Positions 1 through 64,000 of a stretch of 64,000 nucleotides of DNA are shown here, piece after piece. The position numbers and the translations under genes were made by a program. How positions within the stretch are numbered: the first letter of the stretch is position 1; each line of letters opens with the position of its first letter. Origin of the DNA: Eledone cirrhosa (lineage: Eukaryota); NCBI GenBank assembly GCA_964016885.1, contig OZ024753.1, positions 9,176,001-9,240,000 on the forward strand. The letters run 5' to 3'. The notes beneath the pieces were generated by a model that saw only the letters and a list, made by a program, of their open reading frames with translations, had not been told where the DNA came from and made no database searches.

Positions 1-3000
1 TCACAGGCTGGACTGAGTACTTCTTATACTGGCACCAACACTACTACGTCACAGGTTGGACTGAGTACTTCTTATACTGGCACCAACACTACTACGTCAC
101 AGGCTGGACTGAGTACTTCATATACTGGCACCAACACTACTACATCACAGATTAGACTGAGTACTTCTTATACTGGCACCAACACTACTTCATCACAGGT
201 TGGACTGAGTACTTCTTATACTGGCACCAACACTACTACATCACAGATTGGACTGAGTACTTCTTATACTGGCACCAACACTACTACGTCACAGGTTGGA
301 CTGAGTACTTCTTATACTGGCACCAACACTACTACGTCACAGGCTGGACTGAGTACTTCTTATACTGGCACCAACACTACAACATCACAGGCTGGACTGA
401 GTACTTCTTATACTGGGACCAACACTACTTCATCACAGATTGGACTGAGTACTTCCTATACTGGCACCAACACTACTACGTCACAGGCTGGACTGAGTAC
501 TTCTTATACTGGCACCAACACTACTTCATCACAGGTTGGACTGAGTACTTCTTATACTGGGAACAACACTACTACGTCACAGGCTGGACTGAGTACTTCT
601 TATACTGGCACCAACACTACTACGTCACAGGTTGGACTGAGTACTTCTTATACTGGCACCAACACTACTACATCACAGGTTGGACTGAGTACTTCCTATA
701 CCGGCACCAACACTACTACATCACAGATTAGACTGAGTACTTCTTATACTGGCACCAACACTACTTCATCACAGGCTGGACTGAGTACTTCTTATACTGG
801 CACCAACACTACTACATCACAGATTGGACTGAGTACTTCTTATACTGGCACCAACACTACTACGTCACAGACTGGACTGAGTACTTCTTATACTGGCACC
901 AACACTACTACGTCACAGGCTGGACTGAGTACTTCTTATACTGGCACCAACACTACTACGTCACAGGCTGGACTGAGTACTTCTTATACTGGGACCAACA
1001 CTACTATGTCACAGGCTGGACTGAGTACTTCTTATACTGGCACCAACACTACTACGTCACAGGCTGGACTGAGTACTTCTTATACTGGCACCAACACTAC
1101 TACGTCACAGGCTGGACTGAGTACTTCTTATACTGGCACCAACACTACTACGTCACAGGCTGGACTGAGTACTTCTTATACTGGCACCAACACTACTACG
1201 TCACAGGCTGGACTGAGAACTTCCTATACTGGCACCAACACTACTACGTCACAGGCTGGACTGAGTACTTCTTATACTGGCACCAACACTACTTCATCAC
1301 AGGCTGGACTGAGTACTTCTTATACTGGCACCAACACTACTACATCACAGGCTGGACTGAGTACTTCCTATACTGGCACCAACACTACTACATCACAGAT
1401 TAGACTGAGTACTTCTTATACTGGCACCAACACTACTACGTCACAGATTGGACTGAGTACTTCTTATACTGGGACCAACACTACTACGTCACAGATTGGA
1501 GTGAGTACTTCTTATACTGGGACCAACACTACTACGTCACAGGCTGGACTGAGTACTTCTTATACTGGCACCAACACTACTACGTCACAGGCTGGACTGA
1601 GTACTTCTTATACTGGCACCAACACTACTACGTCACAGGTTGGACTGAGTACTTCTTATACTGGCACCAACACTACTACGTCACAGGCTGGACTGAGTAC
1701 TTCTTATACTGGCACCAACACTACTACGTCACAGGCTGGACTGAGTACTTCTTATACTGGCACCAACACTACTACGTCACAGGTTGGACTGAGTACTTCT
1801 TATACTGGCACCAACACTACTACGTCACAGGCTGGACTGAGTACTTCTTATACTGGCACCAACACTACTACGTCACAGGCTGGACTGAGTACTTCTTATA
1901 CTGGCACCAACACTACTACGTCACAGGTTGGACTGAGTACTTCTTATACTGGGACCAACACTACTACGTCACAGGCTGGACTGAGTACTTCTTATACTGG
2001 CACCAACACTACTACGTCACAGGCTGGACTGAGTACTTCTTATACTGGCACCAACACTACTACGTCACAGGTTGGACTGAGTACTTCTTATACTGGCACC
2101 AACACTACTACGTCACAGGCTGGACTGAGTACTTCCTATACTGGCACCAACACTACTACATCACAGATTAGACTGAGTACTTCTTATACTGGCACCAACA
2201 CTACTTCATCACAGGTTGGACTGAGTACTTCTTATACTGGCACCAACACTACTACATCACAGATTGGACTGAGTACTTCTTATACTGGCACCAACACTAC
2301 TACGTCACAGGTTGGACTGAGTACTTCTTATACTGGCACCAACACTACTACGTCACAGGCTGGACTGAGTACTTCCTATACTGGCACCAACACTACTACA
2401 TCACAGATTAGACTGAGTACTTCTTATACTGGCACCAACACTACTACATCACAGATTGGACTGAGTACTTCTTATGCTGGCACCAACACTACTACGTCAC
2501 AGGCTGGACTGAGTACTTCTTATACTGGCACCAACACTACTACGTCACAGGCTGGACTGAGTACTTCTTATACTGGCACCAACACTACTTCATCACAGGC
2601 TGGACTGAGTACTTCTTATACTGGCACCAACACTACTACATCACAGACTGGACTGAGTACTTCTTACACTGGGACCAACACTACTTCATCAGAGGCTGGA
2701 CTGAGTACTTCTTATACTGGGACCAACACTACTTCATCAGAGGCTGGACTGAGTACTTCTTATACTGGCACCAACACTACTACGTCACAGGCTGGACTGA
2801 GTACTTCTTATACTGGCACCAACACTACTTCATCACAGGCTGGACTGAGTACTTATACTGGCACCAACACTACTACATCACAGGTTGGACTGAGTACTTC
2901 TTATACTGGCAACAACACTACTTCATCACAGATTGGACTGAGTACTTCTTATACTGGCACCAACACTACTACGTCACAGGCTGGACTGAGTACTTCTTAT

Positions 3001-5121
3001 ACTGGCACCAACACTACTTCATCAGAGGCTGGACTGAGTACTTCTTATACTGGCACCAACACTACTACGTCACAGGCTGGACTGAGTATTTCTTATACTG
3101 GCACCAACACTACTTCATCACAGGCTGGACTGAGTACTTATACTGGCACCAACACTACTACATCACAGGTTGGACTGAGTACTTCTTATACTGGCACCAA
3201 CACTACTACGTCACAGGCTGGACTGAGTACTTCTTATACTGGCACCAACACTACTACGTCACAGGCTGGACTGAGTACTTCTTATACTGGCACCAACACT
3301 ACTACGTCACAGGTTGGACTGAGTACTTCTTATACTGGCACCAACACTACTACATCACAGGTTGGACTGAGTACTTCTTATACTGGCAACAACACTACTT
3401 CATCACAGATTGGACTGAGTACTTCTTATACTGGCAACAACACTACTTCATCACAGATTGGACTGAGTACTTCTTATACTGGCACCAACACTACTTCATC
3501 AGAGGCTGGACTGAGTACTTCTTATACTGGCACCAACACTACTACGTCACAGGCTGGACTGAGTATTTCTTATACTGGCACCAACACTACTTCATCACAG
3601 GCTGGACTGAGTACTTATACTGGCACCAACACTACTACATCACAGGTGGGACTGAGTACTTCTTATACTGGCACCAACACTACTACGTCACAGGCTGGAC
3701 TGAGTACTTCTTATACTGGCACTAACAGTACTTCATCACAGGCTGGACTGAGTACTTATACTGGCACCAACACTACTACATCACAGGTTGGACTGAGTAC
3801 TTCTTATACTGGCAACAACACTACTTCATCACAGATTGGACTGAGTACTTCTTATACTGGCACCAACACTACTACATCACAGGTTGGACTGAGTACTTCT
3901 TATACTGGCACCAACACTACTACGTCACAGGCTGGACTGAGTACTTCTTATACTGGCACCAACACTACTACGTCACAGGCTGGACCGAGTACTTCTTATA
4001 CTGGCACCAACACTACTACGTCACAGGCTGGACTGAGTACTTCTTATACTGGCACCAACACTACTACGTCAGAGGCTGGACTGAGTACTTCCTATACTGG
4101 CACCAACACTACTACGTCACAGGCTGGACTGAGTACTTCTTATACTGGCACCAACACTACTTCATCACAGATTGGACTGAGTACTTCTTATACTGGCACC
4201 AACACTACTACGTCACAGGCTGGACTGAGTACTTCTTATACTGGCACCAACACTACTACATCACAGGTTGGACTGAGTACTTCTTATACTGGCACCAACA
4301 CTACTACGTCACAGGCTGGACTCAGTACTTCTTATACTGGCACCAACACTACTATGTCACAGGCTGGACTGAGTACTTCTTATACTGGCACCAACACTAC
4401 TTCATCACAGATTGGACTGAGTAATTCTTATACTGGCACCAACACTACTACATCACAGGCTGGACTGAGTACTTCCTATACTGGCACCAACACTACTACA
4501 TCACAGGTTGGACTGAGTACTTCTTATACTAGCACCAACACTACTACGTCACAGGCTGGACTGAGTACTTCTTATACTGGCACCAACACTACTACATCAC
4601 AGGCTGGACTGAGTACTTCCTATACTGGCACCAACACTACTACGTCACAGGCTGGACTGAGTACTTCTTATACTGGCACCAACACTACTACGTCACAGGC
4701 TGGACTGAGTACTTCTTATACTGGCACCAACGCTACTACATCACAGGCTGGACTGAGTACTTCTTATACTGGCACCAACACTACTACATCACAGGCTGGA
4801 CTGAGCACTTCTTATACTGGCACCAACACTACTACGTCACAGGCTGGACTGAGTACTTCTTATACTGGCACCAACACTACTACATCACAGGCTGGACTGA
4901 GTACTTCTTATACTGGCACCAACACTACTACATCACAGGCTGGACTGAGTACGTCTTATACTGGCACCAACACTACTACGTCACAGGCTGGACTGAGTAC
5001 TTCTTATACTGGCACCAACACTACTACGTCACAGGTTGGACTGAGTACTTCTTATACTGGCACCAACACTACTACATCACAGGTTGGACTGAGTACTTCC
5101 TATACTGGCACCAACACTACA
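1..5121. repeat. 48-bp minisatellite, about 107 units, runs off the left edge; frame +1 open throughout (16-aa SQAGLSTSYTGTNTTT repeat)
   Basis: Consensus TCACAGGCTGGACTGAGTACTTCTTATACTGGCACCAACACTACTACG; a few units lack 3 bp (TCT). Reverse complement matches the sub-repeat at 46221-46267 at 34/47 positions ungapped. Confidence 0.98.
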
Positions 5122-5163
5122 TTTTCATTGGTTTTAGTCACTGTAATCTGACCATGTATATTG

Positions 5164-5480
5164 AAGGTGCATGGCGGACTTATAATTATGAGATTGTGAA
5201 TTCAATTCCCAGACTGAGCGACGTTTTGTGTCCTTAAGCAAGACACTTTATTTCATGCTTCAGTTCATGCAGCTATAGAAATGCCATGTCACTGGTACCA
5301 ATCCATATCAGCCATTGCCTTTACCTTGGACAACATTGCTGACATGGAGACGGGGAGACAGATATGCATGGGTGACTGCTGGTCGTCGACAAACAACATT
5401 ACCTGGACATGTGCCTTAGAGAAGAACTTTCTAGGTGCCAATCCCGTGGTCATTTGTGACCGAAGGGGATCTTTACCCTG
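5164..5480 (+). mobile_element. Diverged tRNA-derived SINE, family B head with a different 3' region
   Basis: GAAGGTGCATGG head, GAATTCAATTCC B-box-like motif, TGTGTCCTTAAGCAAGACACTTTATTTCA core shared with other copies. Confidence 0.75.
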
Positions 5481-6504
5481 TACTGTGGCTGTATTTTGAG
5501 GCACTGCCTTCAAGGGTTTTAACCAATATTATTGAGCCCAGTTCTTATTTCTGTCTATTTAATTGATCTCTATTTATTGAACTGCTAATTTGAGTCTTAT
5601 ATTAAGATCCAACACTTAAAAACAAATATTCTCAACCAGCTATTTCCTTGGCAATAGAACAAAAACAAAACATGAAAATGTTTTTTTTCATAAGGAATGA
5701 AATTGGAAAGATGAGAAATAGATTGCTATGGGCACCATATTGATAAAATTAGGATGAAAGTAGCAGAGGATATAATAAAGCACATATAGGAAATTCATGA
5801 TTAAATATATTGCATTTTATCCTTTATTTATTTTATGTATATCAGGATGTTAAACATCTAATTACATAAACCCTTTAACTACAGAATACCAAATCATTTC
5901 TGCTTGAATGAGTTCTTGATAGGAGCTGCTACTGCTGCTGCTGATAATGCTGCTACTACTGCTGCTGATACTACTTAATTTGATTCTTTCTCTTGCAAAA
6001 CAGTTCGTAAATAAATAGATTTTAAGTATTTTTTTCTTCATCCATTAATTAAAATGATGGATTTTCTATTAAACTTTGTTTAGGGAAAACAGTAATATTT
6101 AAGCCTGTTTTGTTTGTTTGATGTTTTTTTTTTATTATAAAATTTAAAGAATTTTTGAAAAATGTCAAAAAAAAATTATTTATTTTGAATTACCACGATC
6201 AAATTCAAAAGAATCCTATGTTGATTGAGAGGTTAAATGAATTAAGTATTCCTAAAAAAAATAACTTATTCCTAGCTTGTCAAAGACTTCCATTGATTTG
6301 AAGTAAATTAGCACATTATAGGTGTGCCTACCTTTTCGCTTTTTAAATCTATAATTAATGTTACATGTGAAATATATTAAAACCATTTCCATGTAAAACA
6401 AGTTGCAGTTTCTTCAAGTGTTTACATATATTCTTATTAATAGAGTGTCGTGAAATTGGAAGTATCCATTAATAGGAATCAACAATCATTTCCTTAAAGT
6501 AAAT

Positions 6505-7850
6505 TTGTGAAGACAAACAAACACAGATGTGCTGGCCACATCTGGAGACTCAGTGACAACAGATGTGCTGGTCACATCTGGAGACTCAGTGACAATAGAT
6601 GTGCTGGCCACATCTCGCAACTCAGTGACAACAGATGGGCTGGCCACATCTGGAGACTCAGTGACAAAAGATGTGCTGGCCACAACTTACAACTCGGTGA
6701 CAACAGATGTGTTGGTCACATCTGGAGACTCAGTGACAACAGATGAGCTGGTCACATATCACAACTCAGTGACAATAGATGTGCTGGCCACATCTCACGA
6801 CTCAGTCACAACAGATGGGCTGGCCACATCTCACGACTCAGTCACAACAGATGGGCTGGCCACATCTCACGACTCAGTCACAACAGATGGGCTGGCCACA
6901 TCTCATGACTCAGTCACAACAGATGGGCTGGCCACATCTCACGACTCAGTCACAACAGATGGGCTGGCCACATCTCACGACTCAGTGACAACAGATGTGC
7001 TGGCCACATCTCACGACTCAGTCACAACAGATGGGCTGGCCACATCTCATGACTCAGTCACAACAGATGGGCTGGCCACATCTCACGACTCAGTCACAAC
7101 AGATGGGCTGGCCACATCTCACGACTCAGTGACAACAGATGTGCTGGCCACATCTCACGACTCAGTCACAACAGATGGGCTGGCCACATCTCATGACTCA
7201 GTCACAACAGATGGGCTGGCCACATCTGGAGACTCAGTCATAACAGATGGGCTGGCCACATCTCACGACTCAGTGACAACAGATGGGCTGGCCACATCAG
7301 GAGACTCAGTGACAACAGATGTGCTGGCCACATCTCATGACTCAGTCACAACAGATGGGCTGGCCACATCTCATGACTTAGTCACAACAGATGGGCTGGC
7401 CACATCTGGAGACTCAGTCATAACAGATGGGCTGGCCACATCTCACAACTCAGTGACTACAGATGGGCTGGCCACATCTCACGACTCAGTGACTACAGAT
7501 GGGCTGGCCACATCTCACAACTCAGTGACTACAGATGGGCTGGCCACATCTCACAACTCAGTGACTACAGATGGGCTGGCCACATCTCACAACTCAGTGA
7601 CTACAGATGGGCTGGCCACATCTCACGACTCAGTGACAACAGATGGGCTGGCCACATCTCACGACTCAGTGACTACAGGTGGATGATAAGAGTGACAGAG
7701 AGGACACCAAGAAAATGGACATGATCAAAAGGATGTCCAAGGACGAGGTGGCAAGATGACCTTACCAACCACCAGGGACCCTCATGGCCAAGACTGGCAA
7801 AGAACAGAAGTCAATGGAAGGAGTTCAGAGAGAGGTTCCTCTTCTGTGAG
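6505..7850 (+). mobile_element. RTE-clade LINE 3' fragment with internal 36-bp tandem expansion
   Basis: One frame reads VKTNKH-(RWAGHISRLSDN)n-RWMIRVTERTPRKWT*SKGCPRTRWQDDLTNHQGPSWPRLAKNRSQWKEFRERF, matching the RTE ORF C-terminal pattern WAGHIxRxxDxRW..RPxTRWxDD..A.DR..W. Confidence 0.85.
6523..7683 (+). repeat. 36-bp minisatellite, 32 units
   Basis: Unit ACAGATGGGCTGGCCACATCTCACGACTCAGTGACA; source of the 385-aa TTDGLATSHDSV ORF. Confidence 0.97.
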
Positions 7851-8460
7851 TGATTTCAAGATCCTGGGTCAAGAAGATCAAGTAAATTTGGTAAATTTCT
7901 ATATCCATAGACTACAACTGAAGAGTTGCACAATAACCCAGTTAAAAAAAAAGTAATAATTTCCACAAAGTTTTCTAAGTAGTTTATTGTTACATGTAAC
8001 TGTTAGTGTGGGTTGTTTAAGATAAAAAGTAAGTTTAACTTGTAGCGACCCCTAGGGTAAAAAAAAGAGAATTAATTAGAGTTACTTCCCGTAGGCATAA
8101 TAAATAGACGAGACTTGTGTTTCTCACTCTCTTATTCACTGCCGGCCTCATTCTGACGAGCAGCTCTCTATACTCTTGCGACTACTTCGGAATTGAACAC
8201 TATATGTACAGAGCATATCACCTCTATCTTGCATGCCCGGATATCTATATCTTCTTTCTTATTGAATTAATGGTTGGTTACCAGCGGTATCTTCCGGAGA
8301 AGATTAAACCAATAAACCAATACACTAAAAACTCATCAGGGAGATCATAAGGGTTTTCACCCTGTTTTATAAGCTATTTTATAGCATGTGCATGAGCACA
8401 GTACCATTTATATAAATATATATATACTAGCAAGGAAAGTGGATGCTAAATGATGATAAT

Positions 8461-8502
<42 letters not shown>

Positions 8503-8676
8503 GTTGCTGTGCTGATAAGCGTTTTGGCATTGATACACTGGTTGGATGCCCTTTCTAAACCCAGTGCCACTTTACAGCATGGACTGGGTGCTTTTATTTG
8601 TGCCGCCAGCACTAGAGAGGATGTCTTACTAGATTCAAGGGCCCTCTCTACCCCTCCATTTTACAGCATGGTCATA

Positions 8677-8730
<54 letters not shown>

Positions 8731-9039
8731 TGTAAATCGAAATTTAGCTGCAGTACAGCAAGTAGTATTCAATTAATTTGAGGCAATCACAAAGCACTCA
8801 ATGGATCAGAAGTTCAAAATAAACATTAAGTCTAGAGTTAAACACCGTAGTTATAAAGTGTGACATCAAGAGAACTGACCGAAGGCACAAACTATACATA
8901 CAACAAAATACGATAGATACAAAAAGGCTTTTCATACCTAGACCTGATTAAAATTGATATAATCAATAAAATCTCTGATAGGTTTCTGGAACTCGAGGAA
9001 GTTATATAACAAGTTATGTAATACACAAGTAATACATAT

Positions 9040-9359
9040 AATTGTTTCTTTGGACAAGGCCAGCAATTACTCAGTACATTACTGGTACTTTATTTTCTCG
9101 ACCCCGTAAGGATGAAAGGCAAAGTAAACCTCGGCGGGATTTGAACTCAGACCGTAAAGGGACGTAACTATGCTGGAAAGCATGGCGTCCGACTCTCTAC
9201 CGATACTGCCAATCCACCACCCTTCCAATACATATACATATAATTGTTTCTACTTTTGGCACAAAGCCAGCAATTATCCCAGTGTATTACTGGTACTTTA
9301 TTTTATCGACCCCATAAGGATGAAAGGCAAAGTTAACCTCGGCGGGATTTGAACTCAGA
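9040..9359 (-). mobile_element. Two adjacent family A SINEs (tRNA head plus Nin/Deu-like core), the second 5'-truncated
   Basis: Minus strand: TGGCAGTATCGG A box, GAGTTCAAATCC B box, GCCGAGGTTAACTTTGCCTTTCATCCTTACGGGGTCGATAAAATAAAGTACCAG core; AATACATATACATATAAT repeated around the second copy. Confidence 0.9.
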
Positions 9360-9529
9360 ATACATATACATATAATACATTCCACACAGGTGGCAAATTG
9401 ACAGAGTCGTTAGAACATTGGATAGAATGCTTTGTAGATAATACATGTGTAGACAACGAAACCAGTCTACCATCCAAAGATCTCACAACACAAACCCAAA
9501 GATCTGGAGATGGTGTTAAACTAGACAAC

Positions 9530-10165
9530 AGATCTCCTCCTCTGCTGGCCTCAGCCGAAATCGACTCAACAATTGATCTCCACATGCGTCTGTCGTTCAT
9601 TGCCATTGCCAAATCCTGGATATTTCAATACCAGAATCTCTGGAGATGACATCGGGATAGGAGAGCTTGCACCCCCTGTTATTAGTGACTGCTTGTGGTT
9701 TCCAAAGCACTAACGGGGACACAACCTCATAGGTGGCACGATGGCAGTGGCCAGCAAATCGGGATAGGAGAGCTTGTGCCCCCTGTTATTAGTGACTGCT
9801 TGTGGTTTCCAAAGCACTAACGGGGACACAACCTCATAGGTGGCACGATGGCAGTGGCCAGCAAATCGGGATAGGAGAGCTTGTGTCCCCTGTTATTACT
9901 GACTGCTTGTGGTTTCCAAAGCACTAACGGGGACACAACCTCATAGGTGGCACGATGGCAGTGGCCAGCAAATCGGGATAGGAGAGCTTGTGTCCCCTGT
10001 TATTAGTGACTGCTTGTGGTTTCCAAAGCACTAACGGGGACACAGCCTCATCGGTGGCACGATGGCAGTGGCCAGCAAATCTTACTCTCCTTTTACGTAC
10101 AACAACAGATATGCGTGGGAGGTCGGCACTTGTATCCAGCTATTGAAAAAATGGACTATTCATTG
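9530..10165 (-). mobile_element. RTE/RTEX-clade LINE 3' fragment with internal 107-bp tandem expansion
   Basis: Minus strand reads DLPRISVVVRKRRVR-FAGHCHRATYEVVSPLVLWKPQAVTNNRGHKLSYPD-VISRDSG..(frameshift)QDLAMAMNDRRMWRSIV. Confidence 0.85.
9651..10081. repeat. 107-bp tandem repeat, 4 units
   Basis: ATC junction recurs at 9651, 9758, 9865, 9972 and 10079. Confidence 0.97.
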
Positions 10166-11163
10166 ATTTGAACCAGAGTTCAAGCCCCTGCCTGAGCTGA
10201 TTTTCCTGAAACTCACACCTCAAGCTCTGAGACTAATGACAGATCAGACTTCAACCTGGACTCATCTAGGGAGACTTCCCGATAGAGCAGAAGGCAGATC
10301 AAAACCTCTCCTAAAGAGTAAACAACAGATTTAGTCTACCATCCAAAGAACGCATAACACAAAAAAATGGCACAAATACTTCAAGACATTTCATCTGACA
10401 TTCTAACAACTCTACCACTCCACTATCCTAGAATGGTTCTTTATTTTATTCATATTGAAAGTTGTGATTCAAATTTAGAATGTAGAGAACCAGAACAAAT
10501 AGGGAAAGAGATTTTCTTCTCAACTCTAATAACTCTGTCAATTTGTTGACTATAGAATTTGTTAGATTATCACCAAAGTAACAGAATTTTTTTCAACACA
10601 CTGACATGTATGTGTATATGTGTGTGTATGTGTGTGTATGTGTGTTTGTACATATACAAACATTTATATGTATGAGGATATAAATATAATATAAACGTGC
10701 AAACACAGACACAATTACAAAATACACACTCACAGGCATACATTCACACAAATACACACACATACATTCACACAAACACACACACATTTACATTCACACA
10801 AACACACACATACATACATTCACACAAACACACACATACATTCGCACAAACATATACTCACACACAGCGTAGCAAATGGAACACCAGCTGCTGTTTTGCT
10901 TTAGTTTTTTTCAGCATTCCCTTCATTCCTTTTACACACACATATATTCTCACAAACACGCATACAATGCGAGACGGACGGAAGTCGCTCAAATGTATAT
11001 ATAGATTCATTTATATTGAAACAGGTTTTGATACCTGTTTAATAATTACTGGTGGGAAGCTTAGTTTATTTAATTTCTAAAATATATATAATTTTACTAT
11101 GAAATTGATTTCATAGATATTTTTAAAAACTGGAATTAAGAAGAAAGCAGAATTGAAAATATC

Positions 11164-11312
11164 TTTGCGCCCTAGGCCCAGAACCCAATCATCCTCTCCC
11201 TTCTGTGACCCAAGAGCTCTTACCATTCCCTCCCCTTACCCTTTTTTCTTTCTTTTTCTCTTTTTTCTCTATATTTTTTTCTCTACATGATATATTCCAT
11301 AAATAAAATAAT
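11164..11312 (+). mobile_element. 3' UTR remnant of the CRE-like LINE family
   Basis: GCGCCCTAGGCCCAGAACCCAATC..CTGTGAC..CCATTCCC and ACATGATATATTCCATAAATAAA match 46667-46860 and 40430-40500. Confidence 0.6.
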
Positions 11313-12822
11313 TTAAAAATGGAATTAAAATCCAAAATAAGGTATCATTTATCCCTTAAAAAATAACTTATTGAAATTTAAACCAGTTCATAAATGTTTT
11401 TTTTTGCTTTTTTTAAATTAAATGGATTTGAATTTCACAACTTTAATTCAATTTTGGTTTATAAAAATGTAGTTTTATCAGATCCGAATTTTAAGCTAAA
11501 TTTTAAAAAAAATTGAATTGGAAATTCTATCTGTGAATTAATTTTAATTCTAATTAAAACAGATAATTGAATCAAATTAATTAACAAAATAATCTTACAT
11601 TTCACCCCTAAAAAGGCATAGAAGCCACAGAACTTTATTATTTTTACCTAATATTTGTATCAACTTATCGCAGTAATAAAGAATATGTTCAATCATATGT
11701 GATTATTATTGATGATATTTGCCTGGTTTGCATCTAAAATATGATTTAATTGTGTTTCGTATCAGGGGTCTTTGTCACGTTTCACTAACAATTGTTTCGT
11801 TTTATTTTTTTAACACTCCACAGGAAACTGCTGCTAACATTATCGCCATCAGAATAATTCCAAAAGAAAAATAAATGCCATTATGTGAAACAGTTGAAAT
11901 CAGTTTGAATAAACCGGGCTGATAAGACCAAGGTCAATCGCATGATGCAACAAAAGCCTATTTTAAATGATTACAGAGTTCAATAGGGTTCTTTTGCAAG
12001 AATAAATAAAATGTAAAAAAACAAAAAAAAAAACAAAGAGAAAAAAATTAATTCTGTAGAAATTATTGAAATTGAGTCCATTCAGTATTTAATGAAATTC
12101 AGAAATTCAAGAAGTGTTGCAAAAGCTTCCATTTTATGTTGACAGAAAACTATAATCCCCATGCACATTGTCATGAAGAAGCTAAATATTTTAAAAGAAT
12201 ATCAAAACACCCATTTCCAATCATTTGGTGTTAAAAGGTTAACAAAATGAATTTAATTCTATTTTCTAAATGTTAGCTGCTTCTTTAGAAATTTAGCTTA
12301 TGAGAAAATTTGAGATTTGTAATTTGTTTTCTCACAAGAATTTGTTTTCTTTTCTTTTCATGTTAAGAATGTGCTGGGTAGTTCTGTAAAACAAATTTAG
12401 AAGTAGTAATTTATATTGTTAGATGAAAATATTTCTGAAAGGGGATCCCCCTTTTTAACCCCTTTGTGGCAATCTTTGTAATGTTTATGTGTTTCAATTA
12501 ATTTTGAAAATAACCACAAATTGGGAGGAATTTAGTATAAGCAATCTCGGGATTATTAAACTGGTGTTTCAAATGTAATTAACTAAAAAGAGTTTGATTT
12601 TTATTTTAATTGAAATTGCTTTAAAGTGGGCAGTTTTGAACCATAGAACAAAAGGCAGTTTCGTACAGGCTGGTATCAAGAAAGTAAAATATAAACAGCT
12701 TACTTCATAAATGAGACTGACAATTATTTTATCAACAGAGACTAAAGAAAACAGGATAATATGCCTAACAGTACAGTATAGTTGGCTGTAGCAGAAATTA
12801 AACATGTCAATTATAGTGAGTA

Positions 12823-13350
12823 CAGTGTTGGACTAAATAAACTAGAACATAGAGTCACACACACTCAGGGGCCTCATTTTGTCAAATATATTTTCAGTTT
12901 ATCATTAGTTTTTATTCTTTAACACTAAATCATAAAAAAATTATGTGGTCAAGAAAAAACAATTTAACCGAATAACAAATGTTTTGATGATTCAACACAG
13001 AGAAAGCGAGCTTTGCTAAACATCAATTTTCTTCTTCTTCATTGCTCACTTATTCCTGAGAGAGTCGTAGGGATGGAGTCCTCAAACACTCCTTCCAGTG
13101 GGTCCTGTCAGAAGCAACCATCTCCAACTGGATCCCCAAGCAAGACCAACCAAGCTCATGGACGTTATCCAACCATCTTGCTTCAGGTCTATCCCTGGGT
13201 CTCCTGCTGATTGGTTTTGCCCATAAATTCATTCCTGAGACATTCCAACCATATTATTTATTAATATGAAATATAATAATTATATTCTTTTCGACAAGGG
13301 CCTCAAATTTCATATGGTTTTGGGCCTCAGAAGTTAAAAGTCCAGCACTG
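12823..13350. mobile_element. hAT-like MITE containing an RTE fragment
   Basis: TIRs CAGTGTTGGACT / AGTCCAGCACTG; 8-bp TSD AGTGAGTA / AGTGAGCA. Confidence 0.75.
13028..13250 (-). mobile_element. RTE-clade LINE 3' end
   Basis: RRPRDRPEARWLDNV..VASDRTHWKECL followed by a (GAA)n tail. Confidence 0.75.
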
Positions 13351-13606
13351 AGTGAGCAACATAGTTCTCTCTCTCTCTCTCACTGCACACACACCACACA
13401 CAAACTCACTTATATATGCATGCACATATACATGCACACAAACACATACACAAACATATATGAAACTGGATTTCTGTTGATATGGAATATGAGAAAACTA
13501 ATAAGAGGAAATGATGTCTTCTCAGAAAGCCTACACACAACACCCACACAAGAATCACCAATCTTTATCCTCCTCCTTTCCCCCACCTATCTCTCTCTTT
13601 CTCTCT

Positions 13607-13673
<67 letters not shown>

Positions 13674-13725
13674 TACACGCCCATCTAAGAATATTGAAGA
13701 ATCACCAATCTTCATCCCCCCTTTG

Positions 13726-13820
<95 letters not shown>

Positions 13821-14312
13821 AACTGAGAGTTACCCAATCAAAGTTCTCCAAAGCAGACACGTGCACACACAAATACTCTCACACACACATACACACACAC
13901 GTGCACAAAAACATACACACACACGCGCACACACACACACACACACACTCTCTAAGAATATTGAGATTGATTAAATATCTAATGTAAGTTACTAATAAAC
14001 CAGCGTTAGATTCTTCTTAATAAACATTTCTACATTTTTTGTTTTGTTGTTTTTATCTTATTTTCTTTATTTAATTTGCCGACATGTCAACAAGAAAGTT
14101 CCTTCCTCATCCCTCCACTCTAAAATCGTTCCAAGTTCACCAACTACAACTTTAGATTGAAAGGTGTTAAAAGTAATGTGTAGAATGAAAGACCTACGAG
14201 AAGGAGGGTGAAATAAAAACATCAAACATCGGCCAAAAGACTCCAAGATCAGACAAAAACTAATCCAGAAAGTTGAAGGTAAAATATTATTATTTGCAAT
14301 CACCTTCTTAAT

Positions 14313-14502
14313 TAATTGTTTCTACTTTAGGCACAAGGCCAGCAATTACCCAGTACATTACTGGTACTTTATTTTTTATCAACCCCATAAGGATGAAAGG
14401 CAAAGTTAACCTCGGCGTGTTTTGAACTCAGACTGTAAAGGGACGTAACTATGCTAGAAAGCATGGCGTCCAACCCTCTACCGATACTGCCAATTCACCG
14501 CC
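14313..14502 (-). mobile_element. Family A SINE
   Basis: Full consensus; TCACCTTCTTAATTAAT direct repeat on both sides (TSD-like). Confidence 0.9.
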
Positions 14503-14845
14503 CGTTACTTAGTCACCTTCTTAATTAATGATGCTGTTTTATAGTAACTTCAATATGAAGCAGTTTAACTCTCAAGTCAAATTGTATTTGATTTATTATT
14601 ACTTATAGACATGGCTCTGTGGTTCAAACGATTTCCTCATAATCATTGCAGGTATATGGCCTAGTGGTAAGTGTGTTGGACTTAGATCGTAGAACCATGA
14701 ACAGTATGTAAAGCAGGCTTCCACACAGGTTTCATAAGCCAAATTTCACACACAAAGCTTTGGTTGACCTGAGGCTAAAATAGAAGATATGCACTGAAGC
14801 GGATGTGTAGTAAGATTGAACATGGAGCCATGTACGTGTGTTGTG

Positions 14846-15080
14846 GAGGCATGTGGCTTAGTGGTAAGGGTGTTGGACTTACGATCATAATGTCATGGGT
14901 TTGATTCCTGGGCTGTATTGCATGTTGTGTTCTTGAGAAAAACACTTCATTTCACATTGCCCACTGAAAATTAGTACAAGCAATACCTGGGAGTTTAACC
15001 CAGTGATGGACTGGTGTCCCATCCAGGGAGTAGTCTTGTACTCTTAGTCGCTTCATGCCACAAAACTGGGATAAGCTCTG
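14846..15080 (+). mobile_element. Older tRNA-derived SINE (family B-like head)
   Basis: GGAGGCATGTGGCTTAGTGGTAAG head, GGTTTGATTCC, TGTGTTCTTGAGAAAAACACTT core. Confidence 0.7.
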
Positions 15081-15555
15081 GCTAAAACATGCATGTGTAT
15101 TTCAGACACAATGACAGTTATGGAAGAACACATCAATTATCTGTTTTGTTTTGAACGATTTCTACTTCACTTTGAAAAGAGAATATTAATCCTGAAATAC
15201 CATATTGAAATATACTGGGTAAAACATTACTTTGTTTTGTTTTATTTGTCATCCTTTTCTCTTTATATATTTCTACCGCATTGTATCAGCTTTTTGAAAC
15301 TTATCGGCATTTTATCTCCAAAAATAATAAATAATTTTAGGAAAACCTTCAAAATGTCTAATGAATTAATGGAGTGTTTTATTAAAAACATGGTTATTGA
15401 AAGGATTAAAGAGGGGAATACAACAAAAAGTACTGGAAAATGAATAAACAAAAAATAAAATAAAAATAATAAATAAATAAAATATATATACAAACAATGT
15501 ATGTAGCCGAGAAATCAGGCTTTGAAGTGCTGAGAATAAAGACTGAATGTAAAGA

Positions 15556-15741
15556 ATGGTGTGCTCATGCACAGAGATGCTACAAAATAGTTTATAAAAT
15601 AGGGTGAATACCCTTGAAAGATGGGAAAAAAAGTTGCTATTGGTTGCTATCAGGTCAATGGCAACTTCTTTTTCCATTATTAAGGCTCTTCACCTCATTT
15701 TATAAGCTATTTTATAACATCTTTGTGCATAAGCACACTAT
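15556..15741. repeat. Diverged inverted repeat, 53-bp arms
   Basis: 15556-15608 is reverse-complementary to 15689-15741; a related arm occurs near 8357-8405. Confidence 0.8.
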
Positions 15742-15871
15742 CCTTTGAAGGGAAGGAGAAAGTCAATTAAATGTACCCCAGTGTATTACTGGTACTTTAT
15801 TTTATCGATCTTGTAAGGATGAAAAGCAAAGGGTTTGAACTCAGAATGTAAAGAGATGTAACTATATACAG

Positions 15872-16090
15872 CAGGCATGTCAAACATACGGCCCACGGGC
15901 CACATGCAGCCCTTTACAAGCAACCTGTGGCCCACACAAAGGTTTTTACAGCACGAGCATGTTTTGTCTTCGTAATATAAGATAAAAAAAAATTAGTTGT
16001 AATGTGCACAATTAGTTGTCATGTGTGACCCTCAGACAACACTTATGTGACCCATGTGGCCCTCTGGGGACCCTCAGTTTGACATGCCTG
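15872..16090. mobile_element. hAT MITE inserted into an old family A SINE
   Basis: 14-bp TIR CAGGCATGTCAAAC / GTTTGACATGCCTG; TSD ATATACAG / ATATAATG; second copy at 26406-26641. Confidence 0.88.
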
Positions 16091-16219
16091 ATATAATGCA
16101 AACAAGATGCCCAACACTCTACCAATTACTAAGAATCCCAGAATAATAAGAGATGACAGTTATTCTGATTTAAGAAAGGAAAATATTATTTATCAAAACT
16201 GAATTTAAGGCATTCTATA

Positions 16220-16408
16220 TAATAATAATAACGAAAATATTGTGTACAGTGCTCAGGTGCACTACAGCTCATCAAAAGTGTATGTATAGTACATAGGGTA
16301 ATGTACAAACGTCAGGAAAATGAACAGTGCATGAGTCATGATATACACATGTGTGCAAGTGTATGGAAGGGGGACATCAGGTGTAGTTTTGGCGAATTTC
16401 GGGAAGCG
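16220..16408 (-). mobile_element. CR1-clade LINE 3' UTR fragment
   Basis: Reverse complement of 61785-61970 (GTAGTGCACCTGAGCACT..ACACAATA plus (ATT)n tail). Confidence 0.85.
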
Positions 16409-17439
16409 AGTAGTTACTTTCAGTTTTAATTAATCTACTTGACACTAATGATAATTTTGAATTAAATCTAAAATGTAATTTGGTTTAAAAACACCTAAAG
16501 TTTATAACTCTCTTATTTCAATGATTCTTAAATTTCTATACTGAAATTTATAAATCAATATATAGAGATAAGTACACATAGAGATATGTGTTAAATCATA
16601 GGGGATCAAAAACCACCAGAGTAACAAACATATTAACTACGGAAGGAATGGTGAATATAAATCAATAAAAAGAATATATTAAAGTGTACTAACCATCCAA
16701 TTATAACAATGAAGTTTTCTAAATAGTTATAAGTCTATATATATATATATCATATATAACTTAGTCTTAATAACAAAATTTTAATTAATTTGCTTTCATA
16801 CAAAAGAGCAGGATTGTATATATTGTGTTAAAAAAAGAAAAATGTTTGAAATTTAATTTCTTTTTTTCTTCTTCTTAATTCTGATAATGTTTTGGCAAAG
16901 AAAAGATAATATAGGAAGTAAGTCTAATAGTTATAAATACGCTTAAATAAAACAATTTTTTTTCTTTATATAAATCATAGGATGAGAAAGAAAAATGTTT
17001 TATATTGAATTTCTTAAAACATTTCTAAATTCCCTCAAGAAAAGTCAGTTCTTAAGTGAAAGGTTTCAAACAGACTAAAACAAACTATTTTTTTATCTTC
17101 TGCTTCTTTGATTCCTTCCCATTCTTTGATAAAATTAAATTCTGAAGTATTTTCAAAGACTGCTTGACAGATGTTTAAAGATTTTTTAAAAAATTAGACA
17201 GACAAAATATTCTAATTGATTTTGTTAATTAATGTACTACAACACCAGACTGATCACATTTATTGTCATTATAAATGTGGTTTACTAACAGATAGGATAA
17301 ATTCTCCAAAGAGATGTTGCTTAAGTATCAACAGCAACATAGAATTGATAAATGTGTCCAAACACAGACAAACCAAACTCCCACTGTCATCGCCTCCATC
17401 TCTCTCGCCCTCCCCATCTCTCTGTATTATGAGCAAATG

Positions 17440-17650
17440 GGTTCCGACATGCTGGCTGTCCCACAGCCTTGACAGACAGAATGGAGAAGGCGTTTCCCCA
17501 GAGGATGGTAAGGGAGATGCGCTGGAAGGGCCATTGCATCTCGCGAGGGTCACACCTGCAGCTCCCCAGCTCAGCGCCTATGATGGTAAGTAGAGAGGTA
17601 GCCCTGGGGCCAAGGACACCAAAAGTCTCCACTGCTAGGGGCACGATAGA
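17440..17650 (-). mobile_element. CRE-like non-LTR retrotransposon, end of restriction-like endonuclease domain
   Basis: PLAVETFGVLGPRATSLLTIIG..DPREMQWPFQRISLTILWGNAFSILS matches the P..ET.G..G / QRIS.AI.RGNA motif. Confidence 0.8.
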
Positions 17651-17834
17651 ATAAATTGTTGAATTAACATTGCTTTATAGTATTAACATTTGTCTATGGA
17701 CCTCTTTACTTTCAGTTCCTCCCATAAAATATGTACCCCACCCCACCCTACCCCACAAACACACATAATTATCCCGGGGTTGATTTAACTACTGGCATTA
17801 CACATTTGTGAGAAATCGTTATTAGGATGTACTA

Positions 17835-18010
17835 TGGCAGAAATCGGTAGAGTGTCAGACAATATGCTTTGCAGTATAGAGTTATGAATTCAAAACCCAC
17901 TGAGGTTAACTTCACCTTTTATCCTTATATAGTGGATAAAATAAAATACCAGTAATGCACTGGGGTCAATTTAATTGACTTTTCTCTACCCAAAATTGTT
18001 GGCCTTGTGG
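17835..18010 (+). mobile_element. Older family A SINE
   Basis: TGGCAGAAATCGG, GAATTCAAAACC, GAGGTTAACTTCACCTTTTATCC core, GGCCTTGTG tail. Confidence 0.75.
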
Positions 18011-18180
18011 GTAAATCTTCAATTTGGTATTTGTGCCAACCCTTACTTATGGCCATGAATCTTGGGTAATGACAAAAATCAAAATATTAACAAGAGAATG
18101 GGATAGAATAAAAATATATCATCATCATCATCGATTAATGTCCATCTTCCATGCTAGCATGGGTTAGATGGGAAAGGAAA

Positions 18181-18299
18181 TGCTTACAGCACCTAGGTTT
18201 CCCAAACGGTCACCCATCTAAGTACTAACTAGGCTCGATGTTGCTTAACTTTGGTGATCGGATGAGAACTGGTGTTTTCAGCGTGATATGACCATGGAC
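18181..18299 (-). pseudogene. Full-length 5S rRNA pseudogene
   Basis: Minus strand GTCCATGGTCATATCACGCTGAAAACACCAGTTCTCATCCGATCACCAAAGTTAAGCAACATCGAGCCTAGTTAGTACTTAGATGGGTGACCGTTTGGGAAACCTAGGTGCTGTAAGCA is colinear with metazoan 5S; many differences look like CpG decay. Confidence 0.92.
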
Positions 18300-18427
18300 A
18301 TTAAACAGTGATGATGATGATGATGATATATATATATCATCATCATCATCGTTTAACGTCCATCTTCCACGCTAGCATGTGTGTGTGTATATATATATAT
18401 GTGTATATGTGTATATATATATGTGTG

Positions 18428-18489
<62 letters not shown>

Positions 18490-19258
18490 TACATACAAAT
18501 GTATAAATGTGTGAGCAGTTTATGGTAATATGTGAACTCATAACCCTTGTGGTTATTGTGTTATGGTTCTTCAATTTTGGACATTGTGAAGACGAAATAC
18601 AACAAAAAGGCTAAACCAGGAATCAAACTTGTATTGCTCTCTTAAATATCCACAATTTTACCACTGTTGTAAGTAGAGACCCTCACCGACACACACAGAG
18701 ACACCAACAGAGACACACACACAGAGACACACCCTCACAGACACAGGGACACCCATAGAGACACACCCACCCACAGAGACAACGACATGCGCAGACACAT
18801 TTATAAGGAATATTTGTTAGAAAACAACAACAAAGTAGCAACATATACAAAACAATTCTCATTAAATAGATAGGTAAATCAAATTCTGACGGAATAAATT
18901 ATCGTATTCAGTCAGTCAAAATAAATATTCAATGAAAATGGAAAATGTTATATTATTTATGATTCTGAAAATAACCCTTAAAAAAAATAAATAAATAAAT
19001 AATAAAAGGAGAAAATGACCATTATACAATTTACGATTTTATAGCCAATTGGCACCACACAAGGAAAAACACAACTTCCTGCAATCAGATCTGGGAGATT
19101 AAGGTGTATGTGTGACCTTTCTCAAATAATGGTTCAAGTCATGCTATAAAAGCTAGCCAGTTCTTTAGAGATTTTGTTGAAGTAGTCAGTTGTATCTCAT
19201 GTAGTAAGTGTATTATAAGTTAGGTAAGATATATGCCAAGATATATGTATGTAGACAT

Positions 19259-19600
19259 GGAGGCACATGGCTTAGTGGTTAGAGCATTGGCCTTGCAATC
19301 GAAAGATTGTGAGTTCAATTCTCAGACCAGGTGATGTGTTGTTTCCTTGAGCAAGACACTTTATTTCACATTGCTCCAGTTTACTCAGCTGTAGAAATGA
19401 GATGATAGGGACTGGGGTCCCTATCATTCCACTGCAAAGTGGTCGTGTAGGTGCCACGGCAAAAAAGCACCCAGCACTCACTGTAAATGAGGTTGGTGTT
19501 AGGAAGGGCATCCAGCTGTAGAAATCAAGCCAGCATCAGTTCCCGTCCTACCCTTGCAAGCAGGGAAAAGCGGACGTAAAATGATGATGATGATGATGAT
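19259..19600 (+). mobile_element. Full-length family B SINE (tRNA head, V/Meta-like core, RTE-type tail)
   Basis: TGGCTTAGTGG A box, GAGTTCAATTC B box, TCCTTGAGCAAGACACTT core, tail CCCTTGCAAGCAGGGAAAAGCGGACGTAAAA(TGA)n; GACATGGA TSD. Confidence 0.92.
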
Positions 19601-21440
19601 GACATGGATGTAGTAGTATCTCATGTAGTATACCATGTAGCCAATGTATTATAAGTTAGGTAAGATATATTCCAAGATATATGTATGTAGACATGGCTGT
19701 AGTAGTATCTCATGTAGTATACCATGTAGCCAATGTATTATAAGTTAGGTAAGATATATGCCAAGATATATGTATGTAGACATGGCTGTAGTAGTATCTC
19801 ATGTAGTATACCATGTAGCCAATGTATTATAAGTTAGGTAAGATATATGCCAAGATATATGTATGTAGACATGGCTGTAGTAGTATCTCATGTAGTGTAC
19901 CATGTAGCCAATGTATTATAAGTTAGGTAAGATATATGCCAAGATATATGTATGTAGACATGGCTGTAGTAGTATCTCATGTAGTGTACCATGTAGCCAA
20001 TGTATTATAAGTTAGGTAAGATATATGCCAAGATATATGTATGTAGACATGGCTGTAGTAGTATCTCATGTAGTGTACCATGTAGCCAATGTATTATAAG
20101 TTAGGTAAGATATATGTATGTAAACATGACTGTAGTAGTATCTCTTGTAGTATCCCACATGTAGTCAATGTATTATAAGTTAGCCAAGATATATGTATGT
20201 AGACATGGATGTAGTCAATGTATTATCCCATGTAGTTTACCATGTAGCCAATGTATTATATGTTAGCCAAGATATATGTATGTAGACATGGCTGTAGTAG
20301 TATCTCATGTAGTGTACCATGTAGCCAATGTATTATAAGTTAGGTAAGATATATGTATGTAGACATGGCTGTAGTAGCATCTCATGTAGCCAATGTATTA
20401 TAAGTTAGACAAGATATATGTATGTAGATATGGCTGAAGTATTATCCCATGTAGTGTACCATGTAGTCAATGTAATATAAGTTAGACAAGATATATGTAT
20501 GTAGACATGGATGTAGTAGTCAGTATTAACCCATGTAGTATCCCACATGTAGTCAATGTAATATAAGTTAGACAAGATATATGTATGTAGACATGGATGT
20601 AGTAGTCAGTATTAACCCATGTAGTATCCCACATGTAGTCAATGTAATATAAGTTAGACAAGATATATGTATGTAGACATGGATGTAGTAGTCAGTATTA
20701 ACCCATGTAGTATCCCACATGTAGTTAATGTAATATAAGTTAGACAAGATATATGTATGTAGACATGGATGTAGTAGTCAGTATTAACCCATGTAGTATC
20801 CCACATGTAGTCAATGTAATATAAGTTAGACAAGATATATGTATGTAGACATGGATGTAGTAGTCAGTATTATCCCACATGTAGCCAATGTAATATAAGT
20901 TAGACAAGATATATGTATGTAGACATGGATGTAGTAGTCAGTATTATCCCATGTAGTATCCCACATGTAGTCAATGTAATATAAGTTAGACAAGATATAT
21001 GTATGTAGACATGGATGTAGTAGTCAGTATTATCCCATGTAGTATCCCACATGTAGTCAATGTAATATAAGTTAGACAAGATATATGTATGTAGACATGG
21101 ATGTAGTAGTCAGTATTATCCCATGTAGTATCCCACATGTAGTCAATGTAATATAAGTTAGACAAGATATATGTATGTAGACATGGATGTAGTAGTCAGT
21201 ATTATCCCATGTAGTATCCCACATGTAGTCAATGTAATATAAGTTAGACAAGATATATGTATGTAGACATGGATGTAGTAGTCAGTATTATCCCATGTAG
21301 TATCCCACATGTAGTCAATGTAATATAAGTTAGACAAGATATATGTATGTAGACATGGATGTAGTAGTCAGTATTATCCCATGTAGTATCCCACATGTAG
21401 TCAATGTAATATAAGTTAGACAAGATATATGTATGTAGGC
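19601..21440. repeat. Minisatellite grading from 89-bp to 86-bp units
   Basis: AGACATGG recurs at 19689, 19778, 19867 (89 bp) and at 20589, 20675 onwards (86 bp); an orphan unit lies at 19180-19260, left of the SINE. Confidence 0.95.
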
Positions 21441-22487
21441 ATAGCTCAGTTCAATCGTATTCTGGTATTTTGCACAAGTATATTTACCATAGTCTTTACC
21501 AAAGTTTATTACCCTTTATTTCAGTACACTAAGCTGAGAGTGAATAATACCAGCAGTAGCTGGGGAGTAAATCCTGCAATAGACCAGCATCCTGTCCAGG
21601 GAGAGTCTTGTACTCTCAGTTGCTAAACACGGAGGGAATTTAATACCTTTTATCAACTGTTAGATGAACTAAGACAATGTATAAAAAAATGTCCTTCTTA
21701 GAAACACAGTGTAAGGTTTACAGTGTGTAAGCAATGGAAGACTTCATGAAATTTAACCAAGAAAATCAAATACTTTCTGTTGCTGCATGAAGAGTAAATT
21801 GTATTTTGAACATTTACAACAAAATATGAATACAATTTTAAAAACGAGAAAATCACGATATAAATATGATAATAAACAAGCAAGATTACCCAGCATTGTC
21901 TGTGTTTATTAAAACTTTCAGTAAAAAATTCTGAGACTATCCTGATGTTATGATACAAGATTGCTCATTTTTAAAATGTTCATAATTATATTATATAAAA
22001 CCTTCCGCTGTAATTTTATTTTAGAAATTTTTGTTAAGTAATCTTCTAAATATCTGCTTAGTTACTTTATTAAAAACTTAGTAATTTTATTAAAGTTCTC
22101 CAAAACGTTGGTTATTTTCAAAGTTAATTGGAATACATATGCAGTATATTTCATTGAAAATGCAGCAATGAAAGAATTAATGCATAAAATATTTACAATC
22201 TGATTAATTTTGGATAAAGTGGGTTTTAAAAGTTGTTAACAAACTTTGGTTGGTCTTGGAATGCTGTTTCATTCAAAATTATTGCCTCCAAGCAATTTTG
22301 AATCATGAAAATATGCAAAACACACATATCCATTTAGACATATGCACATATGCACAGACACACAGACACACACACACACACATATATATATATATGTAGA
22401 AGTTCTATTTAAATTGTTGTGATACAACAAGCAAATATTTTTATAACTGATATAAAGCACTTGACAAATTATTGGAGTAAAAATACG

Positions 22488-22777
22488 ATATTAACAAATG
22501 GAAACTATATTTATAAAACCATATTTATTTCATTATACATATTTCAAGGACACCAAGTTAAGTTATGGTGTGCTTTCATCAGATAAAATATAATATAGAG
22601 CAGTTTTATAAATAAATATTGACATACCCTTAAAGAATGCGACCATTTCTGTTGGAAGCTCCTGCTCTATATTATATTTTATCTGATGAAAGCACACCAT
22701 AACTTAACTTGGTGTCCTTGAAATATGTATAATGAAATAAATATGGTTTTATAAATATAGTTTCCATTTGTTAATAT
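22488..22777. repeat. Perfect inverted repeat, 116-bp arms, 58-bp spacer
   Basis: 22488-22603 is the reverse complement of 22662-22777. Confidence 0.95.
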
Positions 22778-22797
22778 ATTGTATATATATATATATA

Positions 22798-23269
22798 TTG
22801 ATCTTCACCATAATATTTTGACTAAATAATTGTTTCTACTTTTGGCACAAGGCCAGCAATTACCCAGTGCATTACTGGTACTTTATTTTATCGACCCCGT
22901 AAGGGTGAAAGGCAAAGTTAACCTCAGCGGGATTTGAACTCAGAATGGCAAGGGCCGTAACTCTATGCATCAAAGCATGGCATCCAACCCTCTACCGACA
23001 CTGCCAATCCCCCCAGTCTAATAATGGGGTATATAAACCCACGGGAAAAGGATGGGTATTGGCAGTATCGATAGAAAGTCGGGTGCCATGCTTTGACGCA
23101 TAGAGTTATGGCCCTTGCCATTCTGAGTTCAAATCCCGCCGAGGTTAACTTTGCCGTTCATCCTTATGGGGTCGATAAAATAAAGTACCAGTAATGCACT
23201 GGGTCATTGCTGGCCTTGTGCCAAAAGTAGAAACAATTATTTAATCAAAATATTACGCTGAAGCTTCAA
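22798..23269. mobile_element. Head-to-head pair of family A SINEs sharing about 30 bp of 3' flank
   Basis: Minus copy 22827-23010, plus copy 23055-23240; flank TTGATCTTCACCATAATATTTTGACTAAAT mirrors ATTTAATCAAAATATTACGCTGAAGCTTCAA. Confidence 0.9.
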
Positions 23270-23316
23270 TTTCTATTTCAATTCCAAACTTTGCTTGCCG
23301 CATCTCAAACATGCTT

Positions 23317-23364
<48 letters not shown>

Positions 23365-23367
<3 letters not shown>

Positions 23368-23502
23368 CAAAGAGGGTGTGGTAGGATACCAGGTGGATTA
23401 TAATACACTAGAGTACTCAATACTTAGGGTAGTAGAGTGGGTAATAGAAGAAGAGTTGGAAACAGCTGGAGCTCAGCCATCGTGGTCCTGACTCTTCTCC
23501 TA
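23365..23502. mobile_element. (TA)n-flanked element related to 30780-30990; putative Penelope-like terminal repeat
   Basis: AGTACTCAATACTTAGGGTAGTAGAGTGGGTAATAG and GAAACAGCTGGAGCTCAGCC segments are shared with the 30.8-kb copy. Confidence 0.55.
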
Positions 23503-23544
23503 TATATATTTTTTTTATTTTTTTATTTACATAATAAAGAAAAC

Positions 23545-23616
23545 AATATAATTATTTCATTACCTAAGGTTTCGAGAAAATAGATGATTCTTCGACAGAC
23601 AAAATAATTATATTTT
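23545..23616 (-). ncRNA. Degenerate type I minimal hammerhead ribozyme motif
   Basis: 16-bp stem I AATATAATTATTTTGT / ATGAAATAATTATATT, core CTGTCGA (A6 mutated), stem II AGAA/TTCT, GAAAC-CTTAG-GTA. Confidence 0.55.
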
Positions 23617-23720
23617 TCAGTAATTAAATATCTCTGTACATATCTCATAGAGCAGTCTTCGTTCCTTTACCTTTTCTAACAGAAAAACTTAACAAATAAC
23701 ACACACATATAGAGAGAGAG

Positions 23721-23751
<31 letters not shown>

Positions 23752-23790
23752 GTTATAGGAATAACCAAAGAGTGCTTAGAAATACATTGT

Positions 23791-23849
23791 TTTATTAGCT
23801 AACAGTGTTTCATCCATGCCTCATGGCAGGAATCATCAGAGCCTATAAA
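23791..23849 (-). ncRNA. Type I minimal hammerhead ribozyme motif (Penelope type)
   Basis: TTTATAGGCT-CTGATGA-tTCCTGCCatgaGGCAtGGAt-GAAAC-act-GTT-AGCTAATAAA; stem I pairs 9/10. Confidence 0.68.
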
Positions 23850-23967
23850 CAAGAGTATATCAATAGTTGCATGCTCCATTGAGCTGCATCACCAGAATTG
23901 AGCTAAAACCACACTGTCACACCAAGGGCAATATATTTGTCAACGAAACTATATCTATATCTATATA

Positions 23968-24310
23968 TATCATCATCATTTCATTTTACGTCCGCTTTTT
24001 CCCTGCTTGCAAGGATGGGACGGGAACTGATGCTGGCTTGATTTCTACAGCTGGATGCCCTTCCTAACACCAACCTCATTTACAGTGAGTGCTGGGTGCT
24101 TTTTTTGCCATGGTACCTCCACGACCACTTTGCAGTGGAATGATTTGGACCCCAGTCCCTATCATCTCATTTCTACAGCTGAGTAAACTGGAGCAATGTG
24201 AAATAAAGTGTCTTGCTCAAGGAAACAACACATCACCCGGTCTGAGAATTGAACTCACAACCTTTCGATTGCAAGGCCAATGCTCTAACCACTAAGCCAT
24301 GTGCTTCCAC
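23968..24310 (-). mobile_element. Full-length family B SINE
   Basis: Reverse complement of 19259-19600 including the (TGA)n tail. Confidence 0.92.
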
Positions 24311-24423
24311 ATATATATATAAACAAATAGTAGAAAGGAAAAAGTTTTTTTTTCCTGTAGAAAATGTTGAAGAGATATTTTTAGTGAAATTTGAACGCAT
24401 TAATTTATTTACAATACCCTCAA

Positions 24424-24531
24424 CTCCCGCCGAGGTTAACTTTGCCTTTCATCCTTACGGGGTCGATAAAATAAAGTACCAGTAATGCACTGGGTAATTG
24501 CTGGCCTTGTGCCAAAAGTAGAAACAATTAT
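24424..24531 (+). mobile_element. 5'-truncated family A SINE
   Basis: Core and tail match the consensus from CCCGCCGAGGTTAAC. Confidence 0.88.
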
Positions 24532-24788
24532 TTTATTTACAATACCAGTTTCAGCATTAAATGCATTATCAATTGTGGATATGCAGAATATTGTTAAGTT
24601 GCATATTTGTACAGGTAGTGAAGCTAATGATAATAACGAAAAAAGAAAATAAGAGATTAAGGCTCTCCCTACATACATTACCCTGGCTACACCTTATGGA
24701 GTCTAATTTAAGGCCCTATATCAGATTGACTAGTCCCTTCGATATATTACTTTTCCTACCGTTTATGGAGGCTTATATTATATTAGTG

Positions 24789-24945
24789 AAGGCGTGTGGC
24801 TGAGTGGTTAGAGAATTGGATTGGCAATCATAAGGTTGTGAGTTCGATTCCTGGACCAGGCGATGCGTTATGTCCTTGAGCAAGACACTTTATTTCACGT
24901 TGCTCCTTCTACCTGGAGTTGCGACCGATAGATAGTATTAGCAAT
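24789..24945 (+). mobile_element. Family B-head SINE subfamily (same as 59246-59402)
   Basis: tRNA head, TGTCCTTGAGCAAGACACTTTATTTCA, then CTCCTTCT..GGAGTTG..TAGATAGTAT.AGCAA. Confidence 0.8.
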
Positions 24946-25897
24946 TGGAAAGACCAACGGAAACATTGTTCCCTTGGTCCAATTTGACGAAAGTCGATCG
25001 TTCCTACATATTATACCACTGACACAAGGAAGATCATCGTGTGAGATTTAAGGCCCTATATCAGATTGTCTAGACCCCTAAATATATGACGTTTGCTACA
25101 GCTTATGGAGGCTGATCTCTGTATCAGATAAAAACAGTCAACAATATGCTTAGCCTCAGAGATGATCTGACAGAAGAGCAAGGTAGGTCAATGACAATAT
25201 GATGTAGAACAGCTTCAAGCAAATCAAAACCAATGAAATACAAATGTTAAAATAGCAACAACAACAATAATAATGATGATAATAACAGTGGTGATGATGA
25301 TGATGATGATGATGATGATTTCACAATTGGAACTTTTTTCATCAAAGATATTGAATATTACTTTTATTTTTTTCTATCTTTATAAAATTGTGACAACTCT
25401 TACCACTCTTTTACTCTTACATTTCAATAATAAAAGATCTTACAAAAAAATATATATTTGTATTCATGAATCTCCTTACAAAAATATGCTTTATATCTTC
25501 AAGCTTGAGAAATATATCTTTAATATATCTTTCATTCTTTCTTTAGCTCACCTTTGGCTCATATAGAAATCATATTGACTAACGATTTCAATGGCAAAGC
25601 TGAAAAACTAACACTGGAATCTGAGTTGTTTTCTCCAAGTTCATGGAAGGTCTTAAGTTCAAAAATAAAAACTAACAAAATACTTGTGATAAAAGCAACT
25701 GCACGAGAGGTGAACCCTGACGGCCTGAAACCATAAAACTGTTGCTTTTCTCACTTAGAACCAAATGGATCTATATCAGTTTCAAAAAAGAATATTCCAG
25801 TTATTTCTTCTGCTGAACTACTAAAAGTTTAGAATAAATGGTTGAGTATTTCACAGGCATGTGTACTTTTGACTTACAGTATATACTGAATATATAA

Positions 25898-26282
25898 AGC
25901 ACCTAGCCCACACTGTTAATGTGGTTGGTGTTCGGAAGGACATCCAGCCGTAGGAAATCAGCCCAAAAGCACCCAGCTCATACTGTAAAGTGGACGTGTA
26001 AAAGACGAGGCAAAAAGCACCCAGCACACACGCTCAATGTGGTTGGCATTAGGAAGGGCATCCAGCTGTAGAAAACCAGCCCACACTGTAAAGTAGATGT
26101 GTAAAAGACACGGCAAAAATCACACAGCACACACCGTCAATGTGGTTGGCATTAGGAAGGACATCCAGCTACATTTCTATATGAGCGAGGCATGGTCACC
26201 CGACACAACTTGCCTCTAAATGGGGAAAACCCATCTAAGCCATGATAGCATGGATGATAGATGTTAAGCGATGATGATTATG
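25898..26282 (+). mobile_element. Headless family B SINE 3' region with reiterated sub-repeats and RTE-type tail
   Basis: Three GTGGTTGG..GGAAGG.CATCCAGC blocks, AAAAGCACCCAG..CACTGTAAAG units, tail CCATGATAGCATGGA..GATGTTAAGCGATGATGA. Confidence 0.75.
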
Positions 26283-26405
26283 AAGATACTTGAATATAAG
26301 CAGATCCAAATATAAGCTGACCCCTTCTATTCTATATCTAACAAATAGGAGAAAATCCAAACCATATTTATAAACTGAAGTAGCTTATTAACACATAGTT
26401 TAGAT

Positions 26406-26641
26406 CAGGCATGTCAAACATGAGGCCTGTGGGTCACATGACCTTTACAAGCAACCTGCGGCCCACACAAAGATTTTTACAACACGAGCATGTTTTATCT
26501 TTGCAATATAAAATAAAAAAATATTAGTTGTAATGTGAGCAATTAGTTGTCAAGTGTGGACCTCAGACAACACATGTGTGATCCATGTGGCCCTCAGGTG
26601 ACCCATGTGGCCCTCAGGGGACCCTCAATTTGACATACCTG
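26406..26641. mobile_element. hAT MITE, second copy
   Basis: TIR CAGGCATGTCAAAC / ATTTGACATACCTG; TSD GTTTAGAT / GTTTAAAT. Confidence 0.88.
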
Positions 26642-27239
26642 GTTTAAATGGTCTATATAAGCCACAGCCCGCCATTTTACCATCGATGCTTTTTCTCACA
26701 TATTCTTTGGCTTATATTCAAGAATATATGATGATCTGAAAGCAGAATCAGCAGTGTGTGGCAAAGCTAGACCCTTGAATAACAGATAAAACCTCTGACG
26801 GGCTCCTACACTACTTCTGTCTACCTAATTTCTGTCACATGACTAGAGTTGAGCAGAAGCTATGGTAAAGGACGTATAGTTAAAATGACATGCAGTGGGT
26901 TTGAACTCAAAATGTCATGAAACTATCTGATCAAATGTAGCCCTAATATAGTTAGGGCAAGTATGAGCATCACAAAATCTACTTGAAACATTGGGACATA
27001 ACTAATATCTTGCTTACTTGCTTATAACAACAGTTTGTGTGTGTAGCTGTCTACATGTAACTGTGTGTGATTAGTAATGTATCCGACTATGTGTGTGTGT
27101 TTGCGTGTGTAGCTGTATGAATGGGGTTGTGTGGATTTGTGAATATGTGACTGTGTGTGTGTGTAAGCATATATACAGTTAGTGGAGGGTGAAGCAAACA
27201 AATACATACATGGGTGAGTGAAAGCAAAGAAATATATAC

Positions 27240-28022
27240 GAAAGGCTGGTTGTATGATGCTGATGCGCAACGCTGCATGGTAGTGAGACATGGGCAACAA
27301 CTGCAGAGGATATGCGACAGCTGGAGAGAAATGAAGCAAGCATGCTCCGTTGGATGTGCAATGTCAATGTGCGTGAACGACCAAGCATAGACGAGTTGAG
27401 AGAGAACCTGTGTATAAGAGGGATAGGCTGTAGTGTGTGGGAGAGAAGACTGCGTGATGGTATGGACATGTGATGCGCATGGAGGATGACCGCTGGGTAA
27501 ATAAGTGCCAAGAAATCCCAGTAGAAGGAAGATGGTATGGACATGTGATGCGCATGGAGGATGACCGCTGGGTGAAGAAGTGCCAAGAACTCCCAGTAGA
27601 AGGAAGATGGTATGGACATGTGATGCGTATGGAGGATGACCGTTGGGTAAAGAAGTGCCAAGAACTCCCAGTAGAAGGAAGATGGTATGGACATGTGATG
27701 CGTATGGAGGATGACCGTTGGGTAAAGAAGTGCCAAGAACTCCCAGTAGAAGGAAGATGGTATGGACATGTGATGCGTATGGAGGATGACCGCTGGGTGA
27801 AGAAGTGCCAAGAAATCCCAGTAGAAGGAAGACGCAGTAGAGGAAGACCACGAAAAACATGGACGGAGGTGGTGAGAGCTGACTTCAGATTGCTGAAACT
27901 CACCGAGGAGATGACGAAGGACTGGGACAAGTGGAGAAATGCTGTGCTTAATAAGACCCATCCCACCCTTGCAAGCAGGAAAAAGTGGACGTAAAATGAT
28001 GATGATGATGATGATGATGATG
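27240..28022 (+). mobile_element. RTE LINE 3' fragment with internal 75-bp tandem expansion
   Basis: LHGSETWATTAEDMRQLERNEASMLRWMC..ERRL-(RWYGHVMRMEDDRWVKKCQELPVEG)x5-RRSRGRPRKTWTEVVRADF..DWDKWRNAV, then a (GAT)n tail. Confidence 0.93.
27456..27832 (+). repeat. 75-bp in-frame tandem repeat, 5 units
   Basis: GATGG at 27456, 27531, 27606, 27681 and 27756. Confidence 0.97.
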
Positions 28023-28094
28023 TAGGCTGAAATGTTCATAGGCTAACTATGAAGGAGTGATACTAGGGCTGTGAAATCGTGCATGCGATACTGT

Positions 28095-28787
28095 ACACAA
28101 GGCTATTGGTGTGGTGTTTGTGTGAGTATCATTGTATGTAAGGGTGTGTAACTGAGCCTATTACTATACACAAGTCTATTGGTGTGGCATGTAACTCAGT
28201 TTATTATTATACACAGGTCTATTGGTGTGGTGTGGTGTAACTCAGCTTATTACTATACACAGGTCTATTGGTGTGGTGTGGTGTAACTCAGCTTATTACT
28301 ATACACAAGTCTATTGGTGGGGTGTATGTAACTCAGCTTATTACTATATACAAGTCTATTGGTGGGGTGTAACTCAGCTTATTACTATACACAAGTCTAT
28401 TGGTGTGGTGTATGTAACTCAGCTTATTACTATACACAAGTCTATTGGTGTGGTGTATGTAACTCAGCTTATTACTATACACAAGTCTATTGGTGGGGGT
28501 GTATGTAACTCAGCTTATTACTATACACAAGTCTATTGGTGTGGTATGGTGTATGTAACTCAGCTTATTACTATACACAAGTCTATTGGTGTGGTATGGT
28601 GTATGTAACTCAGCTTATTACTATATACAAGTCTATTGGTGCGGTGTATGTAACTCAGCTTATTATTATACACAAGTCTATTGGTGGTGTGTATGTAACT
28701 CAGCTTATTACTATACACAAGTCTATTGGTGGTGTGTATGTAACTCAGCTTATTACTATTCACAAGTCTATTGGTGTGGTGTGTATG
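28095..28787. repeat. Minisatellite of about 40-50 bp
   Basis: Core GTAACTCAGCTTATTACTATACACAAGTCTATTGGT with a variable (GTG)-rich linker. Confidence 0.95.
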
Positions 28788-28953
28788 AGTAAGCAATTAA
28801 ATTTCTAGAAGATGAGAAAGAAAGAAAAACTAGAAAGATCAAACTGTGTAGTTCTAAACACTTCACATAGACAAAGCAATAATATGGTGCTGTATAGTTT
28901 AAAGTGAGGAGATTACATAGATAAACAATAACTTAAAGAGAACTATATGTATA

Positions 28954-28984
<31 letters not shown>

Positions 28985-29257
28985 TACATTTCTCCCCTTG
29001 AGTAAAGATTTTAAATAGATGGAAGAAACAAGTATATTTAGGATAAATAGAAAGAAAATAGAATAAAATAAACAGGAGAGAAATTTGGAAAGGATAATAA
29101 ACAGGAGAGAAATTTGGAAAGGAAACAAAGGGAGTAAAAATGAAAAAGATGAGATTTAGTGGATGAAAGAAATGTCTAACAGTTATGGTAGAAAGTGTGA
29201 AGACAAAAGAATCTATCCATCATTGAAACAAAATACTACACCCTGGGTACTTTATAT

Positions 29258-29318
29258 ATCGTCAACTATGAAATTTGTAGATATATGGTTATTTTTCTAC
29301 AAATTTCATACTTGACGA
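29258..29318. repeat. Short inverted repeat / MITE-like hairpin
   Basis: TCGTCAACTATGAAATTTGTAGA .. TCTACAAATTTCATACTTGACGA. Confidence 0.7.
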
Positions 29319-29471
29319 CTTAATATAATGTGTCTTTTTTTTTAGTTTTATTTCTACACAGATGTTTCAAATAATTTCTCTCTGGGACATGTTTTATGTG
29401 ATCAGTTTTAAAGAAAAACTAATAATTTGAATGTGTATATGAATTAATTTTTATAGCACACAATCACTTAA

Positions 29472-29717
29472 CCCTTTAGCATTTACATTACTCTATACAT
29501 ACTATTATATTTTCATGGTAAATGCTTTATCTCACATAATATCGAATCTTTTTGAAAGTATTTATTTTGAGAACAATACCTTAACATCACATAATATCGA
29601 ATCTTTTTGAAAGTATTTATTTTGAGAACAATACCTTAACATCAGTTTGAGTGACCAGTTACAGCCAGTTTCAAAAGAAAAAGGTAGAGAATTCTTGCCG
29701 GTTTGAACATTAAAGGG
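29472..29717. mobile_element. piggyBac-like MITE with an internal 55-bp tandem duplication
   Basis: TTAA-CCCTTTAGCATT..ATTAAAGGG-TTAA; homologous copy at 36449-36656. Confidence 0.8.
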
Positions 29718-30155
29718 TTAATTGTGTATATTTGCAGCACTTTAGTTGGTTTTTTTAATAAATATTTAATATAAGTATTTATATCAAGTCTGGGTTTCTT
29801 TTTAAATAACCTTATCTTTTGATTCTATAAGATTTCATCACCTCTAGATTTATTGTAAATGCTAGCAGAATGACCTGGCGTTGCTCAGGCTTCTAAACAT
29901 AGATTGGCATGTTTATCCCTCCTTTCTGAAACAGTACAGAGAAGTACGGATACCTCGGCCTGGGGATGGTGTCTACATTTTGTGCTTAGGCAAATAATTT
30001 TCCATTAAGATTTTTCAAAAGCATGTAATTGCGTTCCCTCTCTTTTTATGTTGTTGTTGTTGTTTTTGCTGCTGTTGGTGAGATAGCAGCCGTTGGTCGT
30101 ACTACTAACACAGTCTCGTCCTTCAGCCAATCGTGTATATCCCCTTCTGCCTCAT

Positions 30156-30362
30156 CTACCTAACCAATAATTGTAGCACCTCCTTGTACACAATGTTCCT
30201 TGTTCTTCCATGTCGGGCATATGCAAAGAGATTTGTCTTGCTTCCCACTCTTGAGCAGCCAACGTATGGTTGCCCGTGTGAAAAACATGAATCTTCCAAA
30301 AGAAGACCAGCAACAGTTAGGGTCTGACCCTGGGATTTGTTGATAGACATTGCAAAGTTGAC
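30156..30362 (-). pseudogene. Helitron PIF1-family helicase C-terminal fragment
   Basis: VNFAMSINKSQGQTLTVAGLLLEDSCFSHGQPYVGCSRVG..TRNIVYKEVL matches helicase motifs V and VI. Confidence 0.93.
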
Positions 30363-30779
30363 ACGCTTCGGCGAATGGTTCGTTGGTTGTCTTTTTCAAG
30401 TGCTCTTCTGGTGGCAGTACGTTCAGCATCTTGTGACCGTCGAATAGCAGATTCCACTGATGATTCGTTTGCCCGCCTTGTTCTTTTTCTTGCCGTTTTC
30501 ACAGTATTTCGGCCAATGGAGTATCTAAGTACACTAAGACTAACTGGTAGAGTAAGGAGTAAACTCGTCAGTGATGCATGTGATTTCCGAACCATTGACT
30601 ACGTAATTGCTGGCCTTGTGCCAAAAGGAGTGGGACTTTTCAGGTGGTATATCGGCAGTAACAATAACGATAAGCCATCTGTGCTTTGTGAAATAAACAC
30701 GTTTGTTTATATTTTGTTTTTGTGTATGCAAAAATATCTGTACACGAATATATAATTATATATATATATATATATATAT

Positions 30780-30985
30780 ATAGGAATGAGTAGGACCCCG
30801 ACGGCTGAGCTCAAGCCGTTTCGACGGCTAATTCTGGACTCAATTCTGCGTCCAGAATTAGCAGTCGAAACGGCTTGAGCTCAGCCGTCGGGGTCCTACT
30901 CATTCCTATTACCCACTCTACTACTCTAAGTATTGAGTACTTTGGTGCGTTATGGTCCACCTGGTTCCTTACCACATTTCCTTCG

Positions 30986-30990
<5 letters not shown>
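30780..30990. mobile_element. (TA)n-flanked insertion with a 60-bp-arm palindrome; putative Penelope-like terminal repeat carrying the 3' half of a hammerhead
   Basis: 30780-30839 vs 30850-30909, one mismatch; GAAACGGCT-TGAGCTC-AGCCGTC forms stem III plus GUC. Confidence 0.6.
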
Positions 30991-31026
<36 letters not shown>

Positions 31027-31569
31027 TACCAGATTAAAGTTTAAGCAAAGAATCGCTGCTTTCACCCTTAATGGGATCTTCTGAAACTAAAAAATTCAAT
31101 CTGTGAATGCAGAAATAAATATTTCTAAAAACGTTGCAACCGAAGGAAAGCAGGAACATGATACTTTGGTTCGTGAAGACGTTCCCTGGCAATGAACGGA
31201 AAATAGTAAAGATCATACGTCAGCAATGAGAACAATATTTGTCATAATGTCGTAATGCAGACAGTCAGACATACAGACATATATTATAAGAGCGCGACGT
31301 TATAGCTATGTAGCTATCTAAAAGGACAGACTAAGAAAGAAAGAGAGAGAGAGAGATCGCTAACCAGTGCCTAACATGCCTTTAACAACAGAAAATTGAA
31401 AAATAAAAGCTGCAGTTAATATCTTTAGACCGCTAGGAATATATAAATGCAAGTTTGAAGTCAATCGGAGTAGAAATGTGGATTTGTATAGACTTTGCAA
31501 AAATTAGGACACACACACAGACACAGACAATTTCAGTTTTATATATATGTATATATAAATCTGAGAGAA

Positions 31570-32420
31570 TAGGAGAGACTGTAGTGTTGTGAGAGGTCAG
31601 GAGAGACTTTAGTGTTGTGAGAGGTCAGGAGAGACTTTAGTGTTGTGAGACAGCAGGAGAGACTTTAGTGTTGTGAGAGAACAGGAGAGACTTTAGTGTT
31701 GTGAGAGGTCAGGAGAGACTGTAGTGTTGTGAGAGGTCAGGAGAGACTGTAGTGTTGTGAGACAGCAGGAGAGACTGTAGTGTTGTGAGAGGTCAGGAGA
31801 GACTGTAGTGTTGTGAGAGGTCAGGAGAGACTGTAGTGTTGTGAGACAGCAGGAGAGACTTTAGTGTTGTGAGAGGTCAGGAGAGACTGTAGCGTTGTGA
31901 GAGGTCAGGAGAGACTGTAGTGTTGTGAGACAGCAGGAGAGACTTTAGTATTGTGAGAGGTCAGGAGAGACTGTAGTGTTGTGAGAGGTCAGGAGAGACT
32001 ATAGTGTTGTGAGAGGTCAGGAGAGACTATAGTGTTGTGAGGCAGCAGGAGAGACTTTAGCGTTGTGAGGCAGCAGGAGAGACTTTAGTGTTGTGAGGCA
32101 GCAGGAGAGACTTTAGTGTTGTGAGAGAACAGGAGAGACTTTAGTGTTGTGAGAGGTCAGGAGAGACTGTAGTGTTGTGAGAGGTCAGGAGAGACTGTAG
32201 TGTTGTGAGAGGTCAGGAGAGACTGTAGTGTTGTGAGAGGTCAGGAGAGACTGTAGTGTTGTGAGAGGTCAGGAGAGACTGTAGTGTTGTGAGACAGCAG
32301 GAGAGACTTTAGTATTGAGAGGTCAGGAGAGACTGTAGTGTTGTGAGAGGTCAGGAGAGACTTTAGCGTTGTGAGACAGCAGGAGAGACTTTAGTGTTGT
32401 GAGACAGCAGGAGAGACTGT
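31570..32420. repeat. 28-bp minisatellite, about 30 units
   Basis: Unit AGGAGAGACTGTAGTGTTGTGAGAGGTC. Confidence 0.97.
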
Positions 32421-32439
32421 TGTATTGTAAATGTGAAGA

Positions 32440-32600
32440 AGCAGAAGGGGTGAGTTGGGCTACTGACTGTGAGATCCTATCTTCACTGGCGGCTCACCTA
32501 ACAGAGGAAAATGGTGAAGCTCATGAGGGCACTTGGTTGTTCCAGCACATCAGCTTCGCCATCACCTGAGGTAACGCTGCGAGCTGTCTACAACCCAACC
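32440..32600 (+). mobile_element. CRE-like retrotransposon C-terminal fragment
   Basis: ILSSLAAHLTEENGEAHEGTWLFQHISFAIT*GNAASC. Confidence 0.7.
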
Positions 32601-32775
32601 ACCAATTGACCAAGTACACACATTACCCCAACTGTACCAGAGCCTGTACATCCAAGATCGGCCCCAGGGTGTGCCATTGCATGGAACAGGACAACAATTC
32701 TTCCCACTGATCTCTGCAAGCGAAGAATTCTCCACTCCATTCCATGAAAACTAAGATACCTAGGGTGTTAAAGGT

Positions 32776-32893
32776 GTTTACGACACTTAAAGTTCCCAAG
32801 AGGTCACCTATCTAAATATTACGTAGGCGGTTCAGTATTGATTGGTTTTGGTGAGCAAATGACAAGCAAATTTCCAATAAGATATCACTAATC
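32776..32893 (-). pseudogene. Highly degenerate 5S rRNA-derived copy
   Basis: TTTACGACACTTAAAGTTCCCAAGAGGTCACCTATCTAAATATTA..TTTGGTGAGCAAATGACAA aligns with the copy at 18181-18299. Confidence 0.55.
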
Positions 32894-32969
32894 AATAGTT
32901 AAATTAAATTTTTATAGAAAACAATGATTAGCTTTCTGGTGAATGACAATTTGTATGAATGATCTAATA

Positions 32970-34218
32970 TGTGTAGGTGCACACACACGTGTGTGTGTGT
33001 GTGTGTGTGCATGCATGTGTATGCGTGTTAGTGTGCATGTGTATGTGTGTTAGTGTGTGTATGTGTGTGTGTGTCTGTGTGTATGTCTGTGTGCATGTGT
33101 GTGCGAATGTGTGTGCATGTGAGTGCATGTGTGTGTATGTAAGTGTGCGTGTGTATGCATGTGTGTGCAAATGTGTGTGTATGCGTGTGAGTGCATGTGT
33201 ATGTGTCTGCGTGTGTGTGTGTGTGTGTGTGATGACATCAGGAGGAGTTGGACCATTTCATAGCTTTATATTCCTCAAGGACGGTGGTGGTGCGGAGGAT
33301 AGTGGTGGTGGTGCGGAGGATGGTGGTGGAGATTGTGGTGATGGAGCTGGTGGTGGTGGGGGAGATGGTGATGGAACTGGTGGGGGTGAGGAGGGAGATG
33401 GGGGTGATGGAGCTGATGGTGGTGGTGCGGAGGATAGTGGCGGTGATGATGGTGGTGGAGATTGTGGTGATGGAGCTGGTGGTGGTGGTGGTGGGGGAAC
33501 TGATGGGGGTGGTGCGGAGGATAGTGGTGGTGATGATGGAGCTGGTGGTGGTGGTGGTGGGGGTGGTGGTGGGGGTGGGGGAGATGGTGAATGATGGAAC
33601 TGATGGGGGTGAGGAGGGAGATGGTGGTGATGGAGCTGATGGTGGTGGTGATGGGCTGATGGTGGTGGAGCTGATGGTGGTGGAGGGAGGATAGTGATAA
33701 TGGTAGTGATGGTGGTGGGGGAGATTGTGGTGGTGGGGGTCAAGAGGGCAACAGTGGCAGAGATAATGAAGCAGGTGTTGGTAATTATAGACATTACTTG
33801 TATTTGCCAATCAACGCACACACACACACACACACTCAGACACACACACATGTACAGACACACACAGGTACACACATATATACACATACATACATGCATA
33901 CATACACATATATGCGTACACATACATACGTACACACATTTACATATACACACACACACCCATACACACATACATATACATACATACACACATTTACATA
34001 TACACACACACATATACACACACACAGATACACACATATATACACACACATACATACATACATATACATACATACACACATTTACATATACACACAGATA
34101 TATACACACACACACACACATATATACACACATACATATACATACACACATTTACATATACACACACAGATACACACATACATACACACATACATACATA
34201 CATACATACATACATACA

Positions 34219-34250
<32 letters not shown>

Positions 34251-34370
34251 CATATACATACACACATTTACATATACACACACATATATATACACACACA
34301 TACACACATATATACACACACACATACATACACACATTTACATACACACACACACACATACATACACAGG
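32970..34370. repeat. Compound low-complexity block: (TG)n, (GGT/GAT)n, (CA/TACA)n
   Basis: Direct inspection. Confidence 0.95.
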
Positions 34371-34869
34371 GAGAAAGGAAGAATCAATGAAAGACAAAGA
34401 CAAGTTGAGGAATGTAAAGCTATGAAATTGTCCAAGTCCTGATGTTGGCATGGGGAAACAAATGCAAAAATCAATGAGCAGATAGTTTTCAATCTATAGA
34501 AGAATGAAGAAGTAACTATAAAAACCAACGAAGATAACAACAATTCATTGTCCAATGATTGCCTGCACCAGAAAACAGATGATAGAATTATATTGATTAT
34601 ATCAAGACTTTCAAACACAATTATATAGCGCCGTAATGAATGGCAAATCAGCCATTTGACTATAATGAGAAGAGCTGCATATTGGTGTGCAATGGGACAA
34701 GGTTTTAAAAATTGACATTTTATAGAGGACCTTTTATCAGAGAAGAAGGAAATAATGTTAATCTTTCCATTGTTGTCTGAAAGCACACAATAAAATAGCT
34801 TTTTTAAACCCTACCTATAATCTTTAAATTACTTTGGAAATACTTACAAACTAGAAGGATTTAGTAATA

Positions 34870-34994
34870 CAGGGTGGTCCAAAAGTCGCGATACGTAAAA
34901 AAAATTATTATGTTATAAGAAACAATTTAGTCAAAATAAATAAATATAAAACTTAATTTTTTTTTTTATGTATCGTGACTTCTGGGCCACCCTG
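34870..34994. mobile_element. Tc1/mariner-type MITE
   Basis: TA-CAGGGTGGTCCAAAAGTCGCGATAC .. GTATCGTGACTTCTGGGCCACCCTG-TA. Confidence 0.85.
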
Positions 34995-35084
34995 TATATC
35001 AAAAACTTTTCTGCAGACATTTCACAAAACACGTTCAAAATTTTAATATCTTTTCAGGCGCCGAAACGCTTCGTCCTCAAAGAA

Positions 35085-35535
35085 GTACCCAAATTTTGAC
35101 AACCAAAATTTTGAAAGAAAAATAATAAACAACCTTCAGCCTCCAGAGAGCATGGTAGATTTTTGAGACTTATTATAGGAAAAAAGTAGTGCCTTCAACG
35201 CTGTGAAATACGGTAACTTAAATCTGCCTTCCAAACAAGTCAACTCCGAACAATCCTTTAAATCTCTCCTAGGCATACTCCCACCATACTGAATGGCAAA
35301 TCAGCCATTTGACTATAATGAGAAGAGCTGCATATTGTACCCAAATTTTGACAACCAAAATTTTGAAAAGAGAAATAATAAACAACCTTCAGCCTCCAGA
35401 GAGCATGGTAGATTTTTGAGATTTATTATAGGAAAAAAGTAGCGCCTTCGACGCTGTGAAATACTGTAACTTAAATCTGCCTTCCAAACAAGTCAACTCT
35501 GAATGATCCTTTAATTCTCTCCTAGGGATACTCCC
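35085..35535. repeat. 198-bp direct duplication with a templated insert at the junction
   Basis: 35085-35282 matches 35337-35535; 35290-35337 copies 34637-34684. Confidence 0.92.
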
Positions 35536-36017
35536 TTGATAATGAGTTTTTAAACCTGAAAATATTTGGGGTCGTTAAATTTGCTATTGTAAGATTCTTT
35601 TGTTATCTTAGCAATTTAATTTTCTTTCTAATGCATTGTTTGGTTTTCAAAATTATTTAAATTTGTGTTTCCTATTCAACAATGCTTGAAGCAAGCTACA
35701 ACACTGTTAACTTTTTGTTATTATACTAATGACACAACCATCACCCCAGCACTTAGGCCACACTGAGAAGTGGTCATTTTGGTGACACAACAAAAAGCAC
35801 CCAAATTTGAAACAAGAAAGATATAATGGACAATGTAGTTATAAATATACGAAAGATGGGATTTGAAATAGTTCAAATGCCTTTGACCATATATCATATT
35901 TGATCAGAGCTGACTTGTGGTTAAACAACAACATGCCATCCTTTTTTTTTTTTCCGAGATGCATTCTTTAAAAAACAAAACAAAAACATATTGGACAATA
36001 AATAGTCTTAGATATAC

Positions 36018-36403
36018 AGGCACATGGCTTAGTGGTTAGAACATTGTGCTTGCAATCGAAAGGTTGTGAGTTGAATTCTCGGACCGGGTGATGTGTTGTT
36101 TCCTTGAGCAAGACACTTTATTTCACATTGCTCCAGTTTACTCAGCTGTAGAAATGAGATGATAGGGACCCCAGTCCCTATCATCTCATTTCTACAGTCC
36201 CTATCATTCCACTGCAAAGTGGTCGTGGAGGTGCCACGGCAAAAAAGCACCCAGCACTCACTGTAAATGAGGTTGGTGTTAGGAATGGTACCAGCTGTAG
36301 AAATCAAGCCAGAATCAGTTCCCGTATGAGCAAGACAATGTCAGCCAACCAGTCTAACCCATGATAGCGTGGAAGAACGGACATAAAATGGTGATGATGA
36401 TGA
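36018..36403 (+). mobile_element. Family B SINE with an internal fold-back duplication
   Basis: Consensus head, core and tail; 24-bp perfect inverted repeat at 36146-36197. Confidence 0.9.
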
Positions 36404-36448
36404 TACAATGTATGAAAAGGAAGGTGGTCATGGTAGGAATGTCTTTAA

Positions 36449-36656
36449 CCATTTAGCATTTACATTATGATATATTTACTATTGTATTTTCATGGTAAAG
36501 GCTTTATCTCACATAATAACGAATCTCTGAGATTATGATATTATCTGTTTTGAGGACAATACCTTAACATTAGTATGAGTGGCCAGTTATGGCCAGTTTG
36601 AACATAAAGAGGTGAGAGGATTCTGGGCGGATACAGCCAGTTTAAATGTAAAAGGG
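36449..36656. mobile_element. piggyBac-like MITE, second copy
   Basis: TTAA-CCATTTAGCATTTAC..GTAAAAGGG-CTAA; internal similarity to 29472-29717. Confidence 0.75.
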
Positions 36657-37139
36657 CTAAAAAAACAAAAAATAAAAGATTAAGATGAGGCTGCTAAGTG
36701 TGTCTTCATCGAATGGAGCAGAGAGGCCTTCCACTCTACTGTTTAATGGCCCTAACATGGTTTATTTAACCACACCAAGTACACTATATCATTTTCAGGA
36801 ATATCTTATTAATGTAGTTTAATGTGGTACAGGATTTTATGGATGAAAGTCAGTATATTTATAGACAAAACAAATGTATCATATATTAGACAAAAGAAGT
36901 TATTCAAGAGAAACAATTATAGAAATATATTGTTACATGTGTTTGCAGGATTGGGTGTAGAGGAAGTTCACATATAGTTCCACAGAAAGATTAATGAAAA
37001 TTATAATTAACTGACTTTCTCTGCTGCAATGCAACATTCTGTTTGAAATATGTAATTTCAAACCAGATGATGCTTAGCAATAAGGAATATTGGGAGTTGA
37101 CATCTGCAGCAGTAGTAGCAGTTATGGTAAGGGTGGGGT

Positions 37140-37529
37140 ATCATCATCATTGCTGTTTTATGTCCGTTCTTCCATGCTAGCATGGGTTAGACGGGTTGTC
37201 CTGTTGTGGGCAGTGTCCATTCGACTGATCTTGTCTTGCTCATACGGGAACTGATTCTGGCTTGATTTCTACAGCTGGATGCCCTTCCTAACACCAACCT
37301 CATTTACAGTGAGTGCTGGGTACTTTTTTGCCGTGGCACCTACCCGACCACTTTGCAGTGGAATGATAGGGACCCCAGTCCATATCATCTCATTTCTACA
37401 ACTGAGTAAACTGGAGCAATGTGAAATAAAGTGTCTTGCTCAAGGAAACAACAAATCACCTGGTCTGAGAATTGAACTCACAACCTTTCGATTGCAAGCC
37501 CAATGCTCTAACCACTAAGCCATGTGCCT
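37140..37529 (-). mobile_element. Full-length family B SINE (CCCATGCTAGCATGG tail variant)
   Basis: Reverse complement of the family B consensus. Confidence 0.9.
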
Positions 37530-38108
37530 AGTGTTAAAGACGTATTTACATTTAAATGTAAATACTTCTCTTATAAAAAGACCACATGGGACAAAAAAAA
37601 AATGAGTGTAAATAAAACTGCTAAAGACAAAATAAATAAGTGATAGGCAAAGTTTACGAAGCTGTCTTGGTTTATAATCAGTTCTTTCAATATATTAATT
37701 AGAAAGATGTTTAGAATTTAATATTCTTCCGATAGTTATCAAATATATTTCTAAATTGGTCAGTTATTATGGACTTGACAACCTCCTTAGATAACTAATT
37801 CTTCCATAATAAAGTGAACCTAGCCATTTCCTTTGTATAATGTAGTTGCCTAAAGCTTGTCTCTTCTAATTTTGTAAACATTGTGTCTGAAATCAATATT
37901 ATGCTGCCAAAAATGTAGCCACAAATGTTTATCGAAAATTAGACAGAAATCTTATGACTTCTATAATTTCTTTCTCCTTTTTCTGAGATCAAATCTTTGT
38001 TTTTCAGACAATACCAGTAATATACATAAGTTGATTGATTCATAGGACTATAAAGATATTTACTAACCAAACATTAGTCATGCGAAGAGTCATAAACAAT
38101 CAATACAA

Positions 38109-38325
38109 TGGTTTCTACTTTAGGAATAAGGCTAACAATTTTGTGAGAGGGGAAAGCCAATTAAATTGACCCCAGTGCATCACTGGTACTTCATATAATT
38201 AGACTCCTTAATGTGAAAGTCGAAGTTAACCTTGGTGGGATTTGAACTCAGAACATAAAGGGACATAACTCTATGCCACAAAGCATGTTGTCTGATGCTC
38301 TACCGATTGCTATCAATCTACCACC
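38109..38325 (-). mobile_element. Older family A SINE
   Basis: GTTTCTACTTTAGG tail, CACTGGTACTT, GGGATTTGAACTCAGA B box. Confidence 0.8.
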
Positions 38326-39142
38326 CAATAAACAATATAATACTACCTAAATAGTCTCACCTACAACAGAATAACATTGAATAGTCTCAACTACTGCCTG
38401 GTTTTCATTCAAAAGAGACAAAATTGAAGAAAAAGAAAGGAAGAAAAAGAAATAGAAAGAAAGAAAGAACGAACGAAAGAAAGTAACAAACAAACAAAAG
38501 AAGAAAAAAAAGGAAAAAAGAAGGAATGAATGAAAGAAAAAGAAACAATGTGATTAACTTAAATATGAATTTTAACAAATATGACTAAGCAAACATTTTG
38601 GCAGCCTAATTGCAGGTGTCAATCCAAATTTTGGCATTTCTAATAAAGTTACCTATAAGAATGTTTGAAGGTTTCAATGAAAATTTAGCATAAAAATATG
38701 ACAGAGCACCGTTATTTACTTTAATTGACAGTCAGAAATTGGTGGCCGCCATTTTTGATTCCTTTCTTTCAACAATGATGAATTTTGATTGCAGAATAAA
38801 TAAGACTTGAAAAAGTACACACGGTTTCAGAGTGTAAAACCTAAGAATTGAATCAAAGACAATTGCATAAAGAGGAAGTGTATTTAATTTACGTTGTTGG
38901 CAGCTGGTGCTTTCTATATTGCTTTAAATTGTTTAAAAAGAACAATTTTATCTCATGCGACTGAGTGCCTCAATTTGGAAATTGGAAAAGAAAAATTACG
39001 CAGTTCTAATCATTGTCCTGAAAATCAACTTTACAAATTGGATGAGTCTCTGCTTATCCCTAAGGCAAAATCATTACTTTTATGATTAAGGACAACTTGC
39101 ATATGTACATGCATAGACACACACATAAATCCTCCATTATTA

Positions 39143-39345
39143 CGGTGGATTGGCAGTATCGGTAGCGGGTCGGGCGCCATGCTTTGAAGCATAGAGTTAC
39201 CTCCCTTTATGATGTGAGTTCAAATCCCACCGAGGTTAACTTTGCCTTTCATCCTTACGGGGGGGGGGGGGGGGGCGATAAAAATAAAGCACCAGTAATG
39301 CACTGGGATAATTGCTGGCCTGGTGCCAAAAGTAGAAACATTTAT
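39143..39345 (+). mobile_element. Family A SINE with expanded internal G tract
   Basis: Full consensus; GGGGTC replaced by a long G run. Confidence 0.9.
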
Positions 39346-39848
39346 TACATACATGCATGCACACATATGCACACGCACATACACACATATGCACACGCAC
39401 ATACACACATATGCATGCACAAACCAATTGCAACAATTTTATAAAACTAAAACAATATTTTACTTGAAATATCTCTCTCACTTGTACATCTCTATTTCTT
39501 CAAACTAAGCAAGATAAATGTTTCCTCCAAGAATTCTCATGTACTGTAAATAAATTATTCTTGTAAAGTCTGCAGTATTTTAATTACTACAGAAAAACAA
39601 ATCCATGGATACTTAGAGTCAACCAAAATGTCAATTCAACTCCATTAGGAGAAAATATTATTCTTTTACTTTTCTTAGACACAACACTTATTCTAATGAA
39701 AGAGAGACCAGCATTGATTAAATCTATTTACTGGTATACTGAGATATATATGTTTATTTAGTAGTTTAATAACGTAAATTGTTGGACACCATATGTAAAG
39801 ACTTGGCCTTCATATTATATCTACTCAATATTATCTCTACTTTCAAAG

Positions 39849-40040
39849 GGCAGTAGATTGGCAGTATCGGTAGAGGGTCGGACGCCATGCTTTGACGCAT
39901 AGAGTTACGCCCTTTGCCATTCTGAGTTCAAATCCCGCCGAGGTTAACTTTGCCTTTCATCCTTATGGGGTCGATAAAATAAAGTACCAGTAATGTACTG
40001 AGTAATTACTGGTCTTGTGCCAAAAGTAGAAACAATTATC
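39849..40040 (+). mobile_element. Family A SINE with 19-bp TSD
   Basis: ATTATCTCTACTTTCAAAG on both sides. Confidence 0.93.
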
Positions 40041-40231
40041 TCTACTTTCAAAGAACTTTCCCCTGAAGACGGAATACATTCTTCCAATATTTGTTGTTTC
40101 AATGTATTGAAATAATTGATATTGTTTCTTAATTGAAGAAACTATGGTTAGGGATACTATATGAGTAAAACTGACTTATCTTAATTGGTCTAGTTTAAAT
40201 CCCACCAATCGAGATTTTGGTTTAAGTTTAA

Positions 40232-40590
40232 TTGCACTGGTCGCCGTCGAGACCTCAGGCATACTTGGACTCCATACTGCTGAGATCTTTGCAAGATCAG
40301 AGCATCAGCAGCCTGTCTGAGGAGGGAGCCACGCGAGGTTGGATGGCTGTTGCAGCGGGTGTCACTGGCCATCGTCTGGGGGAATGCTTTTGCTGCAATG
40401 TCAGTAGGGCGCAGCACTTCTGCCCTCTTGCCCTAGGCCCAAAGCCCAATCCCCCTCTCTTCTGCGACACCAGAGTTCTTGCCATACCCTCCTCTTTCCA
40501 CTCTTTTCTCTTTTTTCTCTATATTTCCCTATTCTTTTTTTTTCTTTCCTTTTTTTTAAAATTATTGTTGTCTTTATTATTATTATTATC
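40232..40590 (+). mobile_element. CRE-like retrotransposon 3' fragment
   Basis: ALVAVETSGILG..REVGWLLQRVSLAIVWGNAFAAMS, pyrimidine-rich UTR, (ATT)n. Confidence 0.8.
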
Positions 40591-40938
40591 ATCCCTTGTC
40601 ATTCTGAGTTCAAATCCTGCCGAGGTTAACTTTGTCTTTCATCCTTACGGGGGTCGATAAAATAAAGTACCAGTAATACACTGGGTAATTGCTGGCCTTG
40701 TGCCAATAATAGAAACAATTATTATTATTATTGTTACTGTAAATAATTGTTTCTACTTTAGGCACAAGGCCAGCAATTACCCAGTACATTACTGGTACTT
40801 TATTTTATCGACCCCGTAAGGATGAAAGACAAAGTTAATGTCGGTGGGATTTGAACTCAGAATGACAAGGGATAATAATAATAATAATAATAATAATAAA
40901 GACAACAATAATTTTAAAAAAAGGAAAGAAAAAAAAAA
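40534..40938. repeat. Inverted duplication of a truncated family A SINE plus its 5' flank
   Basis: 40534-40720 mirrors 40745-40938; both copies are truncated at CCCTTGTCATTC and share the TTTGTCTTTC variant. Confidence 0.9.
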
Positions 40939-41326
40939 TATCATGCATATATATTATTCCCTTGCAAGCAGGGAAAAGCAGACGTAAAATGATAATGATG
41001 ATGATGATATTATTAAGATGAAGGCACACAGCCTAGTGGTTAGTGTAACCAGCTCACAGTCATGTCCTGAGTACAATTCCTAAGGTTGTATTGTGGCCTT
41101 GAGCATGATTTTTTAAATTTAATATTGCTCCAGTTTATTCTACTGGAAATATGAGTTGTACATGTAATTAAAAATGCCTACTCTGTCATACACTGCACCA
41201 TGCTGAATCTCCCTGAGAACTATGTTGAAGGCGCACATGTCAGGGGAATGTACATGTTAATTTCATGAGCAGGTTGTTTTCATTAACCAAACAACTTGGA
41301 CACTTATAACAGATGGAAGTGCAATA

Positions 41327-41822
41327 CAAGGGTCAGCTGAAAAGCTCATAGTCTGACCAAGATACTCTCATGGAATGACCAAATGAGGTTTACTTTTCAA
41401 CATAGTCCATGGAAAGAAACAATGGAGTTATTGGTGGATTGGCAGTATCGATAGAGGGTCGGACGCCATGCCTTGCAGCAAAGAGTTACGGCCCTTTATG
41501 GTCTGAGTTCAAATCCCGCCGAGGTTAACTTTGCCTTTCATCCTTACTGGGGGTCGATAAAATAAAGTACCAGTAATGTACTGGGTAATTGCTGGCCTTG
41601 TGCCAAAAGTAGAAACAATTATATGAAGGTTAGCTGAAAAGCTCATAGGATGACCAAGATACTCTCATGGAATGACCAAATGGGGTTTATTTTTCAACAA
41701 AATCCTTGGAAAGAAACAATACTGTTATTAATAAAAAAAGTTGAAATTAATGCCTGCAAAATTTCATAGCTCTAGCATCACTCTCTCATAGTCAGCCTAT
41801 GAACTTTTCAGATGACCCTCAT
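41327..41822. mobile_element. mariner-like MITE interrupted by a family A SINE (41433-41622), with its left ~95 bp duplicated
   Basis: TIR AGGGTCAGCTGAAAAGCTCATAGTCTGAC / GTCAGCCTATGAACTTTTCAGATGACCCT; 41329-41423 repeated at 41627-41720. Confidence 0.8.
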
Positions 41823-42992
41823 TATTATAACCAACTATTATATCAGGGGAAATGAAATGCAGCATATAATTAAATAAGATTTGTTTTCAGTAACATTAGT
41901 AAATTAATTAGACATCAAAAGAATTAAATCTGACTGTCTGCTAATTACACTTCCAGACATTATCGAGCATATTAAGAAAAATTAACAGTTTTTATTTTTT
42001 TTATTTTCAAGATTTCAAAGTCAGTCTTACCAGGTTCAAAATAAGGAAACTGGACACCTTTAAAAGCTATAAATACCAACAATTACCAATTTCTTTAGAC
42101 CAACTATATTAACCACTTAGAAAATAATTAATCAAGTTCTGGTTCAATAGGTAAAATAAAAATAATACATATAGAAATACACACACATACATGTAAAAGT
42201 GATTGGTGTTAGGAAGGGCATCCAGCCATAGAAAACCTGTCAGAGACACTTCCGTATGAGCGAGACACGGTCTCCCGAACAATCCCGCATCAATTGGAAC
42301 AAAACCGTCTAACCCATGCTAGCGTGTAAGATGTACGTTAAACGATTACGAAGATACACAAACGTATAAAAATACACTGGCTATGCTGGTGACATGATAA
42401 AATATACCCAGTAAACACTGTAAAGTGGTTGTGCTGGTGCCATGGTAAAATGTACCTAGTCTGCCCTACATTATATATTATTCATTATACAATCTGGATT
42501 GTGAGAGTGGTGGTGTGTACGAGGACAGTGGTGCTGTTTTGCTTCTCATTTGTAATATTTTTGGTGTTTCTCCACACACGGGCTTCTATATCGTACAGGT
42601 GTGTGTAAATAATGCTTAACCAGTTCACCCCCATGATGCTCTTGATTGCCTGCTTTGACTGCTTGTTTTACTTGTAACAATCTGCTGCACTATAATCTTG
42701 TATAAATAGGACACGCGTGCATGCCACACATGTGACTGTTGAATACACTGGCTATTCCAAACTTTCCTTTTGCTTTATCTTAGTAGACTGCCAATGTTTT
42801 ATTTTTATTTTTATTTTTATTTTATTTTAATTTTAATTTTGTCCTTTAATATGACTGTAATCTTTGTATGTAAATTACCATGCTATATTATTATAATGGA
42901 TGTCAACCCACTGTGGGTCAATATATACATATGTTTCTATATGTCTCTTGTGTTGAAAAGGAGGTCAAGTATGTTAAAAATCACTGAATAAT

Positions 42993-43039
42993 TGCTCCGA
43001 AGACTCCAAACCTCGGTTTGGAAGAAACAATTGTAAGCA
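42993..43039 (+). ncRNA. Type I minimal hammerhead ribozyme motif with palindromic loop 3
   Basis: TGCT-CCGAAGA-cTCCAAACCtcGGTTTGGAa-GAAAC-AATT-GTA-AGCA; core has U4>C. Confidence 0.7.
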
Positions 43040-43263
43040 GATAAATGATTTAAACAGAACTTCGATTCATGTAATTTCTATATAACTGCTCTGTAAAACA
43101 ACTGATGTTGTTACATTGAGCTATTTATCTTACTGGTAATAAGATAGTATAAATTACTGTATTTCACTATTTAGGGTATAATATATATATAACTATAAAA
43201 GGTTTTAGTATATACATAACCATAAATAGTATCCTTAATACTATATGTATATATATATGTATG

Positions 43264-43295
<32 letters not shown>

Positions 43296-43299
43296 AATG

Positions 43300-43333
<34 letters not shown>

Positions 43334-43605
43334 AATGTATATATATATGTATATATATATATATAAATATAAATGTATATATATATATATATTTATATAC
43401 ATATATAGATTTATATACATATATATAAATATATATGTATATAAATATATATTTATATACATTATATCTATTTATATACATATATATATTTATATATAGA
43501 TTTATATACATATATACATATATAAAAAAGCGAGAATCGCTAATACATATAAACATATATACATATATACATATATACATATAAACATATATACATATAT
43601 ATACA

Positions 43606-43866
43606 TTTCCTTGAGCAAGACACTTTATTTCACATTGCTCCAGTTTACTCAGCTGTAGAAATGAGATGATAGGGACTGAGGTCCTTATCATTCCACTGTA
43701 AAGTGGTTGTGGAGGTGCCACAGCAAAAAAGCACCCAGCACTCACTGTAAATGAGGTTGGTGTTAGGAAGGGCATCCAGCTGTAGAAATCAAGCCAGCAT
43801 CAGTTCCCGTCCCACCCTTGCAAGCAGGGAAAAAGCGGACGTAAAATGAAATGATGATGATGATGA
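43606..43866 (+). mobile_element. 5'-truncated family B SINE within (TA)-rich microsatellite
   Basis: Starts at TTTCCTTGAGCAAGACAC; RTE-type tail present. Confidence 0.9.
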
Positions 43867-43869
43867 TAC

Positions 43870-44271
43870 ATATATATATTTATATACATATATACATATA
43901 TATATTTGTATACATATATACATATATTTATATATATATTTGTATACATATATACATATATTTATATATATATTTGTATACATATATACATATATATATA
44001 TATTTGTATACATATATATATATATATTTGTATACATATATATATATATATTTGTATACATATATATATATATATTTGTATACATATATATATATATATT
44101 TGTATACATATATACATATATTTATATATATATTTGTATACATATATACATATATTTATATATATATTTGTATACATATATACATATATTTATATATATA
44201 TTTGTATACATATATACATATATATATATATATTTGTATACATATATACATATATATATATATATATTTGT

Positions 44272-44321
<50 letters not shown>

Positions 44322-44360
44322 ATTTATATACATATACACACACACACATATATATATGTC
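43870..44360. repeat. (TA)n-derived satellite punctuated by TTTGTATACA
   Basis: Direct inspection. Confidence 0.9.
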
Positions 44361-44646
44361 TGTGTATTACATAACCAAAACATTTTCCTATAACACTATT
44401 TCTAATCATGTTTTTCTCCATTTCATGTCATTGCAGCAGAATCTAATTCAGTAAGTGAGTTATGATATATTATTTTTAAAACTCTCTAACACAGGAGAGG
44501 AAGAGAAGTTCACATATGAGACGATAAAATGTGTAACCTCTGAAACAGTGGCACATTACACCTCATAAACAGTACAGCCTGACAACCTATAAAGAGTGTT
44601 AGTATTAATCTTATTTAAATAAACAATCAAATATGACTAATTACTA

Positions 44647-44963
44647 TCATCATCATCATCATTTTACGTCCACTTTTCCCTGCTTTCAAGGGTGGGATGG
44701 GAACTGATTCTGGCTTGATTTCTACAGCTGGATGCCCTTCCTAACACCACCTCATTTACAGTGAGTGCTGGGTGCTTTTTTGCCGTGGCACCTCCACGAC
44801 CACTTTGCAGTGGAATGATAGGGACCCCAGTCCCTATCATCTCATTTCTACAGCTGAGTAAACTGGAGCAATGTGAAATAAAGTGTCTTGCTCAAGGAAA
44901 CAAGACATCACCCGGTCTGAAAATTGCAAGGCCAATGCTCTAACCACTAAGCCATGTGCCTCC
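44647..44963 (-). mobile_element. Family B SINE with B-box deletion
   Basis: Consensus with about 22 bp missing between two ATTG motifs. Confidence 0.9.
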
Positions 44964-45054
44964 ACATATTTAGATATAAAACAGTCAAAAATAACTAACT
45001 GGGTATTTCATTACCATAGTTCTAATGAAAGATTCTGCCAATGACTTTCTAAAT

Positions 45055-45425
45055 CGGACCCCATACTGGCAAGCTCCTTCACAAGATCGCAGAGTCGACG
45101 GCCCATCTGAGGGGAGAGCCTCACGAGGTTGGCTGGCTGGCTGTTGCAGCGGTGTCACTGGCCATCGTCCAGGGGAATGCTTTTGCTGTCTTGTCCGCGG
45201 GGAGCAGCCCTCCTGCCCAAGGCTCAAAGCCCAATCACCCCCCCCTACCCCTTCATCCCTCCTCTCTCTTCTGTGACGCCAGAGCTCTGGCCATCTCCTC
45301 CCCATTCCTTTTTCCTTTCTTTTTCTCTTTTTTTTCTCTATATTTCCCTATTCTTTCTTAACTTTTGTTTCCTTTTTTTATTATTGCCATTATTATTCTT
45401 ATTACTATTATTATTATTATTGTTA
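45055..45425 (+). mobile_element. CRE-like retrotransposon 3' fragment
   Basis: WLLQR..VSLAIVQGNAFAVLS; UTR homologous to 40430-40590. Confidence 0.78.
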
Positions 45426-45432
45426 CTCTAAA

Positions 45433-45805
45433 TAATGATTTCTTTATTGTCCACAGGGGCTGACATCAAGAAAAACATTACAGACGGCACAGGACGGTAC
45501 AGGACGGTACGATGTGGGTTTTGTGCGTGTAAAGATTTTTATTATTTATATAAGAAAAGAAAAAGACATAGAAACATATATATATATATAAACAATAAAA
45601 ATGAAAATTGAAACAATGAAAAATTCCCCAATAGGGGGGAAACCTCCGAGGATTACTCATGGCGAAAACACACGAAAGACCACAGCCACCCTGACCACCA
45701 GTGCAAGCGCCCTTTCTCAATTTTTCCATTTCTCAAACTACAGGCATATATTCAGAGCGGTCCCGTTCACTCGGACCATTCTCGCTACATTCACCCACCT
45801 TTCAA
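45433..45805 (-). mobile_element. Possible Tx1/L1-like LINE 3' end
   Basis: Minus strand ERWVNVARMVRVNGTALNICL*, T-rich UTR, AATAAAGAAATCATTATT terminus; clade assignment is weak. Confidence 0.4.
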
Positions 45806-46171
45806 GTTACTGTAAATAATATCATGTTTAAATAAATACTTTTAATGTTTTCAAAGATAATCAAGATTTTGAAGGATTTATTATTATTACCAAGTTTCAT
45901 ATAACTAAGTTGGTGTTTGAAGACATTGTAACAAAGGTTATATAAAGTTATGAATAGTGTTTAGATATAAATCCCCTGTAAAGTTGTGATCAACAGATCA
46001 AGAGAGCCCTTTGGTCTTGTTGAGGACATGTCTACCTCTCTATTGTAAGTGCATATAAATCCTCTGAAAAATGGTGATGAACAGATCAAGGAAACTCTTT
46101 GATCCTTTTGAGGACTTGTCTATCTCTCTTATGTAAGTGACATGATAATACGCACCTAATACACTCTAGAA

Positions 46172-46497
46172 TTTGGCAGTGTTGATGTCATGATAAAATG
46201 CATCTAATATACTTTGTAAAGTGTTAGTGCTGGTGCCAGGATAAAATGCATTCAATACACTCTGTAAAGTGGCAACTGCAGGGTCATAATTTAATGTACT
46301 CCATACATTCTGTAATGTTGTGGTATTGTTGCCATGATAAAATACATCCAGTACATTCTGCAAAGTGGTTGGTGTAAGGAAGAGCATACAGCTATAGAAA
46401 TCATGCCAAAATCTGAAACATATGAGCAAGATCTTGTTCCTCAAACCATTTAGTCTCAGACTATGATGATTCATTTAATCCATGCCAACATAGAAAA
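46172..46497 (+). mobile_element. Old SINE-B-type 3' region with four ~47-bp sub-repeats
   Basis: GTG.TGGTGCCA.GATAAAATGCA..CA.TACA.TCTGTAAAG units, then GTGGTTGGTGTAAGGAAGAGCATACAGC. Confidence 0.7.
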
Positions 46498-46504
46498 CAA
46501 ACCC

Positions 46505-46870
46505 TGTACTGTCGAGCTCCTCTGCAAGATTGGAACGTCTGTGGCCCATCTGAGGAAAGAGCCCTGTGAGGTGAGGTGGGGGTGGCTGTTGCAGTAGGTG
46601 TCGCTGGCCGTTGTCCACGGGAATGCTTTTGCAGGCTTGTCCATGGGTCACAGCCTTATTACCACTGCGCCCTAGGCCCAGAGCCCAATCACCCTCCCCC
46701 CATTCCTCTGTGACACGAGTATCCTTGCCATTCCCTTCCTTTTCCGTTTTTTTTTTATATATATTTTTTCTTAATTTACATTCCATTCTTTCTTCTCAAT
46801 CTAAATTTTCAGTTTGTCATTTTCTATTAAACAGTACATGATATATTTCATAAATAAATAAAATTAAATT
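46505..46870 (+). mobile_element. CRE-like retrotransposon 3' fragment
   Basis: WLLQ*VSLAVVHGNAFAGLS followed by the shared UTR. Confidence 0.75.
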
Positions 46871-47530
46871 AAATATTAATGATGATGATCATCATCATGA
46901 TAAACACTTTCAAACAAACAGATTTGTATATTAGTCTAAAGGGTGGTTTTATGAGGTTTGATGTTGAAAGAGTTAATGATAAACAAAGGAGACAGATTTG
47001 AAAATAAACAACGTAGAATATATGGAGAAAAAAAATGAAATGTTTTGAAAGATATTACAAATTAAAGATATTTGACTATGCTGATGATAAAAATGTGTGA
47101 TAAAAAATATGACTAAAGAAGTAAAATTTAATAGTGGCTAGTAAAAAGATAAACAGATGCATAGAAGGATATAGGTTGAATACTGCCAAGCTTTCTATCC
47201 ATTGTTCTAATACTATCAATTCACAGCCTAAGGTAACATCATCAATATACTAAAATAAGTACTGTGGTTGACATTTTTAACAAAAACTCTTCATAGGTGA
47301 TAAGACAGTATTGCTAATGTCCAATAATTGAAACCAATAAAAGAAAGAATAAGACCATTGAATTGAATTTTAACTTTTAATTAAACCCTAACCCAAAGCT
47401 ACTATTTGCAAATGTAATTATTTTTCAGAAAATAAATTGTATGAAAAAATCATTGAGAATTTATTTCTTAAAGATGTTTTTAAGTTGTTTCAGCAATCGT
47501 TGCGAATTATACAATATGTGGTGGGTAAGT

Positions 47531-48074
47531 CAGAGTCGGATTTAAGGGGGGTGAGGCAATTGCTCTGGGCCCTCAGAGTGGGGAGCTCCAACAGGGACAA
47601 CCATAGCAATTTATTTGTGCCTTCTACTCAGCTTTTTAGTTTTATCCCCTTGGAAATGAGAGCTATATTTTTAAACAAAAAGTATTTAATGTCCTTACTG
47701 TGGAAAAATTCATCAAATTTTCTCAACTTTAGCGACATCCCGTTGTTTTTAGAACAATATTCTAATAAAAAGTATTTGATGTCACTGTGTAAAGTGGTTG
47801 CGCTGGTATCACAAAAACAATACATCTAGTAAACTTAGGAAGGGCACCAACCATAGAAACCATGTTAAATATGTAATGTATAAGCAAGAGGAGGTCACTT
47901 CGATATGTTTGCTCAGACTGCGACAACCTGTCCAACACATGCCAGTGTGGAAAGTGGGCATAAAATGAGGATGATTAGATTTTTTGGAATTTAATACCTG
48001 TATGGATAACTTTTCAATTCCAGTTACTAGCTTGGTGTGTATGAACAGCCCCTCAAAGTCTAAATCCAGCCCTG
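47531..48074. mobile_element. hAT-like MITE with a nested SINE tail fragment
   Basis: TIR CAGAGTCGGATTTA / TAAATCCAGCCCTG; TSD GGGTAAGT / GGGTGACT. Confidence 0.7.
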
Positions 48075-48183
48075 GGGTGACTAACAATATTTACTAATCT
48101 GACTCAATACAACTAGTGGGTTCTCATTTGGGCACATGAAGGTTGTAACCCTAAATTTTATTTTTTCATAAATACTATTATAT

Positions 48184-48622
48184 GCATGGCTTAGTGGTTA
48201 GAGCATTGGGCTTGCAATCGAAAGGTTGTGAGTTCAATTCTCAGACCGGGTGATGTGTTGTTTCCTTGAGCAAGACACTTTATTCCACATTGCTCCAGTT
48301 TACTCAGCTGTAAAAATGAGATGATAGGGACTGGGGTCCATATCATTCCACTGCAAAGTGGTCGTGGAGGTGCCATGGCAAAAAAGTACCCAGCCCACAC
48401 TGTAAAGTGGACATGTAGGCGCCACGGAAAAAAGCACCCAGCACACAGTGTAAATGAGGTTGGTGTTAGGAAGAGAATCCAGCTGTAGAAATCAAGCCAG
48501 AATCAGTTCCGTATGAGCAAGACAAGGTCAGCCGACCGGACACTGCCCACAACAGGACAACCCATCTAACCCATGCTGGTGTGGAAGACCGGATGTAAAG
48601 CAGTGATGATGATGATGATGAT
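48184..48622 (+). mobile_element. Family B SINE with duplicated internal sub-repeat
   Basis: Two GG.GCCA.GG.AAAAAAG.ACCCAGC.CAC..TGTAAA units versus one in other copies. Confidence 0.9.
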
Positions 48623-48787
48623 ACAATATGCAATTTATTTGCTAGTCTTTCATCCATTTGAGGTTGATAAAACAAGTACCAGTCTAGTACCTGGGGTCAT
48701 TACATCCTCTAATATTTCTTTCTCACTTCCTCTCTCTCACTCTCTCTCCTTCTGGCCAAAATGAATGGGCTTGCTCTGAGTCTGCAC

Positions 48788-49565
48788 CTTTACAGTCTGA
48801 GTTCAAATCCCGCCGAGGTTAACTTTGCCTTTCATCCTCGCGGGGTCGATAAAAAATAAAGTACCAGTAATACACTGAGATAATTGCTGGCCTTGTGCCA
48901 AAAGTAGAAACAATTATTATTATTATTATATATTATAGAGCGGTGGATTGGCGCATATCAGTAGAGGGTCAGATGCCATGCTTTGCAGCATAGAGTTACG
49001 TTCCTTTACGGCCCGAGTTCAAATCCCGCCGAGGTTAACTTTGCCTTTCATCCTCGCGGGGTCGATAAAAAATAAAGTACCAGTAATACACTGAGATAAT
49101 TGCTGGCCTTGTGCCAAAAGTAGAAACAATTATTATTATTATTATATATTATAGAGCGGTGGATTGGCGCATATCAGTAGAGGGTCAGATGCCATGCTTT
49201 GCAGCATAGAGTTACGTTCCTTTACGGTCCGAGTCCAAATCCCGCCGAGGTTAACTTTGCCTTTCATCCTTACGGGGGGTCAATAAAATAAAGTACCAGT
49301 AATACACTGAGATAATTGCTGGCCTTGTGCCAAAAGTAGAAACAATTATTATTATTATTATATATTATAGAGCGGTGGATTGGCGCATATCAGTAGAGGG
49401 TCAGATGCCATGCTTTGCAGCATAGAGTTACGTTCCTTTACGGTCCGAGTCCAAATCCCGCCGAGGTTAACTTTGCCTTTCATCCTTACGGGGGTCGATA
49501 AAATAAAGTACCAGTAATGCACTGGGATAATTGCTGGCCTTGTGCCAAAAGTAGAAATAATTATT
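48788..49565 (+). repeat. Tandem array of family A SINEs, 216-bp period, about 3.6 units
   Basis: CGGTGGATTGGCGCATATC at 48941, 49157 and 49373, each with an identical ATATTATAGAG spacer. Confidence 0.95.
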
Positions 49566-49994
49566 AATATTATTGCTGCTGTTGTTGTTGTTTTTACACT
49601 TATTGTTTTATTTACCAACTACTTTAAAACTTGATATCACCATTGACAGACAGTGAAATACATAATTTTAATATTACTATTGTTGTTTATGTTATTAATA
49701 AAATTGATAAACTCAAAAGAAATATCAAAAAAGTAATAAATCTCGCTGCTGCTCCCCACCCTAAAATTGTTTATTTTAAACTATTAAATAGAAATATACT
49801 GAATTGAAAAAAGGGGAAATGAAAAATAAAAAAACTAGATAACGAACAATACTAAGTTGAATAGACTTTCAAAAAATACCAAACTATATTGAAAATGTAC
49901 CTGATAGAAATATTTAGCTACATTGCCTAAATATAGTTCCAAGAGAAGTGAAGTAAGTCTTCAGTTCAATATTAACTGAAACTGGGGGGGGGGG

Positions 49995-50580
49995 GTCTTC
50001 CTCTTCTTCTTCTTCTTCTTCTTCTCTCTCTTTCTCACTCCTCCTTTGTCTGCATCTTCTCTTTTGTCTTTCTTCTCTTTCTCTTTCTTTTCTTCGTCTT
50101 TTTTCGTCTTCTCTTTCTTTTCTTCATCTCTTTTTTCTTCTCTTTCTGCTTCAATTTTTCTTCTTTCTTCTTCATCATTTTTCTTCTTTTTCTTCTTCAC
50201 CTTTTTTCTTCCCTTTCTTCTTCATCATTTTTCTTCTTTTTCTTCTTCTTCAACATTTTTCTTCTCTTTCTTCTTTCTCCTTTTTCTTCGCTTTCTTTTC
50301 TTCTCTTTCTTCATCTTTTTTCTTCTTTCTTCATCATCATCTTTTCCTACTTTTTCTTTTTCCCTTTTCTTCCTCTTCTTTCATCATCAACTTCCTCTTA
50401 GATATTATTTATTTAATCCTTTTTTGTTTCCTTATTTACCTCTCCTTCACATGCACTCTCTCCCCCCTCTCTCTCACACACAATCATGCTCTCACTCTCT
50501 CCCTCCCTCACACAGTCATGCTCTCTCTCTCTCTCCCTCCCTCACACAGTCATGTTCTTTTACTCTCTCTCTATCTATTC
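49995..50580. repeat. Polypyrimidine (TTC/CT)-rich tract
   Basis: Direct inspection. Confidence 0.9.
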
Positions 50581-50614
50581 CTTCCAATTATAGTTTCATT
50601 TCAATAGAAACAAT

Positions 50615-51902
50615 TGTTGTATGTGTGTATATATGTTCCAGTGTGTGTGTGTGTGTTTCAGTGCATGTATGTATATGTACGTGTTTCAGTGTGTATGTAT
50701 GTGTGTGTATATATGTTCCAGTGTGTGTGTGTGTTTCAGTGCATGTATGTATATGTACGTGTTTCAGTGTGTATGTATGTGTGTGTATATATGTTCCAGT
50801 GTGTGTGTTTCAGTGCATGTATGTATATGTACGCATTTCAGTGTGTATGTATGTGTGTGTTTCAGTGCATGTATGTATATGTACGCGTTTCAGTGTGTAT
50901 GTATGTGTGTGTATGTATGTGTGTGTGTATGTGTGTGTTTCAGTGCATATATGTATGTATATGTACGCGTTTCAGTGTGTATGTATGTGTGTGTATGTGT
51001 GTGTATATATGTTCCAGTGTGTGTGTGTGTGTTTCAGTGCATGTATGTATATGTATGTGTTTCAGTGTGTATGTATGTGTGTGTATGTGTGTGTATATAT
51101 GTTCCAGTGTGTGTGTTTCAGTGCATGTATGTATATGTACGCATTTCAGTGTGTATGTATGTGTGTGTTTCAGTGCATGTATGTATATGTACGCGTTTCA
51201 GTGTGTATGTATGTGTGTGTATGTGTGTGTATATATGTTCCAGTGTGTGTGTTTCAGTGCATGTATGTATATGTACGCATTTCAGTGTGTATGTATGTGT
51301 GTGTTTCAGTGCATGTATGTATGTATGTGTGTGTTTCAGTGCATGTATGTATGTATGTGTGTGTTTCAGTGCATGTATGTATGTATGTGTACATATATTC
51401 CAGTGCATATGTGTGTGTGTGTTCCAGTATGTATGTATATATACATTTGTTCCAGTATGTATATATATATATACATGTGTTCCAGTATGTATGTATATAT
51501 ACACGTGTTCCAGTATATATATATATATATATATACACATGTGTTCCAGTATGTATGTATATATACATGTGTTCCAATATATATACACGTGCTCCAGTAT
51601 GTATATATATACGTGTTCCAGTATGTATGTATATAATCATGTTTTCCAGTATGTATGTATATATACACGTGCTCCAGTATGTATATATATATACACGTGT
51701 TCCAGTATGTATGTATATATATACATGTGTTCCAGTATGTATGTATATATACATGTGTTCCAGTATATATATATATATATTATATATATATCTCAGGAAT
51801 TTTACCCGCCTTAGATATATATATATATATATACATGTTCCAGTATATATATATATATATATATACACATGTTCCAGTATATATATATATACATGTGTTC
51901 CA

Positions 51903-51968
<66 letters not shown>

Positions 51969-51980
51969 GTTCCAGTATAT
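50615..51980. repeat. (TG)/(TA) microsatellite punctuated by TTTCAGT / TTCCAGT
   Basis: Direct inspection; shifts from TG-rich to TA-rich left to right. Confidence 0.93.
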
Positions 51981-52164
51981 TCTAAAGTAGCTACTAATAC
52001 CATCTTTTGAATAATTTTCCATGTAATTTCCTTTCTACTTTGTAAAACTTTCTCCTACACTTACTTTCCCTCACCCTCTCACCCTCTCACTTACTCCCTC
52101 TCGCTCACCCTCTCCCTCTCCTTCTCAAAACTTTCTTTTCCCCTCAATCTATGTCTCTCAAAGG

Positions 52165-53458
52165 CCGCCATCTAACAACACCTCCCTCTCACAACATCCA
52201 CCATCTCACAACAGTCACCATCTAACAATATCTCCCTCTCACAACAGCCACCATCTCACAACACCTTCCTCTCACAACACCCTCCTCTCACAACATCCAC
52301 CATCTCACAACAGCCACCATCTAACAACATCTCCCTCTCACAACAGTCACCATCTAACAACATCTCCCTCTCACAACACCCTCCTCTCACAACAGCCACC
52401 ATCTCACAACAGTCACCATCTAACAACATCTCCCTCTCACAACACCCTCCTCTCACAACATCCACCATCTCACAACATCTCCCTCTCACAACACCCTCCT
52501 CTCACAACAGCCACCATCTAACAACATCTCCCTCTCACAACAGCCACCATCTCACAACAGCCACCATCTCACAACACCCTCCTCTCACAACAGCCACCAT
52601 CTCACAACAGCCACCATCTAACAACATCTCCCTCTCACAACAGCCACCATCTCACAACACCCTCCTCTCACAACAGCCACCATCTCACAACAGTCACCAT
52701 CTAACAACATCTCCCTCTCACAACAGCCATCATCTAACAACATCTCCCTCTCACAACAGCCACCATCTCACAACACCCTCCTCTCACAACAGCCACCATC
52801 TCACAACAGTCACCATCTAACAACATCTCCCTCTCACAACAGCCATCATCTAACAACATCTCCCTCTCACAACAGCCACCATCTCACAACACCCTCCTCT
52901 CACAACAGCCACCATCTCACAACAGTCACCATCTGACAACATCTCCCTCTCACAACAGCCACCATCTCACAACACCCTCCTCTCACAACAGCCACCATCT
53001 CACAACAGTCACCATCTAACAACATCTCCTCTCACAACAGCCACCATCTCACAACACCCTCCTCTCACAACAGCCACCATCTCACAACAGTCACCATCTA
53101 ACAACATCTCCCTCTCACAACAGCCATCATCTAACAACATCTCCCTCTCACAACAGCCACCATCTCACAACACCCTCCTCTCACAACAGCCACCATCTCA
53201 CAACAGCCACCATCTAACAACATCTCCCTCTCACAACAGCCACCATCTAACAACACCCTCCTCTCACAACAGCCACCATCTCACAACAGTCACCATCTAA
53301 CAACATCTCCCTCTCACAACAGCCACCATCTCACAACAGCCACCATCTCACAACAGCCACCATCTCACAACAGTCACCATCTAACAACATCTCCCTCTCA
53401 CAACAGCCATCATCTCACAACAGCCATCATCTCACAACAGCCACAATCTCACAACACT
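52165..53458. repeat. Composite 16-17-bp minisatellite with higher-order structure
   Basis: Monomers CTCACAACAGCCACCAT, CTCACAACACCCTCCT and CTAACAACATCTCCCT in recurring orders. Confidence 0.95.
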
Positions 53459-54414
53459 CTTCCATTCCACTCCTCTTAAATCCTCTACCCTTCACTACCA
53501 CCACCTCCAGCCCCACCACCACCACACCCATCACTACCTCCAGCCCCACCATCCCCACACCATCACCACCACCTCTACTAACACCAACACACCCTTTATC
53601 TCTACCACCACCTACACCAGCCCCACCACCACCACCCAACTCTTCACCACCACCACCTTCACCTCTACTAACACCAACACACCCTTCATCTCTACCACCA
53701 CCTACACCACCACCACCACCACCAAACTCTTCACCACCACCACCTTCACCTCTACTAACACCAACACACCATCTCTACCACCACCTACACCACCACCACC
53801 ACCACCACCCTCGCTGCTACCAACACACCCTTCACGTCTACCACCTACACCACCGTCACCAACACACCATTCATCACCATCACTACTACCACCACCTCAC
53901 CCTTCACCACTAGCCCCACCTTTCACCACCACCACCACCTCTACTACACTATAGTACCTGGTACCTAATCTCTATTCAATACATTCTCTACATGATACAT
54001 TGAAACTATTAAACTAGATGTTCGTTGAGTTTTTTGGGGAGTGGGGGTGATGTTTTTTGTTTGTTTGATTGTTATTTGTTGTTTTTGCTTTTATTTTATT
54101 TGATTTTTAATTTCTTTTTCTTTATAATTAAATTTATTTTAATTTCTATAGAAAATAAAAATAGAAAATTAAGCTATTTTCTCTTCTTTTTACCAGATAA
54201 TTTTTCCTTTATTAAATATATATATTAATATTCGTTATAGCCCATACATACATATATATGTGTCTGTATGTGTATATGTATTTATATATATATGTGTGTG
54301 TATGTGTGGGTACGTATGCATACTTACATAAATATATATATATATGTAAATATATATATATATATATATGTGTGTAAATATATATATATGTGTGTAAATA
54401 TATATATATATATG

Positions 54415-54487
<73 letters not shown>

Positions 54488-54601
54488 GTATGTATGTATG
54501 TATGTAAATATGTGTACATAATGTGTGCATGTATGTATAAATCTAACCCTTGCTAGCAGGGTAAACGGATATTAAACAATGATAATGTTATATATATGTA
54601 C

Positions 54602-54703
<102 letters not shown>

Positions 54704-54914
54704 AAATATATATAGAGAGATACATACTTAGAAACACACACAACACAGCATGACATACTTATATTAGTATAATATATAGTAATAATAAATGTGAAGACTA
54801 AAATTAGTATATATATATATATATATATATATGCATGTATATATATATATATTATAATTATATTTGTATTGAAGCATTATCCATAAGTGTGTCAGCATAT
54901 AAGTTCATGCATAT

Positions 54915-54984
<70 letters not shown>

Positions 54985-55050
54985 ATATATACATACATTT
55001 ATATATATACACACATATATATATTTATATACACACACACACATATATAT

Positions 55051-55088
<38 letters not shown>

Positions 55089-55124
55089 TAGTATGTGTGC
55101 ATATAGATACAACAACACACACAA

Positions 55125-55203
<79 letters not shown>

Positions 55204-55469
55204 AATTCTATATTCTTTGTTGAATTATGTCAGTCTATTTCTTTTACTTGAGGTTTATAGTATATATATATTTTTGACAGTTCATTATTCCATTCAATTA
55301 TTATTTCACTATCTTTACGACATAGTTTCTTTATCATTTCTTTGTCTGTTTTTTTTTTTTACTGTTGTTCTTGTTGTTGTTGTTGTTGTTGTTGTTGTCG
55401 TCGTCGTCGTTTTTAATTTTTCTCTAATATTGATGCTTCAGAAATATTTCAGATTTACAGCGTATCATA

Positions 55470-55655
55470 GTTGTTTCTACTTTAGGCACAAGGTCAGCAA
55501 TTACCCAGAGTGCATCACTGGTACTTTATTTTATCGACCCCTTAAGGATGAAAGGCAAAGTTAACCTCGGCGGGATTTGAACTCAGATTGCAAAGGGACG
55601 TAACTATGCCGGACAGCCTGGCGTCCGACCCTCTACCGATACTGCCAGTCCACCA
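55470..55655 (-). mobile_element. Family A SINE
   Basis: Full consensus on the minus strand. Confidence 0.9.
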
Positions 55656-55861
55656 ATGTGTCATAATGTAGGTTGTTTTTGTTGGGTGTTTTGTGCGTGT
55701 TGTTGTTGTTGTTTTGTGGGTGTTGTTGTTGTTTTGTGGGTGTTGTTGTTGTTGTTTTGTGGGTGTTGTTGTTGTTAATTGAATTAAAATGTATAGTCAA
55801 AAGTAAAAGGGGAAATGAGGAAGTGATCGGAGGGGAGTGAGAAACATTGTGAGATAGATAA

Positions 55862-57045
55862 ATGATGATGATGGCGGTAGTGGTGGTGGTGATTATGGTG
55901 GTGGTGGTGGTGATGATGGTGATGATGATGGTAGTGGTGGTAGTGGTGGTAGGGGTGGTAATGATGATGATGATAATGAGGATGATGGTGGTGTCGGTGT
56001 TGGTAGTATTGGTGTTGGTGGTGATGGTAGTGGTGGTAGGGGTGGTAGTGTTGGTGTTGGTGGTGATGGTAGTGGTGGTAGGGGTGGTAATGATGATGGT
56101 GGTGTTGGTAGTGTTGGTGTTGGTGGTGATGGTAGTGGTGGTAGGGGTGGTAATGATGATGGTGGTGTTGGTAGTGTTGGTGTTGGTGGTGATGGTAGTG
56201 GTGGTAGGGGTGGTAATGATGATGATGGTGGTGATGGTAGTGGTGTCGGTGTTGGTAGTGTTGGTGTTGGTGGTGGTGGTAGGGGTGGTAATGATGATGA
56301 TGATGATGGTGGTAATGTTGATAATGATGATGGTAGTGGTGGTAGTGGTGGTAGTGGTGGTAGTGGTGGTAGTGGTGGTAATGATGATGATAGTGAGGAT
56401 GATGATGGTGGTAATGTTGATGATGATGGTGGTGTCGGTGTTGGTAGTGGTGGTAATGATAATGATGATGATGTGGTGGTGGTGGTGGTGATTATGATGA
56501 TGATAATGGTGGTGATGATGATGATGGTGGTGGTGGTGATGGTGGTGGTGGTGGTCATGATAGCGGAGGGGGGGGGGGGTGCTGATGATAATGACGATGA
56601 GGAAGATGATGGTGGTGATGGTGGTGATAGTGGTGGAGGGAGGGTTTATGATATTGGTGTTGTTGGTGGTGTTGTTAGTGATAGCGGTGGAGGTGGTGAG
56701 GATGATGGTGGTGTTGGTGTTGGTGTTAATTTTGTTGTTGTTGTTGGTGGTGGTGGTGTTAATGGTGTTGTTGTTGTTGGTGGTGGTGGTGTTAATGGTG
56801 TTGTTGTTGTTGGTGGTGGTGGTGTTAATGGTGTTGTTGTTGTTGGTGGTGGTGGTGTTAATGGTGGTGTTGTTGTTGGTGGTGGTGGTGTTAATGGTGT
56901 TGTTGTTGTTGGTGGTGGTGGTGTTAATGGTGTTGTTGTTGTTGGTGGTGGTGGTGTTAATGGTGTTGTTGTTGTTGGTGGTGGTGGTGTTAATGGTGTT
57001 GTTGTTGTTGGTGGTGGTGGTGTTAATGGTGGTGTTGTTGGTGGA
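55862..57045. repeat. (GGT/GAT/GTT)n trinucleotide-derived block with 60-bp and 30-bp higher-order units
   Basis: GGTGTTAATGGTGTTGTTGTTGTTGGTGGT repeated about 9 times at 56725-57040. Confidence 0.93.
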
Positions 57046-57283
57046 CAAGGTGAACCGGAGGAAGGACTTCATCATGGCACCGGTAATGGATGTATACATG
57101 TATACATATATAATCATCATCATCATCATCATTTAACATCCACCATCCCTGTTAGTAAGGTTTGGGTAGGTCTCTGAGACCGAGTCAGCACTACAGGAGG
57201 ACTGTTGCTCACCCAGACAGATTTGTAGCTAAATACGAGAAAATATTTTGTTGAAATGTTGCTCTAATGGTTCCAACAATCCC

Positions 57284-58393
57284 TTGCCATCCCGCTCTAG
57301 TCTACTAATAGCAGCTCTTTCTAACATTGGAACAAGGGCAGCAGTTTTGGGGAAGAGAAAAGTCGATTAAATTGACCCCAGTGTATGACTGGTACTTGCC
57401 ATCCCACTCTAGTCTACTAATAGCAGCTCTTTCTAACATTGGAACAAGGGCAGCAGTTTTGGGGAAGAGGAAAGTCGATTAAATTGACCCCAGTGCATGA
57501 CTGGTACTTGCCATCCCACTCTAGTCTACTAATAGCAGCTCTTTCTAACATTGGAACAAGGGCAGCAGTTTTGGGGAAGAGAAAAGTCGATTAAATTGAC
57601 CCCAGTGCATGACTGGTACTTGCCATCCCGCTCTCGTCTACTAATAGCAGCTCTTTCTAACATTGGAACAAGGGCAGCAGTTTTGGGGAAGAGGAAAGTC
57701 GATTAAATTGACCCCAGTGTATGACTGGTACTTGCCATCCCGCTCTAGTCTACTAATAGCTCTTTCTAACATTGGAACAAGGGCAGCAGTTTTGGGGAAG
57801 AGGAAAGTCGATTAAATTGACCCCAGTGCATGACTGGTACTTGCCATCCCGCTCTAGTCTACTAATAGCTCTTTCTAACATTGGAACAAGGGCAGCAGTT
57901 TTGGGGAAGAGAAAAGTCGATTAAATTGACCCCAGTGCATGACTGGTACTTGCCATCCCGCTCTCGTCTACTAATAGCAGCTCTTTCTAACATTGGAACA
58001 AGGGCAGCAGTTTTGGGGAAGAGGAAAGTCGATTAAATTGACGCCAGTGTATGACTGGTACTTGCCATCCCGCTCTCGTCTACTAATAGCAGCTCTTTCT
58101 AACATTGGAACAAGGGCAGCAGTTTTGTGGAAGAGAAAAGTCGATTAAATTGACCCCAGTGCATGACTGGTACTTGCCATCCCGCTCTAGTCTACTAATA
58201 GCTCTTTCTAACATTGGAACAAGGGCAGCAGTTTTGGGGAAGAGAAAAGTCGATTAAATTGACCCCAGTGCATGACTGGTACTTGCCATCCCGCTCTAGT
58301 CTACTAATAGCTCTTTCTAACATTGGAACAAGGGCAGCAGTTTTGGGGAAGAGAAAAGTCGATTAAATTGACCCCAGTGTATGACTGGTACTT
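57284..58393. repeat. 112/109-bp minisatellite, 10 units, built from a family A SINE tail plus flank
   Basis: TTGCC at 57284, 57396, 57508, 57620, 57732, 57841, 57950, 58062, 58174 and 58283; the last unit continues into the SINE core (58394-58475, minus strand). Confidence 0.95.
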
Positions 58394-58562
58394 TATTTTA
58401 TCGGCCCCATAAAAATGAAAAGTAAAGTTGACCTCTGATGTAATTTGACCTCTGAACATAAAGGGACATAACTAAAACCATCACACTGACAGATGTTCTT
58501 GAAGATGACACATCTTTTCCTTTTAATCCTACACTGTAACAAGTCTTTATAGAAAGGGGTTG

Positions 58563-58823
58563 AAAAGCAACCACCAAATATTTAAAGTCAATATGGTATA
58601 TTCTAAATGTTTTATTTATAAGTTATATAAATACTCACAAATAATATTATTGTGTGTGTGTGTTTGTGTGTATATATGAGAGAGAGAGAGAGAGAAATAG
58701 AAGAAGAGAGAGTGACAATTATATGTGTGTGCGTCTATGTGAGAGAGAGAAACAATTATATTGTGTGTGTGTGTATGTGTGAGAGAGAGAGAGAGAGAAA
58801 CAATTATATTGTGTGTGTGTGTA

Positions 58824-58867
<44 letters not shown>

Positions 58868-58952
58868 ATATTATTTGTGAGTATTTATATAACTTATAAA
58901 TAAAACATTTAGAATATACCATATTGATTTTTAATATTTGGTGGTTGCTTTT
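58563..58952. repeat. Inverted repeat, 89-bp arms around a (TG)/(AG) microsatellite spacer
   Basis: 58563-58651 vs 58864-58952, about 2 mismatches. Confidence 0.93.
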
Positions 58953-59245
58953 AGATAATTAAACTGTAGAATCTCCTCCACTGGGTCAGCTAGTTGTAAC
59001 AGAGATAGAATAGATAGAGTTTATATGCAACTCACTTTCTTACATGTCGTTATAGTGAGGTGATCAATGAGGATTCATATTTCAGCTGTATAACTTTTAC
59101 TTTTGGATTCTATCAAGATCCTAGAGTGTGAAAATAGTTGTACTGACCTAAATATATGTGAGAATAATATATGATGTACACATGACTTTTAGATGGTCAG
59201 CAGCTCTGGAAAGATGAGTAATTAGTAGTGTAATAACTCTATCAT

Positions 59246-59402
59246 GAAGGTGCGAGGCTTTATGGTTAAAGAGTTGGATTCATAATTGCGGGATTGTGAG
59301 TTGGATTCCCGGACCAGGTGATGTGTTATGTCCTTGAGCAAGACACTTTATTTCATGTTGCTCCTTCTGCCAGGAGTTGTGGCTAGTAGATAGTATCAGC
59401 AA
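59246..59402 (+). mobile_element. Family B-head SINE subfamily
   Basis: Matches 24789-24945. Confidence 0.8.
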
Positions 59403-59486
59403 AAAAGTTTTTAGTTTGATGGGTTTGTCCCATTTAGAGGCAAGTTGGGTTGGGTGACTCTGTCTCTCTCATATAGGGGTGTTTCT

Positions 59487-60530
59487 GGCTGGTTTTCTAT
59501 GACTGGATGCCTTTCCTAACACCAACCACACTGACAGTATGTGCTGGGTGATTTGGGGCTGGTTTTCTATGACTGGATGCCCTTCCTAACACCAACCACA
59601 CTGACAGTGTGTGCTGGGTAATTTGGGGCTGGTTTTCTATGACTGGATGCCCTTCCTAACACCAACCACACTGACAGTGTGTGCTGGGTGATTTGGGGCT
59701 GGTTTTCTATGACTGGATGCCCTTCCTAACACCAACCACACTGACAGTGTGTGCTGGGTGATTTGGGGCTGGTTTTCTATGACTGGATGCCCTTCCTAAC
59801 ACCAACCACACTGACAGTGTGTGCTGGGTGATTTGGGGCTGGTTTTCTATGACTGGATGCCCTTCCTAACACCAACCACACTGACAGTGTGTGCTGGGTG
59901 ATTTGGGGCTGGTTTTCTATGACTGGATGCCCTTCCTAACACCAACCACACTGACAGTGTGTGCTGGGTGATTTGGGGCTGGTTTTCTATGACTGGATGC
60001 CCTTCCTAACACCAACCACACTGACAGTGTGTGCTGGGTGATTTGGGGCTGGTTTTCTATGACTGGATGCCCTTTCTAACACCAACCACACTGACAGTGT
60101 GTGCTGGGTGATTTGGGGCTGGTTTTCTATGACTGGATGCCCTTCCTAACACCAACCACACTGACAGTGTGTGCTGGGTAATTTGGGGCTGGTTTTCTAT
60201 GACTGGATGCCCTTCCTAACACCAACCACACTGACAGTGTGTGCTGGGTAATTTGGGGCTGGTTTTCTATGACTGGATGCCCTTCCTAACACCAACCACA
60301 CTGACAGTGTGTGCTGGGTGATTTGGGGCTGGTTTTCTACGACTGGATGCCCTTCCTAACACCAACCACACTGACAGTGTGTGCTGGGTAATTTGGGGCT
60401 GGTTTTCTATGACTGGATGCCCTTCCTAACACCAACCACACTGACAGTGTGTGCTGGGTGATTTGGGGCTGGTTTTCTACGACTGGATGCCCTTCCTAAC
60501 ACCGACCACATTAACAGTGTGTGCTGGGTG
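59487..60530. repeat. 70-bp minisatellite, 15 units, inside a minus-strand SINE-B 3' region
   Basis: Unit GGCTGGTTTTCTATGACTGGATGCCCTTCCTAACACCAACCACACTGACAGTGTGTGCTGGGTGATTTGG is the antisense of the GGTTGGTGTTAGGAAGGGCATCCAG block. Confidence 0.96.
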
Positions 60531-60793
60531 CTTTTTGCAGTGTCTTTTACATGTCCCCTTTACAGTGTGGGCTAGGTGTTTTGGTGCTGGTTTTCTACAG
60601 TTGGATGCCTTTCCTAAAGCCAACCATATTGACAGCGCATGGTTAGTGCTAGATATAGAGCTTAGTGTTGTTTAGAAAATTAGATAGGGAAATATATATA
60701 TATTGTGTTCTAAGGAGGTTGTTTGGTAAAACAGGAGCAAGCAGGAGAAAGCTCTCAACATTTGTAGTTTGTAGTTATGATGGAGATTCAGTA

Positions 60794-61178
60794 TAATAAT
60801 AACATTAATAAAGATGCTGATTTTACGAAAAATTGCTTATTCATTATAATTATTTCAACGGTTCTCCTATCCAATCAAGATGTAATTCATGCATTTGTTG
60901 TTGTTATGAGAACGGTATCCTCAGATGAAATTCGATTTTGTGATATGCTGCTGGCAGGAAAAAAAAAATGGTATGTCTGCTGGACGCACGGGCAGAAGGA
61001 TGTGTGTTTCTTTTCTTGCCAGCAGTATATCACAAAATCGAATTTCATCTGAGGAAACCGTTCTCATAACAACAACAAATGCATGAATTACATCTTGATT
61101 GCATAGGAGAACCATTGAAATGTTTTTAATGAATAAACGATTTATGTAATGCCAGCATCTTTATTAATGTTATTATTA
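60794..61178. repeat. Diverged inverted repeat, ~173-bp arms, 38-bp spacer
   Basis: 60794-60968 vs 61007-61178. Confidence 0.92.
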
Positions 61179-61190
61179 TTATTACATAAG

Positions 61191-61392
61191 GGTGGTGGAT
61201 TGGCAGTATCGGTAGAGGGTCTGACGCCATGCTTTGCAACAAAGAATTATGGCCCTTTATGGTCTGAGTTCAAATCCCGCCCAGGTTAACTTTGCCTTTC
61301 ATCCTTACAGGGTCGATAAAATAAAGTACCAGTAATATACTGGAATAATTGGTGGCCTTGTGCCAAAGGTAGAAACAATTATTATTATTATT
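61191..61392 (+). mobile_element. Family A SINE
   Basis: Full consensus with (ATT)n tail. Confidence 0.92.
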
Positions 61393-61414
61393 AAATATAT
61401 ATATATATATATAT

Positions 61415-61531
61415 AAGTGGTTACACAACAGTTAGTTCACCATACCGAGAACAATTGTTTCACGAGCTGAGGATCCGCTAAGGTGAAACAATTGTTCTCG
61501 GTATGGTGAACTAACTGTTGTGTAACCACTT
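61415..61531. repeat. Perfect palindrome, 49-bp arms, 19-bp spacer
   Basis: 61415-61463 vs 61483-61531. Confidence 0.95.
61463..61500 (+). ncRNA. Type I minimal hammerhead ribozyme motif (Penelope type)
   Basis: CGAG-CTGAGGA-tCCgctaaGGt-GAAAC-AATT-GTT-CTCG: intact core, palindromic loop 3, weak stem II. Confidence 0.72.
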
Positions 61532-61574
61532 CTACCTAACTCGTCCCATAGACTGAGTGCTCTACCACTACGGA

Positions 61575-61972
61575 TATTGTTAACCATCTTGCCAACAACA
61601 ACCCTGAGTACCTTTTTGATTTCCATGTGTCTAACACACGTGGACATGCCCACAAAGTCAGAAAACAGCACAGTTCCCATGACTTTCGGAAACATTTTTT
61701 CACGCTCAGAGTTGCTGAAGCATGGAACAAACTACCTGCATCAGTTGTTAGCTGTCGAGACACTGCATCCTTTAAGGCTTCCATGCTTCCCGAGATCCGC
61801 CAACACTACAGCTAATGTTCCCCCTCCATACACCTACACACATGTATACCATGACTCATACACTATTCACTTCCCTGACATTTGTGTATTATTCTATGTA
61901 CTATACATACACCTTTGACGAGTTGTAGTGCACCTGAGCACTTTACACAATAATTTCATTATTATTATATTA
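61575..61972 (+). mobile_element. CR1-clade LINE 3' end
   Basis: SNTRGHAHKVRKQHSSHDFRKHFFTLRVAEAWNKLPASVV...FK matches the TRGH..RK.FF..RV...WN.LP motif; (ATT)n tail. Confidence 0.92.
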
Positions 61973-61988
61973 CCTTCCAGTGTTCTAC

Positions 61989-62020
<32 letters not shown>

Positions 62021-62061
62021 GATAATAAGGTCGCTGCGGAGTTGCAAATGGGTTACATATG

Positions 62062-62773
62062 AAAAAGTTTGTCCTTCATCAGTGATCTTCCAACTATCAT
62101 AGGCATTTCATCGCTTTAAAGACCATATACCTCCGGTTGGTGCGAGCAATGGCTAAAAAAAGTCGTTGGGACACGTAAATAAAGGGGACGCGAGGGTAAA
62201 CAAACAAAATGGTGAGGCAACAGAAAGTGAGGAAGAAGGAGACAAGTCCCAGATTTCTATGAATTTAAGTTCGGTGAAATCGTGAACGAGAGAATAAAGA
62301 CCATCAAACCTGGTTGAAATGTGAGCAAGGAAGGAATTTCGCACAGGTCTAACGGGAGGAAGAAGGGGTCTGGTCTGCGAATTCGGTAAACATAAGTTCT
62401 GTGAAATCGTAGACGAGAGAGAAAAAATTCCGACCAGCTTGGCCGAGAATGTGAGAGAAAAGAGTTACTCACAGGTCAAACGTTAGACCTGTGCGAAATT
62501 CCTTCCTTGCTCACATTTCAACCAGGTTTGATGGTCTTTATTCTCTCGTTCACGATTTCACCGAACTTAAATTCATAGAAATCTGGGACTTGTCTCCTTC
62601 TTCCTCATTTTCTGTTGCCTCACCATTTTGTTTGTTTACCCTCGCGTCCCCTTTATTTACGTGTCCCAACGACTTTTTTTAGCCGTTGCTCGCACCAACC
62701 GGAGGTATATGGTCTTTAAAGCGATGAAATGCCTATGATAGTTGGAAGATCACTGATGAAGGACAAACTTTTT
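62062..62773. repeat. Near-perfect inverted repeat, 293-bp arms, 126-bp spacer
   Basis: 62062-62354 vs 62481-62773, two mismatches seen; explains the twin 63-aa ORFs on opposite strands. Confidence 0.96.
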
Positions 62774-62804
<31 letters not shown>

Positions 62805-62948
62805 GACACACACACACGTTTATGTATTTGTTCAGCAAGAATCTTGATTTGAAATCCTGTGTTGAAACTGATATTGTTATATCTGGAAATGGTCATTTTA
62901 CCAATTGAACACAAGCATGTTTTCAATTGGTAAAATGACCATTCCCCG

Positions 62949-62985
<37 letters not shown>

Positions 62986-63627
62986 CACAGACACGTGTAT
63001 ATATATATATATATACATATTTATAAATACATAAATTCATCAAAATGATTAAGCTCCACCCACCTTTGTCTCTTGAGGCACATTGTGGATGATATTATTC
63101 ACAGATCAGAAATATAACACTTTGCTTAATGACCCATCTGAATTAACTTACACTAGTCCGACCAATTTTAACATGCAAGCATCATCAATTAGATCAGTAG
63201 TTTTAAAACTTCCTGCTGGCTTATTCATGCACTCAAACTAATCACCAGATCTGTAAATTTGATTCTAATTTTCATTGCTGATTTCTTAATGATTACTTAT
63301 TTAGATTCATTAAGAACTAACCAGACATATTCAATGTTTCCTCAAAGTCTAGAATTACAATTGATATTTTTCTTTCTGTTAATACAATAACATTTACCGA
63401 CAATATGTTATAACATTATTTAATTTTATTGACGTAATCATCCTAATTCGGATTGTTCTTGCTGTTTAAGTACTTTGATATTTACTTATCTAATATGATG
63501 ACAGAAAGTTAATAGGAATATATTATCAGATTATCAGACAGTGCATTATAACCTTTTCTATGGTTTGCCAGTGAATTTAGTTTGTCTGAGAGACAGTGAA
63601 TTGACAGAGTTGTTAGAATGTCACATA

Positions 63628-64000
63628 ATCATCATCATCATCATCATCATCATCGATTAATGTCCACCTTCCATGCTAGCATGGGTTAGACGGGTCCCAT
63701 TTAGAGGCAAGTTGTGTCGGGTGACCGTGTCTCGCTCATATAGGACTGTTTCTGGCTGGTTTGTTTAAGGCTGGATGCCCTTCCTAATGCCAACTACATT
63801 GACAGTGTGGGCTGGGTGCTCTTTGCTGTGTCTTTTACACGTCCACTTGACAGTGTGGGCTGTGTGTTTTTTGCCGTGACACCTACACGTCCACTTACAG
63901 TGTGGGCTGGGTGCTCTTTGCTGTGTCTTTTACACGTACACTTGACAGTGTGGGCTGGGTGCTCTTTGCTGTGTCTTTTACACGTACACTTTACAGTGTA
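63628..64000 (-). mobile_element. SINE-B-type 3' region with RTE-type tail and reiterated ~47-bp sub-repeats
   Basis: (CAT)n-CGATTAATGTCCACCTTCCATGCTAGCATGGGTTAGACGG, CTGGATGCCCTTCCTAA, repeated CAGTGTGGGCTGGGTGCTCTTTGC; runs off the right edge. Confidence 0.85.

Follow-up and report, generated by a model that had tools for sequence, protein, structure and literature searches.

Minisatellites derived from transposable elements have been surveyed in the human genome, where Ahmed & Liang (2012; PMC3389668) described hotspots within AluS and LTR12 and cited the Alu minisatellites of Jurka & Gentles. In the part of that paper used here, the authors suggest a trigger during retrotransposition followed by slow expansion, note that regions of an element can be hotspots, and report that known models explain ~6% of transposon-derived repeats. 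The arrays described below are similar in that an internal retroposon segment is tandemly repeated and some arrays lie between short direct repeats. They differ in that their units consist of RTE coding sequence and in that some of them make up the 5′ terminus of the insert and open with an incomplete unit.

RTE-generated microsatellites (PMC2887409) also resemble this locus, with abundant 3′ partial elements that comprise the C-terminal coding end, and RT slippage at insertion was proposed there to lengthen the repeats. However, those repeats are 1–6 nt long and lie in the 3′ UTR tail, whereas the units here measure 36–107 nt and belong to the ORF. Template jumping by non-LTR reverse transcriptases (L1 ORF2p, PMC10830420; models in PMC2912911) is a route to concatemers with microhomology junctions, and rearrangement at R1 and R2 5′ junctions (PMC2718515) is a route to duplications at that junction. 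In the parts of these three papers that were consulted, the jumps land on another template or on target DNA; recopying of one internal segment does not appear there, and no RTE enzyme is involved.

The preliminary description of this DNA proposed a retroelement-encoded route to minisatellites that its author did not know from published work. Transposon-derived minisatellites and hotspots within elements are, however, in print (PMC3389668, as far as the portion used here goes). A literature search, mostly at title level and covering few subscription journals, found no title on arrays at the RTE WxGH motif or on reiterated LINE segments at the 5′ terminus.

Three host copies and their arrays

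An RTE-clade element has a single ORF that encodes an APE endonuclease and a reverse transcriptase (RT). Its C-terminus carries [WF]xGH and then a GRP-type motif, without a Cys-His knuckle. The three hosts in the window, which is the whole 64,000-nt stretch analysed, show this C-terminal arrangement, and the knuckle is absent; WxGH itself is present in 141 of the 150 best profile matches. All three arrays lie inside dead, 5′-truncated RTE-like copies. The window has no RT domain, and the hosts are 3′ fragments, for which Pfam returned no family in five of five fragments searched; longer relatives with both domains are P0005 (PF03372 and PF00078) and P0167 (PF03372/PF14529 and PF00078), neither tied directly to host 1. 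The arrays consist of head-to-tail units of >20 bp with at least one period overlapping a transposon, which is how transposon-derived minisatellites are delimited in the consulted part of PMC3389668. TRF agrees with the preliminary description on the places and unit lengths of all three (36, 107 and 75 bp), and the translations given there were also correct.

Host 1 (6508..7879, plus strand) is an RTE 3′ end of the WAGH type, delimited by tblastn, by its target-site duplication (TSD) and by relatives P0007–P0012. The left TSD (6497..6507, plus strand) is 11 nt long and is repeated exactly on the right (7880..7890, plus strand), a match length equalled in 2 of 300 random zone pairs. The 3′ part of the host is 56% identical to P0076 (tblastn against the window, E 9e-21), and a stop interrupts the ORF remnant at 7722. 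Array 1 (6523..7682, plus strand) has 32 units of 36 bp (TRF: 32.2 copies, 91%), each running between the motif's own Arg-Trp and the Arg-Trp dipeptide after it. Eleven variant types are common to several of its units and occur in blocks. A tandem-protein query retrieved six relatives, P0007–P0012, all with a single motif.

Host 2 (9541..10127, minus strand; ends approximate) is an RTE-like 3′ end of the FAGHC type, identified by tblastn to P0163–P0167 and 67–77% identical to P0163/P0164, segment by segment. PF00078 is present in its relatives P0164 and P0166. Array 2 (9651..10081, minus strand; 107 bp × 4; TRF: 4.0 copies, 97%) is out of frame, and the host has a frameshift near 9621–9624. 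The 3-nt word GAT is common to both native ends of the array; five variants are private to one unit and one is shared.

Host 3 (27238..28022, plus strand; 5′ end approximate) is one copy of an RTE family with (GAT)n tails that is very abundant: ~11,000 contigs and 190,000 reads per run match 27200–27532. It is 73–76% identical to P0001 both upstream and downstream of array 3 (27456..27832, plus strand), which comprises five 75-bp units plus 2 nt (TRF: 5.0 copies, 97%) with one private and four shared variants. The first junction is frameshifted and holds two extra bases without counterpart in paralogs (27454..27457, plus strand), these being either the first or the last two of the four (40 vs 39 contigs in X1). 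A short 3′ UTR with a microsatellite tail is clear in host 3, where TRF finds nine ATG/GAT repeats at 27996..28022 (plus strand); in hosts 1 and 2, short degenerate repeats close the element within ~30 nt of the end of the ORF. A clear TSD is absent for hosts 2 and 3.

The preliminary description placed each array within the rest of an RTE C-terminus. All flanks do match EN/RT-type LINE C-termini, but the full C-terminus flanks only array 3, with ~220 nt of host upstream, because just 15 nt of element precede array 1 and ~40–46 nt precede array 2. Selection for a repeat protein was considered and rejected on the grounds of the stops in array 1, the loss of frame in array 2 and the frameshift at the first junction in host 3. 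Another candidate, units of array 3 drawn from different source RNAs, was set aside as too weak; by our own count four of its five variants fall at third codon positions.

We give almost no credence to the arrays being assembly artefacts. They were read from the assembly alone, and the window junction 27530->27456 is absent from the 15 joints listed out of 69 for the host 3 family, but ordered distinct unit variants (18 of 32 units distinct in array 1, all four in array 2, four of five in array 3) and the TSD around host 1 argue for real sequence.

Array starts at the motif

In all three arrays the start lies at most 5 nt from the W/F codon of [WF]xGH. Relative to this codon the junction windows are approximately −5..−1 for array 1, −2..+1 for array 2 and −2..0 for array 3, and the exact words over which they slide are ACAG, GAT and GA, respectively. 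The trio was chosen among 19 complex arrays. Given a motif in each unit, a uniform null puts all three starts at the Arg codon with a probability of ~0.012, uncorrected for the many windows scanned.

This shared start favors a model in which the RTE RT, on pausing or running off at the Arg-[WF]xGH codons, primes again downstream time after time, the exact site being a conserved hotspot. Several other observations point the same way. An array of another RTE family in metagenome contigs (L044) has its restart at −4..0 and its end at +74..+78, close to those of array 3 (−2..0 and +72), and a further one (L027) resumes at −8..−5. The three foreign arrays with at least 3.5 copies begin a short way upstream of the motif, with p=0.011 in a post hoc test and p=0.128 when the cut-off is lowered to ≥2.5 copies. 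Among the listed joints of the host 3 family that go back, the one with most read support, 27475->27458 (331 and 488 reads, two starts), resumes at the W codon, although it is ambiguous: the letters between are undefined and 8 of 10 listed skip joints resume at the same place. L1 RT template jumping gives concatemers in vitro, according to the part of PMC10830420 used here.

Independent duplications nevertheless argue against a fixed site. The metagenome sample began with 21 loci and was reduced to 12 events by dropping four without an RTE match (L029–L031, L041), merging four pairs and setting aside L043, an inversion with no tandem unit; L034 and L036 were retained on motif context despite no protein match at E 1e-4. 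The starts of these 12 motif-containing duplications are spread uniformly across the range open to them (KS p=0.98, mean relative position 0.50), and 2 of 12 extend into −5..0 where the expectation is 2.96, in a small sample with start ranges set by eye, WAGH motifs only and 36–96 nt spacing. The conserved single-codon hotspot thus failed an independent test, albeit a small one, and is not supported. The sample is silent on the motif region versus other element parts as the site of arrays.

Defined junctions of the host 3 family also fall elsewhere: tandem junctions in its reads resume at −65/−63/−61, −134 and −168 relative to the motif, and the best-supported listed one with both ends defined resumes 61–65 nt upstream. 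Summed contig depth, a rough measure, is alike on either side of the motif (X1: 1.37M at 27332–43, 1.28M at 27476–87). No truncation pile-up at the motif is among those listed, the sole start or end pile-up listed being a RAD cut site. Folding of the RNA around the motif, a check suggested in the preliminary description, gave no notable or shared structure, with no 60-nt window over the motif start having z below −1. In proteins, the best 150 of 34,973 profile matches include no array starting at the motif, a weak null, since such a search sees nothing but in-frame predicted proteins. Twelve of these 150 kept at least two stretches on rescoring, by eye mostly long or chimeric duplications; in the single clearly array-like case, P0066, the repeated segment lies upstream of the motif. 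Pattern scans of genome contigs (23 loci) and viral contigs (2 loci) gave single matches, taken from the listing as chance. Scans for array-free baseline RTE loci gave one in genome contigs and none in two scans of viral contigs. The array-free fragment at 13028..13250 (minus strand), offered earlier as a comparison, begins downstream of the motif and is no valid control because it is weakly RTE-like (blastx best E 5e-4 against 167 proteins) and lacks the motif; the same holds for 18015–18089. On balance an exact pause site at the Arg codon is improbable.

As an alternative, the earlier proposal named re-nicking at GAT, the tail repeat of one family here; the element endonuclease would then cut again at this word and prime further copying there. 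GAT is indeed seen at all three window junctions. An 81-bp junction of the host 3 family ends in GATG, and the T that paralogs have at 27392 would give GAT at its other end as well; tail repeats have been proposed as guides of RTE cleavage (PMC13295347, in the portion used here). However, GAT at the junctions is no second coincidence because it is imposed by the codons, Arg (NGA) followed by the T of TGG or TTT. The native ends of array 3 share GA only, GAT occurs 0.9–4.4 times per 100 nt in the hosts, a GAT tail is present in host 3 only, and by our own reading GAT is the junction microhomology in 0 of 12 foreign duplications. We therefore consider re-nicking very improbable.

The motif region would be favored only broadly, with no sharp hotspot. 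The motif lies a few hundred nt from the tail, which is also where short RTE inserts end. A Lys/Arg patch precedes the motif in 123 of 141 representatives and a second Arg-Trp follows it in 99 of 141, and these supply purine-rich and Arg-Trp matches nearby.

Insertion and later turnover

Some arrays likely form at the moment of element insertion. Array 1 is near-terminal, starting 15 nt inside a TSD-bounded insert, with shared variants. Among the 12 foreign duplications, L027, L028, L044 and probably L039 are 5′-terminal (3–4 of 12; P 0.002–0.02 with an assumed per-event chance of 0.05). Private and shared variants number 17 and 5 in L044, 5 and 0 in L027, and 9 and 1 in L039. A 5′-terminal position within a TSD, a partial first unit and private variants are found together in L027, which also shows an extra jump, with 9 extra nt matching +222 inside the TSD. 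L044 has all of these features, the partial first unit included, except the TSD, and its contig ends before the tail. Array 3 is internal to host 3. The role for integration proposed earlier has partial support, from array 1 and the 3–4 foreign cases at the insert 5′ end, although a source RNA that already bore an array may also account for such cases; for each array we infer both seed timing and polymerase.

Replication slippage or unequal exchange after insertion could have seeded and expanded all three arrays with no retrotransposon enzyme. The window is rich in repeats, with 19 complex arrays making up 23.3% of it, and other retroposon parts are amplified at 1–5120, 48787–49574, 57283–58393, 59487–60534 and 63795–63999. 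The 112-bp array at 57283–58393 appears, by our own reading, to cover a SINE end together with the DNA beside it, which speaks for a DNA-level route. Array 3 is internal with shared variants, array 2 is out of frame, and duplication flanked by direct repeats is an established model (PMC3389668, in the part used here). This process leaves unexplained the 5′-terminal arrays whose first unit is partial (L027, L044) and the 9 nt of L027 matching +222 inside the TSD, unless the source RNA already bore an array. We judge it possible but unlikely as the whole account.

Our preferred reading, with a probability of about one half, is that these are RTE-derived minisatellites in which template switches made the seeds, some of them at integration, and DNA turnover followed, the shared Arg-codon start being mostly chance. 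Each seed would stem from a switch of template at short matching words, and integration is the likely occasion where the array is close to the insert 5′ end (array 1, perhaps array 2). Later growth would be ordinary DNA-level turnover, as suggested by the shared variant types in blocks in array 1 and the four of five variants shared in array 3. The common start would then likely reflect chance, aided by matches that the codons impose, and not a fixed pause site.

A bolder version, which we consider decidedly doubtful, is that the RTE RT writes a whole minisatellite per insertion by recopying 35–110 nt of its own RNA, mostly around the basic patch above WxGH. Such recopying could proceed by repeated jumps or on a small RNA circle just before the RT quits, and its products would be L027, L044 and array 1.

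The origin of minisatellites is an open question. Without a link to integration, the arrays would be commonplace repeats of transposon origin in a genome rich in repeats. If RTE enzymes do lay multi-copy arrays at the insert 5′ end, this would be a testable birth mechanism, whose signature would be TSD-bounded arrays with a partial first unit and private variants. If true, RTE recopying would make a LINE a reiterative polymerase, seeding arrays across animal genomes.

Array junctions and host elements

All three tandem arrays of the preliminary description are borne out, together with their translations. Array 1 (6523-7682) holds 32.2 copies of a 36-bp unit, array 2 (9651-10081, minus strand) 4.0 copies of a 107-bp unit, and array 3 (27456-27832) 5.0 copies of a 75-bp unit. 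In a six-frame scan of the window, [WF]xGH in RTE context is confined to these arrays, so the window holds no array-free copy of the motif as a control. The 5'-truncated copies carrying them (hosts 1, 2 and 3) are assigned to RTE on C-terminal likeness and on relatives with EN and RT. All are dead fragments, each with a stop or frameshift. Host 1 resembles WAGH-type C-termini. An 11-nt target-site duplication encloses it (6497-6507 and 7880-7890; as long in 2 of 300 controls), so that 15 nt of element sequence remain above array 1. Host 2 matches the stored relatives P0163-P0167, with homology beginning about 40-46 nt above array 2. Short duplicated words flank it at 9466-9540 and 10320-10355, the left one separated from the element by about 190 nt of non-RTE DNA; they are possibly a rearranged target site. 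Host 3 ends in a (GAT)n tail, and its match to P0001 is 76% on the upstream side of the array and 73% on the downstream side. Its family is very abundant (in each run some 11,000 contigs, or 190,000 reads, align to one 333-nt stretch). A further short RTE fragment without an array, from the YGxExW region, lies at 18015-18089 (plus strand) and is absent from the preliminary description.

The exact words common to both array ends are ACAG in array 1, GAT in array 2 and GA in array 3. A start at Arg and a GAT at the junction are one fact, because GAT results wherever an NGA Arg codon precedes TGG or TTT. GAT stands as the common word of array 2, and the native 3' end of array 3 continues GAC. The first junction of array 3 has 2 extra nucleotides, absent from paralogs. 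With them the sequence at 27451-27457 directly repeats a 7-nt word lying 81 nt upstream (27370-27376), which may be chance. The unit of array 1 spans the stretch from one Arg-Trp dipeptide to the next. Of 141 representatives, 99 have a second Arg-Trp after WxGH, and 123 have at least two Lys/Arg among the five residues preceding W. Given the motif within each unit, the chance of three starts at the Arg codon is about 0.012, a figure uncorrected for the choice of three among 19 arrays and for how many windows were scanned.

Start positions in other genomes and in the host 3 family

The proposed exact-site hotspot at the Arg codon did not pass the independent tests, which are small. A search for paired WAGH-coding motifs spaced 36-96 nt apart gave 21 metagenome loci, reduced to 12 events by dropping four without an RTE match, merging four pairs and setting aside the inversion L043; L034 and L036 were retained despite having no protein match. 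Read by eye from diagonals and counted from the W codon, the starts lie at -13 to -10, -8 to -5, -38, -21, -12 to -11, -13 to -7, -32, -29 to -27, -13 to -12, -17, -4 to 0 and -26 to -20. Expressed as fractions of the allowed range they are spread uniformly (mean 0.50, KS p=0.98, n=12), and two of 12 reach -5 to 0, against 2.96 expected; the test takes the motif as given and is silent on the motif region versus the rest of the element. Two observations count against a no-hotspot reading. The ends of L044 (78 bp, 7.6 copies) nearly coincide with those of array 3. In addition, the three metagenome arrays with at least 3.5 copies begin near the motif (p=0.011 for this cut-off, which was set post hoc; p=0.128 with a cut-off of 2.5 copies; p=0.07 in a rank test on scaled position). 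In L043 (1192-1300, oriented) an RTE 5' end carries sense, antisense and sense pieces at most 40 nt from the motif, which we read as two template switches at one junction.

For the host 3 family, reads and contigs were placed on 27200-27532 at 80% likeness, and 15 of 69 joints are listed. Among those listed, go-back joints (returning upstream) with both ends defined resume away from the Arg codon, at -65, -63 and -61, giving 79-82 nt units that end at +16/+17; the main form occurs in 3 and 6 contigs and in all four runs. This paralog junction (27393-27475) ends just past WYGH, has summed contig depth far above that of single contigs, and could represent a long array, or a subfamily, at another place in the genome. 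Another listed go-back joint, with one start and seen in both RAD runs, resumes at -168 and has the +72 end of array 3; a further defined one resumes at -134. In two listed joints the sides are separated by unknown letters. The one with more support (331 and 488 reads) picks up at the W codon and could be a motif-start array, but its +17 end is that of the 81-nt class, and eight of the ten skip joints (forward jumps) listed likewise resume at the W codon, because the host 3 copy has a 2-nt insertion. Summed contig depth, a rough measure, dips around the motif but reaches similar values 120 nt upstream of it and 20 nt downstream; among the pile-ups of molecule ends listed for family reads and contigs, the RAD cut site is the only one. 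There is thus no sign that RT often arrests at the motif. Folding the RNA around the motif, as had been suggested, gave no unusually folding 60-nt window over the motif start in the hosts tested. Among the top 150 profile matches no protein repeats from the motif, and P0066 repeats a segment upstream of it.

Other retroposon-derived arrays in the window

Complex arrays number 19 and make up 23.3% of the window, and several come from other retroposon parts. The array at 1-5120 (48 bp, at least 107 copies, running off the window) repeats, in diverged form, the 48-bp unit of (GAT)n-tailed short elements. It aligns with retroposon units at 48349-48454 and 63795-63999, and is likely a 5-kb satellite grown from a retroposon 3' region. 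At 48787-49574 a 216-bp SINE is repeated 3.7 times head to tail, a 5'-truncated first copy preceding three apparently whole ones, each with an (ATT)n tail; serial template jumps would fit, and so would double insertion with unequal exchange. The 112-bp unit at 57283-58393 appears to take in a SINE end and its flank, which points to DNA-level duplication. Arrays at 59487-60534 and 63795-63999 derive from other retroposon parts. A full-length 5S rRNA copy (18181-18299, minus strand, Rfam 90.4 bits) lies between (GAT)n-tailed retroposon 3'-end pieces (about 18122-18172 and 18300-18330) and looks like a template-switch chimera or a 5S-derived SINE. At 19260-19602 a tRNA-headed, (GAT)n-tailed element has inserted near one end of the 86/89-bp array at 19180-21442, with what appears to be a target duplication of 8 nt.

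Proposed seeding and turnover, and a possible link to integration

The arrays are best classed as transposon-derived minisatellites that, we suggest, arose through short template switches and then grew by DNA turnover; we put the probability at about one half. Variants common to several units in array 1 (11 shared, 9 private) and array 3 (4 shared, 1 private) argue for turnover after array birth. In array 2 variants are mostly private (5 private, 1 shared). Transposon-derived minisatellites, hotspots inside elements, and a suggested retrotransposition trigger are published for human elements (PMC3389668; review PMC9659126). RTE tails are known to give rise to microsatellites, and the elements leave numerous short 3' copies (PMC2887409). 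For L1 ORF2p, template jumping has been shown to yield concatemers (PMC10830420), and 5'-junction models and rearrangements are described (PMC2912911, PMC2718515). An RTE-BovB expansion in cephalopods (PMC10294476) and recent RTE activity (PMC13282606) are also noted. Literature searches of partial coverage listed no account of arrays at the WxGH motif of RTE elements, nor of LINE segments reiterated at the 5' terminus.

Some metagenome loci show signs of array birth at integration. L027 has a 16-nt target-site duplication with one mismatch, then 9 nt matching +222, a partial unit and three full units. L044 begins mid-unit without element sequence above, the array of L039 probably starts at the insert 5' end, and the duplication in L028 starts in its target-site duplication and takes in target DNA. 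Private and shared variants number 17 and 5 in L044, 5 and 0 in L027, and 9 and 1 in L039. Unit divergence (5.2%, 2.5%) is of the same order as that of the rest of the insert (1.9%, 5.1%), a noisy comparison. Three to four terminal cases among 12 give P of 0.02-0.002 if the per-event chance is assumed to be 0.05. Such a terminal, partial-unit pattern would be expected if the enzyme had rounded the segment several times and stopped mid-round. The same picture would result from truncation within an array that the source RNA carried beforehand. In the window, array 1 fits the integration pattern by position, array 2 loosely and array 3 not at all. The lead that deserves pursuit is reiterative copying coupled to integration, at the 5' end of RTE inserts; its strong form seems to us unlikely.
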